Part shown: positions 1 to 64,000 of the stretch, piece after piece | Layout of the letters: each line of letters begins with the position of its first letter | How positions within the stretch are numbered: position 1 is the stretch's first letter | NCBI GenBank assembly: GCA_002269645.1 | Contig: NIVC01002787.1 | Location: 76,537-140,536 of the forward strand | Source of the DNA: Macrostomum lignano | Taxonomy: Eukaryota | DNA length: 64,000 nucleotides | Direction: 5' to 3' | The notes under the pieces: model-generated | Database searches by the model: none | What the model saw: the letters and a program-made list of their open reading frames with translations, nothing else | What the model was told of the DNA's origin: nothing | Made by a program: the position numbers and the translations under genes

Positions 1-623
1 GCATCAACTGAAGCTACACTCGCGCTCGGCGCGAACTCGATTTGTGAGAGACGAAATGCGCGCACGTAAGTTAATTGTATTACGAGGTTGTTTAGAGGGG
101 TAGTTTTGACTAAATCAGTTTTCGTTTGACCACTCATTTCGTGTGAAGTGAATATACGTCAAAACTAATATGTGACAATCGCTTTCTTTTCACAGTTGGA
201 CTCTGAAGATTCTGCCAGCGGCGCGGCCACATAGCGGCAGAGTGCAGAGACCTTCCTCGCCGCCGCAGCCGCAGCCGCAGCCGCAGCACCGTCGTTGAAG
301 AATGAAGCATTTTTTAATTTCTGTGCTGTTAACTATTTGACTATTTGTATTTTGACTATTTATAACTATTTGTGCTGTTAACTAGGTTAAGTATTTGATT
401 AAGTAAAAAATTGATTAAAAAAATTGATTAAGTGATTAAGTAAGTTAAACTACGACTAAAATGCTGAGTTAGAAGCACCAGGCAAATTTAAGTAAAGTAG
501 CTAATCATTTTTGCTGAAAAGAGGCTCTTTGTCTTATGATAAATCCGTTTTAATAACGAGTCTTTTGGTTTTTTTGGTTCGTCAAACAAAAGGAGCCACT
601 ATCTTGTTTCTCATTGTGTGCAA

Positions 624-688
624 TGAGAAATAATCGAGGCCCTTTTAAGTCCTTCATTACTGATATCAGTTTTCGTACGATTTGCAGT
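624..688. repeat. 65-bp direct repeat, second copy at 1475-1539
   Basis: tgagaaataatcgaggccc...cgtacgatttgcagt is identical at both positions. Confidence 0.9.
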
Positions 689-2118
689 ACGAAAGAGGCA
701 CCATGTAAAACATAAAAGAGCCGCCATGTCAAACACTAAAGAGCCACTATGTCATACATAAAACAGCCACCGCGTCAAACATAAACATGTCAAAACAGAT
801 AATTAAATATAATAAATCACAAAAATAATTAAATGTATATAAATTGTGCAATGCGCTATCTTGTTGGTAAGCCTTTTGCAAGAACATCATACAAGGCATG
901 TGTGCAAAGAAATATTGTGCTAAAATATTCGGAGTTGTTTTGTTGGTGAATGTAATTTAACGAAATTCACTCTTCATTTCGGCCTTTGTTCACAAGAATT
1001 CTATTTATTTATTGGCCAAAACTATACATTTACTATAATATATATGAAAAACTGCCGAAATTTACTTTTTGTTTCTCATGCATTTTTTGTGTTAATAGTT
1101 TATTCTGATTCGGACACTACTAATAAGTAATAACTTTGGAAGTCACTTTTATTGGTATTGGCAGGAATGGACTGCGATAGCTTAATTATCGCATAAAGTC
1201 TTTAAATTTTGGTGTATGTATTTTTTATGGAAAATATAATCTATAAGTAGACTAATCAATGAAATAAGGGCAGAAAAAATGGACGAATTCAACATTTTGG
1301 TGGTACTGTTTAACATTGTATTAGTGAAGCAGCATAGTTGATATGAGTATGTATTCAATAAAGTCAAATTGAGCTATTGAATGGATAATACTCCCATAAA
1401 ATACACCAATTAATATTCTTTTGCAGCTGCACATGTTTGAAATTATAAAACCAATAAAAGATAACAGTCAACAGTGAGAAATAATCGAGGCCCTTTTAAG
1501 TCCTTCATTACTGATATCAGTTTTCGTACGATTTGCAGTCACCACTGAATTTAGCTACTAGGCTCATCCCTTATTAACTTGACTTAAAATAGAGATTTGA
1601 TATGTAAAGTGAAAGACACTTTGAAGAGTTTTATGTATATTTATTAAATCAAGATTCAAGAAGCAACATCTATTTGTTCTTGCCATTGTAACTTTTCATA
1701 AAATCTGTTTTAAGGACCACTGCAGTACAAATATTGTTCGTTTTAGTACGCGTCATGCAGTTTATTCTGTATGTATGGTCATAGTAGGGCATTATTATAA
1801 AAACAACAATTTTCGGCTCAAATTAATTTCAGTGCGAGTTGTCATCAACCAATGTGTATGTAAAAAAATGACTAATCTCTAGGTTACTGTTTAAAAATGC
1901 AGTACCTTATCATTTTTATTTCTTCACATACATATTAAATGGTCTAGCTAAAACAGGCTTACATGGACCACCTAATTTCTCGGATAGACTGAAACATTCA
2001 ACTGATGTTTAATATGTATGAGAAGAAATAAAAATGATAAGTTAATGCATTTTTAAACAGTAACCTAGGAAAATTTAGAAAAACCGTTTCAATTTGTCCC
2101 TTGCTTATTTGGCTTATT

Positions 2119-2258
2119 CTTGCTATCTGGGGGATGCTTGCTATCTGGGGGATGCTTGCTATCTGGGGGATGCTTGCTATCTGGGGGATGCTTGGTATTC
2201 GGGGGATGCTTGCAATCTGGGGGATGCTTGCTATGTGGGGGATGCTTGCTGTCTTGGG
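2119..2258. repeat. 18-bp minisatellite (gggggatgcttgctatct), about 7-8 units
   Basis: Tandem units are directly visible; they explain the repetitive ORFs at 1998-2435. Confidence 0.95.
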
Positions 2259-2371
2259 ATAATTTCTTTTTGCATTGCACTTCATTTGAGTATTTTGTCT
2301 GTTTTCTTTGTGAAGGCTTTATTTCGCTATCTTTTTGTTACTTGTAGAGAACAGAGATTCTATACAGATGT

Positions 2372-2398
2372 CCCCCAACGGGGGGCGAAGATTGCTAG
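2372..2398 (+). mobile_element. 3' end of a non-autonomous Helitron-like element (5' end not located)
   Basis: CCCCC-aac-GGGGG hairpin followed 9 nt later by CTAG, which is the Helitron 3'-end pattern. Confidence 0.65.
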
Positions 2399-2916
2399 TC
2401 CATCACAATATACTAAATCTCTAAGATCTGTCTGACCGGTATTCCAGTCTACAGCCTGAATGCCTGAACTGTTTTTTTTCAAACTTGCTTTATTCAATTG
2501 CAAATTATTGTGAGATTGTGTGGATATAATTGCATTGAAGAATTCGAATGGGAAGATGGTTAAATATTCGAAAAACGAGTTTTCCCAATGCTTTCAATGG
2601 GAGGCTAGAAAAGGTCAACATCTTGACTAACTGAATAGCAATTCCAATTAAGATTGCGCCATAGCTTTTCTCTCTTCATTGTGTAGTAGGCCTCAGTACT
2701 GGCTGCAGTAAGGGAGAGGAAAATAATGCTCAGTGGCGGCGTGTGTACATTTTGCTCTGGCTGACTGCATAGACAATTGCTATTTATAGATTTCACTTAA
2801 TTGTGCATTGGCTCTGTCTGCACACAACCTGTGCACACTGAGCAGCCTATCACTGCTATGTATTTGACTGCAGTGCAGAAGCATATATGGCTGATTTTTG
2901 CGCCCTCCCATCAGTA

Positions 2917-2997
2917 GGCGGAATAGCCGCAGTGTAGGCACTAGGACTAGGTTTAAGCTAGGCGTAAGGTCCAAGGTTCGAGTCTGCCTCCTCGGCG
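2917..2997 (+). other. Degenerate tRNA-derived/SINE head
   Basis: A-box-like tagccgcagtgtagg and B-box ggttcgagtct (2975-2985); no clean cloverleaf. Confidence 0.35.
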
Positions 2998-3464
2998 GAT
3001 GATTAAAATTAAATTAATTTATTCATTTATATATAGCTTCGGGCTCACTAATAGGAATATTTTTTGTTGAATTCGTAAGGCATACCTAATGAAAAAGTTT
3101 TGCTAATTTACTAAGAAAATTTGATTTGTAAAAAACTGCTTCGCGCATTACTCATCGCATCAATGGGTATTGCCTAGCTCCATGAAAGTATCAAATTGCT
3201 AAGCTGCTAATTTTTTTGTTAAAATGAAGGCTGAATTGTGAAAAAACTGCCGATATGTATGAAAAATTTATTAGTGAACCGTAATAAATGCTGAGAAAAA
3301 ATTTAGATTCTTGAAAGGATCCTTTATTTTTCACTTTGCTGAGTATACTGAGGAGCCGGCCGAGAGGAGAACTGCAAACTGCTGAGGGGAACTGCAGATT
3401 GGCGAAAGGGTCATTAATGCAGACTGCAAAGGGGACAAACTGAAAACTGCTGAAAGGGGACACA

Positions 3465-3690
3465 CTGAAAACTGCTGAGGTAGTTTCTCTCGACTTACAA
3501 GCGTATAGCTGAAAACTGCTGAGGTAGTTCCTCCAGACTTACAAGCCTATAGCTGAAAACTGCTGAGGTAGTTCCTCCCGACTTACAAGCCTATAGCTGA
3601 AAACTGCTGAGGTAGTTCCTCCCGACTTACAAGCCTATAGCTGAAAACTGCTGAGGTAGTTCCTCCCGACTTACAAGCCTATAGCTGAAA
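3465..3690. repeat. 44-bp tandem repeat, about 5 units
   Basis: Unit ctgaaaactgctgaggtagttcctcccgacttacaagcctatag. Confidence 0.9.
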
Positions 3691-4685
3691 CTGCTGAAGG
3701 GGACTGCTTGGAGGATTCGTAGACTTCTGAGCAAGACAACTCTCAGAGAAGATAGGATAGCAAGACATCAGTTTCAAAACTGTACAGTTTAAGTAATTAA
3801 GTGCAGGTTGTTTAGCGGATTACTGTGGACTGCTGAGTGGACTATTGTGGTTTGCTGACGGGACAGTTTTGGGCTGCTGAGGGGATAAATGCTTATGTTA
3901 ATGAAAGTTATAGACTGGAATGGGATAACTCCAGGCTGCTAAGATAATGACTGCAGTCTGTTTTGTGGGATTAGAACGGATAACTTCAGCTTGTTGTGGG
4001 CATATCTCAGGAATTGCTGAGATGTCATGGCTTTTTGGGGCAATTTCTGAGATTTCAAGGCCCATGGGAAATTGCTGATATTCCATGGCTTACTGGAATA
4101 ATTGCTTGAATTGAGGTTTCAAAGGCTTATAAGGGGGAAGTGCTGAGATTGCTTACTTGTGGGAGATGCTTGCTATTTAGGAATGAAGGTATTGCTTAAT
4201 GCTGATTTGTGCAAAACACTGCGGATATGTATCGAAAATTGATTAGTGAACCGTACTAAATTGTTAGGAAATTTTTATTGTTGAAAATATCATTGCAGTT
4301 TGCTAAGCAGGAAACTGAGGAGCCGGCCGACAGAAGAACTGCAGATTGTCAAAAGGATCATTGCAGACTGCAAAGGGGACAAACTGCAAACTGCTAAGGT
4401 AGTTCCTCCAGACATATAGATCATATACTCTGGAGGATCATATCATAGATGTAAAGATGTGGGATGTGCAGACGGAGTTCCTCCAGACCATATTCAGAAA
4501 CAATGATATGATCTTTGCTTCAGACTTATGAGCGTATAGCTGCAAACTGCTGAGGTGGTAACTGTGGGCTACTGTGGACTACTGCTGAGTAAATATTGTT
4601 TGCTGTGGGGACAATTCTAGGCCGCTAGAGTATGACTAAAGTCTTTTTTTGGGATTGGAAGGGATAATTTCAGGTGGAGACATCT

Positions 4686-5127
4686 CAGGAATTGCTGAGA
4701 TGGCAAGGCTTATTGGTTGAATTGCTGAGATGTCATGGGTTTTTTGGGGTAATTTCTGAGATTTCAAGGCTCATGGGAATTGCTGAGATGTCAAGACTTA
4801 CTGGGGTAATTGCTGAGATGTCAAGGCTTCTTAGAGGAATTGCTGAGATGTCAAGGCTTACTGGGGGAATTGCTGAGATGTCGAGGCTTACTGAGGGAAT
4901 AACTGACATTTCAAGGCTTACTCGGGGAATTGCTGAGATGTCAAGGCTTACTGGCCTGGGAGAATTGCGTAGATTTCAAGGCTTACTCGGGAATGGCTGC
5001 GATGTCGATGCTTACTGAGGGAATTTCTGGGACGTCAAGGCCTACTGGGGGAATTGCTGAGATGTCAAGGCTCATGGGGATGGCTGAATTGTTGAGATAT
5101 CAAGGCTCATGGGGAATGGCTGAATAG
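4686..5127. repeat. ~30-bp minisatellite (ggaattgctgagatgtcaaggcttactgg)
   Basis: Tandem degenerate units; related units recur at about 6950-7490 and 7780-7880. Confidence 0.9.
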
Positions 5128-6237
5128 TTGGGGGGAGGGGGTTAGGTTGTTGAGCGATTGTCAGATCGTCAAGTAGTACGGCTTAAGTAGCTCATTTAAT
5201 TCAGATAATAAAATAGTACACACAAGTGATGCTGAATTCTGCTGATAGGAAATACCAGGGTATTTATTAAAAGTTTGATTCTTTGAGTTAGGCTAATAAA
5301 GAGGGGTGTCAAAGGCCGTCAGGGATTGGCATATTGAGCTCCTGCTGCGGACCAGAATATGCCCAGGCCAATGACGATATGCTCTAAGAGTTTGTGCTTG
5401 AAAGGATAAGCACTATTTGCTGATTGAAAAACGGTTTTGGGCTGATGAAGGAAACATTTTTTCTGGTGAAAGTTTTGACTCATGGCAATTTATTTTTTTT
5501 CAAAATGAGAAAAGGTAATTTTTAATTAATGGAAATGGAAATTAATGGTTACTGTTGGCCCAAAATAAAAACCATTCGGTGTCATTTTAAAACCCCCCAG
5601 CGGGGGGCTAAATGGCTAGTCTAAATATACTAAAAATGGTCTGTCTGTGTCTATCTATCTATCTATGTGATCGATTAGAGAAAAAATGGCTGGACCGATT
5701 TTGTTTGAACTTGCACTATTCGATCAGAAATTTTCCCGTGACTGTACATGCATCGTGGCTAAGAAATTCCTCGATTCTAAAGGCATTAAATATTCGAAAA
5801 ACATGCTTTTTGCAAATGTCAAGCAAACTTTTCGACTTGAAATGCAATGTAAGAATGCTAGAGAAAAAACTGACTGGTTGAATTCTGATTCTGAAATAGA
5901 TTGCATCATTACTGAATTGTAACTCCGACTTGAATTGAAAATGCAGTGTGGAAGCGTAGCACCAGACTTGATTTAAATTGCGTAACCATATTGTTAACTG
6001 ATACTGACTGACTGAGAAACTGATTATGTCTTAACTGCTTCGTGTGATTTACTCTATGCTTGGATTTTAAAGTGTTAAATTATATAAGTGCAAAATTTGA
6101 TGTTATTAAAACGATGAGAGCTAGCCTAGAGGTGAACAAACTGAACTGCTAAATGCAGCGACGATGGTTCGAATTTTCATAGAGTTTAATTTTTTTAATT
6201 AAAGCTTTTCAACTTCAGGAAAACTAAGACTTTTTAC

Positions 6238-6885
6238 AAAGAAGCGTCATGTAAAACTCATAAAAGCGCCATGTAAAAAATCATAGAAGCGTCATGTAAA
6301 AATCATAAAAGCGTCATGTAAAAAATCATGGAAGCGTCATGTAAACAATCATAGAAGCGTCATGTAAAAATCAAAGAAGCGTCATGTAGACAATCATAGA
6401 AGCGTCATGTAAACAACCATAGAAGCGTCATGCAAACAATCATAGAAGCGTCATGTAAACAATCATAAATGCGTCATGCAAAATACATAGAAGCGTAATG
6501 TAAAAAGCATAGAAGCGTCGTATAAAAAATTATAGAAGCGTCATGTAAACAATCATAGAAGCGTCATGTAAACAATCATAGAAGCGTCATGTAAACAATC
6601 AGAGAAGCGTCATGTAAAAAATCATAGAAGCGTCATGTAAAAATCATAGAAGCGTCATAAAAAAATAATAGAAGCGTCATGTAAACAATCATAGAAGCGT
6701 CATTTAAAAATTCATAGAAGCGTCATGCAAAAATCATAGAAGCGTCATGTAAACAATCATAGAAGCGTCATGAAAAAATCATGGAAGCCTCATATAAAAA
6801 CTAATGAAAGTGTTATTAAAAATTAAGAAGCATAATGGAAGAATAAAAGAAGCGTCATGTAAAAATCAAAAGAAGCGTCATGTCA
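6238..6885. repeat. ~23-bp minisatellite (atcatagaagcgtcatgtaaaca), more than 20 units
   Basis: Tandem units directly visible. Confidence 0.95.
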
Positions 6886-7713
6886 GACATGAAAGGTGTC
6901 ATATAAAAATTAAATGAAGCTATAGTACAGTGCTGTGCTGGGGAGAATTACTGAGACATCAAGGCTCACAAAGAATAACTGAGATATCAGGGGGGGGGGG
7001 GTTTCTGAGATGTCAAAGCAAAGTCAGAAGCTACTTTAAAGTTCATGTACTTTACTCATTTTTTTATTACATTCTTTGCTTCTATTAGCGCCCCCCAGGT
7101 GGCGAGCCAACAGAGTCAAGTAAAAAATAAAAGTAGCATTATTTATACATAAAAGAAAAGTCATATCGAAGTTAAAATATTCATTTGGGAATTTCTACGA
7201 TGTCAAAGCTTGGAGGGAATCGTTATAGTGCTGTGATTTTTAAAGATAGAATCACTAAAATGCCAAGGCTTAGGGGAGAAGAATTGCTGAGATTTCAAGG
7301 CTTTAGGTTGGGTTAAAGTTAGGTTTAGGTCAGGTGTGGGTTGAGGGTTATATTTTATCGGGTTTCAAGGTTAACAGGGGATTTTTTAGATTTCAAGGTT
7401 TATGGGGGGCATCGCTGACATGTCAAGGCTTACGGGGGGAATAGCTGAGATGTCAAGGCTCACGGGGGTATAAATGAGATTTCAAGGCTAAAGTCAGAAG
7501 CTACATGTAGTTTATTGAAAACTTTTTATTACATTATTTGTTGGCTCCTCAGGGCTCGGTGATAGAAAAAGCATAATGTAACAAATAAAAGAAGCTTCAT
7601 GTCGAAGTTAAGAGATTTATTTGGGAATCCCTACGATGTCGAGGCTTGCAGGGAATCGCTATAATGCTGTAGTAGTGCTATAATGACTCAGAATTACTGA
7701 AATTTCAATGCTT

Positions 7714-7762
7714 TAGGGTTAGGTTAGGGTTAGGGTTAGGGTTAGGCTAGGGTTAGGGTTAG
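7714..7762 (+). repeat. Interstitial TTAGGG-like tract (others near 8035-8115 and 8250-8275)
   Basis: Short imperfect ggttagggttaggg runs inside H3. Confidence 0.8.
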
Positions 7763-8387
7763 AAGGTTGACAGATTTTTTTTAGATTTCAAGGCTTATTG
7801 GGGGCATCACTGAGATGTCAAGGGGGGAAGTTGATTTGTTAAAGCTTGTGGGGGGAATTACTGACATTTCAAGGCTTACAAGGGACTTCTGAGGTATATT
7901 GCAAAGAGATGCTACATGTAGTTTATTACAAAACTTGTACTGCATTTTTGGCTCCCTAACGCTAAGATACTAAGCTAAAAAATACTACTAGCGCTTCACA
8001 AACTTATGCAGATATCAGGCTGTAGGGTTAGTTTTAGGGTTGGTATTAGGGTTTAGGTTTAGGGTTAGGTTCAGGGTTATTGCGTTAAGATTCGGGTTAG
8101 GGTTAGGGTTCGGGTAGCTTATAACTTAGCTTATGTAGCTTATTAAAAATGTTTATCATGGAAGCATCATGCAAAAACAATGGAAGCGTCATGCCCAAAA
8201 TCATAGAAGCATCGATCATGCAAAAACTCATGGACAAAATATTGAATTTAGGGTTTTGGTTAGGGTTAGGGTTAGAGTTGAAAGTTTGACAGGAGATTTT
8301 TTAGAATTTCAAGGCTACATATGCAGCTTATTAAAAAAACGTGTATTTTATTTCTTTGGCTCCCCAACGGGGGGTGTAGATTGCTAG

Positions 8388-8891
8388 TATTGGGTGCTAA
8401 GAATAAACCGCTTACATTTTCCCGGGCCATGCTAACGGCCCCTGACGCTTGAGTAGCGGTCCGCGCCGTGGATTCTGCCTTATAAACTTTCTTCTCGAAT
8501 CCCAATTCCCTATACCAAGTTTCATCTTAAACTCAACCTCCGCATCTTTGTGAACTTGCATGACCACTCTCATTACAGTGAGATCATAGGCCAGTTTGAC
8601 AGGGAACAGTTCTGGCTTAATCAGATCAGGTTTCTCAAAATGGCCTTTTTAGTAAAGACGTTTTCTAGAAAGTAATTGTAGGGATCCACACTTTGCGTGC
8701 TCACAGGGAATACCACAGGTTCTGTTGCTGCACCTTTTCATTTGTAATAAAACTTATTATTTGCTGCCGTCACATTGGGAACGTTTGACCAACCAGTGAA
8801 GTCGTTAAGATAGACATGGTAATTAGCACCTGGATCCAGGCGAATCGCCTGCTCTAATTTTTTAATAAATATCCCGTTTGAGTCATTAATT
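8388..8891 (-). pseudogene. mCP: P0: decayed fragment of family A minor capsid (penton) gene
   Basis: Aligns by eye to the P1 penton (about 14110-14620) with indels. Cut on the left by the Helitron and on the right by the PB terminus. Confidence 0.9.
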
Positions 8892-10011
8892 AGTAGAATG
8901 CATGAGACTACGTATTGTGCAGATAAGTGTCGATTTTGGAGGTGAGATGGGTGTCAGAGCCAATGCAAATTAAACGCCTATCTAAATACATTAGACCTCT
9001 TCTAATTGGTCCAGACCCTGTAAGTTATTATGTGAGACATTTATGCATGTAACTCTCATGTAAATCTAATTATACATGTAATCAGTGTGTCGTACAGAAG
9101 CGACGACCAGAACAGTACGCATAATTAGCGCTTCACTATAGCCGTTGTTGTACGCAGAAGCGCGCGCGCGCCCAGCCCCGCACAATGCAGCATTAGTGTA
9201 GCGCGCCCACCCATCCCATAACTGTCCATATTATTACTTTTCCATATTTACTGTCCATATATACACCCAAAATTAGTGTACGCGCAGAATTGTAGCGCCC
9301 GCCCACCCCATAGCTGTTCGATCATACCCAAAATTGGTGTACGCACAGAATTAGAGCCCACCCATCAAAGAAAATATTCTGTCGCCCCTCACAATTAATT
9401 GGCAGTCCCACGCGGAGGCATGATGAGTCAGTCAGCCAGTAAATCGCCGCTGTCCACCCCTCTGCCCTGCGCTGGCCGCTATAGCTACCAGCAGTGTTAC
9501 GCAACAACCCGTTTCTATGCATGAAATATTCTTGTTTAACAAGATGCCAAACCAATTTTCTTCAGACAGCAAACAATAAATAAGAAAATTCGGATTCTCG
9601 GCCGTTTATCTAAATTCACCTAGTTCAATTAACACCCCAATCATGTGGAAAACGCAGTGTTTGACAAGCAATTTTTGGTTGCCAAAGCACAAGAGGATCA
9701 GACCGCCAAAGCATGAACTGCCAACAACTTGGAGCAAGGATTTCAACCCACCTCCAACGCCAGCACCGAAAATAGGTAAAAAGGCTCATTTTTTCGCGAA
9801 TCCTAGATAACGACAACACCGTAAAAAGCTCGTTAACATGTAATTAAAACAAATACTTATTGAGACTCTCGGGTATATAAGCACCAACCTGGAGCACCAA
9901 GCACTCGTACCTGCAAATTTTTCTCGGATTCTCGGCAGTTTTCTAAATTCGCCAAGCTCAAATAACATCCCCACCACTAGTGCGAACAACGCAGCAAGTG
10001 CTTGACAAGAA

Positions 10012-10548
10012 ATGAGCTGGATTTCCAGAGACTACCCCCTATTATCGAACGAGGGAAAAGACGAATATGATGCCTTAAAAAAATCTGCTGACTGGTTGTG
10101 CATTTGCCACAGCAAACCGATTTTCGAGCGATTAGTCACCTTCAATGCCAAGGTCGAGGAAATTGATCAAGGCCCCTACGACAGCCAAGACTACGCAGCA
10201 GCCAGGATAAATGAGCAACTACGGGACAAAATGAGATTCAAAGCTGATTTAGCACGAATGGAGAGATTACTGGCTCCGATACTAAGTGAAGAGCATCGCC
10301 AACAAATACGTTTTCGGAACCATCAAGATCTGTATAATCCGTCGTGGGAGGAGCAACAAAAGATTTGGAATTTTTGGCTGCCAAAGCACAAGAGGAACAG
10401 GCCGCCAAAGCTTGAACTACCATCAACTTGGAGCAAGGATTTCAGCACACCTCCAACGCCAGCACCCGAGAATAGGAACAAAAGGTTCATTTTTTCCGGA
10501 ATCCCCGATAACGACAACCCTGTAAAAAGCTCGTTATCGTGTAATTAA
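10012..10548 (+). CDS. PB hypothetical protein, 178 aa
   Basis: Clean ORF with a TATA box (tatataa 9874-9880) upstream; its 3' part has a degenerate duplicate at 9670-9840. Confidence 0.65.
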   Translation: MSWISRDYPLLSNEGKDEYDALKKSADWLCICHSKPIFERLVTFNAKVEEIDQGPYDSQDYAAARINEQLRDKMRFKADLARMERLLAPILSEEHRQQIRFRNHQDLYNPSWEEQQKIWNFWLPKHKRNRPPKLELPSTWSKDFSTPPTPAPENRNKRFIFSGIPDNDNPVKSSLSCN

Positions 10549-10643
10549 AACAAAAACTTATTGAGACTCTCGGGTATATAAGCACCAGCCCGGATCATCT
10601 GCAAGCGCCCGTATCTGCAAATTTTTCTAAACAGACAAGAGAC

Positions 10644-11396
10644 ATGGAGACAGAGCAAGACTTCAACTGCGTCAAGCGAGAGCTGCTGGCACTCAAACCG
10701 CGAGGTCCGAGCTTCAACGGGGTTGAAACGTTTGACATTGAATATGACGAACAGGGACCTCTCTACTTGGCCAATGCGGTCCCTGTTTTGATCGTCAAGG
10801 GCGTGCGTACTGACAACGAAGGTCGCGAATTCATCATGATTGCACAAAAACACATTGAAAGCTGCATACCCTACGCTTTCAACACTGTGGCGGAGCACCT
10901 TGCCAGCGAAAGTCTAGCTCTGCTGGGCTACAACCCTGCGTTTGGAGGTGACAGTGCAGCGTTTGGGCTGGCTCACGACTTTAAAATGTACGACCAAAAT
11001 GTACTGCCTGTAGAGGATTACAAAAACAAGAGCGGCTATTACAGGATTCTGTTTACTCTCGACACGGCCGTGATTCGAGACGCTGTTTTGACCGCAATGC
11101 CAAAAATTCAACAGCTACAGTTTGTCGAAGAAACCAAACAGGCATTTGATCGTTGCTATTGGACGCCACCTCCAAAAATCAAGGTAGGCACCAAGAAAGT
11201 AAGCAAGAAAGCAAAGAACCCACCAAAGTTTGTCAAGGAGAAGCAGCCAAAGGTGCCTAAAAATCAGGCCAGAAAGCGACAGCATCAATCGAAAGTAGTA
11301 GCAGCCAACGAATCAAAGAAGCGGTCGAAAGCCCCCAAGAAGGATACGAAAGTAAAAACTGCCGAAAAATCTACTTGCAGAACGTCGAGTGTGTGA
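10644..11396 (+). CDS. PB hypothetical protein, 250 aa, Lys-rich C-terminal tail; possibly OB-fold ssDNA-binding
   Basis: ORF with TATA at 10575-10581; beta-rich core ending in ILFTLD...MPKIQQLQFV; basic tail. Confidence 0.7.
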   Translation: METEQDFNCVKRELLALKPRGPSFNGVETFDIEYDEQGPLYLANAVPVLIVKGVRTDNEGREFIMIAQKHIESCIPYAFNTVAEHLASESLALLGYNPAFGGDSAAFGLAHDFKMYDQNVLPVEDYKNKSGYYRILFTLDTAVIRDAVLTAMPKIQQLQFVEETKQAFDRCYWTPPPKIKVGTKKVSKKAKNPPKFVKEKQPKVPKNQARKRQHQSKVVAANESKKRSKAPKKDTKVKTAEKSTCRTSSV

Positions 11397-11944
11397 ACCT
11401 AGTGTTTTGCGCGAAATGGAGCCGCATGCCTGACTTGAACTGGGCGAGCGCACGGACATTTCGCAGACCAAGAGCTCTTATCAATTTGCGAATAGGAAAA
11501 TGTACAATCAACTTTTTTCAGCGTTCTTTGTCTGCAATTGTATTCGGTTGTCGCTCAGTCAACCAAGTTTTGCGTCTTTTTCCTCAATGTAAACCAATTT
11601 CTGTTGTTGTTACCACTAGTATTTACCGCGCTGAAGTAGACAGATGGCCAATTTTTTTTCCAAATTGCATACTTTGGGTCCCACTGGGTGAAGTGGGAGT
11701 GCGAAGTTTTCAATGGAATAGTAATAAAGTCTCCATTTCGCAATGCTAAATGTTTACTATGCGGAAAGAATGGCCGCATTTTTTTCCTTGGAATACGAAA
11801 CTTTAAAGAGCTCTGTCAAATGTACGATCATGTGACTAGCGTTTTGCATGTCTAATCCATGTAGCTGTTGCGTAACTTTATTGTTTTACCACTGTACTGA
11901 ATTTGTATGTACGTACAAGCTGCTATGAAATTGTCTATAAATAT

Positions 11945-12663
11945 AGTAGAAGGCATGAGGGGGCTTTTGGGACAAAATTTTTCACCTCCTCCATAATCCA
12001 CCTAAATCCATCCATATTATCCCTGACAGAATCAGAAAAAAGGGGGGGGGTCGCACCTGCTCACAAAACATCGTCCATAATCCCATTAAATCCATCCATA
12101 TTATCCCCGACAGAATCAGAAAAAAGGGGGGTCACACTTACTCCAAAAAACTTTGAACGTAATCCCAGTAAATCCATCCATATTATCCCCGACAGAATCA
12201 GAAAAAAGGGGGGGGGGTCGCACTCGCTCACAAAACGTCCTCCATAATCCCATTAAATCCATCCATATTATCCCTGACAGAATCAGAGCATTATCCCTGA
12301 CAGAATCAGAGCATAACAGGTGTCCACTAACACCTGTTATGCTCACTGACACAGACATAATCCACCAACATCCACCCATAGCATCTTCGAAACAATCAGA
12401 AAATAATCTGCATTCTTCTCCCCACATTCAATCCGAAGCGTTGAAACCAGATCCCTAAAACTTTAAATCCCCAAACCCAGGGTCCTTACCCTTTGAAAAA
12501 AAAATTAAATTCTCAATAAAAATGTTTCCAGTTGTCTCTCCAGGTTCTTATTATACTCAGCCTCATCCATTGTACAAATCCAAGTACCAATGCAGACTAG
12601 AATGCAGCGAATACATGAGAAAATATTGGCCCGACGTTGATATCAATGTCCCTAATATTAATC
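11945..12663 (+). repeat. P1 left TIR (partner 25897-26528)
   Basis: Inverted copies of each other; internal ~83-bp period repeats with core aaatccatccatattatccctgacagaatcaga. Confidence 0.9.
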
Positions 12664-12758
12664 AAGCACTTAAATCTCACTGGTTTGAAAAACACGGAGT
12701 AGTCATTAACAATTTTGACAGCTATTATAACTTTGCTGAAGTTATAAGGCAGTTATAG
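12522..12758 (+). CDS. Terminus-encoded microprotein, 78 aa (P1 left)
   Basis: MFPVVSPGSYY...CxxxC...YW...HWF...DSYYNF; homologous ORFs at 36519 and 57049. Confidence 0.75.
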   Translation: MFPVVSPGSYYTQPHPLYKSKYQCRLECSEYMRKYWPDVDINVPNINQALKSHWFEKHGVVINNFDSYYNFAEVIRQL

Positions 12759-12963
12759 TAGCCAACTACACTACAAGGTTGTACCCTGTAGAGTGCAGAC
12801 GCAAGATCTAAAAATACTGACAAAATCATGTGCAGCATAAAGCGGCTCGTATTTGTAAGCGATAGCTTACTGATAGTAAAGCTATTTGAACATGGCGCGA
12901 ATTCCTCACATGGTGGACTAGAAAATGTCGCCATGTGCAAGGCAAGGACTTGGTGCAAGGGCG

Positions 12964-13074
12964 TATAAATAGCAGTTCCACTCAGCTGGCTAGAGGTGGA
13001 GCCGACCTCGTGTGGCTATGACTGACTGACGAGGGCAAACAAGCCCGAAGTCTGCCCCGCATGGTTCGATTCCC
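12964..13074 (+). ncRNA. Putative Pol III-type small RNA cassette with hammerhead-like core
   Basis: TATAAAT 12964-12970, A-box-like tggctagaggtgg, CTGACGA-GGGC-loop-GCCC-GAA (13026-13049), perfect B-box GGTTCGATTCCC (13063-13074). Confidence 0.35.
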
Positions 13075-13081
13075 ACTGATA

Positions 13082-13417
13082 ACATGATTTTCACGAACGT
13101 TCGTAAAAATCATGTGCAGCATAAAGCGGCTCTCAGTGGTTACATGATTTTTACGAACTTTCGTAAAAAATCATGTGCAGCATAAAGCGGCTCTCAGTGG
13201 TTACATGATTTTTACGAACTTTCGTAAAAAATCATGTGCAGCATAAAGCGGCTCTCAGTGGTTACATGATTTTTACGAACTTTCGTAAAAATCATGTGCA
13301 GCATAAAGCGGCTCTAAGTGGTTACATGATTTTTACGAACGTTCGTAAAAATCATGTGCAGCATAAAGCGGCTCTCAGTGGTTACATGATTTTTACGAAC
13401 GTTCGTAAAAATCATGT
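13082..13417. repeat. Six tandem 60-bp units, each with a 34-bp palindrome
   Basis: acatgatttttacgaac|gttcgtaaaaatcatgt is a perfect palindrome in units 5 and 6 and near-perfect in the others. Confidence 0.97.
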
Positions 13418-13836
13418 GCATAACAGGAATTCGCACGAATTCAACTGTGCAAAATAGCATTTTTTCTGAGAAAGACTAATGCGCAGTTGGATTCGCGCCA
13501 TTTCCTGTCTTAACAGGAATTCGCACGAATTCAACTGTGCAAAAAAAAGCTTTTTTTTCTGAGAAAGACTAATGACAGACTTGTGTTTGTTATGTGCGAA
13601 TACTTGCGAAGTTAACCAACTTTTGACATAATAAAACAATAGACTGAGCACAGACTATCTTTTTGTGTCCGATTTCTTTTGTGTTTTCAATCCTTTCACT
13701 AAATACTGGTTAGAAAAAAAATAATGCTTGGTCAGTCCAAAAAGCGTGAGGTTGCCTACTAATAAGTAATATGACTAGAAAAAATATACTAAAAATTCGA
13801 AATAGAACTGAAATAAAATATTTAGTTATTTTAACA

Positions 13837-14699
13837 TCACATTCTCTCAATGATTAACGTCAATACAAACTCTTCACCGTTGAAATCAACACCCATCCCA
13901 TCTTCAGTCTCAAACTGTAGCACAATCTCGTGAATCTCCTTATTACTCAATACAACTCTTTTCACTGGATTTGGTTTCTCTACCACCATCTGTCCTCCAG
14001 CAACAGAGTTGGAGATGTTGTACAAAATATTAGTTCGCTTTCCCTTAAATACCCAATCAAGACTGAGATTGCTTCTGATTAGAATATTCAAACCCTTTAC
14101 AATGTCTGCAATATTGGGTGCTAAGAACAAACCGCTTACACTTTCCCGGACCATTCTAACAGTCCCCGATGCTTGAGTGGCGGTCCACTCCGCGGATTCT
14201 GCCTTATAAACTTTCTTCTCGAATCCCAGTTCCCTATACCAAGTGTCATCTTTAAACTCAACCTCCGCATCTTTGTGAACTTGCATGACCACTCTCATTA
14301 CAGTGAGATCATAGGTTAGTTTGACAGGGAACAGTTTCTTCTCTGGCTTACTCGCATCAGGTGTCTCAAAATGGCCTCTCTTAGTAAAGACATTTTCTAG
14401 AAAGTTATTGTAGGTATCCACACTTTGCGTGCTCACATGGAATACCACAGGGTCTGCTGCTGCACCTTTCCATTTGTAATAAAACTTATTATTTGCTGCC
14501 ATCACATTGGGAACGTTTGACCAACCAGTGAAGTCGTTAAGATAGACATGGTAATTAGCGCCTGGATCCAGGCGAATCGCCTGCTCTAATTTTTCAACAA
14601 ACATCCCGTTTGAGTCATTAATTCGCCAGTTATTGTAATAGGAATGCTCTCCTTGGAGTGTGAAACAATGTTGTTTAGTCTTTCGGCTATAGCTTCCAT
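13837..14699 (-). CDS. mCP: P1 minor capsid protein (penton), 1-nt frameshift near 14627
   Basis: C-terminal IHEIVLQFETEDGMGVDFNGEEFVLTLII fits the Polinton penton pattern; adjacent to MCP; intact copy at 56181-57044. Confidence 0.85.
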
Positions 14700-14719
14700 T
14701 TTTTGTCCTAAAAAAATAT

Positions 14720-16006
14720 TTAAACTTTACTGGATGAATTGTTGATCATGTTAAGCTTCACCTTCCTCTCAAATGCATAGATAATGTACAAGTCCACGGG
14801 TGTTGCGACAGTCCTCTCAATGTTAGTCACGATATTCACAGGGCTGTTATCAGTAGGCATTTGTCTGGCAGACACATCAGCGCCAAACATCGGATATAGA
14901 GTTCCATATTGAAGAGCAGTGATAGCAATTCCATTGTTCTCTTTCACAGCCAAGTCGACCAACTCGCTGTAAAATTTGCTAATCTTGTTCTGACTGAAAT
15001 CTCCATTTTGTGGCAGTGCAGGGTAAAGATTATCACTGATTTCATGCTGAATGGACCGCACGTCTCCATGCATGTAGCGTATAATGCTATTTGGGTTTCT
15101 CATGTTAATAATGATATACCTTGGATTGCTGCATGATCCCTCTTTAATGCAGATGTTTGTTCTAGTTTCGTTTCGCTCATCTCGACACATGTAGGCTGTG
15201 TATGCAACATCAATGTCCTTCTCTATTGCCTTGAGATAATCCGCTTTTAGTGCAGTCTTTGGCTCAATGACTTCCAAATACAGCTCGATTCCGGTTAGCT
15301 TCACCTCCATCCTTGTGTGGTCCGCCCCAGTCCACAACACTCTACTGCGATCATCTCTAGTCATCCTAAAGGTGTAGCTAAAGTTACTAGTCAGTCGATT
15401 AAATGTATTACAGAATCCACTCATGAATCTCAGTGGTACAAATACATCAACAGACCGATACAGCGGGTTCTTAGCAGCATCATCAGCACCTTGCAATGCA
15501 TAGTTGTATCTCTTCTTCCTCTTTTTATAGCCACTGTCATTGGTGTCTCCTTCTTTTTCATCTGCAATAAAACCCGCACCACTTCCCAACTGAATAAAAT
15601 CAGGATTCTCGATCAAACAATGAGCGTCATAGACAATTCCAAAGTTGGCGATTCGCTCCAACTCTGTGCTCCCATTCGATACACTAAACTCCTTGAACAT
15701 GTACGCCCAAAAGTTACTGATCAGAGCCACATCCGCATCATGCTTGTCAACGTTAGCACGAGCCGCATCCGCACCACCTTTTGTCTTGAATTGAAATGTC
15801 ATATGGAAGCCGCTCTTAAGACTGTGCACACTAACCAGAGACGAACATCCATTGTATGTAAATGTCAGTGTTTGGCCAGGACCAAGATTAGTTTCATTCT
15901 GATTTTCCTGACTGGGAACTCTTACCTGAGTCGCTTTGATTGTGCTATCATCACTCAAAATAGGCTTGTTAATTTTGTAGAAAACTGGTGTCAGTGGGTC
16001 GTTCAT
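14720..16006 (-). CDS. MCP: P1 major capsid protein (double jelly-roll type), 428 aa, intact
   Basis: Size, synteny with the penton, and C-terminal PRYIII and LYPMFGADVS motifs typical of Polinton MCPs. Confidence 0.85.
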   Translation of the reverse strand: MNDPLTPVFYKINKPILSDDSTIKATQVRVPSQENQNETNLGPGQTLTFTYNGCSSLVSVHSLKSGFHMTFQFKTKGGADAARANVDKHDADVALISNFWAYMFKEFSVSNGSTELERIANFGIVYDAHCLIENPDFIQLGSGAGFIADEKEGDTNDSGYKKRKKRYNYALQGADDAAKNPLYRSVDVFVPLRFMSGFCNTFNRLTSNFSYTFRMTRDDRSRVLWTGADHTRMEVKLTGIELYLEVIEPKTALKADYLKAIEKDIDVAYTAYMCRDERNETRTNICIKEGSCSNPRYIIINMRNPNSIIRYMHGDVRSIQHEISDNLYPALPQNGDFSQNKISKFYSELVDLAVKENNGIAITALQYGTLYPMFGADVSARQMPTDNSPVNIVTNIERTVATPVDLYIIYAFERKVKLNMINNSSSKV

Positions 16007-16036
16007 TTTTTAACTAAAAATAAAATAAAATAAGAA

Positions 16037-17241
16037 ATGAAGCGAAAAAGTACACAGCAGATATCTGAATTGGAGAAGCTAGCACAAGCAGAGAAACGAG
16101 TTACCGGGCTAATAAATAAGGAGCAACAATCCTACAATGAGTTTGTCCAAGCAGCCACAGAGTTTCATAAACCCGGGTATGGAGAAGCTAAGAAAAATAT
16201 TGATCAGGTTAAGAAACTATCGACGACATACAGGAAACCCAAGTGCAAAAGGTTTTGGGCAAAATTCCAGAAGCACCACAGATACAGCCGCAACCACAAC
16301 AACCACAACCACATCAGTCCCAAGTAAAAGTGACAGATAACATTTTTGGACCAGTAGAGCGTGTCGAACATGATGGGAAATATGTATTTGGAATAAGTAT
16401 GTGGAGAAAAAACATTTATAATGAACCAGTGGAATATTATATCGACATAAATAAGGAAAATATTTCTGTTGTCAAAGGCTCAGAAACAATGAAAATTCCT
16501 TTCACAGACACCTTACTGACTTTTATGACCAAGAACCAAGAGAAAATCTCCGAGAAGCAGCTAAAGAACTACAGAAATCTAGTGACTTTTTCTCTTGTTA
16601 GAGATATAGAAATACTAAAGGTCCCAGAAGTTCTGAAACACATGTACGATAGCGGTGTCAACCTGACTAAATTCAAAAAGTACAACACTTTAAACAATGG
16701 TTCGATTTGCCAGATCAGGCGGAAGTCATAAAATATCTAGAACAACAACAACAGCAACAACAACAACCACAACACAGCAACAACCACAACCACAGCAACA
16801 ACATTTTACAGAAGTACTCAGGCAACTGGAAAATGCAGATCCGACTCAAGTAGCTAAATATAAAAATGATCACCCAGATGCCTGGCAACACTTAGAACAA
16901 CACTCTCCAGATCGAATGAAAGAATCAAGCAAAGAGTTTTCACACCTCAACAAAGACAGGCACCGCATGACAGTTCCATCTCTGAAAGTGAGCAGTCTTT
17001 TGCATCACCTCCCCAGCAGCTACAAGCCCAACCAACTCCACAACCCAAGACCAACCGCCCTCAACAGGAAAAGGAATTTCTGAAATCTACAAGCGAGTAG
17101 CGGTTCTTCTAGGAGCGGCAAAGACCGGAATGAAAGATGAAAATAGAAAAGAATTTGTCAACATCCTGGACAAAATGATGGAAAAGAATATACTGACAAA
17201 GGGCGAGAGAGCTTCTGCTTTCGCGGTTCAACAAAAAATAA
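16037..17241 (+). CDS. P1 poly-Q putative core protein (several frameshifts)
   Basis: Fragments match the intact 403-aa ORF at 53630-54841; C-terminal GKG-I/M...KRxAVLLGAAKTG...EFVNILDKM motif seen in Polinton proteins. Confidence 0.75.
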
Positions 17242-17257
17242 TTTATTTCAAGTAAAA

Positions 17258-17647
17258 ATGCCGATTATTTTTGGGAAAGACGTGGACAAATACTATGACA
17301 AAAAGGAACTTAATCTCATTAAACGCGGATCTGGACTTTTCCCTGCAGGCCACTATCCAAGAAAAGAACGCTCAGGGAACGGTCTTGCTGATTTGATCGC
17401 TCAGGGGGCCAAGATTTTTAAGATCATTGGAGAGAACAAAGAGAACATCAAGAACGTTGCCGAAGCGGCTGGCAGTGTAGCCACAGCAGCCAAAAAGATA
17501 AAGGATACTGTAACACCTAAACAAGAGATTCAGCCTCCACTGGCCCCGCTGGCTCCATTGGCCCCAAATCCAGACAGTGTGGACCCTGCAGTCTATGACA
17601 AGATGAGAGCTAGCATTAAAAAAGGAAGTGGTTTCAAATTTGACTAA
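17258..17647 (+). CDS. P1 small basic protein with three GxG-hydrophobic motifs (putative core protein), 129 aa
   Basis: KRGSGLF, RSGNGLA, KKGSGF; conserved in P2 and P4. Confidence 0.8.
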   Translation: MPIIFGKDVDKYYDKKELNLIKRGSGLFPAGHYPRKERSGNGLADLIAQGAKIFKIIGENKENIKNVAEAAGSVATAAKKIKDTVTPKQEIQPPLAPLAPLAPNPDSVDPAVYDKMRASIKKGSGFKFD

Positions 17648-17690
17648 AGGGTACTTTCCGAGGGTACAAGAAATGTAAAGGTACAAGACT

Positions 17691-17794
17691 AGTCCCAAAA
17701 TGACACATCTAAGTCCCAAAATGACACATCTAAGTCCCAAAATGACACATCTAAGTCCCAAAATGACACATCTAAGTCCCAAAATGACACATCT
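17691..17794. repeat. 21-bp tandem repeat upstream of the ATPase (5 units; 6 units at 35814-35937 and 53064-53190)
   Basis: Unit agtcccaaaatgacacatcta. Confidence 0.95.
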
Positions 17795-17831
17795 TCTAAA
17801 TTATTTATTATTAAATTTCATCATAGAAAAA

Positions 17832-18632
17832 ATGGACTTTTCAAACGACTTCAATCCTCACTGGACGCGTAATCAGATTAAGTTTTCTCATCATGAGTCA
17901 ATCCCGAGTCACTTCAGATGCATTGTTGTTGGTTCATCAGGTTCAGGTAAAACATTCAGAGTCTTTAACATGCTTCTTAGACCTGGCTTTATCGACTATG
18001 ACACTCTGCACATCTACTCTCCCACACTGTATCAAGATGAGTATAAAATGCTGATTTCTGGATTGCAAAACAAACTGAACAAAGAGGACATTATTCAATG
18101 TTTTAATAACCAAATGAGCCTTCCCAGTAACCCAGAAATTGTAGCTGCTGAATATGCAAAGCACCTCAAAGACAATGAAAAATGGCAGAACATTAAAGTG
18201 TTCACCTATGGAGATCCACAGGCTGATCCAAAGACCAAACTTCTACCCCAACCAGATGAGCTAGAAAAGGGGAGAAAGCATTTGATCGTCTTTGATGATT
18301 GTATGACAGGCCCACAGAAGCAGATAGAAAACTATTTTACAAGAGGGCGACATAACAATTGTAATGTAATTTACATTGCACAGAATTGGTTCGAGCTCCC
18401 GAACAAAACAATTCGTGGGAACTGCAATCTGATTCTCCTGTTTCCAACCATTCCACAGGACAGGTTAAAAAGATTTTACAATGAGGTCATTGCGCCTGCC
18501 TATTTTATAAATCCAACAAAAAACTCAAGCAGAAAGATTTCACAAGAGGAATTCGTTAATCTTTGCTATGACAAGTGGAATCAGCCTTACCAGTTTGTGA
18601 TTATCAGCAAAGAAAAAAGAACTGTAATTTAA
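17832..18632 (+). CDS. P1 A32/FtsK-HerA-type genome packaging ATPase, 266 aa
   Basis: Walker A GSSGSGKT, Walker B LIVFDD, A32-type RGRHNNCNVIYIAQ. Confidence 0.95.
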   Translation: MDFSNDFNPHWTRNQIKFSHHESIPSHFRCIVVGSSGSGKTFRVFNMLLRPGFIDYDTLHIYSPTLYQDEYKMLISGLQNKLNKEDIIQCFNNQMSLPSNPEIVAAEYAKHLKDNEKWQNIKVFTYGDPQADPKTKLLPQPDELEKGRKHLIVFDDCMTGPQKQIENYFTRGRHNNCNVIYIAQNWFELPNKTIRGNCNLILLFPTIPQDRLKRFYNEVIAPAYFINPTKNSSRKISQEEFVNLCYDKWNQPYQFVIISKEKRTVI

Positions 18633-18648
18633 AATTTGCTATTAAAAG

Positions 18649-19381
18649 ATGTCGATAAACTTTGCAGGTGAATCCATTTCTGGCAACAGCGCTCTTACAT
18701 CAGCTCAGATATCCATCCTTGACAGGCGATATATCAACAGCGACGAAAAGATCCCAGAGATCAAACTGAATAAAAACAGACTGAAACAATTAGAGCGCTC
18801 CATGCACCAGTTGCAAATCAACATGGAAGATCTCAGGCTTAAAGTAGCTAGGCAGAAGTTTGAAAGTGATAAGCTTTATGCGCCGTTGTTAAACGCAACT
18901 AATGAACTAAGGTCAGAAATAACTTCGGCGGTCTCGCTAATCAACGGCTTGAGATCATCAGTTAATCTTCTGGGAAATTCCATTGATAGACGGATGCGTA
19001 TTCTTGAAGGAGGAGTTTTCACAACGCACAGCTAAAGTGAATAATTTAGAAGAGTTCATGAACCAGTCAACAGCGTTGCATAATAGAATTAAAGAAAACG
19101 TCGCAACCAACACATGTAAAGTGAGGAATTTAGAAGAGTTCATGACTCAGTCAACAGCGTTGCATGATCAAATCAAAGTAAGAATTGATGCAATTAAAGT
19201 CTTTGTAGATTTAGTTTTTGCCGAATGGCAGAAATCGGTGAGAAGAATCGGTCGTCTTGAACGCTTGCATAATCTCAAAAACATTGACGCTGAAGAGGCA
19301 CCACAGACCACAAGGGAAACAAGTGATCCAACCGACTTGTTTGAGATCATGCGTAGAATGGAGCTCACAGATAATGAATAG
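18649..19381 (+). CDS. P1 coiled-coil protein (putative fibre), frameshift near 19025
   Basis: Heptad-rich with an internal ~27-aa repeat KVxNLEEFMxQSTALH; joins ORFs 18649-19035 and 18983-19381; homologue in P4. Confidence 0.7.
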
Positions 19382-19491
19382 GCAGATTCAGAGACCTGTT
19401 GCCGTCACTGCAGACGAAGCAATCAACCGTAAAACAAATCTAACCACCACCAACTAGTTGCGGATTTTTTTTTTAAAAAATTCCCTAAAAA

Positions 19492-20142
19492 ATGGATGCT
19501 CAAAATTCTCTTTATGATCAGAATGCTCCCACAACACCTAGTGCACCTAGTGCACCCCAATATGAGCAACAAAAACTCTACCCCGTCATTACTTGTAACT
19601 CTCAACAGTTTCGACTGGTGGAGATTCAAAAAATGCGCGATGATCTTGAAAAACATATTTTCCACAACACAAAGAAAGTTAAGCGCTATGACTGTAAATT
19701 TTTCGACTACAGCAATATGATTCTAGGATCTGTGTCTGTTCTATCTGGATCTGCTGCAGCTGTCTCAACGTTGCCAGTCATCACAGTCCCAATCGCAATA
19801 CCGCTCGGCTCTGTGGGTGCTGCATGTGGACTTATTTCAGCAATTACTGGAGCATTAGCGCGAAACAGGCGAAAAAAACTAAAGCAGCTACAGGAGAAGC
19901 AAGTAAAAGAGAAAGGGGTGCACACTTCAATCATAGGGTACATTTCAAGGGCAATCGAGGATAAGTTCATTTCAGAGGATGAGTTCAAAACCATTCAGGA
20001 TCTTTATGAACAATCAATTCGAATGAACTTGAACATGGTCGGTACTGATGACATGAGTCAGCTGAGGAATGAACTCGAGAAAGTTCTTCAACATTATGTG
20101 GAAAGAAGGACAACGAGAAGTACAACGAGAAATGCACAATGA
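19492..20142 (+). CDS. P1 membrane protein with hydrophobic hairpin, 216 aa
   Basis: LYP...QQFRL N-terminus, two Gly/Ala/Ser-rich hydrophobic helices followed by RNRRKK; a common Polinton gene type; homologue at 48370-49071. Confidence 0.85.
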   Translation: MDAQNSLYDQNAPTTPSAPSAPQYEQQKLYPVITCNSQQFRLVEIQKMRDDLEKHIFHNTKKVKRYDCKFFDYSNMILGSVSVLSGSAAAVSTLPVITVPIAIPLGSVGAACGLISAITGALARNRRKKLKQLQEKQVKEKGVHTSIIGYISRAIEDKFISEDEFKTIQDLYEQSIRMNLNMVGTDDMSQLRNELEKVLQHYVERRTTRSTTRNAQ

Positions 20143-20146
20143 ACCC

Positions 20147-20547
20147 CTATGAAACACAGCCAAGAATAATTTCCTTGTAGGTCTTTCGTGTTTTGGTCAT
20201 TGCATACAAAACAGTCATGCACAGCTCACCGCAAATATCACTGCTAAGACCTTGGAGAATAAAGTCTGAGCGATAAATTTTTTTATTCTTTTTTCCCTTC
20301 ATATAATTTCTTAGCTCTTCTGGTACTGCCGTCCCATAGCTATCGAAGTAATAACACTTGTGCTTGCGATCGGGATCAATCACCCAGCAAACCCAATGAG
20401 ATCCTGGCTTATCGGTGGTGTCAAAGTTCATGATGCCGCATTCCTTTCTTAGAGGAAAATCAGGCAGAGTGTCCCTCATAAATATTCTCTAAAGTTTGGG
20501 ATTTCCAGTTCGTTAGCGAAATCTTCGAGAAAATTATTTGTTGTCAT
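20147..20547 (-). CDS. PRO: P1 adenain-like cysteine protease, frameshift near 20487
   Basis: GSHWVC (His), YFDSYG (Asp), QGLSSDICGELC (Gln/Cys). Confidence 0.93.
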
Positions 20548-20600
20548 TTTTTTTGAGGTTTATTAAACTTTCTCTTAAACCTAAACCCAACCTCCACCTC

Positions 20601-23600
20601 CTAAACCCAACCTCCTAAACCTAACCTCCAATGCCCGAACGGTAGACTGTTGATATTGTCATCAAAAATGAATCTCTTGTTATCTGCACCTGACAGTCCA
20701 ATCTTCTCTTGCTGAATTGTGTGAATAATATGGTTTTTGATTGTAGCTTTGAGAACTCATGTGATGTTTTTTGTTGCAATTCAAGGCGTCTCTGTATTCA
20801 GCTTCATTAATTTCCTTCCTAACTACACGTTTCGGAATTCCCTTTGATTTTTTGATTGGGTCTGACGACTCACATTTTACAAAATAGGACTTTGCTCTCA
20901 ACCCAATGAATTCAGTGATTATGTCACCAGCAATCTCGTCCTTCATTTTCCCAATCACTTTCTTGTTAGTGGCGTCAAACACTTGATCGCCATTCTGTGT
21001 CCTGCAAGATTCATCATACTCAGACAAGTCAAACAAATCTTTTTGCTGCAGCATGTCCTGATAAATGTCTTCTGTTTGAATGTCCATAATAAAACTGTCT
21101 GTGTCAGTGTACAAGAGTTTCATTTTATCCTTGTACTGCTGCTTCATGCCATAGAAGAACTGGTACATCAGACGTTTTGATTCGTCGAGAACAGTGACAC
21201 CTGTATAGATCGGCTTGCGCAGCGTCACCTTGGTTTTGTAAAATATGATCACACCTAAGTAGCTATTAAAGATATGGAGTTCTTTGAATGTTGGCTTTGA
21301 CATATTTGCCTGAATAACATCAGGCTCTGATGAGGTAACAAGTTTCAGGTTTGTTCTTTTCCGCTCATTCTCAAGAGTCTTGCCATAGACAGAGTTGTTG
21401 GCCAACTTAAAGAGGTTCTTGTCAAAGTCGTTGGTTGCTTTGGTCCTAAACTGGGTGTTTTATCAATGTAGGGTTTCATCCACGCTTCCTCTGTAAATGT
21501 AAGAGCCCGTGAACTTTGGTGACCCTGCAACCAAGTGAGATAAAATACTGAAGCAGTTTGTAATGATTTTGTAACGTGTCTTGTTGTTTAGATTCTGTGT
21601 TAGTTTCTCTGTATGTTCTTTTTCTGTTCCTGACAGGTGCCAAGTTCCATTATTATCATTGGGAGTTTCGATTATTTTCGGGCACTTGATGTTCTCTGGG
21701 AAGGGTGGAAAGTCAGAGAAATAGTCGTGAAGCTCTGGTGGAATGTAAACATCAACCTCATAAATGGCAGCCAATGAAAAGTCCCATTTGAATTCTGATG
21801 AGGGTAGCCATCGAAAATCTCTAACTGGAAGATCTTGACTCATCGCCCACCCGTAGAGATTATTAGCGTCCAAGTAAGTAATGTAGTTTGAGGGCTGCTC
21901 CTTATTGTAAGATTCAATGTAGGGATTGTTTGCTTTTGCATACCTGTTAACGCAAATTGAGATTCCCCCTCGTTTGACGATTCGACAAAATTGTACATGT
22001 CAATGTCTGTAAGAAGTTCAATGTACCAATCTGGATCTTGATCCCATTTCATTTTAAGCAAAGATTCCCAGCTAGTGGCAGGCAGAGACACATAATGTGC
22101 TGGATCGAGGCCATATGCTGTGTACCAGGTGTCTCTGAAGGTTTCAAACACATCGGCCAGCAGAAACACATCTGTGTAGAGGTAAAGCAGGTGATACTGG
22201 AAGAAGTTTTGACAATTAAAGTAATTATAGACATGCTTCGCGTGCTCATAGTCTTTGTCAGAGATTCCAGAGTCTGTTAGCTTTGAAAAGAACTTCTCCT
22301 GTGGTGGTAAACCTTCTTCAAATACATGATACCCAGTAATATTTTCATAGGGGTAGAAGCCTTTGGTTCTCAGGAGTTTAAATGATTCATCAGTGTTGTA
22401 AATTTTACTTGCAAATATCTTTGTATATGTACATTGTTCATCTTTTAGATTCTTGCTTAGTTCGTCTAGACTGGCAGCTAGAAATTGATATGAATCCTTC
22501 AGTCTTATTTTACCTGTACCCGAATTATCCTGTTTAATATCAACACACTTAAACTTCTCCTTGTTCTCTGCGATGCAATCAAGGTGTATGTCTGGAATCA
22601 TGCCGATTTTTTCAACTATTAAATGCATGTCATAGTTCTTTGCGTTGTGACAAAATATCGTTAGATCATGAATGTTCGATTTTAGCTTTAGATTACAGGT
22701 GTTATGCGCTGCACCTCTAAATTTCCCAGTAAAGTGGCAGTAGTCCCTAACAATGGGGTTTTTAACATCAGTGCAAGTTAAGTGTTTCCTGCAGATGTGG
22801 CAATGAGTTGCTGATAGGAAATTGCTTTCATCCTCCTCAGACATACTTATTGGAACAGGTTGAAGGGTGCTAATTACTCTTTGCAACTCTAACATTCTGG
22901 CAATAAACTGCTCCACACACTGCTCTCCAAAGAAATAATTATACTCAACAAGTCCTTTTGTATTAATAAAGGCATTTGCTACTGAATTGGGGATATGTTT
23001 TTGAGTTGGAGTTTGTTTTTGAGTTTCTGGCATGATTGAGCATTCGAAATCAGCAAATACAACAAATGGGAGCTTCTCCATCTTGTGATAGTTCTTAAAC
23101 CGGAGATACTTCTCTTCAGCTGTAGGAAGAGAGCAGTTGGTCAGGTGATCCTCGCATGATAATTCATGCTCTGCTAGTTTTTCAAAGCGTTCAGGTCCAC
23201 TGTAATGCTTAAGGCACAAGCGGCAGATGGCAACAGCCTCGTGATGATTATTCAATGCTTGTGAATGAGTCTTGAAAGATCTTTAATCCAAACATAGTGA
23301 GCCTCCTCTAGTAAATTACCAATCACTAGAAGATCCACTTCAGTCCGCCTTTTCCCCTCAGGATCTAAAACGTCTTTGCTACATCTGACCGGTTGAACTT
23401 TCTCAGTTTTTTCACTCCACTCAAAGACTGTGATTCTAATTTTGTTATTAAACACTTCTTCTAGCTTTGGGATCTGAGAGATCGCCAAGCCTCCTTTGTC
23501 AAACCTGATTCCCTTCTTTTCGCATTCGATGAGATAGTAGTTAAAATAGTTTTGATAATTTGAGGTTCTTTCAGGGTGGTGAGGTACCTATCATAAAAAG

Positions 23601-24428
23601 TGCAGAAAGAACTGCCCATAGAGCACAGCAATTGTCTTTATTTTTAACATTTATGCAAGCTTTTTTGCCGGCTAGCTTATGCTGGAGCTCTATATAAGAG
23701 GAGGCTTTAAGTGGGTCATATTTCATGACCATGACAGTCGCTCTTTGAATCCCTCCTACGACCCATCCGGAACCTCTGGATGTAAACGCTTCAATTTTCT
23801 TATTGACATCTTGAAGGAAAGGATCCAGTGTGTCTGTAGGGGTGAATGGCTTTGCCTTTGTTGTCATGTAATACTCGAGATGCTCAGTGGGTTTTGCAGG
23901 CATATAAAATGCAATCTTGAATGATATCTGTAGTTTAAAGGTCTTGCGTGTTTTGAGTGTGTGATCAACAACTGATTGGATGCTGTCTTTATAGTCGTAG
24001 ATGTTTGCGGTGGTATCCTTAATTGGGATTGTGTACTCTATGTAATGTTCTGTAAACTTCCTCTGTGCAAAATTAATCTTTTCAATGGCAAGCTCCGACT
24101 CTTTTAAATGGATTAATTGCTCTAATTTCTCTTGTTCCTGCTTATTTTGTGGGTACTTTGCTTTTTCACCAGTGAGAGTTTCGTATTTGTTAACTAAGTT
24201 GCGACTCCTCTCTTGGTGTTCCTTTGCAGAATTTTTTATAGGCGCATACTGGTTGAATTCTAATTGATTGATGATTTCCAACTGTTTTTCATAGCTTCCC
24301 AGGTGACCAGGGTCGGTGTTAAACTTTTGTTTACATGCTTCTCTTAGTAAATTACTTTTGTCTTGAAATGAGACGCCTTTTGAAAAATATTTGTTGACTA
24401 AATCTTTTGCTGGATTAGCTTTTGGCAT
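20601..24428 (-). CDS. pPolB: P1 protein-primed family B DNA polymerase with terminal-protein/OTU-like N-terminus (about 1280 aa when frameshifts are bridged)
   Basis: FADFEC (ExoI), HNAKNYD (ExoII), YLDANNLYG, KLANNSVYGK, YTDTDS; several 1-nt frameshifts. Confidence 0.97.
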
Positions 24429-24553
24429 TTTTTTCTCTAAAATAAAAAAAAAACTTTGAGGGAGACCACCCTGATAGAAAAGTTGAACTGTTTTTACATC
24501 CTATAAGTAGCGCTAGGTTTATGAAGCTGGATAAAGTGGGGTTTTAAACCTCA

Positions 24554-25000
24554 TCACATTCGCATTATTGTAAACCCAGCATTGTGCAGTGTCATGATGG
24601 CTTTGACAATGTCAGACTTGCTTATAGAATTTTCATTCTCACAATCATCACGATCGGGGCAGCCCTCTCCTGCCTTAATTGTTATACCTTTGTCTCTTGC
24701 AATCTTTTGCAATTCCAGCTGGTGGGCTCTATCATTCCCAGCTTTAACAGCAGTTGCTACACCTCCAGCTACACCACCTGCGGCACTTACAGCGCCTGCA
24801 ATGATCGGAATAAGAGCTGCTAATGGTAGGATTCCTCCTGACTTTTCATCTGTGATGCTGTGTCTTTGTTCATTACACTGAACTATTTGCTGCGTGGGAT
24901 CGATTTTTACTTTGACACCTTTAATTGATAAAAGACCTGGTTTCTTTGATTCAATGATATTATTGAGTTTATTGAGGGTTCTAGTTTCAATCTTTGTCAT
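24554..25000 (-). CDS. P1 adenovirus pX/mu-like protein, 148 aa
   Basis: SGGILPLAALIPIIAGAVSA resembles the adenovirus pX C-terminus MRGGILPLLIPLIAAAIGA (recalled, not searched). Confidence 0.75.
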   Translation of the reverse strand: MTKIETRTLNKLNNIIESKKPGLLSIKGVKVKIDPTQQIVQCNEQRHSITDEKSGGILPLAALIPIIAGAVSAAGGVAGGVATAVKAGNDRAHQLELQKIARDKGITIKAGEGCPDRDDCENENSISKSDIVKAIMTLHNAGFTIMRM

Positions 25001-25169
25001 TTTTTATTTTAATATTTGAATTAATTTCTGTGTCAGCTGGTATCACTAGGAGTTCAGCTCTAGTGAATGACCGCGTGGGGGATTTAGGGTTAAAGGCTTG
25101 AGATAAAAAGTAATACTCTTCAGAGTCGGAGGTAAAATGTCTGTCTATTTTATGCACATCAAGGCTGAA
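24987..25169 (-). pseudogene. INT: P1 integrase 3' remnant
   Basis: YFSLDVHKIDRHFTSDSEEYYFLSQ...ELLVIPADTEIN matches the C-terminus of 42474-43511. Confidence 0.9.
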
Positions 25170-25197
25170 ATATAGAGATATAGAGATTATAGAGAAA

Positions 25198-25443
25198 TAT
25201 AGAGATTTTCCTGAGGAGAAGAATCGTTGGGACAAAGAAATGCTTAGGAGACTAGACAATATAGGGGCTTCAAGCGGGTGGAAGGAACCGATCGCTCGGA
25301 AGCTAGTTAAAGCTGTTATTTTTAGTAAGGCAAAGTTGGGGTTGGGGGTTGGTTTGGGAGAAGGGGTGGGCTTTGCGTTGCACGCACCAAGTAAAGAATT
25401 AGGAAGACTGTTGAAAGAGCTGGGGGTTGAGAGAGCAGAATGA
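25198..25443 (+). pseudogene. P1 PLA2-protein 3' remnant
   Basis: YRDFPEEKNRWDKEMLRRLD...ARKLVKAVIF matches the C-terminal half of 41988-42443. Confidence 0.9.
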
Positions 25444-25574
25444 TTCAAGTAAGAAAATTCAGCTGGATTAGCGGGTGTTTGGGAGAAGAGAGAACCGGGA
25501 GGGGGATTTGCATTGCACACACCAAATAGAGACTGCGTACATCGACAGTGCATTTCCCAGTATTTGAGGTGGTT

Positions 25575-25664
25575 TTCCGACAGTTTTCCGACAGTTTTCC
25601 GGCAGTTTTCCGACAGTTTTTGGTTGCGACAAATATCCGACAGTTTGTCGGATATTTGTCGCAA
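25575..25664. repeat. 12-bp repeats (ttttccgacagt) and a perfect 19-bp-arm hairpin (25624-25664)
   Basis: ttgcgacaaatatccgaca-gtt-tgtcggatatttgtcgcaa. Confidence 0.9.
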
Positions 25665-25798
25665 ACAAAAACTCATTATCTACTAATAGTAGTCCTAGCA
25701 TATAGTACTCCTATATAGTACTCCTTATAGTAGTGGGTGTTGATTTCAACGGTGAAGAGTTCGTATTGACGTTGATCATTGAGAGAATGTAGGAAAAA

Positions 25799-26038
25799 TT
25801 ACAATTGCTTAATGATTTCTGCAAAGTTATAGTAGCTGTCGTAATCTTTTACGTAGGTTACTCCATACTTATGAAACCAGTGTCTTTAGAGAGCTAGATT
25901 AATATTAGGGACATTGATATCAACACCGGGCCAATATTTTCTCATGTATTCGCTGCATTCTAGTCTGCATTGGTACTTGGATTTGTACAATGGATGAGGC
26001 TGAGTATAATAAGAACCTGGAGAGACAACTGGAAACAT
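25799..26038 (-). pseudogene. Terminal microprotein copy with premature TAA (P1 right)
   Basis: Same ORF as 57049-57288 but CAA>TAA at 25886-25888. Confidence 0.8.
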
Positions 26039-26585
26039 TTTTATTGAGAATTTAATTTTTTTTCAAAGGGTAAGGACCCTGGGTTTGGGGATTTAAAGTT
26101 TTAGGGATCTGGTTTCAACGCTTCGGATTGAATGTGGGGAGAAGAATGCAGATTATTTTCTGATTGTTTCGAAGATGCTATGGGTGGATGTTGGTGGATT
26201 ATGTCTGTGTCAGTGAGCATAACAGGTGTTAGTGGACACCTGTTATGCTCTGATTCTGTCAGGGATAATGCTCTGATTCTGTCAGGGATAATATGGATGG
26301 ATTTAATGGGATTATGGAGGACGTTTTGTGAGCGAGTGCGACCCCCCCTTTTTCTGATTCTGTCGGGGATAATATGGATGGATTTAATGGGATTATGGAC
26401 GATGTTTTGTGAGCAGGTGCGACCCCCCCCTTTTTTTCTGATTCCGTCAGGGATAATATGAATGGATTTAGGTGGATTATGGAGGAGGTGAAAAATTTTG
26501 TCCCAAAAGCCCCCTCATGCCTTCTACTAAATATATTGTGCATAAATTGCAGTGCACTGCAACCAACATCTTTTTGGTAAACAAA

Positions 26586-26927
26586 ATGACAAACGGAATC
26601 TCCAGACTATGTTCTTGTCGCGGCGAGCTCGCTCGTCCCGCTCTTCGGCGAGCAATTATTCGAGGTGCAGGCAAGGAACTAATTCATTGTCTCTGTGAAT
26701 TGAGTCACAACGTACTCCGGGGAAATATCGATCTTTCTCCAAAACAGTATCTGCGATTAAAGCGATACAGAAGATCTTTGCGTGAATTGGCAGACACAAA
26801 ATTGTCTATAAATAGGAAGAAGAATATGCTTCTCTCGAATCCTCAAGTCGGTGGTTTTCTACCCATCCTTGCATCTGTTGCTGCACCGCTAATATCAAGC
26901 CTGTTTCGCGGACTACTTGGTCGCTAA
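26586..26927 (+). CDS. PB small basic Polinton protein with C-terminal xGGFLP amphipathic tail (pX-class), 113 aa
   Basis: LIHCLCELSHNVLRGNIDLS...LLSNPQVGGFLPILASVAAPLISSLF, a widespread Polinton protein pattern. Confidence 0.8.
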   Translation: MTNGISRLCSCRGELARPALRRAIIRGAGKELIHCLCELSHNVLRGNIDLSPKQYLRLKRYRRSLRELADTKLSINRKKNMLLSNPQVGGFLPILASVAAPLISSLFRGLLGR

Positions 26928-26928
26928 A

Positions 26929-27427
26929 ATGAATAAATACGTTGTTGTACCAGAAGAAGAATTTAATAGACTAAGTCAAGGCGCACCCCGAGAAATTGAA
27001 TCCAAAACAGAATATGAAAAACTCATTGAATACAACACTCAACTCCAAAATAAACTAAGTCAGATCAAGCAAAAGAAGAGTAATCGTTTTCCTGAACGAC
27101 AACAACGTGTTTGGGACTTGCTGACAGAAAGATACCCAAATTTGGAGTACAACAAGTCGTGGGAAATTGGATTTGATGGAAAAACCTGGCCAGGAAGCAA
27201 TATTTTCGATCTATTGAAGGAGATTACATCGAATGAAAGGCGCGACCGCCGAAGCCCAAAATATAGTACCGCTTTTTGGGCCCTGGCCGAAGAGGCAGAT
27301 ATTGCAAAAGCTCTATCAGGACGACGCCAACAAGAAGAAGTCAATGTGAAAAAAGAAGTCGGCACGGATCCGGATCGAGACGATTTTTTAGTCGAGCAAG
27401 CAATTGGAACTAATGATTTCTACAACG
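26929..27427 (+). pseudogene. PB Polinton protein (MNKYVVVPEEEF...) truncated by P2 insertion
   Basis: ORF starts 2 nt after the previous stop and terminates only inside the P2 terminus. Confidence 0.7.
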
Positions 27428-28131
27428 AGTAGAAGGCATCAGGGGGCTTTTGGGACAAAATTTTTCACGTCCTCCATAATCCACCTAGATCCATCCATAT
27501 TATCCCTGACAGAATCAGAAAAAAGGGGGGTCGCACTCGCTCACAAAACCTCCTCCATAATCCCATTAAATCCATCCATATTATCCCTAACAGAATCAGA
27601 AAAATGGGGGGGGGGTCGCACTTGCTCCGAAAACTTCGAACATAATCCTATTAAATCCATCCATATTATCCCTGACAGAATCAGAGCATGACAGGTGTCC
27701 ACTAACACCTGTTATACTCACTGACACTGACATAATCCACTGACATCCACCCATAGCATCTTCGAAACAATCAGAAAATAATCTGCATTCTTCTCCCCAC
27801 ATTCAATTCGCAACATGAAACCAGATCCCTAAAACTTTAAATCATCAGCGCAGGGTCCTTACCCTTTGAAAAAAAAATTAACTTCTTAATAAAAATGTTT
27901 CTTAAATGGTTCTTATTACAAAGCGCACGAGCCTAATTACAAGAGTAAGTACCAGTGCAAGAAGGAATGCAGTGAGTACATGAGAAAATATTGGCCCGGT
28001 GTTGATATCAATGTCCCTAATATTAATCTAGCTCTCCAAAGACACTGATTTCATAAGTATGGAGTAACCTTCGTAAAAGATTTACGACAGCTATTATAAC
28101 TTTGCAGAAATCATTAGGCAATTGTGATTTC

Positions 28132-29867
28132 TTACATTCTCTCAATGATTAACGTCAATACGAACTCTTCACCGCTGAAATCAACACCCACCCCATCTTC
28201 AGTCTCAAACTGTAGCACAATCTCGTGAATCTCCTTATTACTCAATACAACTCTTCACTGGATTTGGTTTCTCTACCACCATCTGTCCTCCAGCAACAGA
28301 GTTAGAGTTTGTACAAAATATTAGTTCGCTTTCCCTTAAATACCCAATCAAGACTGAGATTAGTTCTGATTAGAATATTCAAACCCTTTACAATGTCTGC
28401 AATATTGGGTGCTAAGAACAAACCGCTTACATTTTCCCGGGCCATTCTAACTGCCCCCGACGCTTGAGTGGCGGTCCGCGCCGCGAATTCTTCCTTATAA
28501 ACTTTCTTCTCGAATCCCAGTTCCCTATACCAAGTGTCATCTTTAAACTCAACCTCCGCATCTTTGTGAACTTGCATGACCACTCTCATTACAGTAAGAT
28601 CATAGTGTCACGTTATTGCGTAGTGGCTAGGACCCTTAAAAGGGCCGTTTGACGAGAATTGTCGTAAGTCGTTTTAGTCCCAAAATGAATCGGAGTCAAT
28701 TCTTGCAAAACGGATTGTGTAGCGGATCACTTGGCGTATAAGGGCAGGAAACTGCCGTAGTTAATTTATTGTTGAGATCAATATTAGAACGGATTAATGT
28801 CAATGCAAAACTTATTGCGCTTTGGGACACTGGCGGCTGCAACAATGGTTTCGAAGGTAATTTAGAATGATGAAGTCGAGTAGCAGACGAAGGATACCAT
28901 GGTGACGCAACGTGGTGGGTGATGGCGATGAGCACAGTGGAAGCAGTGAGTAGCAAGTAGACGGGCAGATAAGTAGCGGCGAGAATGGCATAAGCCGTGG
29001 CAGTACTCAGTGGAGTAACGGTGTGTAACAGGCGGGCCCAGACAGAGGAGCCGTGGCGAGAGATAAGGAGGCTCGAGGCAGCCAGGCGAGATGAGGAAAA
29101 CGAGACGAAAACACAAGGGCCGCAAGAACACAAGTGAAGCCAGGGAGAGGAAACAAAGGGAGGACACAAAAGGGGGTGAAGACCCCCCACCCCGCCGCCA
29201 GGCGGGGGTTAATAAAGAGGCGCAGAAGGGTTAGCATAAAACACGAAAAGTTTTCATTGGCTGGCGAGAGAACTTGAAATTGTCGATCGTGCTAAATTTT
29301 ACAGACGAACGAAAGGTTTACCAAATACACAGTGAATTAGCAATTGATACAGATTAGTTGCACGCTACTACGAGTAAACGTTAAAATAAACTATTGGAGA
29401 AATTTAAGTGAAAAATGGCAAGGGAAACTACAGTCCAACGGCCCTTTTGCAGGACCACTTTAACTAGCAACGTCACAATAGGATAGTTTGACAGGGAACA
29501 TTTTTTTATCTGGCTTACTCGCATTAGGTGTCTCAAAATGGCCTCTTTTAGTAAAGACGTTTTCTAGAAAGTAATTGTAGGTATCCACACTTTGCGTGCT
29601 CACAGGGAATACCACAGGGTCTGCTGCTGCACCTTTCCATTTGTAATAAAACTTATTATTTGCTGCCATCACATTGGGAACGTTTGACCAACCAGTGAAG
29701 TCGTTAAGATAGACATGGTAATTAGCGCCTGGATCCAGGCGAATCGCCTGCTCTAATTTTTGAATAAATGTTCCGTTTGAGTCATTAATTCGCCCAGTTA
29801 TTGTAATAGGAATGCTCTCCTTAGAGTGTGAAACAATGTTGTTTAGTCTTCCAGCAATCGCTTCCAT
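28132..29867 (-). pseudogene. mCP: P2 penton gene interrupted by a solo LTR
   Basis: 5' half (ORF 29460-29882) and 3' half (28302-28589 and beyond) flank the LTR. Confidence 0.92.
28606..29477. mobile_element. Solo LTR, 872 bp, 4-bp TSD ATAG
   Basis: TGTCACG...CGTCACA ends; ATAG at 28602-28605 and 29478-29481; removing it restores the penton sequence. Confidence 0.88.
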
Positions 29868-29888
29868 TTTTTTCACCCACAAAAAAAA

Positions 29889-30436
29889 TTAAACTTTACT
29901 AGATGAATTGTTGATCATGTTAAGCTTCACCTTCCTCTCAAATGCATAGATAATGTACAGGTCCACGGGTGTTGCGACAGTCCTCTCAATGTTAGTCACG
30001 ATATTCACAGGGCTGTTATCAGTAGGCATTTGTCTGGCAGACACATCAGCGCCAAACATCGGATATAGAGTTCCATATTGAAGAGCAGTGATAGCAATTC
30101 CATTGTTCTCTTTCACAGCCAAGTCGACCAACTTGCTGTAAAATTTGCTAATCTTGTTTTGACTGAAATCTCCATTTTGTGGCAGTGCAGGGTAAAGATT
30201 ATCACTGATTTCATGCTGAATGGACCGCACATCTCCATGCATGTAGCGTATAATGCTATTTTGGTTTCTCATGTTAATAATAATATACCTTGGATTGCTG
30301 CATGATCCCTCTTTAATGCAGATGTTTGTTCTAGTTTCGTTTCGCTCATCTCGACACATGTGGGCTGTGTATGCAACATCAATGTCCTTCTCTATTTCCT
30401 TGACATAATCCGCTCTTAGTGCAGTCTTTGGCTCAA
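29889..30436 (-). pseudogene. MCP: P2 MCP 3' fragment
   Basis: IEPKTAL...NSSSKV matches the MCP C-terminus; the 5' part is lost next to the Gypsy element. Confidence 0.92.
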
Positions 30437-30539
30437 TGTACACGTGCATTGTACGTGCGCATCCATACTGTAAAGGCGATAAATGGTAATGTACATGTAC
30501 ATGCATTGCGGAGGCTATATGAACACGTCTATATACAAG

Positions 30540-33500
30540 TCAGAAGTAGAAAAAGTCTTTTCTGGGGTTGAAGTGCACTCGTTGTCCACTCCTGGTTCGA
30601 GTTGGCGCCTCCTGGGTACTGTCCTCACTGGCTGTTGTCGACGGTGTCGTCTGTTGAGTCGCCTGGTCTTTTTTCTCCCTTTCGTTTGTCGTCGCCTTGT
30701 CCTGGGGTGCCTTCCGAGGGGTTCGGCTGCTAGGTGGCGTTTGGACTGACTTTGATTGCTGTAGGCTTGCAGAACGGCATGGCTTCAGACGGTCGATTGA
30801 GATTGCTTCCTCTTGTCCGGCTCGTTTCTCGACTATGAAGAACTTGGGTGTGCGCCGGACGACGGTGTAAGGTCCTGAGTATGGCGCTTCGAGTGGCTTT
30901 AGAACTCTGTCTACGCGGATCCAGACTTTCTCGGCCGTCCAAAGGTTTTTCGGGGTGTAGGTCTTGTTGACGATCGGTTGCCGTGGCTGGTGTTCAAGAA
31001 GTTGATCGAGGTTCAACTGGATCGTCGCGGGGTCTGAAGCGTTGACTAGGACTCGAGGAAGCATCGGATTTTCGCCTGTGAGCCTGGTGAATGGGCTGAC
31101 ACCTGAATCATCTGGTGCGATGTGCATCGCAAGCAATGCTAGAGGCAGGTTGTCAAGCCATGAAGCTCCTCGCGCTTTGAGCATGGTCTTGAGAGTGCGA
31201 TGTGCTCTCTCCACTTTTCCGTTGCACTGTGGATGGTACGCCGTGGTGCGTAGCCTATGGAAACCAACAGCTGACGAGAGGATGTGGAAGAGCTCCGCTT
31301 CGAATTGAGGTCCGCGATCCGTAATGACGTAGAGTGGGACTCCAAAGCGCGAAATCCACGTTGTGATGAAGGCTGTTCCAGTACTCTGGGCTGTGACTGT
31401 CTCGAGTGGTGCTGCTTCGAGCCAACCGGTGTTCCTTTCGATCATCGTGAGAAGGTACCGGGGCGCAAGGCCACACTGGACGTCGTGCTTCTTGTCCGGG
31501 AATGGAAGAGGTCCGACCACGTCTAGATGTATGGTTTCGAATCGATTTGATGGAGGGTTGAATGCAGAGCTGCCAGCCGTCGTGTGGCGGTCTACTTTGC
31601 AGCGTTGGCATTCCTCGCATGTCCGGCAGTATTCCTTGATCTCGTCGCGCATGTTATGCCAGAAGTAGCGACTGGAGATGAGATTGGCCGTCTTTCGGAA
31701 TCCATAGTGTCCGAGCTGGTGAAAATGTCGGATCAGTGCGTGACGCATTGAGACAGGGACGACTGGTCGTGGGTAGCCTGTGGAAGTCTCGCACAGGACA
31801 CGTTAGTCGTCTCCCAGTGTCTCCCTAGTATCGGCAGTTGTCTCCCTCTGTGAGCCCGTCGAGGGCCTGCTGTGCGGCGATCGCTGGCAGATCAGTTGGC
31901 GAGTCGTCTTGCGTGATGGCTGCGATGGGGTTGTGCTCAATTCTCGACAAGGCGTCGGCGACGATGTTGTCCGCTCCGCGGAGGTATTGAATGTCGGCGA
32001 CGTACTCGGAGATGACGCTCATATAGCGCTGGTTTCTGTCCGATTTGCCATAGGAGTTTTGCCGGAAGGCCTGCTCGAGTGGTTTGTGGTCCGTGAAGAC
32101 CGTTACATGTCGACCTTCGATCAGGTTCCGGAAGTGGAGTACGGCTAGGTAAACGGCAAGAAGCTCACGGTCGAATGCCGAGTATGTCTGCTGTGTCGAT
32201 GAGAGTTTCTTGCTGTACATTCCGAGCAGAGTAGTGCTGTCTCCGACGGTTTGATGTAAGGCGGCGCCGACACAAGTTGCCGACGCATCCGTGACTAGTT
32301 GATATGCCGAGCAATCTGGGTCTGGGTGGCTGAGTAGAATTCGCTCGGTCAGTTTCGACTTGAGTTCCTCGAATGCTGCCTGATGTGTGTCGCTCCATTT
32401 GAAGGATCTGGGAGACCGTAGTGATGCGGTGATGAGGTCCTGCAACGGAGCGGCGGTGTCAGCGAAGTTTGGAACGAAACGTCTGTAGAAGCCAATCACG
32501 CCTAAAAATCGTCGTAATGCTGCAGCATCGCGTGGTGCTGGCCACTTCTTGATGGTCTCGACCTTGGATTCCAACGGGCGGATTCCTGCTGCCGACACTT
32601 GATGCCCGAGGAAGTGAATCTCGCTTTGCAGGAAGACACATTTTGTGAGTTGAACTTTCAATCCATGGTGGGCCAGGCGTGACAGGACGGCTTCAAGATG
32701 TTGAAGGTGTTCCTCCTCGGTCTTGGAGTAAACCAAGAGGTCGTCGAGGTATGCGATCACACCTTGCAGACCGCGAAGTACCGAGTCGATGAAGCGTTGG
32801 AAGGTCTGCGCTGCATTTCGGAGACCGAACGGCATGCGGGTCCACTCAAACAAACCGAAAGGAGTGATGATAGCCGTTTTCGGGATGTCTTCTTCGGCAA
32901 TCGGAATTTGATGGTAGGCTCGGACGAGATCAAGTTTGCTAAATGTCGTTGCACCATGTATATATCGAGTGAAGCTCTGAATGTGTGGTACGGGATAGCT
33001 GTCGGCTTTGGTAGCCTTATTAAGAGCACGGTAATTGCCGCAAGGACGCCACTTACCGTTGGGTTTCCCATCCGACTTTTTCGGTACCATGTGAAGTGGT
33101 GACGCCCATGAGCTGTTGGATGGCCGGATGTAACCGGCGTCGATCAATTGCTGGAATTCCTCTTTGGCGACGGACAGCTTCTCTGGGTGAAACTGACGAG
33201 CTCGGGCATGTACCGGTAGCTGGTTGCCGGTGTCGATCCGATGGACGGTGTCGTGTTTTACCGCGTCTGCAGGCGGCAGTCGACCCCCTCCACGTAGGTA
33301 AAGGTGTCTTGATAGCGGTCGATCAGCTGCTTGATCCGCGGATCGCAGTTGGCTGGATATGCTGGCGTGACGGTAAACGATGAGATGCTGAGAGTGGAGA
33401 CTGGCAATTCTGGAGTGTGGAGTCGAGTTGTTGGGTCCACCAGTCGTCTTGCCTTGCAGTCTACTAGCAGTCCGAAGTGGGAAAGGAAGTCGTAACCGAG

Positions 33501-33815
33501 TATTGGACGAACGACGGAGGCGACGAGAAAAGTCCAACGGAAGGAACGGCGTAGTCCCCGAATTGCGACTTCGAGTGAAATCTCGCCGGCAACTGGGATT
33601 AAGTCGCCTGTGGCGGTTGTTAGCTGATATCCTGTTGCGCGGACGTTGTTGCTGAAGTACTGCGGAGGAATGATTGAAACTGCTGCGCCGGTGTCGACCA
33701 GGAAGGACAAACGACGCGCATCGAATAGGATTTCGACGACGAGGCAGGACTTGCGCGCCGCTGAGTCCGTGGCACTGCTCACTGCGGCGTCATGGGTAGT
33801 GCCCTGAAGTTTCCC
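30540..33815 (-). CDS. pol: Gypsy pol (protease, RT, RNase H, integrase), with frameshifts
   Basis: LVDTGA; YLDD; DAS...ELLA RNase H; HHCC zinc finger, DDE core (HLDVVGP, TDRGPQF, VERAH) and GPY motif. Confidence 0.95.
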
Positions 33816-34674
33816 GGAGATGGTCGCTCCGGGGAGCTCGAGCGCGACGGTACTGGGGTCCGCTCGTTGGGGCCCAGGATCGTTGGTTGTGGGCCGTTGC
33901 TCTTTCGTGGAAATTGGCACCAGCGGCGACAGGTGCGCGACCGGGGTCCGTAATAGAGATGTCCACGACAGATGACCGGGCGCTGGCCTGGACGGTAGGG
34001 TGCTAATGATGACAGCTGCGGGAGATGCCTCCTGTTGTGAACTCGCTACGGTGTGTCGAGTTGTGTCGCGTGGTTGGACGGCGTTGATCTTGGAATTCTG
34101 GATTTCAAGCAGCGAATCGGCGATGGAAGCCAGTTGCTCCGGTGTCTGCTGCTCTTGGAAGCAGGCCAGATGGCGTTGCAGTTCAGGTGGTAGACAACGA
34201 ATCAGCGTGGTCTTTACCATATCCGGATTATCTTGTAGGCCACACTGAGCCATCTTAGATGTCAGACGCTTGACGAAAACAGATGGTTTGTCGCCACCCA
34301 GGTCCGAGGTGTTCATGACCTCGTTGATTTTGTCCTGCTTGCTTTTCTGGAGCATGGCGAGCACGGCTTTCTTCAAGTCGCTGTAGTTTGCCGGCGTGGT
34401 CGTAGAGATGAGAACGGACGCGATGTCTTCCGGGAGCTGGCAGATGAGATGACTGAAGCGAGTCTTCTCCGACGTGATGTTCGAACTGGGCGTCCAGCAT
34501 CCGAAACCAGGCTTCGGGGTTGTTCCTGTAAAAAGAAGGTATTTTGAGACTTACCGTGGCTAGTGATGACTCCTCAATCGGATTCGGATGTTCCGCTGAT
34601 GTTGAGTTTGAAGCCGTTGGAGCGCTCCCCGCATTGGCGGTCGTTGCAGTACCAGAGGTTGCTTCTGTTGACAT
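33779..34674 (-). CDS. gag: Gypsy gag, with frameshifts
   Basis: [18 protein letters not shown]-terminus; [18 protein letters not shown] (Cx2Hx9Cx3C) read by hand in the gag frame; TGA at 33779-33781. Confidence 0.85.
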
Positions 34675-34694
34675 TGTTGCTGTTTGACAGTGAA

Positions 34695-34709
34695 CGCCTC
34701 ACTGGACCA
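34695..34709 (-). promoter_or_regulatory. Primer-binding site
   Basis: TGGTCCAGTGAGGCG begins 2 nt after the LTR-terminal CA; cognate tRNA not determined. Confidence 0.75.
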
Positions 34710-34711
34710 GT

Positions 34712-35117
34712 TGTAGGATTGCGAAAATAATTGAGGCGTGAAACGCGGTGGTTCGTTTGCTTTAATTTTTCTTTGATTGTTTTCCGTGTGGAAAAGAATA
34801 GAGAGACTTGAGTATTTGCGTGTTAGGGTGCTGTATATTTATATACGTGTTGATAGAACATTCCGGAATCCGGAAAGTTCGAGAAGCGGTTTTTAGAAAG
34901 GGGTGCGCGGGATTTCAAAATACCAAATATAGAAAGTGCGTGTTTACGCTGAAGTTTCTAGAATATAAGTATTGTACTTACAGTACGCTATCTTATACCG
35001 TATACGCGCGTTGTTTAGTTGGAGAACTTTCTAGAATATGAAGATTTAAACATGTTATAGAATATTATAGAAAATAGAAATACGCTATAATACTTATAAT
35101 ATAGTGAATGCGCTACA
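34712..35117 (-). repeat. Gypsy 5' LTR, 406 bp, with four heat-shock elements and a TATA box
   Basis: TGTAG...CTACA termini; HSEs at 34855-34869, 34872-34886, 34950-34964, 35023-35037; TATATAAA on the minus strand at 34838-34845. Confidence 0.88.
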
Positions 35118-35748
35118 GCAACTCCCCAGCAGCTACAAGCCCAACCAACTCCACAACCTCAAAACCAACCACCCAAATCTGGAAAAGGAATAGCTGAAAT
35201 CTACAAGCGAGTAGCGGTTCTTCTAGGAGCGGCAAAGACCGGAATGAAAGATGAAAATAGAAAAGAATTTGTCAACATCCTGGACAAAATGCTTGAGAGA
35301 AAATACATCAAAAAGAGGGCGAGAGAGCTTCTGCTTTCGCGGTTTAACAAAAAATAATTTATTTCAAGTAAAAATGCCGATAATTTTCGAAAAAGACATT
35401 GACAAATACTATGACAAAGAGGAACTTAATCTTATTAAACGTGGATCTGGACTTTTCCCTGCAGGCCACTATCCAAGAAAAGAACGCTGTGGGAATGGCC
35501 TTGCCGATTTGATCGCTCAGGAGGCCAAGATTTTTAAGGTCATTGGAGAGAACAAAGAGAACATCAAGAAAGTTGCCGAAGCGGCTGGCAGTGTAGCCAC
35601 AGCAGCCAAAAAGATAAAGGATACTGTAACACCTAAACAAGAGATTCAGCCGCTGGCCCCGCCGGACCCGTTGGCTCCACTGGCCCCAAATCCAGACAGT
35701 GTGGACCCTGTAGTCTATGAAAATATGAGAGCAAGCATTAAAAAATGA
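35118..35748 (+). pseudogene. P2 poly-Q gene 3' fragment (to 35357) and GxG protein (35374-35748; GGA>TGA removes the last motif)
   Basis: Matches P1 17005-17647. Confidence 0.85.
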
Positions 35749-35980
35749 AGTGGTTTCAAATTTGACTAAAGGGTACTTTCCGAGGGTACAAGACATGTAA
35801 GAGTATAAGACTAGTCCCAAAATGACACATCCAAGTCCCAAAATGACACATCTAAGTCCCAAAATGACACATCTAAGTCCCAAAATGACACATCTAAGTC
35901 CCAAAATCACTCATCTAAGTCCCAAAAGGACACATCTTCTAAATAATTTATTATTAAAAAAATTTTATCATAGAAAAAAA

Positions 35981-36069
35981 ATGGACTTTTCAAACGACTC
36001 CAATCCTCACTAGAAGCGTAATCAGATTAAGTTTTCTCATCACGAGTCAATTCCGAGTCATTTCAGATG
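35981..36069 (+). pseudogene. P2 ATPase 5' fragment cut by P3
   Basis: MDFSNDSNPH* ...; ends at cagatg immediately before the P3 terminus. Confidence 0.9.
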
Positions 36070-36518
36070 AGTAGAAGGCATGAGGGGGCTTTTGGGACAA
36101 AATTTTTCACGTCCTCCATAATCCCATTAAATCTATCCATATTATCCCTGACAGAATCAGAAAAAAAGGGGGGTCGCACTCGCTCACAAAACATCGTCCA
36201 TAATCCACCTAAATCCATCCATATTATCCCTGACAGAATCATGAAAAAGTGGAGGGGCCGCACTTGCTCCGAAAACTTCGAACATAATCCCATTAAATCC
36301 ATCCATATTATCCCTGACAGAATCAGAGCATTATCCCTGACAGAATCAGAGCATAACAGGTGTCATATAATCCACTGACATCCACCCATAGCATCTTCGA
36401 AACAATAAGAAGATAATCTGCATTCTTTTCCCCACATTCAATCCGAAGCGGCGAAACCAGATCCCAAAGACTTTAAATCATCAGCGCAGGGTCCTTACCC
36501 ATTGAAAATTCTCTAAAA

Positions 36519-36758
36519 ATGTTTTCAGTTGTCTCTCCAGGTTCTTATTATACTCAGCCTAATCCATTGTACAAATCCAAGTACCAATGCAAACTAGAAT
36601 GCAGCGAGTACATGAGAAAATATTGGCCCGATGTTGATATCAATGTCCCTAATATTAATCTAGCTCTCCAAAGACACTGGTTTTATAAGTATGGAGTAAC
36701 CTATGTAAAAGATTACGACAGCTACTATAACTTTGCAGAAATCATTAGACAATTGTAG
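36519..36758 (+). CDS. Terminal microprotein, 79 aa (P3 left)
   Basis: Intact homologue of 12522-12758. Confidence 0.75.
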   Translation: MFSVVSPGSYYTQPNPLYKSKYQCKLECSEYMRKYWPDVDINVPNINLALQRHWFYKYGVTYVKDYDSYYNFAEIIRQL

Positions 36759-37031
36759 AATGTCGTTACAATACGCTTTAAGACTGTAAGACTGCAAGCG
36801 GAATGGGTATGGCAGCTGTTTCTTGTCATAGCGCGAGTGGCGTGTGCAGCATAGAGAAAAAAGCTTTTGCCCAGCTCAAGCCTTAAACGCCCATTTAGTT
36901 CCTTGTTTAAACCCCCAACCTTCTCAACCGCCCCCCCCCCAACTCTTTGAGTAGTCCGTTTTCCCAGGCAACTCCAATCAACCATTAATAGAAAATACTG
37001 CCTATAATTAGAAAATCTGCGGGTTTCGCTT

Positions 37032-37098
37032 ATTCTAGAAAATTCTAGAATAAAAAGAAAATCCATGGATTCCCGCGCCCACACCAATGGTATATAAA
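37032..37098 (+). promoter_or_regulatory. Heat-shock-type promoter: 4-unit HSE, CCAAT, TATA
   Basis: aTTCt aGAAa aTTCt aGAAt (37032-37051), CCAAT (37084-37088), TATATAAA (37091-37098), ATG at 37216. Confidence 0.8.
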
Positions 37099-37215
37099 CA
37101 GCCGATTCACACCGCCCCTCGCCTCACCCTGCCTGCTCCGCCTCGCCTCGCCCCGCCTCAACTCGCTGAGCCAGCAACTTCTTATTTTTGACTAGCTTAA
37201 TCTCTGGATCTTGCC

Positions 37216-37839
37216 ATGGATGAAGAAATGCAAGCAGGCGACAACATTTACATTGAAAACCTGGAGAACTTCATCAAGGCGGTTTTTTCTAGTAAAGATC
37301 TTGACAACTGAAATGTTTGGGCCGATAAATACAATGTAATTGCTCGGTCACCAATCTTGAAGCTAACTATCAATGGACGGCTAGCGAAAACTACCGACAA
37401 GCAATCACAAATCAGCAAGGCTCTGGACGAGTTGTGCACGGCCTACAAGACCAACAGTGAGCCTGTGCCAGTGCATTCTCTAGAAGAATTTATGCAGGGA
37501 ACATTTACGATCGACGCAGTGCTTGTACAGATTGCCAACCTTCATAAGCTAGTTGAACGGCATGGTAAGCATGGATTTGCAAACGGTCTACAGCTCGGCA
37601 GGATCTTTCTGAGAATGGAGCGGGTTCTCAGTAAGGAACAGTTCAACGAGCTGAAAAGACGTGCACCGTTCACCAGCCAGTGGACCAACTTTCTGATGAA
37701 ATTGGCTGACCAAGCTGAGAAATATCCGGTGCTACAAAGATCTGCAATGTCCCTGCACAAGCTGAAGTCGATGATTGCATACTTGCCAGAGGCCCTTGCG
37801 ATGCTGCAACAGGAAGTGGACGAAGGCTTGTTGTTTTGA
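37216..37839 (+). CDS. P3 cargo protein, 207 codons with one in-frame TGA (37309-37311); DUF3102-like helical domain
   Basis: ATG 37216 is in frame with ORF 37357-37839; LQLGRIFLRMERVL...F...S..TNFLMKLA...YP pattern. Confidence 0.65.
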
Positions 37840-37932
37840 CTTTTAAATTAGCAATGTATTGTTTATTTAGCAATTCATGAAGCTATAATAATAGCAAGTT
37901 ATTCTTGGATAGTTTTTTATTACTAATATTGA

Positions 37933-38972
37933 CACCAACCTCAAATTTTGAAACCACTGGTTTCATTTTCTGAGGTGGGTGTTTGATTAAAAGAGCAAAT
38001 TTGCTTGAGACAGTGTAGACAAATGTTTCTGCTGGAAGCAGTGCAGAACTCAGATCACCCACCTCAAAATTTGAAACCAACGGTTTCATTTTCTGAGGTG
38101 GGTGTTTGACTAGGAGAGCGTAGAAGAAAACGGAGGGATCAACCAGAAGGTTGTACCTTGTAGAGGGTAGACGTGAGTTCTAAAAATAAAACCCATACAA
38201 TGCGTTGGGAGAGCGTAGAAGAGATCACCCACCTCAAAATTTGAAACCAGTGGTTTCATTTTCTGAGGTGGCTGTTTGACTAAGCTCGGGAGAGCGTAGA
38301 AGAAAACGGAGCGGCTAGTTGTGGAGGCTAGAAAAAGAAAGACCCCTCCCGCCCGGCTCAACCCTCAACCCTCTGCAATTCTCTTTTTTGGCTTTGGCGC
38401 TGCACTGCACAGAAGTGAATTGCAGAGGGAGGGTGGGTGGAGAGAGAAGGGGGGACTTGTGGCGGAATGCGCGGACTGCATGCAGTGAGTGGCAGGGCGG
38501 GTGAGAACTGGATAGCGCAGCAGTGTAGACCCACCTCAAAATTTGAAACCAGCGGTTTCATTTTCTGAGGTGGCTGTTTGACTAAGCTCGGGAGAGCGTA
38601 GAGTTAGTTGCGGAGGCTAGAGAAGCAGTGCAGAACTCAGATCACCCACCTCAAAATTTGAAACCAGTGGTTTCATTTTCTGAGGTGGCGCGGCGCCCCT
38701 GTGCAAAGAGAGTTCAGTGCTCTGGCCCGGACTGTTGGGGAAGGGAAAGGGAGAGGAGCTCAAGGGGAAGGAGATTTCAATACAACGGAAGACTAAAAAT
38801 TCCCAGGCGCCCCTCTACCCCCCAGCGCGAGATCGCTAGTGTTATGTTTGACTAAAAATAGAATGAGCTCGGGAGAGCGTAGAGCTAGTTGCGGAGGCTA
38901 GAGAAGCAGTGCAGAACTCAGATCACCCACCTCAAAATTTGAAACCAGCGGTTTCATTTTCTGAGGTGGCTG
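37933..38972. repeat. Six dispersed ~49-bp imperfect palindromes
   Basis: CACCCACCTCAaaattTGAAACC-nnn-GGTTTCAttttcTGAGGTGG(G/C)TG at 37933, 38056, 38226, 38530, 38643 and 38924. Confidence 0.95.
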
Positions 38973-39253
38973 TTTGACTAGGAGAGCGTAGAGAGAGCTA
39001 GTTGCGAAGAGAGAGGCGCCCAGAGGACAGGTTTGGAATGAGAGGCGGTGGAGCAAGACGGGTGAGAGAAGGGCTGGCCTGAGAGTTGGTCCACCCAGAC
39101 CCCCGGCCCTCTCTGGGGGCTAGTTGCGGAGGCTAGAAAAAAACACACAGGCAGAACTGGGCGGGGTGTTCAGTGTGGTGGGACTGCGGAGAAAAAGCAG
39201 GCGCTCACCCTGAAACCTTTTATATTGTTGCATAGTTAAGACCCTGCACCTAC

Positions 39254-39534
39254 GGGGTTGTAGCCTAGTGGTTAGGGCCTTGGACTCACGACTTGAAGGT
39301 TGGGGGGTTCGATTCTCTATACCACTGCAACAATCTGTGTCCTTGAGCAAGGCACTTTACTCCGCATTGCTTCAGTTCACCCAGCTGTAAAATAGGTGCC
39401 AGCATTAGCTGGGGTAATTGAGGGTGTGTGTGGCGACCCCCAGTCCTTGGACTGAACAGCCGCACGCAGCCTTAAGATGCGCCGCGCAATAGCTGCGGCT
39501 GAGCTGTCGATTGCACATCTGCCCATTGGGCAGG
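39254..39534 (+). mobile_element. tRNA-derived SINE split by P4 (3' end and ATT-type tail at 57830-57866)
   Basis: A-box tagcctagtggt, B-box ggttcgattct (39306-39316), central gtgtccttgagcaaggcactt...cccagctgtaaaat box typical of CORE/Meta-like SINEs. Confidence 0.85.
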
Positions 39535-40250
39535 AGTAGAAGGCATGAGGGGGCTTCTGGGACAAAATTTTTCACGTCCTCCATAATCCACCTAAATCCA
39601 TCCATATTATCCCTGACAGAATCAGAAAAAAAGGGGGGTCGCACTTACTCCAAAAACTTCGAACATAATCCCATTAAATCCATCCATATTATCCCTGACA
39701 GAATCAGAAAAAAAGGGGGGTCGCACTCGCTCACAAAACATCCTCCATAATCCACCTAAATCCATCCATATTATCCCTGACAGAATCATGAAAAAGGGGA
39801 GGGGCCGCACTTGCTCACAAAACATCCTCCATAATCCTATTAAATCCATCCATATTATCCCTGACAGAATCAGAGCAGGTGTCAACTGATACCTGTTATG
39901 CTCACTGACACCGACATCCACCCATAGCATCTTCGAAACAATCAGAAAATAATCTGCATTCTTCTCCCCACATTCAATCCGCAACGTGCTACCACATCCC
40001 TAAGACTTTAAATCATCAGCGCAGGGTCTTTACCCTTTGAAAAAAAAATAAATTCTCAATAAAAATGTTTTCAGTTGTCTCTCCAGGTTCTTATTATAGT
40101 AACTCACGCTGAACAGTTCTGCCAAGCTTGTTAATGTCTACTAAGATCTATTCATACACAATGCTCTTACATCTAAAATCAACGCTTGCAACTATTTATC
40201 TAAGGGAAAATGTAAAACTACCCTCTAGGGCACCAGCTACAGAGCCAGCT

Positions 40251-40370
40251 ACAAATGTTCCTCAGCCGAACAAATGTTCTGTCGCCGAACAAATGTTCCT
40301 CAGCCGAACAAATGTTCCTCAGCCGAACATTTGTTCCTCAGCCCAACAAATGTTCCGCCGCCGAACATGT
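40251..40370. repeat. 19-bp tandem repeat x6 with GAACA-nn-TGTTC dyad
   Basis: Unit aaatgttcctcagccgaac. Confidence 0.9.
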
Positions 40371-40785
40371 ACAGAGCAAATATCTCTTCCCCCATGCAAA
40401 AGCTTTATGCCCTTACTAACTCAGAGTACGCAGGCCCCGTATACAGAGAGAACCTCTCTTCCTATACACAAGCTTCTCCTCACCGTGAGCATTTATTTCT
40501 ACATAGCAAGTTCTCTCTCTTTCCACTTCTCTACCTACAGTCAATCCCGCAGCACGTATGGGTATGCTACGTATGGCATACGTATGGCCAACCAAAACCA
40601 TACCCCCGATCCTCCATTGTCCTTCGTCCCACAGCTCTTCTCAGTCTACTCAATTCTCTCCCCTTATCCCCAAAGCCAAGTCGTCTCGCCGCTATCAGGC
40701 GGACACCCTCCCCCCCCCCAAAGTCTGTCGGGTAAGGAAGAAAGCTTATTTATACAACTACTTTTGAAGAGTTACTCGGTTAAAA

Positions 40786-41553
40786 ATGTCTGACTTGTCT
40801 GTCACACCAGATCTATCTCTATTCTCTAAAATTTTACAGCTAAATCAGTTAGCAAAAGATAACAATAAACACGAACTACTCTTATCTGAAGATGATTTAA
40901 TTCATTTAAAAGTTACATTAGATTGCCCCTTAGTACCTAGTTGTGGCAATTTAGAAGATCGATCAAAAAAATTAAATGAAGAGCGCATGGATGTAGATGA
41001 GGATCAAGATCAACCAGCAAGAAAGAAAGTAAAAGTAAAGAAGCAAAAACTACGGCCAACTGGTGAGACGCTTCATCAATATCTTTGCGCAAAAGTATTT
41101 GAATTTGAAGGGGTCGATGAATTTATTCACCCCTATTCTATTGTTGATACAAATATGCCGTTATCTGTAGAAGAACAACTACAGACGGCAGTCACAAGTT
41201 TAAAAAGATGTAATAATCGTATGCTCATTGCCACATACATCTGTGGTGTATGGTTTAACCACAACGCAGCGAAATATAGAATAGAACATCCTGAAGAAAC
41301 TGTTAAATGTAAAAGTTGTGATGATCAGGTTTTGGAGTTTTTGCAACGACATGGGATAACATATGCTAAAAGCACTATTAGAAAAATGTTGTCTCTTAGT
41401 AAAACATTACATGATTATCCTCGTTTTTTTAAGCTAAATATAACATTTGAGGAACTTTACACCTTAAAAAATGATATTGAAGACATGTTAATGTGTTCAA
41501 ATAAATATAAAACCTATTGGAGCATGGGTGTTATTCAAATAAAAAAAGAATAG
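40786..41553 (+). CDS. P4 cargo protein, 255 aa, NLS-like PARKKVKVKK; distant homologue of the P3 cargo protein
   Basis: Clean AT-rich ORF; G..F...(S/A)..T..(K/F).(L/M).L......YP motif shared with 37216-37839. Confidence 0.8.
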   Translation: MSDLSVTPDLSLFSKILQLNQLAKDNNKHELLLSEDDLIHLKVTLDCPLVPSCGNLEDRSKKLNEERMDVDEDQDQPARKKVKVKKQKLRPTGETLHQYLCAKVFEFEGVDEFIHPYSIVDTNMPLSVEEQLQTAVTSLKRCNNRMLIATYICGVWFNHNAAKYRIEHPEETVKCKSCDDQVLEFLQRHGITYAKSTIRKMLSLSKTLHDYPRFFKLNITFEELYTLKNDIEDMLMCSNKYKTYWSMGVIQIKKE

Positions 41554-41629
41554 TAAATAAAAATATTAAAAATAGAAAATAAATATAACTTTTCTTTTCT
41601 TTATCTTCTTAATAATAAGAAGATAATTC

Positions 41630-41725
41630 TCATCTTCTCTAAATCTTCTTCTTCTTCTTCTTCTTCTTCTTCTTCTTCTCCTCCTCTCTTCTCTTCTCTT
41701 CTTCTCTTCTCTTCTCTTCTTCTCT
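41630..41725. repeat. (TTC)n and (CTTCT)n microsatellite
   Basis: Directly visible. Confidence 0.9.
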
Positions 41726-41987
41726 AAATCTTCTCTTTCTTGTTTCAGACAAGTTAATTTTTTTCCATCTTTAAAAGGAAAAAGAAAGTAAGGAGATTGC
41801 TAATATCAAATTACTTTTTTTCTTCTTTTAAAGATGCGCGGGCTGTAGCAGCGGCCTTCGAGTGGCAGCCTGTGTGAGTACCAAATTTGGGAAACTAACT
41901 GCTGCTCAAAAGTATATCATGTCATCCATTTATTTTTCTTTTGCTGTTATTTTCTTAAAAAGTTTCTCTTGAATTTTCTTGCTTGAA

Positions 41988-42443
41988 TCATTCTGCTCTC
42001 TTAACCCCCAGCTCTTTCAGCAGTCTTCCAGGTTCTTTACGTGGCGCGTGCAATATAAAGCCCACCCCTTCTCTCAAACAACCGCCCACCCCCAACTTCA
42101 ACTTTGTCTTACCAAAAATAACCGCCTTGACTAATTTCCTAGCAATCGACTCACGAAATCCGCTTGAAGCCCCCATATGGTCTAGTCTCTTAAGCATTTC
42201 TTTGTCCCACCGATTCTTCTCCTCAGGAAAATCTCTATACTTGATGTCATGCCACATGCAGACAGAGTCTAGCTCGTTCACAGGCTCATGCCCAGGATGT
42301 GGATTATTGTTTTTATCTAACTGTATTTCAAGTAGATTCAAAGGCCCGCAATATTTATAGCCGGGAACTGCCCAGCCTTTGTTTGGACGAGGAAGCTTTT
42401 CTATCAGTCCATGTGAATCTATTTTACCACCAGAGCGCTGCAT
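41988..42443 (-). CDS. P4 parvovirus VP1u-type phospholipase A2 protein, 151 aa
   Basis: Ca-loop PGYKYCGPLN and catalytic DSVCMWHDIKY; true start MQRSGG at 42443. Confidence 0.92.
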   Translation of the reverse strand: MQRSGGKIDSHGLIEKLPRPNKGWAVPGYKYCGPLNLLEIQLDKNNNPHPGHEPVNELDSVCMWHDIKYRDFPEEKNRWDKEMLKRLDHMGASSGFRESIARKLVKAVIFGKTKLKLGVGGCLREGVGFILHAPRKEPGRLLKELGVKRAE

Positions 42444-42473
42444 TATTTTATTTAAAATTTTCTTTTTAAATAA

Positions 42474-43511
42474 ATGACAGATCAGAAACTTAAAAAACTC
42501 TACTACAGCGACAAAGGATTCTTTGTAGGCAAAAATGCTGTTAGTAAACTCATGAAGCTGAGTAAGGAACCAAAAGCTACAGTAGAAAAATGGCTCTCTA
42601 AGCAGGCTGTCTTTCAAGTCTATTTCCCACCAGTAAAATTTGAAAGGCCCCATTTCAGTATTTATAAACCTAATGAGGCGCACCAAGCAGATCTTCTGTT
42701 TCTCCCCAATGACTCGGGCTACAAGTATGCTCTCACAGTAATAGACATTGCTTCCAGATATAAGGAAGCTCGCCCACTCAAGACGAAGAAGTCAGAGGTT
42801 GTTGCCAGCGCACTCCAAGATATTTATAAAAACTCTCCGCTCACATACCCCCAAACCTTTATGACCGACCCGGGTAAGGAATTCATGGGTGCAGTGAAAT
42901 CCCTTATGGAAAAGAAAAACACAGAGATTCGCTATGGCAGAACAAACTTGCACAGAGACCAGGCTTTTGTGGAAAGATTCAATCTAACTCTAGCCAAGAG
43001 GCTATTCACTAAGCAGACAGCTGAAGAGCTGAAACTAAAAAGTGGTCAGTACTATTCAAAATGGACAGACCGGCTCCCCACTGTTATAGAACAACTGAAC
43101 AATGAAGTCACACGTATGACTGGATTGAAACCATCCCATGCAATTAAACAAGACACTGTCGAACTTAAGCCATCTCATAGAACAGACAACAACACTACAA
43201 CCCCACACAACACACACAACACAAAACACACCTCGAACTACCCTAAGCTTCCAGGAGTTGAATCACCATACATACTGACAAACTCTGAGTTTCTACGCTT
43301 TTTATATCTACCTGGAGAGCTAGAGAAGGACACCAAAAGAAGAGCTACAGATCCATACTTCAGCCTTGATGTACATAAAATAGACAGACATTTTACCTCC
43401 GACTCCGGTGACTATTACTTTTTATCTCAGGCCTTTAACCCTAAATCCCCCACGCGGTCATTCACTAGAGCTGAACTCCTAGTGATACCAGCTGACACAG
43501 AAATTAATTAA
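42474..43511 (+). CDS. INT: P4 retroviral-type DDE integrase, 345 aa, intact
   Basis: HQADLL...IDIASRY, TDPGKEF, VERFNLTL. Confidence 0.96.
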   Translation: MTDQKLKKLYYSDKGFFVGKNAVSKLMKLSKEPKATVEKWLSKQAVFQVYFPPVKFERPHFSIYKPNEAHQADLLFLPNDSGYKYALTVIDIASRYKEARPLKTKKSEVVASALQDIYKNSPLTYPQTFMTDPGKEFMGAVKSLMEKKNTEIRYGRTNLHRDQAFVERFNLTLAKRLFTKQTAEELKLKSGQYYSKWTDRLPTVIEQLNNEVTRMTGLKPSHAIKQDTVELKPSHRTDNNTTTPHNTHNTKHTSNYPKLPGVESPYILTNSEFLRFLYLPGELEKDTKRRATDPYFSLDVHKIDRHFTSDSGDYYFLSQAFNPKSPTRSFTRAELLVIPADTEIN

Positions 43512-43527
43512 AATATTAAAATAAAAA

Positions 43528-43974
43528 ATGACAAAGATTGAAACCAGAACCATCAATAAACTCAATAAAATCATTGAATCAAAGAAACCAGGTATTATAT
43601 CAATTAAAGGTGCCAAAGTAAAAATCGATCCCACGCAGCAAATACTTCAGTGTAATGAGCAAAGACACAGCATCACAGATGAAAAGTCAGGAGGAATCCT
43701 ACCATTAGCAGCTCTTATCCCGATTATTGCAGGCGCTGTAAGTGCCGCAGGTGGTGTAGCTGGAGCTGTAGCAACTGCCGTTAAAGCTGGGAATGATAGG
43801 GCCCACCAGCTTGAATTGCAAAAGATTGCAAGAGACAAAGGTATAACAATTAAGGCAGGAGAGGGCTGCCCCGATCGTGATGATTGTGAGAATGAAAATT
43901 CTGTAAGCAAGTCTGACATTGTCAAAGCAATCATGACACTGCACAATGCTGGGTTTACAATAATGCGGATGTGA
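43528..43974 (+). CDS. P4 pX-like protein, 148 aa
   Basis: SGGILPLAALIPIIAGAVSA. Confidence 0.75.
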   Translation: MTKIETRTINKLNKIIESKKPGIISIKGAKVKIDPTQQILQCNEQRHSITDEKSGGILPLAALIPIIAGAVSAAGGVAGAVATAVKAGNDRAHQLELQKIARDKGITIKAGEGCPDRDDCENENSVSKSDIVKAIMTLHNAGFTIMRM

Positions 43975-44098
43975 TGAGGTTTAAAACCCCACTTTATCCA
44001 GCTTCATAAACCTAGCGCTACTGATAGGATGTAGAAACAGTTCAACTTTTCTATCAGGGTGGTCACCCTCAAAAATTTTTTTTATTTTAGAGAAAAAA

Positions 44099-47000
44099 AT
44101 GCCAAAAGCCAATCCAGCAAAAGATTTGTCAACAAATATTTTTCAAAAGGCGTCTCATTTCAAGACAAAAGTAATTTACTAAGAGAAGAATGTAAACAAA
44201 AGTTTAACACCGACCCTGGTCACCTGGGAAGCTATGAAAAACAGTTGGAAATCATCAATCAATTAGAATCCAACCAGTATACGCCTATAAAAAATCCTGC
44301 AAAGGAACACCAAGAGAGGAGTCGCAACTTAGTTAACAAATATGAAACTCTCACTGGTGAAAAAGCAAAGTACCCACAAAATAAGCAGGAACAAGAGAAA
44401 TTAGAGCAATTAATCCATTTAAAAGAGTCGGAGCTTGCCACTGAAGAGATTAATTTTGCACAGAGGAAGTTTACAGAACATTACATAGAGTACACAATCC
44501 CAATTAATGATACCACCGCAAACATCTACGACTATAAACACAGCATCCAATCAGTTGTTGATCACACACTCAAAACACGCAAGACTTTTAAACTACAGAT
44601 ATCATTCAAGATTGCGTTTTATATGCCTGCGAAACCCACTGAGCATCTCGAGTATTACATGACAACAAAGGCAAAGCCATTCACCCCAACAGACACACTG
44701 GATCCTTTCCTTCAAGATGTCACTAAGAAAATTGAAGCGTTTACATCCAGAGGTTCCGGATGGGTCGTGGGAGGGATTCAAAGAGCGACTGTCATGGTCA
44801 TGAAATATGACCCACTTAAAGCCTCCTCTTATATAGAGCTCCCACACAAGCTAGCCGGCAAAAAAGCTTGCATAAATGTTAAAAATAAAGACAATTGCTG
44901 TGCCTATGGGCAGTTCTTTCTGCACTTTTTTGTGTCCCTCACCACCCCGAAAGAACCTCAAATTATCAAAATTATTTCAACTACTATCTCATTGAATGCG
45001 AAAAGAAGGGAATCAGGTTTGACAAAGGAGGCTTGGCGATCTCTCAGATCCCAAAGCTAGAAGAAGTGTTTAATAACAAAATAAGAATCACAGTCTTTGA
45101 GTGGAGTGAAAAACTGAGAATGTTCAACCGGTCAGATGTAGCAAAGACGTTTTAGATCCTGAGGGGAAAAGGCGGACTGAAGTGGATCTTCTAGTGATTG
45201 GTAATTTACTAGAGGATGCTCACTATGTTTGGATTAAAGATCTTTCAAGACTCATTCACAAGCAATTGAATAATCATCACGAGGCTGTTGCCATCTGCCG
45301 CTTGTGCCTTAAGCATTACAGTGGGCCTGAGCGCTTTGAAAAACTAGCAGAGCATGAATTATCATGCGAGGATCACCCAACAAACTGCTCTCTTCCTTCA
45401 GCTGAAGAGAAGTATCTCCGGTTTAAGAACTATCATAAGATGGAGAAGCTCCCATTTGTTGTATATGCTGATTTCGAATGTTCAATCATGCCAGAAACTC
45501 AAAAACAAACTCCAACTCAAAAACATATCCCCAATTCAGTAGCATATGCCTTTATTAATACAAAAGGACTTGTTGAGTATAATTATTTCTTTGGAGAGCA
45601 GTGTGTGGAGCAGTTTATTGCCAGAATGTTAGAGTTGCAAAAAGTGATTAGCACCCTTCAACCTGTTCCAATAAGTATGTCTGAGGAGGATGAAAGCAAT
45701 TTACTATCAGCAACTCATTGCACATCTACAGGAAACATTTAACTTGCACTAATATTAAAAACCCCACCGTTAGGGACCACTGCCACTTTACTGGGAAATT
45801 TAGAGGTGCAGCGCATAACACCTGTAATCTAAAGCTAAAATCGAACATTCATGATCTAACGATATTTTGTCACAACGCAAAGAACTATGACATGCATTTA
45901 ATAGTTGAAAAAATCGGCATGATTCCAGACATACACCTTGATTGCATCGCAGAGAACAAGGAGAAGTTTAAGTGTGTTGATATTAAACAGGATAATTCGG
46001 GTACAGGTAAAATAAGACTGAAGGATTCATATCAATTTCTAGCTGCCAGTCTAGACGAACTAAGCAAGAATCTAAAAGATGAACAATGTACATATATAAA
46101 GATGTTTGCAAGTAAAATTAACAACACTGATGAATCATTTAAACTTTTAAGAAAGAAAGGCTTCTACCCCTATGAGAATATTACTGGGTATCATGTATTT
46201 GAAGAAGGTTTACCACCACAGGAGAAGTTCTTTTCAAAGCTAACAGACTCTGGAATCTCTGACAAAGACTATGAGCACGCGAAGCATGTCTATAATTACT
46301 TTAATTGTCAAAACTTCTTCCAGTATCACCTGCTTTACCTCTACACAGATGTGTTTCTGCTGGCCGATGTGTTTGAAACCTTCAGAGACACCTGGTACAC
46401 AGCATATGGCCTCGATCCAGCACATTATGTGTCTCTGCCTGCCACTAGCTGGGAATCTTTGCTTAAAATGAAATGGGATCAAGATCCAGATTGGTACATT
46501 GAACTTCTTACAGACATTGACATGTACAATTTTGTCGAATCGTCAAAACGAGGGGGAATCTCAATTTGCGTTAACAGGTATGCAAAAGCAAACAATCCCT
46601 ACATTGAATCTTACAATAAGGAGCAGCCCTCAAACTACATTACTTACTTGGACGCTAATAATCTCTACGGGTGGGCGATGAGTCAAGATCTTCCAGTTAG
46701 AGATTTTCGATGGCTACCCTCATCAGAATTCAAATGGGACTTTTCATTGGCTGCCATTTATGAGGTTGATGTTTACATTCCACCAGAGCTTCACGACTAT
46801 TTCTCTGACTTTCCACCCTTCCCAGAGAACATCAAGTGCCCGAAAATAATCGAAACTCCCAATGATAATAATGGAACTTGGCACCTGTCAGGAACAGAAA
46901 AAGAACATACAGAGAAGCTAACACAGAATCTAAACAACAAGACACGTTACAAAATTCATTACAAACTGCTTCAGTATTTTATCTCACTTGGTTGCAGGGT

Positions 47001-47931
47001 CACCAAAGTTCACCGGGCTCTTACATTTACAGAGGAAGCGTGGATGAAACCCTACATTGATAAAAACACCCAGTTTAGGACCAAAGCAACCAACGACTTT
47101 GACAAGAACCTCTTTAAGTTGGCCAACAACTCTGTCTATGGCAAGACTCTTGAGAATGAGCGGAAAAGAACAAACCTGAAACTTGTTACCTCATCAGAGC
47201 CTGATGTTATTCAGGCAAATATGTCAAAGCCAACATTCAAAGAACTCCATATCTTTAATAGCTACTTAGGTGTGATCATATTTTACAAAACCAAGGTGAC
47301 GCTGCGCAAGCCGATCTATACAGGTGTCACTGTTCTCGACGAATCAAAACGTCTGATGTACCAATTCTTCTATGGCATGAAGCAGCAGTACAAGGATAAA
47401 ATGAAACTCTTGTACACTGACACAGACAGTTTTATTATGGACATTCAAACAGAAGACATTTATCAGGACATGCTGCAGCAAAAAGAGTTGTTTGACTTGT
47501 CTGAGTATGACGAATCTTGCAGGACGCTGAATGGTGATCAAGTGTTTGACGCCACTAACAAGAAAGTGATTGGGAAAATGAAGGACGAGATTGCTGGTGA
47601 TATAATCACTGAATTCATTGGGTTGAGAGCAAAGTCCTATTTTATAAAATGTGAGTCGTCAGACCCAATCAAAAAATCAAAGGGAATTCCGAAACGTGTA
47701 GTTAGGAAGGAAATTAATGAAGCTGAATACAGAGACGCCTTGAATTGCAACAAAAAGACATCACATGAGTTCTCAAAGCTACAATCTAAAAACCATATTA
47801 TTCACACAATTCAGCAAAAGAAGATTGGACTGTCAGGTGCAGATAACAAGAAATTCATTTTTGATGACAATATCAACAGTCTACCGTTCGGGCATTGGAG
47901 GTTAGGTTTAGGAGGTGGATATTGGGTTTAG
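44099..47931 (+). CDS. pPolB: P4 protein-primed PolB (frameshifts near 44130, 44900-45000, 45115, 45720; 737-aa intact C-terminal part)
   Basis: All Exo and Pol motifs, as in P1. Confidence 0.97.
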
Positions 47932-47964
47932 GTTTAAGAGAAAGTTTAATAAACCTCATAAAAA

Positions 47965-48365
47965 ATGACGACAAATAACTTTCTTGAAGATTTGGCTAAC
48001 GAACTGGAAATCCCAAACTTTAGAGGAATATTTATGAGGGACACTCTGCCTGATTTTCCTCTAAGAAAGGAATGCGGCATCATGAACTTTGACACCACTG
48101 ATAAGCCGGGATCTCATTGGGTTTGCTGGGTGATTGATCCCGATCGCAAGCACAAGTGTTATTACTTTGATAGCTATGGGACGGCAGTACCAGAAGAGCT
48201 AAGAAATTATATGAAGGGAAAAAATAATAAAAAATTTACCACTCAGACTTTATTCTTCAAGGTCTTAGCAGTGATATTTGCGGTGAGCTGTGCATGACTG
48301 TTTTGTATGCAATGACCAAAACACGAAAGACCTACAAGGAAATTATTCTTGGCTGTGTTTCATAG
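47965..48365 (+). CDS. PRO: P4 adenain-like protease, frameshift in the A-run near 48225
   Basis: GSHWVC, YFDSYG; the C-terminal Q/C motif lies in the shifted frame. Confidence 0.92.
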
Positions 48366-48369
48366 GGGT

Positions 48370-49071
48370 TCATTGTGCATTTCTCGTTGTCCTTCTTTCC
48401 GCATAATGTTGAAGAACTTTCTCCAGTTCATTTCTCAGCTGACTCATGTCATCAGTACCGACCATGTTCAAGTTCATTCGAATTGATTGTTCATAAAGAT
48501 CCTGAATGGTTTTGAACTCATCCTCTGAAATGAACTTATCCTCGATTGCCCTTGAAATGTACCCTATGATTGAAGTGTGCACCCCTTTCTCTTTTACTTG
48601 CTTCTCCTGTAGCTGCTTTAGTTTTTTTCGCCTGTTTCGCGCTAATGCTCCAGTAATTGCTGAAATAAGTCCACATGCAGCACCCACAGAGCCGAGAGGG
48701 ATTGCGATTGGGGCTGTGATGACTGGCAACACTGAGACAGCTGCAGCAGATCCAGATAGAACAGACACAGATCCTAGAATCATATTGCTGTAGTCGAAAA
48801 ATTTACAGTGGTTGTCATAGCGCTTAATTTTCTTTGTGTTGTGGAAAATATTTTTTTCAAGATCATCGCGCATTTTTTGAATCTCCACTAGTCGAAACTG
48901 CTGAGAGTTACAAGTAATGACAGGGTAGAGTTTTTGTTGCTCATATTGGGGTGCATTCAGATTCGGTGCCAGGTTTTGTGTGTTCGAATTCGGTGCCATT
49001 GAGTTTGGTGCTGTCGGTATTTTAGGTTCAACGTATTGAGACTGATCGTATAGAGAATTTTGTTGGGCCAT
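48370..49071 (-). CDS. P4 membrane protein, 233 aa
   Basis: Homologue of 19492-20142 with a different repetitive N-terminus. Confidence 0.85.
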   Translation of the reverse strand: MAQQNSLYDQSQYVEPKIPTAPNSMAPNSNTQNLAPNLNAPQYEQQKLYPVITCNSQQFRLVEIQKMRDDLEKNIFHNTKKIKRYDNHCKFFDYSNMILGSVSVLSGSAAAVSVLPVITAPIAIPLGSVGAACGLISAITGALARNRRKKLKQLQEKQVKEKGVHTSIIGYISRAIEDKFISEDEFKTIQDLYEQSIRMNLNMVGTDDMSQLRNELEKVLQHYAERRTTRNAQ

Positions 49072-49167
49072 TTTTTTCTCTAGAAAAAATAATAAAAAAA
49101 AATAATAAAACTACCCGGTTGAAAGATCTGTTTTCTTTTTGATAATTCCATCTGCACTGCCGGTTGT

Positions 49168-52100
49168 CTAGGCGGCTCTCGTGACGCCGGAGGATCGCGA
49201 GTCCAGCAGGCAGCGGCTGGGCGGCTGACGTTTGAGAGCGTGCCGGATTACTCCGGCGGGGTCCAGAGCTCCTTCTACTCGATCTGTAGACATGACCGGA
49301 CGAGCAGCAGATTCTGCTTCATCAATAGCAATGTCACGAAGATTGAGTGTTCTCTCCAGACGATCAAGCCTCCTTAGTATTTTACCCCAGGAGCTATACA
49401 TTCCGTTTAGATAGCTACTGTGTGATACATCCTTTCTCTTTAATGCTTCAAGTCTTTCTTTGATTCGATCATGCAACGATGTTGACTGAGTCATGAACTC
49501 TTCTAAATTATTGACTTTAACTGTGTTGGTTGCGACGTTTTCTTTAATTCTATCATGCAACGCTGTTGACTGGTTCATGAACTCTTCTAAATTATTTACT
49601 TTAGCTGTGTTTGTGAAAACTCCTCCTTCGAGAATACGCATCCGTCTATCAGTGGAATTTCCCAGAAGATTAACTGATGATCTCAAGCCGTTGATTAGCG
49701 AGACTATCGAAGTTATTTCTGACCTAAGTTCATTAGTTGCGTTTAACAACGGCACATAAAGCTTATCACTTTCAAACTTCTGCCTAGCTACTTTAAGCCT
49801 GAGATCTTCCATGTGATGTAACCGCCCTTGTCGCCTGTCCGCTCCGTAGAGAGACGAACGCATGACTAGAGGGGGCAATGACCGTAGGCTGCCTATGACC
49901 GGGCAATGACCTGACGGACCTCCAGCACCAGATTGTCCCGCCCACATGATTAGTAGCTTTGGTAGCGCTTCGTGACCAGAGGGCCAAGGACCCACATGGA
50001 CCCCACCTGTAGCCAAGGTGCAATAGTTGGTCACTCGGTCATAGTATGACCGAGTGGCTGCCACCACTCTATGTGACCTGGCGCACCTGGATCTTTCTAC
50101 CAGACCTCTCGAGGCTAGAGCCCCGCCTGGATTGGTTACCAGGGGATTTAGGCTAACAGGGGAGACGCATGCAGCCGAGTACAGGGACTCTGCTTGGGGC
50201 ATGATCGGGAACTCTGGGCTCAATCCTGGAGGATTTCTCAGCAGGGGATCCTTTGTGGCTGTGAGCGAGGCTGACTTGCGACTTTGATTACTAAGAGTAG
50301 TATGAGGCGAACATGTACTGTCTACAGTTTAGATTGCTCAGGGCGAAGGGACGCGTTAGCATGGGGTTGCAACCTTCCTACTGCCATTCTGTGCCAAGAC
50401 TCGCTAATCCCTCTACTGCACGCACACGCGGCCCCGCAGCACGCACTCACAGGCGGGCTGTGCACGGGGAGAGGCCATTAGCTTACCCAAACTTCCTTAT
50501 GCTTTGCCACCCGGGAGAAAGGCTTAGCAAGCCATGAGTGAAATGATGGTGAAAGATTGAATAATGATGAAGTTAGTTAATAGTTAATAATTAGGCCCTT
50601 AGGCAAATAAGCAGGCAATTAGGCAGCTTCACTATTGAGTAAAATACAGCAAAAGATACGGTATCACAATTGGCTCAGCTCTCTAATCAGACAATGGAAA
50701 ATAGGCAAACCCCGGATAAGCAAAGGCAATTAGAGCACAAATTAGTAGCAGGAACTTACCGGCAGCTGCACAGAGAGAGAGAGAGACGGAGTGACCGAGG
50801 GCGGCTGTAGGCTGCAGTCAGGCGGACGGTGAAGCGGCGATGCGCTGGAGCGACGAGGCGCTGATGTAGATCAGGCGATGCTGATGATGCTGGGCGGTAT
50901 CAGACCGCTGGCCGATAGGCGAGCTCACTTGGGGAGCTAAGGATAACTTGGCGGTAACAGACCGCGGGCCGGCAGGGATTCGTCTTATAGACGAATGGGT
51001 CAGAACTCAATCTGACAGCAAGTCCAAAGAAGGACGAGGAGAGGAACAGAGATAAACTCAGTTGAGTATTCTCATGCCGAAATCGCTTCCTTTTATAGAC
51101 CTCACAGCCGCCTCCTCAAGGTCGTTACCATGGCTCCCTCTCTCTGATTGGCTGCCGGCAGAATGACGTCAGAATGAGTCATGATGAGAAGCATGAGACC
51201 GGCATAGCAACATGAGAAATCGGGAAATTGCGCAATCCGGAGGTGGGGTGGGGGGATAATTGGCGCAGCGGGTGGTCGCGAAAGTGTTGCGCAAGCAAAC
51301 ATTGAGAACAATAGGGCTGGGGTCGAGAACAAAGGAATTGGAAATCGGGGATCATTGGGGAAAACTGAGAACAATGGAAAAGTAAACATTGGAGAAAAGG
51401 TGATAATTAGGTGCGAAAACGAGAACAAAAGAAAGAGAAAATCGGAGAAAATGTGATAATTGGTGGGGGTCGAGAGAACAAAAGAAGCAAAAACGAGAAC
51501 AATAGAAGCGGAGGTGGGGTGGGTGTCACATGAGAAATTTGGGAAGGAGAACAATAGCGTGAGAAAAGGTTGCGCAAGAGAGGGGGATGAGTCATCGATG
51601 AGTCACCGAGGGGGAGAAGGGGTCACACGACTTGCGTCACCGTTTGGGAGTTTGAGAGGGGATGGGGAGACGGTGAGCACACAAAGTACTGAAAGTAGAC
51701 ACAGGGAAAGAGGGGACAGCGCAGGAAAAGAGTGCAGAGGGAGACAAAAAAAAGGAGGAGGTAGAGAAAGTACAGGAAGAATAGGGCGGGAACAGAAGAG
51801 ATAGGGTAGAGGGGGAGGTACAGAAAGGGGTAGGGGCTCCGGAAAGGCAGGTGTGGCGGCAGGAGAGACGGGACCAAGGCAGCAAGAGATGTGCAGCAGA
51901 GCGGGAGTCTCCAGGCCCGGTCGGAGACCTGGCCGAGTCTCGACAGCTCTGTGCAGAGGGTGCACGGGATAGGAGGCACTTTCGAAAAAGTTCCCATGCC
52001 CTATCCCGCGACCAGAGCGTGGTTACATCACATGTTTATTTGCAACTGGTGCATGGAGCGCTCTAATTGTTTCAGTCTGTTTTTATTCAGTTTGATCTCT

Positions 52101-52207
52101 GGGATCTTTTCGTCGCTGTTGATATATCGCCTGTCAAGGATGGATATCTGAGCTGATGTAAGAGCGCTGTTGCCAGAAATGGATTCACCTGCAAAGTTTA
52201 TCGACAT
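49168..52207 (-). pseudogene. P4 coiled-coil/fibre-like gene interrupted by the 2.2-kb insert
   Basis: 5' part MSINFAG from 52207; 3' part MEDLRLKV... ends at 49168. Confidence 0.88.
49814..52030. mobile_element. 2,217-bp TG..CA insertion, 4-bp TSD CATG (large solo LTR or non-autonomous TIR element)
   Basis: TGATGTAACC...GGTTACATCA 10-bp inverted ends; CATG at 49810-49813 and 52031-52034. Confidence 0.85.
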
Positions 52208-52223
52208 CTTTTAATAGCAAATT

Positions 52224-53024
52224 TTAAATTACAGTTCTTTTTTCTTTGCTGATAATCACAAACTGGTAAGGCTGATTCCACTTGTCATAGCAAAGATTAA
52301 CGAATTCCTCTTGTGAAATCTTTCTGCTTGAGTTTTTTGTTGGATTTATAAAATAGGCAGGCGCAATGACCTCATTGTAAAATCTTTTTAACCTGTCCTG
52401 TGGAATGGTTGGAAACAGGAGAATCAGATTGCAGTTCCCACGAATTGTTTTGTTCGGGAGCTCGAACCAGTTCTGTGCAATGTAAATTACATTACAATTG
52501 TTATGTCGCCCTCTTGTAAAATAGTTTTCTATCTGCTTCTGTGGGCCTGTCATACAATCATCAAAGACGATCAAATGCTTTCTCCCCTTTTCTAGCTCAT
52601 CTGGTTGGGGTAGAAGTTTGGTCTTTGGATCAGCCTGTGGATCTCCATAGGTGAACACTTTAATGTTCTGCCATTTTTCATTGTCTTTGAGGTGCTTTGC
52701 ATATTCGGCAGCTACAATTTCAGGGTTACTGGGAAGGCTCATTTGGTTATTAAAACATGCAATAATGTCCTCTTTGTTCAGCTTGTTTTGAAGCCCTGCA
52801 ATCAGCATTCTATACTCATCTTGATACAGTGTGGGAGAGTAGATGTGCAGAGTGTCATAGTCGATAAATCCAGGTCTAAGAAGCATGTTAAAGACTCTGA
52901 ATGTTTTACCTGAACCTGACGAACCAACAACAATGCATCTGAAGTGACTCGGGATTGACTCATGATGAGAAAACTTAATCTGATTACGCGTCCAGTGAGG
53001 ATTGAAGTCGTTTGAAAAGTCCAT
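52224..53024 (-). CDS. P4 packaging ATPase, 266 aa, intact
   Basis: GSSGSGKT, LIVFDD, RGRH. Confidence 0.95.
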   Translation of the reverse strand: MDFSNDFNPHWTRNQIKFSHHESIPSHFRCIVVGSSGSGKTFRVFNMLLRPGFIDYDTLHIYSPTLYQDEYRMLIAGLQNKLNKEDIIACFNNQMSLPSNPEIVAAEYAKHLKDNEKWQNIKVFTYGDPQADPKTKLLPQPDELEKGRKHLIVFDDCMTGPQKQIENYFTRGRHNNCNVIYIAQNWFELPNKTIRGNCNLILLFPTIPQDRLKRFYNEVIAPAYFINPTKNSSRKISQEEFVNLCYDKWNQPYQFVIISKEKRTVI

Positions 53025-53232
53025 TTTTTCTATGATGAAAAAAAAAATTAAATAATAAATAATTTAGATGTGTCATTTCGGGACTTAGATGTCTCATTTT
53101 GGGACTTAGATGTGTCATTTTGGTACTTAATTGTGTCATTTTGGGACTTAGATGTGTCATTTTGGGACTTAGATGTGTCATTTTGAGACTAGTCTTGTAC
53201 CTTTACATTTCTTGTACCCTCGGAAAGTACCT

Positions 53233-53613
53233 TTAGTCAAATTTGAAACCACTTTCTTTTTTAATGCTTGCTCTCATCTTCTCATAGACTGCAGGGTCCA
53301 CACTGTCTGGGTTTGGGGCCAGCGGGGCCAGTGGAGGTTGAATCTCTTGTTTAGGTGTTACAGTATCCTTTATCTTTTTGGCTGCTGTGGCTACACTGCC
53401 AGCCGCTTCGGCAACGTTCTTGATGTTCTCTTTGTTATATCCAATGACCTTAAAAATCTTGGCCCCTTGAGCGATCAAATCAGCAAGACCGTTCCCAGAG
53501 CGTTCTTTTCTTGGATAGTGGCCTGCAGGGAAAAGTCCAGATCCGCGTTTAATAAGATTAAGTTCCTCTTTGTCATAGTATTTGTCCACGTCTTTCTCAA
53601 AAATAATCGGCAT
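53233..53613 (-). CDS. P4 GxG core-like protein, 126 aa
   Basis: Start MPIIFEK at 53613; homologue of 17258-17647. Confidence 0.8.
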   Translation of the reverse strand: MPIIFEKDVDKYYDKEELNLIKRGSGLFPAGHYPRKERSGNGLADLIAQGAKIFKVIGYNKENIKNVAEAAGSVATAAKKIKDTVTPKQEIQPPLAPLAPNPDSVDPAVYEKMRASIKKESGFKFD

Positions 53614-53629
53614 CTTTTTAAATAGAAAT

Positions 53630-54841
53630 TTATTTTTTGTTAAACCGTGAAAGCAAAAGTTCTCTTGCTCTTTTATCGATATATTTTCTCTCAAGCATTT
53701 TGTCCAGGATGTTGACAAATTCTTTTCTATTCTCGTCTTTCATTCCGGTCTTTGCCGCTCCTAGAAGAACAGCTAACCGCTTGTAGAATTCAGGCATGCC
53801 TTTTCCGGAAGAGCTTGGAGGTGATTCGAATGATTGGTCAGAGGAGGAACTGTCATGTGGCGCTTGTCTTTGTTGAGGTGTGAATACTCTGTCATTGATT
53901 CGCTTCATTCGTTCTGGGGAGAGCCGCTCTAATTGTCGCCAAGTATCAGGGTTCGTATCTTTGTACTGGGAAATCTCATTTGGCCCTGCTTTTTCAAGCG
54001 CTTCTAGTACTTGTTCGGGTGTGATTTGTTGCTGTGGCGGTGGAGGTTGTTGTGGTTGTGGTTGTGTTTGTGGTTGCTGTTGTGGTTGTTGTAGTTGTTG
54101 TTTTGGTTGCTGCTGTTGTGGTTGCTGCTGTTGTGGCTGTGGTTGTTGTGGTTGTTGTCTTATGACCTCTTCTTGATCCGGCAAACCAAACCATTGTTTA
54201 AAGTATTTGTATTTTCTAAACCTGTTCAAGTCAATCCTGTTTTCATGTAAAACTTTCAAAACACCGTTGTTCTTGAGAATGTCTATGTCCCTCTCTAAAG
54301 CGAAGGTAACCAGATCTCTATAATTCTTTAATTGCTTCTCGGATATTTTTTCCTGATTTTTAGTCATGTAGTCGAGTAAACTTTGAGTGAAGGGGATTCG
54401 TTTAGTTTCTGCGCCTTTATTAATTGAAATAGTTTCCTTCGTCACTTCAATGTTGTAATCCGCCGGTTCCCCGGTGATATTTTTTCGCCAGGCGCTAATT
54501 CCAAATATATATTTTCCATCATCCGTTACGGGGCCAAAAAAGTTATCCGTCACTTTCATCTGCACTGGTTGTCCTGGTTGCTGAGCCTGTGGTTGTCCCG
54601 GTGAAGATGGGATTTTACCCAATGTGTTTTGCAACTGGCTCTCTTGAATATCATCAATTGTTTCCTTCACAGTGTCGATGTTTTTCTTCGCTTCTGTGTA
54701 TCCAGGTTTGTGAAATTCGGTGGCTGCTTGGACGAATTCATTGTAAGATTGTTGTTCTTTGTTGATTAGTCCGGTAACTCGTTTCTCTGCTTGCGCCAGC
54801 TTTTCTAGTTCAGAGATATGATATGAACTTTTCCGCTTCAT
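53630..54841 (-). CDS. P4 poly-Q core-like protein, 403 aa, intact
   Basis: Long ORF divergent from MCP; Q/P tracts; SGKGMPEFYKRLAVLLGA C-terminal domain. Confidence 0.85.
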   Translation of the reverse strand: MKRKSSYHISELEKLAQAEKRVTGLINKEQQSYNEFVQAATEFHKPGYTEAKKNIDTVKETIDDIQESQLQNTLGKIPSSPGQPQAQQPGQPVQMKVTDNFFGPVTDDGKYIFGISAWRKNITGEPADYNIEVTKETISINKGAETKRIPFTQSLLDYMTKNQEKISEKQLKNYRDLVTFALERDIDILKNNGVLKVLHENRIDLNRFRKYKYFKQWFGLPDQEEVIRQQPQQPQPQQQQPQQQQPKQQLQQPQQQPQTQPQPQQPPPPQQQITPEQVLEALEKAGPNEISQYKDTNPDTWRQLERLSPERMKRINDRVFTPQQRQAPHDSSSSDQSFESPPSSSGKGMPEFYKRLAVLLGAAKTGMKDENRKEFVNILDKMLERKYIDKRARELLLSRFNKK

Positions 54842-54871
54842 TTCTTATTTTATTTTATTTTTAGTTAAAAA

Positions 54872-56158
54872 ATGAACGACCCACTGACACCAGTTTTCTA
54901 CAAAATTAACAAGCCTATTTTGAGTGATGATAGCACAATCAAAGCGACACAAGTTAGAGTTCCGAGTCACGAGAACCAGAATGAAACTAATTTGGGTCCA
55001 GGTCAAACACTGACATTTACATACAATGGATGTTCGTCTCTGGTTAGTGTGCACAGTCTTAAGAGCGGCTTCCATATGACATTTCAATTCAAGACAAAAG
55101 GTGGTGCGGATGCGGCTCGTGCTAACGTTGACAAGCATGATGCGGATGTGGCTCTGATCAGTAACTTTTGGGCGTACATGTTCAAGGAGTTTAGTGTATC
55201 GAATGGGAGCACTGAGTTGGAGCGAATCGCCAACTTTGGAATTGTCTATGACGCTCATTGTTTGATCGAGAATCCTGATTTTATTCAGTTGGGAAGTGGT
55301 GCGGGTTTTATCGCAGATGAAAAAGAAGGAGATATCAATGACAGTGGCTATAAAAAGAGGAAGAAGAGATACAACTATGCATTGCAAGGTGCTGATGATG
55401 CTGCTAAAAACCCGCTGTATCGGTCTGTTGATGTATTTGTACCACTGAGATTCATGAGTGGATTCTGTAATACATTTAATCGACTGACTAGTAACTTTAG
55501 CTACACCTTTAGGATGACTAGAGATGATCGCAGTAGAGTGTTGTGGACTGGGGCGGACCACACAAGGATGGAGGTGAAGCTAACCGGAATCGAGCTGTAT
55601 TTGGAAGTCATTGAGCCAAAGACTGCACTAAAAGCGGATTATCTTAAGGCAATAGAGAAGGACATTGATGTTGCATACACAGCCTACATGTGTCGAGATG
55701 AGCGAAACGAAACTAGAACAAATATCTGCATTAAAGAGGGATCATGCAGCAATCCAAGGTATATCATTATTAATATGAGAAACCCAAATAGCATCATACG
55801 CTACATGCATGGAGACGTGCGGTCCATTCAGCATGAAATCAGTGATAATCTTTACCCTGCACTGCCACAAAATGGAGATTTCAGTCAAAACAAGATTAGC
55901 AAATTTTACAGCGAGTTGGTCGACTTGGCTGTGAAAGAGAACAATGGAATTGCTATCACTGCTCTCCAATATGGAACTCTATATCCGATGTTTGGCGCTG
56001 ATGTGTCTGCCAGACAAATGCCTACTGATAACAGCCCTGTGAATATCGTGACTAACATTGAAAGGACTACCGCAACACCCGTGGACCTGTACATTATCTA
56101 TGCATTTGAGAGGAAGGTGAAGCTTAACATGATCAACAATTCATCCAGTAAAGTTTAA
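54872..56158 (+). CDS. MCP: P4 major capsid protein, 428 aa, intact
   Basis: Nearly identical to the P1 MCP. Confidence 0.85.
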   Translation: MNDPLTPVFYKINKPILSDDSTIKATQVRVPSHENQNETNLGPGQTLTFTYNGCSSLVSVHSLKSGFHMTFQFKTKGGADAARANVDKHDADVALISNFWAYMFKEFSVSNGSTELERIANFGIVYDAHCLIENPDFIQLGSGAGFIADEKEGDINDSGYKKRKKRYNYALQGADDAAKNPLYRSVDVFVPLRFMSGFCNTFNRLTSNFSYTFRMTRDDRSRVLWTGADHTRMEVKLTGIELYLEVIEPKTALKADYLKAIEKDIDVAYTAYMCRDERNETRTNICIKEGSCSNPRYIIINMRNPNSIIRYMHGDVRSIQHEISDNLYPALPQNGDFSQNKISKFYSELVDLAVKENNGIAITALQYGTLYPMFGADVSARQMPTDNSPVNIVTNIERTTATPVDLYIIYAFERKVKLNMINNSSSKV

Positions 56159-56180
56159 ATATTTTTTTGTGGGTGAAAAA

Positions 56181-57044
56181 ATGGAAGCCATAGCCGAAAG
56201 ACTAAACAACATTGTTTCACACTCTAAGGAGAGCATTCCTATTACAATAACCGGGCGAATTAATGACTCAAACGGGATGTTTGTTGAAAAATTAGAGCAG
56301 GCGATTCGCCTGGATCCAGGCGCTAATTACCATGTCTATCTTAACGACTTCACCGGTTGGTCAAACGTTCCTAATGTGATGGCAGCAAATAATAAGTTTT
56401 ATTACAAATGGAAAGGTGCAGCAGCAGACCCTGTGGTATTCCATGTGAGCACGCAAAGTGTGGATACCTACAATAACTTTCTAGAAAATGTCTTTACTAA
56501 GAGAGGCCATTTTGAGACACCTGATGCGAGTAAGCCAGAGAAGAAACTGTTCCCTGTCAAACTAACCTATGATCTCACTGTAATGAGAGTGGTCATGCAA
56601 GTTCACAAAAATGCGGAGGTTGAGTTTAAAGATGACACTTGGTATAGGGAACTAGGATTCGAGAAGAAAGTTTATAAGGCAGAATCCGCGGCGCAGACCG
56701 CCACTCAAGCATCGAGGACCGTTAAAATGGCCCGGGAAAATGTAAGCGGTTTGTTCTTAGCACCCAATATTGCAGACATTGTAAAGGGTTTGAATATTCT
56801 AATCAGAAGCAATCTCAGTCTTGATTGGGTATTTAAGGGAAAGCGAACGAATATTTTGTACAACATCTCCAACTCTGTTGCTGGAGGACAGATGGTGGTA
56901 GAGAAACCAAATCCAGTGAAAAGAGTTGTATTGAGTAATAAAGAGATTCACGAGATTGTGCTACAGTTTGAGACTGAAGATGGGATGGGCGTTGATTTTA
57001 ATGGGGAAGAGTTTGTATTGACGTTGATCATTGAAAGAATGTAA
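56181..57044 (+). CDS. mCP: P4 minor capsid protein, 287 aa, intact
   Basis: ATG in aaaaATGgaagcc context; penton-type C-terminus. Confidence 0.85.
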   Translation: MEAIAERLNNIVSHSKESIPITITGRINDSNGMFVEKLEQAIRLDPGANYHVYLNDFTGWSNVPNVMAANNKFYYKWKGAAADPVVFHVSTQSVDTYNNFLENVFTKRGHFETPDASKPEKKLFPVKLTYDLTVMRVVMQVHKNAEVEFKDDTWYRELGFEKKVYKAESAAQTATQASRTVKMARENVSGLFLAPNIADIVKGLNILIRSNLSLDWVFKGKRTNILYNISNSVAGGQMVVEKPNPVKRVVLSNKEIHEIVLQFETEDGMGVDFNGEEFVLTLIIERM

Positions 57045-57048
57045 GAAA

Positions 57049-57288
57049 TCACAATTGTCTAATGATTTCTACAAAGTTATAGTAGCTGTCGTAATCTTTT
57101 ACATAGGTTACTCCATACTTATGAAACCAGTGTCTTTGGAGAGCTAGATTAATATTAGGGACATTGATATCAACGTCGGGCCAATATTTTCTCATGTACT
57201 CGCTGCATTCTAGTTTGCATCGGTACTTACTCTTGTAATTAGGCTCGTGCGCTTTGTAATAAGAACCTGGAGAGACAACTGGAAACAT
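57049..57288 (-). CDS. Terminal microprotein, 79 aa (P4 right)
   Basis: Intact; tail-to-tail with the penton. Confidence 0.75.
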   Translation of the reverse strand: MFPVVSPGSYYKAHEPNYKSKYRCKLECSEYMRKYWPDVDINVPNINLALQRHWFHKYGVTYVKDYDSYYNFVEIIRQL

Positions 57289-58163
57289 TTTTAGAGAAAA
57301 TTTAATTTTTTTTCAAAGGGTAAGGACCCTGGGTTAGGGGATTTAAAGTTTTAGGGATCTGGTTTCGCCGCTTTGGATTGAATGTGGGCCCCATGGGGAG
57401 AAGAATGCAGATTATTTTCTGATTGTTTCGAAGATGCTATGGGTGGATGTCGGTGTCAGTGAGCATAACAGGTATCAGTTGACACCTGCTCTGATTCTGT
57501 CAGGGATAATATGGATGGATTTAATAGGATTATGGAGGATGTTTTGTGAGCAAGTGCGGCCCCTCCCCTTTTTCATGATTCTGTCAGGGATAATATGGAT
57601 GGATTTAGGTGGATTATGGAGGATGTTTTGTGAGCGAGTGCGACCCCCCTTTTTTTCTGATTCTGTCAGGGATAATATGGATGGATTTAATGGGATTATG
57701 TTCGAAGTTTTTGGGGTAAGTGCGACCCCCCTTTTTTTCTGATTCTGTCAGGGATAATATGGATGGATTTAGGTGGATTATGGAGGACGTGAAAAATTTT
57801 GTCCCAGAAGCCCCCTCATGTCTTCTACTGGCAGGTGTAATCAATTATTATTACTATTTACTTACGATAGGCATTCTGTCTTCTGCTGCATGCTATGTTG
57901 TTGCCACGTTGCTTACCACATGAAAAACTATAATAAACTAATAAACTATATAGCGACTATAATCTGTCGCTTCAGTCCTTCAGTTGTTTATCAATGTAAA
58001 CTGTTCAGCAGTCTTTCTAATTCTTTATTTGGTGCGTGCACAAAGGAAAGCACGCGTGGAACTTGTACATACGCAAAAGCTGCGCTCCCTCAGCAAATAG
58101 CAGTTACGCCACCCCTTTTCAAAATGCAGCTGTTGCGCTTGGCTGCGAATAATCCTTCCCAAC

Positions 58164-58652
58164 TCAAACGCCCCTCTCTACCCCCAACTCTTTCAGCAGT
58201 CTTCCTAATACCTCGTTTGGAGCACACAAAATAAACCCCGCTCCCGAGCACTCCGCGCACCCGCCCTCTCTTCCCAAACACCCACCCTCAGCGCCCACCC
58301 CCAACCCCAGCTTTTTCTTACCAAAAATAACCGCCTTGACTAATTTCCTAGCAATCGACTCACGAAATCCGCTTGAAATCCCCATATTGTCGAGTCTCCT
58401 GAGCATTTCTTTGTCCCAGCGATTCTTCTCCTCAGGAAAATCTCTATATTTAACGTCGTGCCACATGCAGACAGAGTCTAGCTCGTTCACAGGCTCATGC
58501 CCAGGATTTGGGTTGTCGTTACCATCCAGCTGTATTTCAAGTGGATTCAAAGGCCCGCAATATTTGTACCCGGGAACTGTCCAGCCTTTGTTTGGATGAG
58601 GAAGCTTTTCTATCAGTCCATGTGAATCTATTTTACCACCAGAGCGTTGCAT
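58164..58652 (-). CDS. P3 PLA2 protein, 162 aa
   Basis: PGYKYCGPLN, DSVCMWHDVKY. Confidence 0.92.
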   Translation of the reverse strand: MQRSGGKIDSHGLIEKLPHPNKGWTVPGYKYCGPLNPLEIQLDGNDNPNPGHEPVNELDSVCMWHDVKYRDFPEEKNRWDKEMLRRLDNMGISSGFRESIARKLVKAVIFGKKKLGLGVGAEGGCLGREGGCAECSGAGFILCAPNEVLGRLLKELGVERGV

Positions 58653-58682
58653 TATTTTATTTAAAATTTTATTTTTAAATAA

Positions 58683-59706
58683 ATGACAGATCAGAAACTA
58701 AAAAAACTCTACTACAGCGACAAAGGATTCTTTGTAGGCAAAAATGCCGTTAGTAAACTCATGGAGCTGAGTAAGGAACCAAAAGCTACAGTAGAAAAAT
58801 GGCTCTCTAAGCAGGCTGTCTTTCAAGTCTATTTCCCACCAGTAAAATTTGAAAGGCCCCATTTCAGTATTTATAAACCTAATGAGGCGCACCAAGCAGA
58901 TCTTCTGTTTCTCCCCAATGACTCAGGCTACAAGTATGCTCTTACAATTATTGACATTGCTTCCAGATATAAGGAAGCTCGCCCACTCAAGACGAAGAAG
59001 TCAGAGGTTGTTGCCAGCGCACTCCAAGATATTTATAAAAACTCACCCCTTAGTTACCCTGAAATCTTTATGACCGACCCGGGTAAGGAATTCATGGGTG
59101 CAGTCAAATCCCTTATGGAAAAAAATACAAAAATTCGCTATGGCAGAACAAACTTGCACAGAGACCAGGCTTTTGTGGATAGATTCAATTTAGCTCTAGC
59201 CAAGAGACTATTCACTAAGCAGACAGCTGAAGAACTCAAACTGAGTGCGGGGCAGTACTATAACAAGTGGACAGAAAGACTCCCCGCTGTTATAGAGCAA
59301 CTGAACAATGAAGTCACACGCTTGACTGGATTGAAACCATCCCATGCAATTAAACAAGACACTGTCGAACTTAAGCCATCTCATAGAACAGACAACAACA
59401 CTACAACCCCACACAACACACACAACACAAAACACACCTCGAACTACCCTAAGCTTCCAGGAGTTGAATCACCATACATACTGACAAACTCTGAGTTTCT
59501 ACGCTTTTTATATCTACCTGGAGAGCTACAGAAGGACACTAAAAGAAGAGCTACAGATCCATACTTCAGCCTTGATGTACATAAAAAAGACCTCCGACTC
59601 CGGTGACTATTACTTTTTATCCCAGGCCTTTAACCCTAAATCCCCCACGCGGTCATTCACTAGAGCTGAACTCCTAGTGATACCAGCTGACACAGAAATT
59701 AATTCA
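58683..59706 (+). CDS. INT: P3 DDE integrase, frameshift near 59590
   Basis: Homologue of 42474-43511; VERF reads VDRF at the third catalytic position. Confidence 0.93.
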
Positions 59707-59722
59707 AATATTAAAATATTAA

Positions 59723-60178
59723 ATGACAAAGATTGAAACCAGAACCATCAATAAACTCAATAAAATTATTCAATCAAAGAAACCAGGTCTTATATCAATT
59801 AAAGGTGCCAAAGTAAAAATCGATCCCGTGCAGCAAATAGTTCAATGTAATGAACAAAGACACAGCATCACAGATGAAAAGTCAGGAGGAATCCTACCAT
59901 TAGCAGCTCTTATCCTAATTATTGCAGGCGCTGTAAGTGCCGCAGGTGGTGTAGCTGGAGGTGTAGCAACTGCTGTTAAAGCTGGGAATGATAGAGCCCA
60001 CCAGCTAGAATTGCAAAAGATTGCAAGAGACAAAGGTACAACAATTAAGGCAGGAGATGGGTGCCCTGATTTTGATGATCATGATGATTGTAAGCATGAA
60101 AATTCTGTAAGCAAGTCTGACATTGTCAAAGCCATCATGACACTGCACAATGCTGGGTTTACAATAATGCGGATGTGA
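59723..60178 (+). CDS. P3 pX-like protein, 151 aa
   Basis: SGGILPLAALILIIAGAVSA. Confidence 0.75.
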   Translation: MTKIETRTINKLNKIIQSKKPGLISIKGAKVKIDPVQQIVQCNEQRHSITDEKSGGILPLAALILIIAGAVSAAGGVAGGVATAVKAGNDRAHQLELQKIARDKGTTIKAGDGCPDFDDHDDCKHENSVSKSDIVKAIMTLHNAGFTIMRM

Positions 60179-60313
60179 ATGCGGATGTGATGAGGTTTAA
60201 AACCCCACTTTATCCAGCTTCATAAACCTAATACTACTTATAGGATGTAGAAACAGTTCAACTTTTCTATCAGGGTGGTCACCCTCAAAATTTTTTTTAT
60301 ATTTTCGAGAAAA

Positions 60314-63300
60314 ATGCCAAAAGCTAATCCAGCAAGAGATTTAGTCAACAAATATTTTTCAAAAGGCGTCTCATTTCAAGACAAAAGTAATTCACTAAGA
60401 GAAGCATGCAAACAAAAGTTCAACACCGACCCTGGTCACCTGGGAAGCTATGAAAAACAGTTGGAAATCATCAAACAATTAGAATTCAACCAGTATGCGC
60501 CTATAAAAAGTCCTGCAAAGGAACACCAAGAGAGGAGTCGCAACTTAGTTAACAAATACGAAACTCTCACTGGTGAAAAAGCAAAGTACCCACAAAGTAA
60601 GCAGGAACAAGAGAAATTAGAGCAATTAATCCATTTAAAAGAGTCGGAGCTTGCCATTGAAGAGATTAATTTTGCACAGAGGAAGTTTACAGAACATCAC
60701 ATAGAGTACACAATCCCAATTAAGGATACCACCGCAAACATCTACGACTATAAAGACAGCATCCAATCAGTTGTTGATCACACACTCAAAACACGCAAGA
60801 CTTTTAAACTACAGATATCATTCAAGATTGCGTTTTATATGCCTGCGAAACCCACTGAGAATCTCGAGTATTACATGACAACAAAGGCAAAGCCATTCAC
60901 CCCTACAGACACACTGGATCCTTTCCTTCAAGATGTCAATAAGAAAATTGAAGCGTTTATATCCAGAGGTTCCAGATGGGTCGTAGGAGGGATTCAAAGA
61001 GCGACTGTCATGGTCATGAAATATGACCCACTTAAAGCCTCCTCTTATATAGAGCTCCAGCATAAGCTAGCCGGCAAAAAAGCTTGCATAAATGTTAAAA
61101 ATAAAGACAATTGCTGTGCACTATGGGCAGTTCTTTCTGCACTTCTTCATGATAGTGTCCTTCACCACCCCGAAAGAACCTCAAATTATCAAATTATTTC
61201 AACTACTATCTCATTGAATGCCGAAAAGAAGGGAATCAGGTTTGACAAAGGAGGCTTGGCGATCTCTCAGATCCCAAAGCTAGAAGAAGTGTTTAATAAC
61301 AAAATTAGAATCACAGTCTTTGAGTGGAGTGAAAAAACTGAGAAAGTTCAACCGGTCAGATGTAGCAAAGACGTTTTAGATCCTGAGGGGAAAAGGCGGA
61401 CTGAAGTGGATCTTCTAGTGATTGGTAATTTACTAGAGGAGGCTCACTATGTTTGGATTAAAGATCTTTCAAGACTCATTCACAAGCAGTTGAATAATCA
61501 TCACGAGGCTGTTGCCATCTGCCGCTTGTGCCTTAAGCATTACAGTGGGCCTGAGCGCTTTGAAAAACTAGCAGAGCATGAATTATCATGCGAGGATCAC
61601 CTGACCAACTGCTCTCTTCCTACAGCTGAAGAGAAGTATCTCCGGTTTAAGAACTATCACAAGATGGAGAAGCTCCCATTTGTTGTATTTGCTGATTTCG
61701 AATGCTCAATCATGCCAGAAACTCAAAAACAAACTCCAACTCAAAAACATATCCCCAATTCAGTAGCATATGCCTTTATTAATACAAAAGGACTTGTTGA
61801 GTATAATTATTTCTTTGGAGAGCAGTGTGTGGAGCAGTTTATTGCCAGAATGTTAGAGTTGCAAAAAGTGATTAGCACCCTTCAACCTGTTCCAATAAGT
61901 ATGTCTGAGGAGGATGAAAGCAATTTACTATCAGCAACTCATTGCCACATCTACAGGAAACATTTAACTTGCACTAATATTAAAAACCCCACCGTTAGGG
62001 ACCACTGCCACTTTACTGGGAAATTTAGAGGTGCAGCGCATAACACCTGTAATCTAAAGCTAAAATCGAACATTCATGATCTAACGATATTTTGTCACAA
62101 CGCAAAGAACTATGACATGCATTTAATAGTTGAAAAAATCGGCATGATTCCAGACATACACCTTGATTGCATCGCAGAGAACAAGGAGAAGTTTAAGTGT
62201 GTTGATATTAAACAGGATAATTTAGGTAAAGGTAAAATAAGACTGAAGGATTCATATCAATTTCTAGCTGCCAGTCTAGACGAACTAAGCAAGAATCTGA
62301 AAGATGAACAATGTACATATACAAAGATGTTTGCAAGTAAAATTAACAACACTGATGAATTATTTAAACTTTTAAGAAAGAAAGGCTTCTACCCCTATGA
62401 AGATATTACTGGGTATCACGTATTTGAAGATGGTTTACCACCACAGGAGAAGTTCTTTTCAAAGCTAACAGACTCTGGAATCTCTGACAAAGACTATGAG
62501 CACGCGAAGCATGTCTATAATTACTTTAATTGTCAAAACTTCTTCCAGTATCACCTGCTTCACGTCTACACAGATGTGTTTCTGCTGGCCGATGTGTTTG
62601 AAACCTTCAGATACACCTGGTACACAGCATATGGCCTCGATCCAGCACATTATGTGTCTCTGCCTGCCACTAGCTGGGAATCTTTGCTTAAAATGAAATG
62701 GGATCAAGATCCAGATTGGTACATTGAACTTCTTACAGACATTGACATGTACAATTTTGTCGAATCGTCAAAGCGAGGGGGAATCTCAATTGTGTTAACA
62801 GGTATGCAAAAGCAAACAATCCCTACATTGGATCTTACAATAAGGAGCAGCCCTCAAACTACATTACTTACTTGGACGCTAATAATCTCTACGGGTGGGC
62901 GATGAGTCAAGATCTTCCAGTTAGAGATTTTCGATGGCTACCCTCATCAGAATTCAAATGGGACTTTTCATTGGCTGCCATTTATGAGGTTGATGTTTAC
63001 ATTCCACCAGAGCTTCACGACTATTTCTCTGACTTTCCACCCTTCCCAGAGAACATCAAGTGCCCGAAAATAATCGAAACTCCCAATGATAATAATGGAA
63101 CTTGGCACCTGTCAGGAACAGAAAAAGAACATACAGAGAAGCTAACACAGAATCTAAACAACAAGACACGTTACAAAATTCATTACAAACTGCTTCAGTA
63201 TTTTATCTCACTTGGTTGCAGGGTCACCAAAGTTCACCGGGCTCTTACATTTACAGAGGAAGCGTGGATGAAACCCTACATTGATAAAAACCCAGTTTAG

Positions 63301-64000
63301 GACCAAAGCAACCAACGACTTTGACAAGAACCTCTTTAAGTTGGCCAACAACTCTGTCTATGGCAAGACTCTTGAGAATGAGCGGAAAAGAACAAACCTG
63401 AAACTTGTTACCTCATCAGAGCCTGCTATTATTCAGGCAAATATGTCAAAGCCAACATTCAAAGAACTCCATATCTTTAATAGCTACTTAGGTGTGATCA
63501 TATTTTACAAAACCAAGGTGACGCTGCGCAAGCCGATCTATACAGGTGTCACTGTTCTCGACGAATCAAAACGTCTGATGTACCAGTTCTTCTATGGCAT
63601 GAAGCAGCAGTACAAGGATAAAATGAAACTCTTGTACACTGACACAGACAGTTTTATTATGGACATTCAAACAGAAGACATTTATCAGGACATGCTGCAG
63701 CAAAAAGATTTGTTTGACTTGTCTGAGTATGATGAATATTGCAGGACACAGAATGGCGATCAAGTGTTTGACGCCACTAACAAGAAAGTGATTGGGAAAA
63801 TGAAGGACGAGATTGCTGGTGATATAATCACTGAATTCATTGGGTTGAGAGCAAAGTCCTATTTTGTAAAATGTGAGTCGTCAGACCCAATAAAAAATCA
63901 AAGGAATTCCGAAACGCGTCGTTAGGAAGGAAATTAATGAAGCTAATACAGAGACGCCTTGAATTGCAACAAAAAGACATCACATGAGTTCTCAAAGCTA
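60314..64000 (+). CDS. pPolB: P3 protein-primed PolB, incomplete at window end (frameshifts near 62790, 63290, 63900)
   Basis: MPKANPA start at 60314; all motifs through YTDTDS. Confidence 0.97.

Follow-up and report, generated by a model that had tools for sequence, protein, structure and literature searches.

Nested Polintons at the locus

In the window, by which we mean the whole 64,000-nucleotide stretch of Macrostomum lignano contig NIVC01002787.1 that was analysed (positions 76,537 to 140,536), mobile elements lie one inside another from position 8388 to the right edge (Table 1), and this edge, position 64000, is the end of the contig. Most layers belong to one family, family A (P0 to P5), which has long TIRs, 6-bp duplications and AG..CT ends, the end rule of Polintons. 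Family A encodes a PolB (PF03175, E 5e-18, 45694-47928), an rve integrase (PF00665, E 7.5e-9, above cut-off) with no chromodomain match, a packaging ATPase (PF04665, E 4e-6, above cut-off) and a candidate double jelly-roll capsid protein whose match falls below cut-off (PF21738, E 3e-5 to 6e-5), and its PLA2-domain gene and protein X gene are on separate ORFs. A cysteine protease, which PMC4028283 gives as present in 74% of Polintons, had no match in the 24 ORFs scanned, a part of the total.

Table 1. Elements of the stack, with positions in the window
Feature	Position	Strand	Description
P0	8388..8891	-	Penton piece of an older family-A Polinton; left part absent
PA	8892..8906	+	15-bp family-A terminal-repeat tip; likely an extra layer within P0
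PB	8907..27427	+	Family-B1 element, left portion; ACTACG terminus, two unassigned ORFs plus another two; interrupted by P1 and truncated by P2 at 27427
P1	11945..26528	+	Family-A Polinton with two ends, flanked by the 6-bp duplication AAATAT; integrase gene mostly deleted
P2, left part	27428..36069	+	Family-A Polinton after ACAACG; resumes on contig C2506, 13232 to at least 28470
Solo-LTR-like insert	28606..29477		In P2 penton; TG..CA ends; 4-bp duplication ATAG; further copy on C166 (85%)
Gypsy-type retroelement	30439..35115	-	In P2; Pfam RT, RNase H, integrase and protease; about 2 kb of P2 absent at the site (alignment gap)
P3	36070..64000	+	Family-A Polinton after CAGATG within the P2 ATPase gene; right end at C2506:13231
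SINE-like repeat, tRNA-headed	39254..39534, resumes 57830	+	Present across the whole P3 subfamily
P4	39535..57829	+	Family-A Polinton with two ends, flanked by the 6-bp duplication GGCAGG
LTR-type insert, 2.2 kb	49814..52031		In P4; TG..CA ends; 4-bp duplication CATG

Five Polinton-type nested junctions are seen directly in the window, all at the 6-mers named in the original prediction, and the nesting is genuine. The outermost is the break of the P0 penton gene at TTAATT, past which intact copies read on; the P0 fragment is 92% identical to the penton genes of P1 and P4 and differs from the other four copies by 5.4-8.0% substitutions. The break was placed correctly, but PB starts at 8907, with the ACTACG typical of its family, and not at 8892; the 15 bases in between match at 15/15 positions a family-A terminus that occurs 162 times. 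The P0/PB junction is bridged, with zero differences, by a short-read contig (run X14, 8836-8945), so that at least one junction is bridged among the pieces listed. Judged from these bases, PA is likely an additional layer ahead of PB. Another copy, at C273:236156, is broken at the identical 15th base, and the PA stub might therefore be a deletion product. The joined PA+PB form looks local, because it was absent from the 30 PB-type ends and the 30 AGTAGAAT-type ends examined; the same count led us to drop the idea that PB captures family-A ends as a replication origin.

Empty sites support the inner junctions. The site of P1 is uninterrupted in 8/10 fetched PB-family copies having this region (8907-11944 contiguous with 26529-27427), and the PB gene reads on past ACAACG, the empty site of P2, in six of nine loci checked. 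P4 does interrupt a SINE-like repeat, at a site uninterrupted in 13/14 other P3-arm loci; this repeat, whose Rfam tRNA match at 39254-39327 is weak (E 0.096, under the gathering score), proved to be standing cargo of the P3 subfamily. The right junction of P4 also occurs on contig C4494. P1 is a side branch, and the insertions form a tree, not the single chain of five successive events that had been proposed. A layer inside P2, P5, is likely an extra Polinton, which together with PA would bring the nest from at least five layers to a likely seven. Family A accounts for six of the seven junctions, and the stack, mostly of this one family, is likely six levels deep.

The PB family and a possible same-ended partner

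PB had been taken as an ordinary Polinton, which it is not: its family, B1, lacks a polymerase. B1 elements are about 10 kb long, with ACTACG ends (AC..GT), long TIRs and their own 6-bp duplication, perfect in 8/9 copies with two ends printed. All ten copies have an integrase (PF00665, above cut-off). The double jelly-roll capsid protein gave a predicted model with pLDDT 83, whose top match is the PBCV-1 capsid (E 2e-18), and P-loop and protease-like motifs were recognized by eye in the putative ATPase and protease, for which Pfam gave weak matches at most and the PDB no sequence match. The 250-aa ORF of PB had no match in Pfam or Atlas. Four PolB queries found nothing in the ten B1 copies, and only the first 86 residues of a fifth query matched, with stops, in one of the ten.

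PolB is carried by other ACTACG-ended elements (B2); P0019, which is PF03175, matches B2 ends at 88-100%. The 6-bp duplications at these ends are perfect in 7/7 pairs. B1 and B2 share the terminal ~31 bp, beyond which the two classes diverge inside the TIR; an internal 8-mer has 13 variants among 31 ends, three of them common to B1 and B2. Among 36 ACTACG terminus pairs, 11 had a capsid match, six a polymerase match and none both, and none of the 78 capsid loci has one of the 75 PolB loci within 20 kb, all match lists being lower bounds. In the B2 copy read most fully, on C260 (9.5 kb), integrase and capsid genes were absent from the 6.0 kb covered, the other 3.5 kb lying between the two ends of PolB. 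Neither B1 nor B2 had relatives in viral or metagenome contigs.

From these sequence comparisons we lean towards regarding PB as one half of a bipartite Polinton, made up of B1 (10 kb, integrase and capsid) and B2 (9.5-11 kb, polymerase), both dispersed and sharing only the outermost ~31 bp. Replication would then come from B2, while B1 would provide integration and packaging, by trans-complementation. For PB alone, a possible if doubtful alternative is that it and the polymerase-bearing ACTACG elements are not partners but arose separately, by deletion, from a complete Polinton as yet unseen. Room for such a parent is left by the 19/36 terminus pairs with neither capsid nor PolB among the matches listed, by a few unread pairs spanning 14-34 kb, and by the 51 of 151 ACTACG termini outside the listing. 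However, the separation of capsid from PolB loci argues against it, and so do the divergence of B1 and B2 within the TIR, unlike that of recent deletion products, and the many similar copies of each class with intact duplications. If the bipartite reading is true, an integrating dsDNA virus-like element would have turned segmented.

Retention, targeting and the right-hand ends

The stack had been attributed either to regional homing or to survival in a trap. For the genome-wide comparison we surveyed 252 family-A termini, those of the window and C2506 excluded, corresponding to 209 distinct junctions (59 duplication-matched pairs) and about 150 insertions. Outside the sample lay 89 of the 341 commoner-type termini (37 set aside as partners of others and 52 from contigs 827-1938), 132 of the 162 variant-type ones and likewise most family-B flanks. 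Left out of the count were the P4 junction of the window itself (L333), a library overrun (L436), an unclear row (L439), L302/L348, which have Polinton DNA 250 bp off, and two nested junctions, on C3589 and C273, that were noticed afterwards. Five insertions clearly, and a sixth doubtfully, lie in Polinton DNA, with about one expected from the 0.65% share of Polintons A and B in the assembly (P=0.003; P=0.05 at twice that share). The nested fraction is above random, by about 2.5- to 5-fold, yet ~96% of the sampled insertions lie outside Polinton DNA, and nested insertions are uncommon in the rest of the genome. The target 6-mers are unrelated: the six duplicated positions are unbiased over the 209 junctions, and only a single position, lying 3 nt beyond them, stands out, with A/T in 174. 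At the genome-wide rate 0.04 insertions would be expected in ~95 kb, and seven or more have a P of ~3e-10 after window correction, a value that overstates the case because the stretch was picked for nesting and its length was itself produced by the insertions.

Other elements have accumulated here as well. Besides two Polintons, P2 received five retroelement insertions (a solo LTR, a gypsy element, two long non-LTR elements and an insert of 600 bp that has a 15-bp duplication), which suggests a site that retains anything; the one long non-LTR element scanned has endonuclease, RT and RNase H. The surroundings hold more PolB, ATPase and integrase genes from other Polinton families, and helitron, gypsy and RT genes. 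Tandem repeats make up as much as 84% per 10 kb of C2506; immediately left of the stack their share is 22%, not above control flanks (18%). Adjacent family-A end pairs span at most 18 kb in 44/62 cases. Some long ORFs nearby resemble host genes (a septin/AIG1-like GTPase, a methyltransferase and a stonustoxin-like-domain protein).

The retention half of the earlier proposal is supported by the retroelements, and we consider it fairly likely that the locus is a gene-poor local mobile-element graveyard that keeps whatever lands, its PB layer coming from a family that has no polymerase and likely depends for it on a second, same-ended element. The old family-A copy P0, in repeat-rich DNA, would have been a neutral target, and each insertion would have widened the target and escaped purging. 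Homing, in which Polinton integrases favour resident Polinton DNA or chromatin, for example via a silencing-mark reader, is unlikely and went mostly unsupported. It would fit the nested excess outside this locus, a second likely stack at C1098, several end clusters and a weak chromodomain match of the B1 integrase (E 0.005, below cut-off). It fits poorly with the ~96% of family-A insertions that landed elsewhere, with the predominance of family A, whose integrase has no chromodomain match, and with the retroelements piled up in P2. Part of the excess may come from a slight preference for chromatin of this kind, which is here inseparable from survival.

If the stack is continuous, the right-hand ends of its layers should follow downstream. 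Indeed, the predicted P3 right end followed by CAGATG and the remaining ATPase gene has a single occurrence in 764 Mb, at C2506:13225, with a TIR that differs from the left TIR of P3 by 4 substitutions in 698 bp; P3 is closed at both sides. The other predicted ends were not found: genome pattern searches gave no exact match for the P2 right end (ten with one mismatch) and none for those of PB and the TTAATT element (the partner of PA), and C2506 has no PB-family sequence in its first 140 kb. Three of the outer right ends (four in all) rest on prediction and were probably lost through deletion. C2506 carries an older family-A fragment (32134-38420) in the orientation of P0 and of similar divergence (6.0-6.7% in the ATPase region vs 1.6-3.8% among P1, P2 and P4). 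A later deletion could have fused P5 to this fragment at C2506:32081/32134, with loss of the right ends of P5, P2, PB and PA.

The overlap of the window with C2506 is only 97.5% identical, its informative sites being shared with C4494 (28), shared with C2506 (6) or private (22). That the inner stack is an assembly mosaic, P4 lying in a P3-type copy elsewhere and joined via the common P3 arm, is nevertheless improbable: C4494 has the same P4 right junction with another flank (duplication TGCTGA), over 58.4-61.5 kb the window resembles C4494 more closely than it does the start of C2506, and contigs of this assembly often stop within these elements, but C4494 follows C2506 almost exactly at 11-14 kb and then diverges, matching the C313 element near 15 kb (1 substitution/499 vs 21/496 for C2506), that element has a different arm and no SINE match, and a search for another near-identical P3 left arm gave 86-92% at best. 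The mosaic is C4494 itself, because it switches from C2506-like to C313-like sequence and the C313 arm has no SINE match; one search with C4494:14300-15300 did not have C313 among the matches listed. Since C4494 turns into the C313 element near 14-15 kb, movement of P3 and P4 as a unit to a second locus was rejected.

Comparison with known systems

The stack is an unusually deep case of a known process and indicates no new targeting mechanism. Maize LTR nests are nested transposon stacks in repeat-rich chromatin. As in such stacks, large elements are neutral landing sites, pile up and are later fused with their neighbours by deletion; the window differs in that a single Polinton family supplies most layers, likely at six levels. 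It also illustrates the fusion of Polinton copies by deletion, a proposed source of mosaic genomes. The literature searched, which left aside most subscription papers and Repbase, described polinton-type elements integrated in tandem (bioRxiv 10.64898/2026.10.13.758929) and retrotransposons nested in PLVs (PMC12220804), but no Polinton-in-Polinton stack this deep and no bipartite Polinton.

Set against Polinton/Maverick elements and adintoviruses (PMC4028283, PMC8502044), family A is like them in PolB, rve integrase, A32-type ATPase, a below-cut-off capsid match, PLA2, protein X, AG..CT TIRs and 6-bp duplications; it differs from Polinton/Maverick in having no protease match in 24 ORFs and PLA2 and protein X on separate ORFs, and B1 differs in lacking PolB and in its AC..GT ends. 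The PB family matters more than the stack; Polintons are defined by joint polymerase and integrase. If B1 and B2 do form one system, the shared 31-bp end would mark the minimal replication and integration signal, and the pair would be a natural model for the origin of segmented viruses in what is likely a laboratory-tractable animal, M. lignano, the source of the polymerase's nearest named relatives; surveys demanding all core genes within 20 kb (bioRxiv 10.1101/2023.08.22.554363) would overlook such systems.

Integrase and capsid without PolB, as in B1, are also found in Tlr1 and Polinton-like viruses (PMC4028283, PMC11161782) and in insect variants (bioRxiv 10.1101/2025.02.07.637071). Tlr1, however, encodes a helicase replicase itself, and in the insect variants PolB was lost or gave way to retroelement cargo, whereas B1, with no replicase detected, has a candidate PolB-only partner with common ends. 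The bidnaviruses resemble that arrangement: according to PMC4061559, Bombyx mori bidensovirus has two linear segments with conserved termini and a polinton-derived PolB on one segment only, as B1 and B2 would have. Bidnaviruses are single-stranded with parvovirus-like capsids, whereas B1 and B2 are integrated, with rve integrase and double jelly-roll capsid on the polymerase-less part.

Layers of the stack and their right-hand continuation

Self-alignment and junction prints of the window revealed four near-identical family-A Polinton copies and one penton fragment. P1 had been described as lying in PB, P2 in a PB gene, P3 behind CAGATG and P4 within GGCAGG duplications, and all of these junctions were found. 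The P1 site is uninterrupted in 8 of 10 PB-family copies, the PB gene reads on past the P2 site in 6 of 9 loci, and the P4 site is uninterrupted in 13 of 14 P3-arm loci; these empty sites confirm P1, P2 and P4 as insertions. The window ends with its contig. The predicted right end of P3, followed by CAGATG and the rest of the ATPase, occurs once in the genome, at C2506:13225, and the TIR there is closer to the left TIR of P3 than any other two of the ten TIRs compared are to each other, with 4 substitutions over 698 bp. Beyond this junction, P2 continues with the ATPase, more ORFs and PolB, with three retro-type inserts between.

Coordinates of the stack layers (P0 to P4 in the window) and of polymerase-carrying elements with ACTACG ends (B2)
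Feature	Position	Content	Junction
P0	8388-8891	penton fragment, family A	interrupted at TTAATT
P1	11945-26528	both ends present	6-bp duplication AAATAT
P2	start 27428		preceded by ACAACG
P3	start 36070		preceded by CAGATG
P4	39535-57829	both ends present	6-bp duplication GGCAGG
P5	C2506:28471 onward	family-A element just upstream of the P2 PolB gene	after GGGTGA
B2 copy	C260:620886-630400 (L111, L112, L511)	PolB at 621660-626067	ACTACG ends
B2 elsewhere	C157, C566, C1263, C1396, C1945	PolB	ACTACG ends, 6-bp duplications

The original description had PB entering P0 directly. The break at TTAATT was found, but elsewhere PB-family copies start with ACTACG and lie between 6-bp duplications of their own, 8 of 9 being perfect, and the 15 bases preceding the ACTACG of PB match a family-A terminus present 162 times. 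Thus, it is likely that a family-A element, PA, entered P0 and that PB then entered the tip of PA. The P0/PA/PB triple junction is bridged by one short-read contig with zero differences. The 15-base stub could also be the product of a deletion, and the break recurs at this base in one other copy.

The right ends predicted for P2, PB and the element at TTAATT were not found in genome sequence searches. P5 is joined at C2506:32081/32134 to a family-A fragment in P0 orientation that extends to 38420. This fragment is 6.0 to 6.7% diverged in the ATPase region and P0 is 5.4 to 8.0% diverged in the penton, compared to 1.6 to 3.8% among P1, P2 and P4. The older fragment is probably the rest of P0, and a single deletion fusing P5 to it would have removed the outer right ends. 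The nest is real and deeper than first described: the five integrations first described were found, not as a simple succession but as part of a tree that likely includes two more, PA and P5, reaches at most six levels and has P1 and P5 branching off to the side.

Family A encodes PolB, an rve integrase, an A32 ATPase, a PLA2 gene and the protein X gene; its double jelly-roll match is weak. One subfamily (window 36760-39534 and 57830-58040; L380-L393) contains a SINE-like repeat as cargo at 13 other loci, and therefore these Polintons moved with a retroelement aboard. The arm beside one TIR is exchangeable, with other ORFs and other repeats among copies (window 12760-13800, 36760-39250, 40100-41950; L405), and the ATPase region of P3 is about 19 to 20% diverged from other copies, compared to about 1% in PolB; this indicates module swapping. 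The P1 arm also has at least 5 copies of a palindromic repeat of about 61 bp (window 13071-13574). Another Polinton family, with PolB, ATPase and integrase between inverted repeats about 18 kb apart, lies at C2506:60226-77997 (L046-L047).

The PB family and its candidate partner

Complete copies of the PB family (B1) are mostly 8 to 14 kb long and contain genes for an integrase and for a capsid with a predicted model that matches the PBCV-1 capsid (E 2e-18), as well as penton-like, protease-like and ATPase-like ORFs. PolB was found in 0 of 10 copies, so that strictly speaking PB falls outside the Polintons, even if its mode of integration is theirs. PolB matches fall inside other ACTACG pairs. 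Among 36 adjacent pairs of ACTACG termini, at least 11 had a capsid match, at least 6 a PolB match and 19 neither; none had both among the matches listed. Likewise, none of 78 capsid loci was within 20 kb of any of 75 PolB loci among the matches listed, both numbers being lower bounds. In the C260 copy of B2, neither integrase nor capsid was found in the 6.0 kb read, the other 3.5 kb being within the PolB span. B2-type ends nevertheless have perfect 6-bp duplications (7 of 7 pairs), and therefore an integrase is needed from elsewhere. About 31 terminal bases are common to B1 and B2, 3 of 13 internal variants included, and the two diverge beyond. On this sequence evidence we lean towards PB being one half of a split Polinton, in which B2 would complement B1. 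It is possible that both descend from an unseen complete parent.

One arm type of B2 contains a dUTPase. A sister capsid family (87% identity) has 12 identically scoring copies (e.g., C355:179808 and C2210:7883) and is therefore very young; no PolB was found within 20 kb of it among the matches listed, and perhaps this family represents a second split system. A PolB of another family (L018:612-2369 of C2787, 76 kb left of the window) is present at about 55 loci or more, with no capsid or integrase ORF apparent beside it in the 6.5 kb read and element ends not found.

Retention, homing and assembly

Genome-wide, the commoner family-A terminus was found 349 times, the variant 162 times and ACTACG 151 times. 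Of the 341 commoner termini that lie neither in the window nor on C2506, 252 were surveyed; these gave 209 distinct junctions (about 150 insertions) after merging the many that recur on two or three contigs. This recurrence fits haplotype or polyploid redundancy. The named PolB relatives come from Macrostomum lignano, for which three subgenomes are reported (PMC10733133), and these would fit as well. Polinton DNA clearly surrounds five of these insertions, of which three are within family A and one each within B1 and a B2-type arm; a sixth case is doubtful, and a further insertion lies between a matched end pair but in non-Polinton DNA. With a target share of 0.65%, about 1 such case is expected (P = 0.003); were decayed copies to double this fraction, the expectation would be 2 (P = 0.05). 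For variant family-A and family-B termini, 1 of 30 each was clearly nested. The comparison of nested insertions with random expectation, proposed earlier, thus gave an excess, yet nesting is rare and only mildly enriched, with this stack as a local exception. The target 6-mers had been called unrelated, and those duplicated at family-A junctions indeed show no bias.

Homing or a trap had been proposed as the cause. P2 received not only P3 and P5 but five further inserts: one solo LTR, one gypsy element, two long non-LTR elements, and one insert of 600 bp. Other Polinton families are present on C2787 and C2506, as are a helitron, gypsy and RT genes and extended tracts of tandem repeats. Less in keeping with a repeat-rich trap, tandem repeats directly left of the stack are ordinary (22% versus 18% in control flanks) and some host-like ORFs lie close by. 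Of 62 family-A end pairs, 44 are at most 18 kb apart. Retention is favored over homing and over mosaic assembly: the stack probably grew in a neutral, repeat-rich site, a local graveyard, where insertions piling up would be retained, Polintons and retroelements alike. Homing to resident Polinton DNA is unlikely; the mild excess of nesting and a weak chromodomain match in the B1 integrase speak for it, but nested insertions are rare, the domain search gave no chromodomain match in the family-A integrase, and P2 collected its five non-Polinton inserts as well.

C4494 carries the same P4 right junction but terminates in a different flank, and at overlap sites the window agrees with C4494 in 28 cases and with C2506 in 6, and stands alone in 22; most of the differences are concentrated in the two contig tips. 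Between 11 and 14 kb, C4494 and C2506 are nearly the same sequence; C4494 then diverges and near 15 kb matches an element on C313 that has a different type of left arm. The simplest reading of these alignments would be that the mosaic is C4494, with the window running on into C2506; that mosaic assembly explains the stack is improbable, given this switch within C4494 itself. C4494 (L359-L361) probably mixes this locus with the C313 element (L130, L405, L480), either by an assembly join or as a real ectopic recombinant.

Further clusters of Polinton ends, some nested, lie at C1098:29332-34389, C273:132839-255079, C1391 and C157:54556-77045. L047:8073-9998 and L048:243-2039 hold an ORF that combines stonustoxin-like, MACPF and fibronectin domains and adjoins a septin/AIG1-like GTPase ORF. 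On C2787, two ORFs for FkbM-type methyltransferases (L017:7739-9013, L013:502-1776) have the same length and score but lie on opposite strands, suggesting a large inverted duplication.

Comparison with known systems

Nested elements are known from the LTR nests of maize, and Polinton ends follow the rule AG..CT. No bipartite Polinton and no Polinton stack of this depth was found in the mostly open-access literature searched. Parts of that literature record tandem Polinton integration (bioRxiv 10.64898/2026.10.13.758929), retroelements within PLVs (PMC12220804) and bidnaviruses with two segments (PMC4061559); further sources compared in part were PMC8502044, PMC11131425, PMC8363768 and bioRxiv 10.1101/2023.08.22.554363. 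It is the split-Polinton reading of PB, not the stack, that a specialist would find surprising, if true. Tlr1, as described in passages of PMC4028283 and PMC11161782, has its own helicase, whereas B1 has PolB in none of the ten copies examined; the PolB-less polinton variants described in part of bioRxiv 10.1101/2025.02.07.637071 have retroelement cargo, whereas B1 has a candidate PolB partner, B2, instead.

Follow-up and report, generated by a model that had tools for sequence, protein, structure and literature searches.

Accessory regions and DNA-binding modules of related systems

The variable region located beside the TIR of Maverick elements has been described in nematodes (Widen et al., bioRxiv 10.1101/2022.07.12.499685), where the cargo, in the passages available from that paper, consists of host-derived proteases and kinases with introns, and palindromes are not mentioned in the main text. 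In vertebrate Mavericks (PMC8097293) and Alpha adintoviruses (PMC8502044) accessory regions flank the core and the TSD is 6 bp long; the main texts of both papers contain no DNA-binding or helix-turn-helix terms, and their available passages no arrays.

In another group of systems, the ParB/KorB/SopB proteins with parS or sopC arrays, the protein resembles the cargo described below by a weak fold likeness, and the gene here likewise adjoins clustered dyads, to which binding is predicted; the present proteins differ from this group in having no visible CTPase domain, no ParA and a eukaryotic host. Virus-encoded DNA-binding proteins combined with an array of palindromic sites are also known, namely EBNA1/oriP, LANA/TR and baculovirus IE1/hr, but their folds are unrelated as far as tested and, as fixed modules, they are not known to be exchanged between near-identical genomes.

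The locus described here was analysed within a window of 64,000 nucleotides of Macrostomum lignano DNA (the whole stretch), which contains several Polinton copies designated P1 to P4. It possesses a slot of the known kind beside the TIR, while the slot content, an intronless DUF3102-like gene with an array of dyads, differs from the nematode proteases and kinases and from the vertebrate and adintovirus accessory regions as far as the cited passages describe them.

Organization of the Polinton copies

The following features define the boundaries of P3 and of P4 inserted into it.

36070..36757, plus strand: P3 left TIR, starting with AGTAG, with a small ORF near the inner end
36758..39534, unstranded: P3 slot, first part, with gene, hairpin array and SINE-like insert
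39535-57829: P4 element with 6-bp TSD
39535..40098, plus strand: P4 left TIR, the shortest of the TIRs
41988..43511: beginning of the P4 core, with a PLA2-like frame (minus) and the rve integrase (plus, 42474-43511)
57050..57829, minus strand: P4 right TIR
57836..58160 (end approximate), unstranded: P3 slot, second part, beyond the nested P4

P1 and P4 carry TIRs and perfect 6-bp TSDs (the right end of P3 lies beyond the window), as is characteristic of Polintons/Mavericks. The gene set is of Alpha adintovirus type and includes pPolB (in pieces in P4), rve integrase, A32-like ATPase and, below the gathering score, adenain-like protease and double jelly-roll capsid. Together with PLA2-like and pX-like genes, which are known from Alpha adintovirus virion modules, the accessory regions flanking the core and the 6-bp TSD make these elements similar to vertebrate Mavericks (PMC8097293) and Alpha adintoviruses (PMC8502044), as described in the available parts of these papers. 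P4 was inserted by a single event into the P3 slot, in the 3' part of the SINE-like insert, and the slot resumes at 57836. At the right end of P4 the last core gene is followed by the right TIR without an intervening slot.

Over 5,677 aligned bases (the P3 part inside the window) the cores of P3 and P4 share 96.8% identity, while the slot DNA of the two copies gave no BLAST match and has a 12-mer C-run as the longest common word. This bears out the preliminary description, which reported near-identical core genes with unrelated DNA directly inside the left termini, and supports its proposal that the slot between the common TIRs and cores is exchangeable. The region represents the variable cargo (accessory) slot of a Polinton of Alpha-adintovirus type, with defined boundaries and unrelated contents, and corresponds to the cargo/accessory region as described for nematode Mavericks (bioRxiv 10.1101/2022.07.12.499685). 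Because a variable region at the same position has been described for Mavericks, the slot itself is not new, and the earlier view that no such Polinton module is known stands only for its content: the searches made gave no DUF3102-like gene accompanied by a palindrome array, a combination that is new as Polinton cargo.

Contents of the P3, P4 and P1 slots

The P3 and P4 slots contain the following elements.

37030..37098, plus strand: ahead of the P3 gene, a 24-bp palindrome at 37030-37053 and a TATA-like box at 37091-37098
37216..37839, plus strand: P3 DUF3102-like gene, 207 codons, interrupted in frame by a stop at codon 32; stretch resembling DUF3102 at about 37489-37719
37933..38972, unstranded: six 49-bp imperfect palindromes, starting at 37933, 38056, 38226, 38528, 38643 and 38924
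38147..38188, plus strand: 42-bp segment with 86% identity to the P1 right slot at 12775-12816 (E about 2e-8)
39254..39534, plus strand: tRNA-derived SINE-like insert with A/B-box-like motifs (by eye) and P4 within its 3' part
40261..40372, unstranded: P4 19-bp minisatellite with GAACA-nn-TGTTC dyad
40786..41553, plus strand: P4 DUF3102-like gene, 255 aa; DUF3102-like part about 41146-41454

The P4 gene is intact, as was first noted, while the frame reported as a 207-codon P3 gene is present but broken by the stop at 37309-37311, downstream of which 175 codons are open. GC3 is 0.54 in the P3 gene, 0.25 in the P4 gene and 0.42-0.45 in the core. The 24-bp palindrome and the TATA-like box may represent a promoter or operator of the P3 gene. 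A 219-aa ORF across the P4 minisatellite was considered as a gene and rejected, having no Pfam match and being probably open by chance. The SINE-like insert had no match in ARAGORN and Rfam and no TSD of at least 6 bp.

The six P3 hairpins were confirmed, with 18-20 of 24 positions symmetric and folding z from -3.7 to -6.4; they have a block layout 7-5-7-3-7-5-7 and an irregular spacing of 115-302 bp. In P4 the array exists as well, but the six dyads initially listed comprise four exact copies, one mismatched and one truncated variant, all belonging to one 19-bp tandem unit. A dyad of the GAACA-nn-TGTTC type arose in 6.2% of 20,000 shuffled 19-bp units, so its origin by chance is possible.

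P1 is inverted, and its two slots are organized as follows.

12758..13838, unstranded: P1 right slot, six 34-35-bp palindromes in tandem units of about 60 bp (13082-13417)
25461..25800, unstranded: P1 left slot, holding a 64-bp copy of right-end DNA, an 11-bp tandem of four units and a 41-bp palindrome (25624-25664)

The 34-bp palindromes announced as a third module do exist, but at the right end, while the left slot has the 11-bp tandem; no DUF3102-like frame was found in either P1 slot. Because of the right-end position and the missing gene, the 34-bp array was rejected as a third left-slot allele. It is preceded by a TATA-like and a B-box-like motif, both seen by eye. A hammerhead-like core noticed by eye in the same slot gave no match in the RNA family scan. 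A piecewise mosaicism of the slots is indicated by the 42-bp piece that the P3 slot has in common with the P1 right slot and by the 64 bp of right-end DNA copied into the P1 left end.

Two further explanations concern the arrays. According to the first, each array is a non-autonomous element of its own (MITE- or Helitron-like) or a satellite, lodged in a dispensable slot like the SINE-like insert and P4; the P3 slot did receive at least two insertions and the flanking blocks of its hairpin units are shuffled. However, the best flanking direct repeats measure just 6-7 bp despite wide search windows, the arrays occur nowhere else in the 64 kb, and four different arrays all adjoin TIRs, which makes this origin improbable. 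The second explanation, that the hairpins act as RNA from slot transcripts (VA-RNA- or miRNA-like decoys), draws on their stability, on the motifs before the P1 right array and on the position of the P3 array just 3' of the P3 gene. It is weakened by the lack of an Rfam match at the gathering score (e-value scans gave generic hairpins far below threshold), by P3 linkers that stay mispaired in 6 of 6 copies and by P4 dyads too short for folding alone, and it appears the least probable of the readings considered.

Remote likeness of the cargo proteins to DUF3102

Compared directly, the P3 and P4 proteins are similar at chance level (BLASTP E 7.8; 55% of 2,000 shuffles score equally high), though the weak common pattern first described, with G..F and YP motifs, does appear in register in profile alignments. 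Word-based homolog searches with either protein returned nothing, scans against Pfam, PHROGs, NCBIfam and PDB sequences gave no real match, and Pfam DUF3102 was not matched by the P3 or the P4 protein (E<=10) or by any of 20 P4-family members. The DUF3102 resemblance proposed at first failed at the level of Pfam matches for either protein and was recovered for both at the level of profiles.

The collected P4 family comprised 19 matches (best 41% identity, E 3.7e-34), and a search with its profile found three proteins, two of them new. Aligned with DUF3102 profile to profile, the family reached a probability of 83% with 6 DUF3102 sequences, and 96%, E 4.5e-9 over 89 columns with 15 sequences, for which the seed protein was chosen from a Foldseek match and 16 of 33 domains (redundant or short) and then two partial rows were dropped. 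P4 alone scored -0.2 bits on the DUF3102 HMM, so that the link goes solely through its family. For P3 the DUF3102 HMM placed the gene at the top of 680 window frames (7.4 bits, E 0.16; shuffles at most 5.4, with 897 of 1,000 reported), and hhalign gave a score of 22.9, probability 8% and E 0.0045, against control maxima of 17.2 in 69 frames and 16.3 in 100 shuffles. The P4-family profile against P3 was not significant (E 0.11 and 0.4; 4 of 466 shuffles equally high); both proteins retrieved the same three named Atlas sets. These profile comparisons show a remote but strong DUF3102 likeness for the P4 family and weakly suggest one for P3.

The match to DUF3102 (Pfam PF11300), a domain of bacterial plasmids and phages, extends from the long helix through the G motif to the next two helices, while the P4 family differs by an extra N-terminal helix, a YP-containing C-terminal part and no parA partner. 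No match was found by tblastn against phages for P3 or one P4 relative, or in a prokaryotic genome scan with one P4 relative. A motif likeness to LmbU family regulators may exist. NCBIfam LmbU was not matched by any of 22 family members (for LmbU, see PMC6510168).

Predicted fold and bacterial neighbourhoods

The P4 model is helical with pLDDT 86. Foldseek listed DUF3102 proteins at ranks 9 and 24, gave no hit of any kind at E<=0.001, and had no match in the PDB. Among the top 50 VIA rows six were cores of ParB, KorB, VirB, SopB or Spo0J (Z 2.6-3.2, rmsd 3.5-5.7, 72-83 aligned), all below significance, and the best Z, 3.5, belonged to a non-ParB chain. A ParB/KorB-kind helix-turn-helix fold is thus weakly suggested for the P4 protein. 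The single-sequence P3 model (pLDDT 56) matched generic helical bundles alone and was not used as evidence; the structural check proposed earlier yielded weak matches for P4 and nothing usable for P3.

In bacteria, parA lies directly upstream of the DUF3102 gene in 5 of 34 fetched loci from two phyla, which is not a rate, because many loci are close Methylobacterium relatives and flanks are short or cut; loci were fetched from plasmid matches (5 of 10 and 3 of 4) and the 25 genome loci, many of them such relatives, had 1.5-kb or cut flanks. In some plasmids DUF3102 takes the parB position, for which the Leptospira parA-parB-rep loci (PMC4338851, available part) serve as comparison. No parS-like arrays stood out in seven intergenic stretches beside bacterial DUF3102 genes. 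No ParA was detected among 28 ORFs of the element compared with Pfam, the sole ATPase being A32-like (the right part of P3 lies beyond the window).

Proposed pairing of gene and array

Four slots bear arrays, and two of them contain a DUF3102-like gene, in both cases with an array within 0.5 kb; the array lies on the 3' side of the P3 gene but on the 5' side of the P4 gene, and the architectures are unlike. In the window the P3 motif is confined to its own six units, and the P4 motif to its own array plus one mismatched site in P2; neither recurs in the cores or TIRs that would be regulated, and no operators of this kind were seen at core-gene promoters.

The reading considered best is that of an exchangeable accessory cassette whose protein binds the neighbouring array (probability roughly 0.4), where the protein-array pairing, with two gene-bearing copies, is a weaker claim than the exchangeable slot. 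Recombination between TIR and core, both conserved, would refill the slot, and the P3 and P4 cargo would be distant members of a DUF3102-like helical DNA-binding superfamily taken from different donors. With a putative helix-turn-helix of ParB/KorB type, each protein may bind the dyads clustered next to its gene and form a local nucleoprotein complex near the terminus, which could regulate the cassette together with the neighbouring integrase end or serve excised copies as a centromere-like handle. The array-only slots of P1 would either act as cis sites for a protein supplied in trans or represent cassettes without their former gene.

Somewhat less probable is that a slot prone to recombination carries gene and array as passengers independent of each other, the protein binding DNA with little specificity (chromatin, packaging, general repression) and the palindromes being cis elements for host or core proteins (enhancer or origin, to which the baculovirus hr regions are a parallel) or side products of template switching at panhandle termini. 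This reading is favoured by the gene-less arrays at the two P1 ends, by the mosaicism of the slots and by the presence of integrases, a recombinase and a portal gene beside bacterial DUF3102. The putative recognition helix points the same way, since 12 of 21 P4 relatives, mostly <50% identical, share the Y.RKLR motif, which is not as expected of a hypervariable specificity helix; however, P3 and P4 both deviate from this family motif. The array within 0.5 kb of both genes and the arrival of the same kind of protein in the same slot from two different donors also favour the paired cassette. Further arguments for it are the variation among the six P3 hairpins, which affects 2 of 3 centre positions but just 2 of 38 arm positions, and the GC3 of the two genes, which departs from that of the core and differs between them. 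Against it count the broken P3 gene, the possible chance origin of the P4 dyad, the lack of a ParA and the fact that the centre variation of the P3 hairpins falls partly at a CpG.

An extended form of the cassette reading seems unlikely: a ParB/KorB-type protein descended from bacterial plasmids, with its own array beside the TIR would form a swappable specificity cassette with alleles as compatibility groups, by which near-identical elements keep separate episomes or escape mutual repression and nest, while P1-like array-only copies would be cheaters or decoys using or titrating another copy's protein. An immunity or incompatibility role is speculation. The P4-in-P3 nesting is a single event, which hit the SINE-like insert.

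Few molecular players have been named for the balance of Polinton integration and replication, the upkeep of excised copies and the coexistence of near-identical copies, and a small predicted DNA-binding protein with an adjacent candidate site array allows binding to be tested directly. Should the pairing not hold, a family so far unannotated in Pfam, PHROG and NCBIfam is assigned to a DUF3102-like group and placed in Polinton cargo.

Element layout and decay

Self-comparison of the window together with a terminus scan resolved four copies of a single Polinton family, designated P1 to P4:

P1: 11945-26528, inverted, with a 6-bp TSD
P2: starts at 27428, right end first, interrupted by P3 at 36070
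P3: from 36070, resumes at 57836 after P4 and continues beyond the window edge
P4: 39535-57829, with a 6-bp TSD, inside P3

Pfam matches in P4 include rve integrase, PLA2-like, pX-like, pPolB and A32-like ATPase, with weak ones for adenain and double jelly-roll, a set consistent with the accessible part of the description of Alpha adintoviruses (PMC8502044). The gene set suggests an animal host. Both nested copies are decaying, P4 by fragmentation of the polymerase and P3 by stops within the integrase frame. The nesting reflects one insertion event, into a SINE-like stretch of dispensable DNA, and is hardly informative on compatibility.

A coiled-coil gene of P4 is broken by a 2.2-kb insertion with inverted ends (49817-52030), and in P2 there is an insert resembling an LTR as well as a gag-pol region of Gypsy type (28606-29446 and 30540-35100). 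P1 and P2 appear to be surrounded by a further cluster of virus-like genes, whose promoter region is duplicated (9590-11749, 26517-27432) and whose ORFs gave no significant Pfam match. Outside all four copies there is a lone piece of the last core gene, 500 bp long and 92% identical (8388-8891). Five of six TIRs contain a short ORF (about 79 codons) towards their inner end (36519-36758 and equivalents); in the left TIR of P4 it is cut off.

Exchangeable slots

The slot, i.e. the variable DNA between a TIR and the conserved core, is real, exchangeable and of an already known kind; what is new is its cargo, probable relatives of DUF3102 (Pfam PF11300, a bacterial plasmid and phage family) beside palindrome arrays:

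13082-13417: 34-bp palindrome array, P1 right end
25461-25800: P1 left slot
37216-37839: P3 gene
37933-38972: 49-bp palindrome array, P3
40261-40372: minisatellite, P4
40786-41553: P4 gene

As the preliminary description had held, P3 and P4 combine near-identical cores (96.8% over 5,677 aligned bases) with unrelated slots, between which BLAST gave no match; leftward of about 42090 the identity falls to 0.3–0.55. Arrays occupy four of the six TIR-adjacent positions in the window and a DUF3102-like gene two. The P3 slot shares a 42-bp piece with the right slot of P1. The left TIR of P1 is followed by 64 bp of a right end's last core gene (25733-25800), which suggests that gene conversion at the terminus drew on a copy lacking a right slot. 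Because of these two pieces the slots are regarded as mosaic, and the same pieces favour the main rival of any functional pairing, namely that gene and array are independent passengers of a mosaic slot, an explanation that is tentative yet quite possible.

Palindrome arrays

The six P3 hairpins were borne out as imperfect palindromes (symmetry at 18–20 of 24 positions, folding z-scores -3.7 to -6.4). Over the central 41 bases of the six units the centre is variable at 2/3 positions and the arms at 2/38, one centre position being a CpG. That the hairpins act as RNA is very improbable, and it is improbable that the arrays are separate transposons. The P4 array, thought to hold six 19-bp dyads, is indeed a minisatellite of 19-bp units, but only four dyads are exact, one being mismatched and one truncated; the dyad has a single origin, and 6.2% of 20,000 shuffled units contain one. 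The 34-bp palindromes assigned to a third left-slot module in P1 sit at its right end, while its left slot holds a 41-bp palindrome and another tandem. Against either protein profile, both P1 slots scored no higher than 0 bits.

Each of the three unrelated arrays (37933-38972, 40261-40372, 13082-13417) has six units, possibly by coincidence. In one P4 dyad (40325-40336) and one P3 hairpin (37956-37958) the spacer is the reverse complement of its neighbours', as though the segment lying between the arms had been flipped. A TIR hairpin with an AACA-nn-TGTT dyad, of the same layout as the P4 minisatellite, occurs in P1 and P2 (12309-12344, 26215-26250, 27691-27712) and was not found in the P3 left TIR or either P4 TIR. 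By eye, the stretch ahead of the P1 right array (12960-13080) shows a hammerhead-like core of the form CUGAnGA-stem-GAA, together with a TATA-like box and a motif resembling a tRNA B-box; Rfam gave no match.

Proteins of P3 and P4

The 255-aa gene of P4 is intact; the 207-codon frame of P3 is present but has a stop at codon 32. The GC3 values (P3 0.54, P4 0.25, core 0.42–0.45) point to different donors of the two genes. Pairwise similarity of the proteins is at chance level, and Pfam gave no useful match for either, DUF3102 being absent even at E<=10. The nearest Atlas clusters are unnamed Mucoromycota for P4 and unnamed phage and archaeal ones for P3, and the same three named Atlas sets were retrieved by both proteins, which is a lead only. 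The P4 model is all-helical (pLDDT 86) and its fold searches gave no significant match; below significance, two DUF3102 proteins ranked 9 and 24 among viral models, and ParB, KorB, VirB, SopB or Spo0J cores made up 6 of the best 50 solved chains (Z 2.6–3.2), the best row (Z 3.5) being an unrelated protein. A likeness to LmbU we take to be an analogy.

The rank-24 protein was confirmed as DUF3102, and a profile was built with relatives collected from plasmids and genomes. The P4 family (19 relatives from a representative library and 2 more from profile search) matched it at 83% probability with 6 sequences and at 96% (E 4.5e-9) with 15, while the P4 protein alone scored -0.2 bits. The DUF3102 likeness proposed earlier for a P3 segment stood in part: with 7.4 bits (E 0.16) the P3 open frame is the best of 680 frames in the window, outscores all 897 reported shuffles and reaches 22.9 in hhalign (maxima 17.2 for 69 control frames and 16.3 for 100 shuffles), but with a probability of just 8%. 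The P4-family profile gave no significant detection of P3. Because of these scores both proteins are probably remote DUF3102-like proteins, but they are not allelic forms of a single recent gene.

DUF3102 in bacteria

Of 34 loci fetched, 5 have DUF3102 directly after a parA-like gene (four on Leptospira plasmids and one on a Synechococcus plasmid), and in plasmids of two phyla DUF3102 overlaps the end of the parA-like gene (L002:811-1386, L004:2920-3477, L006:2899-3453, L032:1066-1734), which suggests an unrecognised centromere-binding family. The order parA-parB-rep is given for Leptospira plasmids in the part of PMC4338851 consulted, and from gene order this parB would be the DUF3102 gene. 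At other loci the neighbour is an integrase, recombinase or portal gene. DUF3102 looks like a putative DNA-binding protein that belongs to mobile elements and at some loci takes the centromere-binding position.

Possible function

In the reading preferred here, with a probability of roughly 0.4, each protein would bind the dyads adjoining its own gene, forming a local complex close to the terminus that may control the cassette or tether excised copies. EBNA1/oriP, IE1/hr and sopC are analogies to such a protein-plus-array module. In its favour are an array beside both genes (2/2), the hint of a dyad-binding domain in the predicted P4 fold, and the conservation of P3 arms while the centre drifts. 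Against it stand both P1 arrays without a gene, the opposite placement of the array, which follows the gene (3') in P3 and precedes it (5') in P4, the one putative recognition-helix motif kept in 12 of 21 P4 relatives, and the array motifs, which reappear in neither the cores nor the TIRs. Given the last result, the module is not a core-promoter repressor of the phage-immunity type. Cognate pairing of protein and array, resting on two copies, is plausible; that swappable protein-plus-array alleles define compatibility groups is unlikely.

Comparison with the literature

The claim that no such module is described for Polintons needs narrowing. By title or abstract none of the DUF3102 papers listed concerned Polintons, and a search covering subscription literature thinly showed no paper that describes a DUF3102-like gene beside an array in these elements; supplementary gene tables could list the family. 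Accessory regions as such are known: in the parts consulted, nematode Mavericks have a cargo region (Widen et al., bioRxiv 10.1101/2022.07.12.499685), vertebrate Mavericks have a core flanked by accessory regions (PMC8097293), coral polintoviruses carry accessory genes whose function is unknown, and neither ParB nor helix-turn-helix is mentioned for them (PMC11131425), and small repeat arrays and palindromes are marked in a figure of polisuvirus genomes (2026 preprint, 10.64898/2026.10.13.758929).

Follow-up and report, generated by a model that had tools for sequence, protein, structure and literature searches.

Transposable elements whose transcription is driven by HSEs have already been described in several lineages. 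In Macrostomum, the induction of Ty3/Mdg4 LTRs that bear one to four canonical HSEs is about 250-fold and requires these HSEs; four of six HSE-bearing LTR families are strongly induced by heat and two are not, and mutation of the HSEs abolishes induction, according to the available part of PMC12801592, which also describes the hijacking of HSF by the Ty1/Copia element ONSEN of Arabidopsis. Since two of the six families are not heat-induced, the presence of the motif does not guarantee induction. Helitrons of Caenorhabditis also carry HSEs and hijack HSF, as stated in the accessible portion of PMC6927752. Among Polintons (Mavericks), one family of Drosophila subobscura shows a slight heat response (|log2FC| < 1; available text of PMC10627563), core-gene expression of coral polintoviruses clusters by colony rather than by treatment (accessible part of PMC11131425), and the trigger of nematode Mavericks has been hypothesized to be ‘some environmental perturbation’ in the available portion of bioRxiv 2022.07.12.499685, a paper whose main text does not contain the word ‘heat’. 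The literature searched yielded no account of a Polinton carrying an HSE, with most subscription papers and supplements lying outside its scope. Here we describe a Polinton cargo gene, real and polymorphic, with an HSE–TATA promoter in a 64,000-nucleotide stretch of Macrostomum lignano DNA (hereafter, the window). On balance, we find it probable that the locus constitutes an accessory HSF-responsive cassette in the cargo slot of a Polinton subfamily, in which a compact HSE–TATA promoter is coupled to a gene for a small all-helical protein.

Self-comparison and the analysis of element ends reveal the window to be a nest of one Polinton family. The nest is dense (8388-64000), comprising two complete elements, at least three fragments and six TIRs, with Polintons lying inside Polintons. 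The carrier of the cargo gene, P2, is inserted at the start of the ATPase gene of an older Polinton fragment and is in turn split by the complete element P3, the insertion of which was clean, since GGCAGG is duplicated on both sides (TIRs 94.6% identical). After P3, P2 resumes at 57836 with its PLA2, integrase, pX and PolB genes, the last of these frameshifted and split over three ORFs, and its right end lies beyond the window, so that its left TIR is the only P2 TIR within the window and its ATPase, capsid and protease copies would fall outside. The P2 segment 58292-64000 is 95.9% identical in DNA to 42083-47781 of P3, where ORFs match rve, Adeno_PX and DNA_pol_B_2 in Pfam. It is through these P3 copies that a protein-primed PolB (PF03175, E 7e-16) and an rve integrase (E 7.5e-9) are recognized, and a PLA2-like domain on P2 itself (PF08398, 58164-58649) is accompanied by the pX-like gene identified through Adeno_PX on P3. 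The sibling Polintons contribute matches to Pox_A32 (E 4e-6), to a DJR-like capsid profile (E 3e-5, below the cut-off) and to Peptidase_C5 (E 0.004, on a fragment); P1 seems to have lost most of its integrase and PLA2. P2 fits a Polinton/Maverick of the alpha-adintovirus type. The main features of the locus are collected in the table.

Table. Features of the cargo locus, its carrier P2 and the neighboring Polintons, in window coordinates
Feature	Position	Strand	Remarks
P1, complete Polinton	11945-26528		6-bp TSD AAATAT; AG...CT ends, long TIRs
Left TIR of carrier P2	36070-36757	+	starts AGTAGA; 82-93% identical to the window's other five TIRs
Short decayed piece resembling PLA2 gene 3' end	36908-36964	-	local alignment to 58150-58205
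Four-unit HSE	37032-37051	.	aTTCt aGAAa aTTCt aGAAt, all units perfect and alternating
CCAAT	37084-37088	+	abuts TATA box, 2 nt apart; function doubtful at such spacing
TATA box TATATAAA	37091-37098	+	39 nt downstream of HSE
GC-rich tract, probably 5' leader	37100-37175	+	72% GC
Predicted start site	~37115-37125 (~37120)	+	placed by TATA spacing
Intronless orphan cargo gene, 207 codons, all-helical protein	37216-37839	+	stop (TGA) at codon 32, 37309-37311
Six copies of imperfect ~50-nt DNA hairpin in GA-rich spacers	37932-38970	.	copies at 37939, 38062, 38232, 38534, 38649, 38930
Stretch that we take to be SINE-like, target of P3	39250-39534	+	tail resumes at 57836
P3, nested complete Polinton splitting P2	39535-57829	+	6-bp TSD GGCAGG on both sides; AG...CT ends, long TIRs
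Unrelated 255-aa orphan ORF in P3 slot	40786-41553		no HSE, no TATA, no Pfam match
PLA2-like gene of P2	58164-58652	-	PF08398, E 8.8e-13
Integrase, pX-like and frameshifted PolB genes of P2	58683-63925	+	co-oriented with the heat-shock promoter; element runs past window end

The location of the gene in a Polinton, as put forward in the earlier note, is supported by the left TIR upstream and the integrase downstream, and 2,543 nt separate the cargo stop from the integrase ATG once P3 is subtracted. The region between left TIR and integrase behaves as a Maverick cargo slot: in two of the four public sequencing runs compared below the TIR end continues into several different sequences, the TIR-to-gene joint is present in other copies, and the cassette is found in neither of the two complete siblings of the window (P1 and P3). 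The P1 slot holds no relative of the cargo gene; the ORF in the P3 slot and ORF 10644 were considered as relatives and rejected, no relationship being detectable. Orphan ORFs 10012 and 10644 (9670-11396) are each preceded by a TATA-containing block of 260 nt, which is duplicated (88% identity), and the end of ORF 10012 is duplicated upstream of ORF 10012 itself.

The alignment of the decayed piece upstream of the promoter to the PLA2 end of P2 reaches a score of 52, attained by none of 300 shuffles (the alignment to the P3 copy of PLA2 is not significant, at 11 of 300), and loose contig ends in all four runs read like a PLA2 3' end at this position. This remnant suggests that the cargo block was added by recombination. 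On the other side of the gene, the hairpins of the downstream array show folding z-scores of -4.1 to -6.5 (three of three copies folded), contigs link the 3' end of the cargo gene to the first hairpin in three of the four runs, and the stretch matches no Rfam family at the gathering score, its 11 Rfam matches all falling far below. The array may represent the end of another mobile element.

With codon 32 translated as X, the cargo protein comprises 207 residues. A search of 1.84 billion representative proteins returned five matches, four of which are genuine relatives (27-44% identity); P0005 was dropped from the alignment, its similarity being confined to a 34-residue repeat. Relative P0002 aligns over residues 3-206 with 44% identity and spans the codon-32 stop, so that the long frame is the gene, and the cargo gene can be regarded as truly protein-coding, as had been claimed. 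One relative is annotated as a hypothetical protein of Macrostomum lignano and the others are nameless. Word-indexed protein searches yielded nothing with the single sequence, only three relatives already found with the profile, and none among longer proteins. Metagenome and viral contigs contained no loci encoding relatives of the cargo protein or of the integrase, and searches for the cargo protein in Pfam, PHROGs, NCBIfam and PDB sequences were blank or at chance level, with Pfam at E 10 giving no match for any of six proteins. The protein was also rejected as an adintovirus Oncoid, a category defined by LxCxE/CR1 motifs with paired CXXC in the available part of PMC8502044, given that its translation contains a single Cys, no LxCxE and no CXXC.

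Structure prediction from the single sequence was unusable (pLDDT 42); a model built from five sequences is all-helical (pLDDT 75), and Foldseek retrieves nothing like it from PDB or BFVD at E <= 0.001. The best Z in a wide structural search was 6.3, with most matches covering just a helical hairpin. Against the C-terminal domain (residues ~92-207), the Raf1 N-domain (Z 5.6, rmsd 4.5, 95 aligned) and Spo0J (Z 5.1, rmsd 5.1, 101 aligned) remain at background level for helical folds, and USP8 aligns over the whole domain (Z 5.8, rmsd 5.6, 94 aligned). The language-model neighbors DUF3102 and Plasmid_parti_N clusters (0.88-0.90) provide a weak HTH lead that agrees in part with the Raf1 and Spo0J alignments; with Translat_reg and a closterovirus coat protein, the neighbors span 0.88-0.95 and are mutually discordant. 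A DNA-binding HTH would be the best guess offered by these models, within background. For the ‘putative regulator’ that had been proposed, the HTH-like leads from DUF3102, Raf1 and Spo0J stand as weak indications, but the structural scores lie within background and no match exists at the sequence level.

Part of the stretch is present in 20 of 24 listed runs, from one organism, and we compared four of these runs, from four studies, using contigs only. The TGA at codon 32 does break the window copy, as suspected, and most sister contigs are unbroken there: the codon reads as something other than a stop throughout the depth of three runs and, among the variants listed, for at least 84 of 149 in the fourth. 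The reading frame is kept by several divergent alleles in each run, and a variant of the terminal stop is still a stop. Among the variants listed, a single coding indel occurs (depth 23/252, in one run) versus seven between the TIR end and the ATG. With the break codon left out, nine of the 21 coding changes listed are synonymous, where 6.1 would be expected (P 0.13, not significant), as are four of the five beyond codon 90. The window copy itself is decayed, as attested by the codon-32 stop, the nested P3 and the frameshifted PolB.

These observations bear on an alternative that we judge unlikely, yet worth serious attention, according to which the gene arrived together with its promoter, both taken up from the host or from a different mobile element, such as the one that may be represented by the downstream hairpin repeats, and form a heat-inducible passenger of no use to the Polinton. 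The cargo of nematode Mavericks in the same slot is host-derived (accessible part of bioRxiv 2022.07.12.499685), the named relative is a Macrostomum lignano protein, and the PLA2-end remnant and hairpin repeats on either side suggest a spliced-in block. A cellular origin is harder to reconcile with a gene that is intronless, belongs to no known cellular family and has patchy relatives, and the maintenance of the frame in divergent alleles tells against a useless passenger. The promoter, moreover, shows no similarity to the neighboring HSE-rich Gypsy LTR described below (E 0.05, word size 7), and its derivation from that LTR was rejected, no shared sequence being detectable.

The motifs of the cargo promoter are real. 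The four perfect alternating nGAAn units described in the earlier note are confirmed and make up the only four-unit array in the window. Their layout was called that of a textbook heat-shock promoter, and much of the description holds: more than the three contiguous inverted nGAAn units of hsp70-like promoters are present, the array lies close to a TATA box upstream of an ORF, a CCAAT is found, and the ATG at 37216 has a strong Kozak context (GCCATGG), with 117 nt between it and the TATA box. In other respects the layout is less textbook. The GC-rich tract falls mainly in the leader, with GC-richness upstream of CCAAT limited to 18 nt at 67% GC; the CCAAT abuts the TATA box, the usual NF-Y position being farther from TATA than the 2 nt seen here; and GAGAG/CTCTC elements are absent from 36758-37215.

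A four-unit HSE has an exact expectation of 0.02 per window and appears in 3, 5 and 5 of 150 windows simulated with Markov models of orders 1-3, and the joint expectation for such an array with a TATAWAWR 20-100 nt away is about 0.001 per window, figures that understate chance in that a genome-wide scan reads many windows. The array is also a tandem doublet of a 10-bp palindrome. The window contains 70 two-unit HSE sites and 22 start positions of near-perfect 10-bp duplications, and the Markov models understate the chance of a four-unit array because slippage can build a 10-bp doublet from any of those 70 sites.

In the sister contigs, the HSE variants listed amount to a single change, at a free n position, with the cores unchanged, and the listed TATA variant stays within TATAWAWR; the commonest sister HSE allele is a perfect palindrome, and some alleles carry an extra TTC-nn-GAA pair just upstream of the HSE. 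With about eight variant sites in 120 nt, the 12 core bases would often be left untouched by chance, so that this conservation of the motif is without statistical support. A minority allele in three of the four runs has other sequence in place of 36759-37171, with the TIR end joined to 37172; the joint is seen in X5 and X2, and record 5 of X12 shows 248 unlike letters. As this allele reaches 37172 through other sequence, the gene also exists without this promoter block. The question raised in the earlier note, whether sister copies preserve both the HSE and an open codon 32, receives a mixed answer: most contigs have no stop and no core change among the variants listed, but one allele in three of four runs has different upstream sequence. 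None of the listed runs that contain the stretch is recorded as RNA. The two guessed to be RNA also cover the HSE and upstream DNA and so mark no start site; relative to the TIR, the gene has greater depth in them than in the remaining two, contig depth being unable to rank parts.

That the HSE might be incidental, the product of a 10-bp palindrome duplication beside a TATA promoter that is otherwise ordinary, whether constitutive or viral, and under no selection for a heat response, strikes us as quite improbable. The doublet structure of the array, the alleles with extra copies that show slippage, the abundance of two-unit sites and 10-bp duplications in the window and the allele that retains the gene behind a different upstream region are all in keeping with such an origin. 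So is the result of an HSE+TATA scan of IMG/VR, which identified a like pattern in six stretches, several of them AT-rich, none Polinton-like and none with a relative of the cargo gene or of the window ORFs. Against an incidental origin, 39 nt to the TATA box is the spacing that an HSF promoter needs, with the low joint chance given above, and the most frequent sister allele forms a perfect palindrome; any perfect four-unit array would, in addition, bind HSF whatever its origin. Among the IMG/VR stretches, one on a 5.4-kb viral contig (L005:4516-4562, minus strand) combines a perfect HSE and a TATA box ahead of an ORF of 481 aa whose N-terminus is rich in arginine, presumably of the kind found in the capsids of small ssDNA viruses.

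Beyond the cargo gene, no three-unit HSE was found within 400 nt of the Polinton core starts examined, and of the full set of 24 starts examined, those of the cargo gene and a Gypsy gag are alone in having one. P3 contains no three-unit HSE and P1 a single one, within a minisatellite. This 61-bp palindromic minisatellite (13071-13574) lies between the TIR and the minor capsid gene of P1 and contains that element's only three-unit HSE-like match. Two kb from the cargo locus, the 5' LTR of a Ty3/Gypsy element (34712-35118, minus strand) carries four three-unit HSEs (34855, 34872, 34950 and 35023) directly upstream of a TATA box; at the other end of the element (30439-30540), about 100 nt do not match the 5' LTR in self-BLAST (hits >=100 nt), indicating a shortened or different LTR. 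The Gypsy LTR holds four of the window's seven three-unit matches, with about one expected in the whole window. By analogy, it resembles the heat-inducible LTRs of Macrostomum and ONSEN and would be a stronger candidate than the cargo gene for direct heat-driven transposition. With four three-unit HSEs and a TATA box in this LTR, the elements of this host do collect HSEs, and because the LTR and the cargo promoter share no detectable sequence, the comparison suggests that two element classes in one host may have gained HSEs independently.

The accessory cassette that we favor could operate as follows. Under heat or proteotoxic stress, host HSF trimers would bind the four-unit array, and a TATA-directed transcript would fire from around 37120. 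Its product would most likely be a small DNA- or chromatin-binding accessory factor, a function to which the weak HTH lead points, and this factor might aid the expression or the protection of the subfamily that carries it at times of relaxed host silencing; transcripts might also run on towards the integrase and PolB genes, which have the same orientation. HSF would then be hijacked as in the HSE-bearing LTRs of ONSEN and Macrostomum, with the cassette as an optional cargo of the subfamily and not the master switch of the family. Indeed, because both complete siblings in the window are without the cassette and the core genes examined have no three-unit HSE, the cassette is accessory, not a family-wide switch.

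Last in our ranking, and distinctly unlikely, is a stress-induction switch in which HSF activates a DNA-binding regulator and this regulator, acting in trans on TIRs or core promoters, triggers excision, replication or particle production of many Polintons, since the promoter facing integrase, pX and PolB (at a distance of 2.5 kb until P3 was inserted), the weak ParB/Spo0J-type HTH lead, the environmental trigger hypothesized for Mavericks (available part of bioRxiv 2022.07.12.499685) and the slight rise of the Drosophila subobscura family after heat shock (available text of PMC10627563) have to be set against the absence of the cassette from both complete siblings, which are the autonomous elements in which it was sought, the lack of three-unit HSEs near the Polinton core starts examined and in P3, with a single one in P1, a set of only four relatives in 1.84 billion representatives, fewer than a conserved switch would lead one to expect, and the coral data, which are grouped by colony and not by heat treatment and allow no statistical test (accessible part of PMC11131425). 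The related idea of an HSF-controlled immediate-early gene in a Polinton subfamily, the HTH-like product of which, or read-through into integrase and PolB, would wake resident Polintons under heat or proteotoxic stress, we consider equally doubtful, and the analogy with prophage SOS induction drawn in the earlier note is speculative.

The same species offers HSE alleles, alternative-promoter alleles and cassette-free siblings, so that the link to heat stress is directly testable. Were nothing induced, the gene would be one more orphan cargo gene; were the switch true, it would provide the first defined host signal and switch for the exit of a Polinton from latency in an animal.

Compared with known systems, and as far as the available text of PMC8502044 and PMC6431247 goes, the carrier resembles alpha adintoviruses and Polintons in its PolB (PF03175), rve integrase, PLA2 and pX genes and in its left TIR, with candidate ATPase, capsid and protease genes in the sibling elements, and the alpha adintovirus paper mentions no heat-shock promoter (‘heat’ occurs 0 times in PMC8502044). 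The helix order of residues ~92-207 aligns weakly with the HTH domains of ParB/Spo0J, the Raf1 N-terminus and DUF3102, at Z 5-6, which is background for helical folds, and with no sequence-level match. The slot is that of the nematode Maverick cargo genes wasp and krma, a variable region of 2-5 kb from left TIR to integrase, but those genes are intron-bearing proteases and kinases (available part of bioRxiv 2022.07.12.499685), whereas the P2 cargo is an intronless helical orphan. Like the locus analyzed here, the Caenorhabditis Helitron is a DNA transposon bearing HSEs; in the accessible portion of PMC6927752 its HSEs are many and rewire nearby host genes, whereas P2 has a single compact array, accompanied by a TATA box and an ORF of its own. 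With the Macrostomum Ty3/Mdg4 LTRs and ONSEN, as described in the available part of PMC12801592, the locus shares a mobile element, canonical HSEs upstream of a TATA box and a presumed hijacking of HSF. It differs from them in that the element is a virus-like DNA Polinton, the induction is putative, and the HSE is attached to a cargo gene that is internal and optional and, being outside the terminal repeat, does not directly make a transposition template. If our reading is correct, HSF hijacking would extend from LTR elements and Helitrons to virus-like DNA elements.
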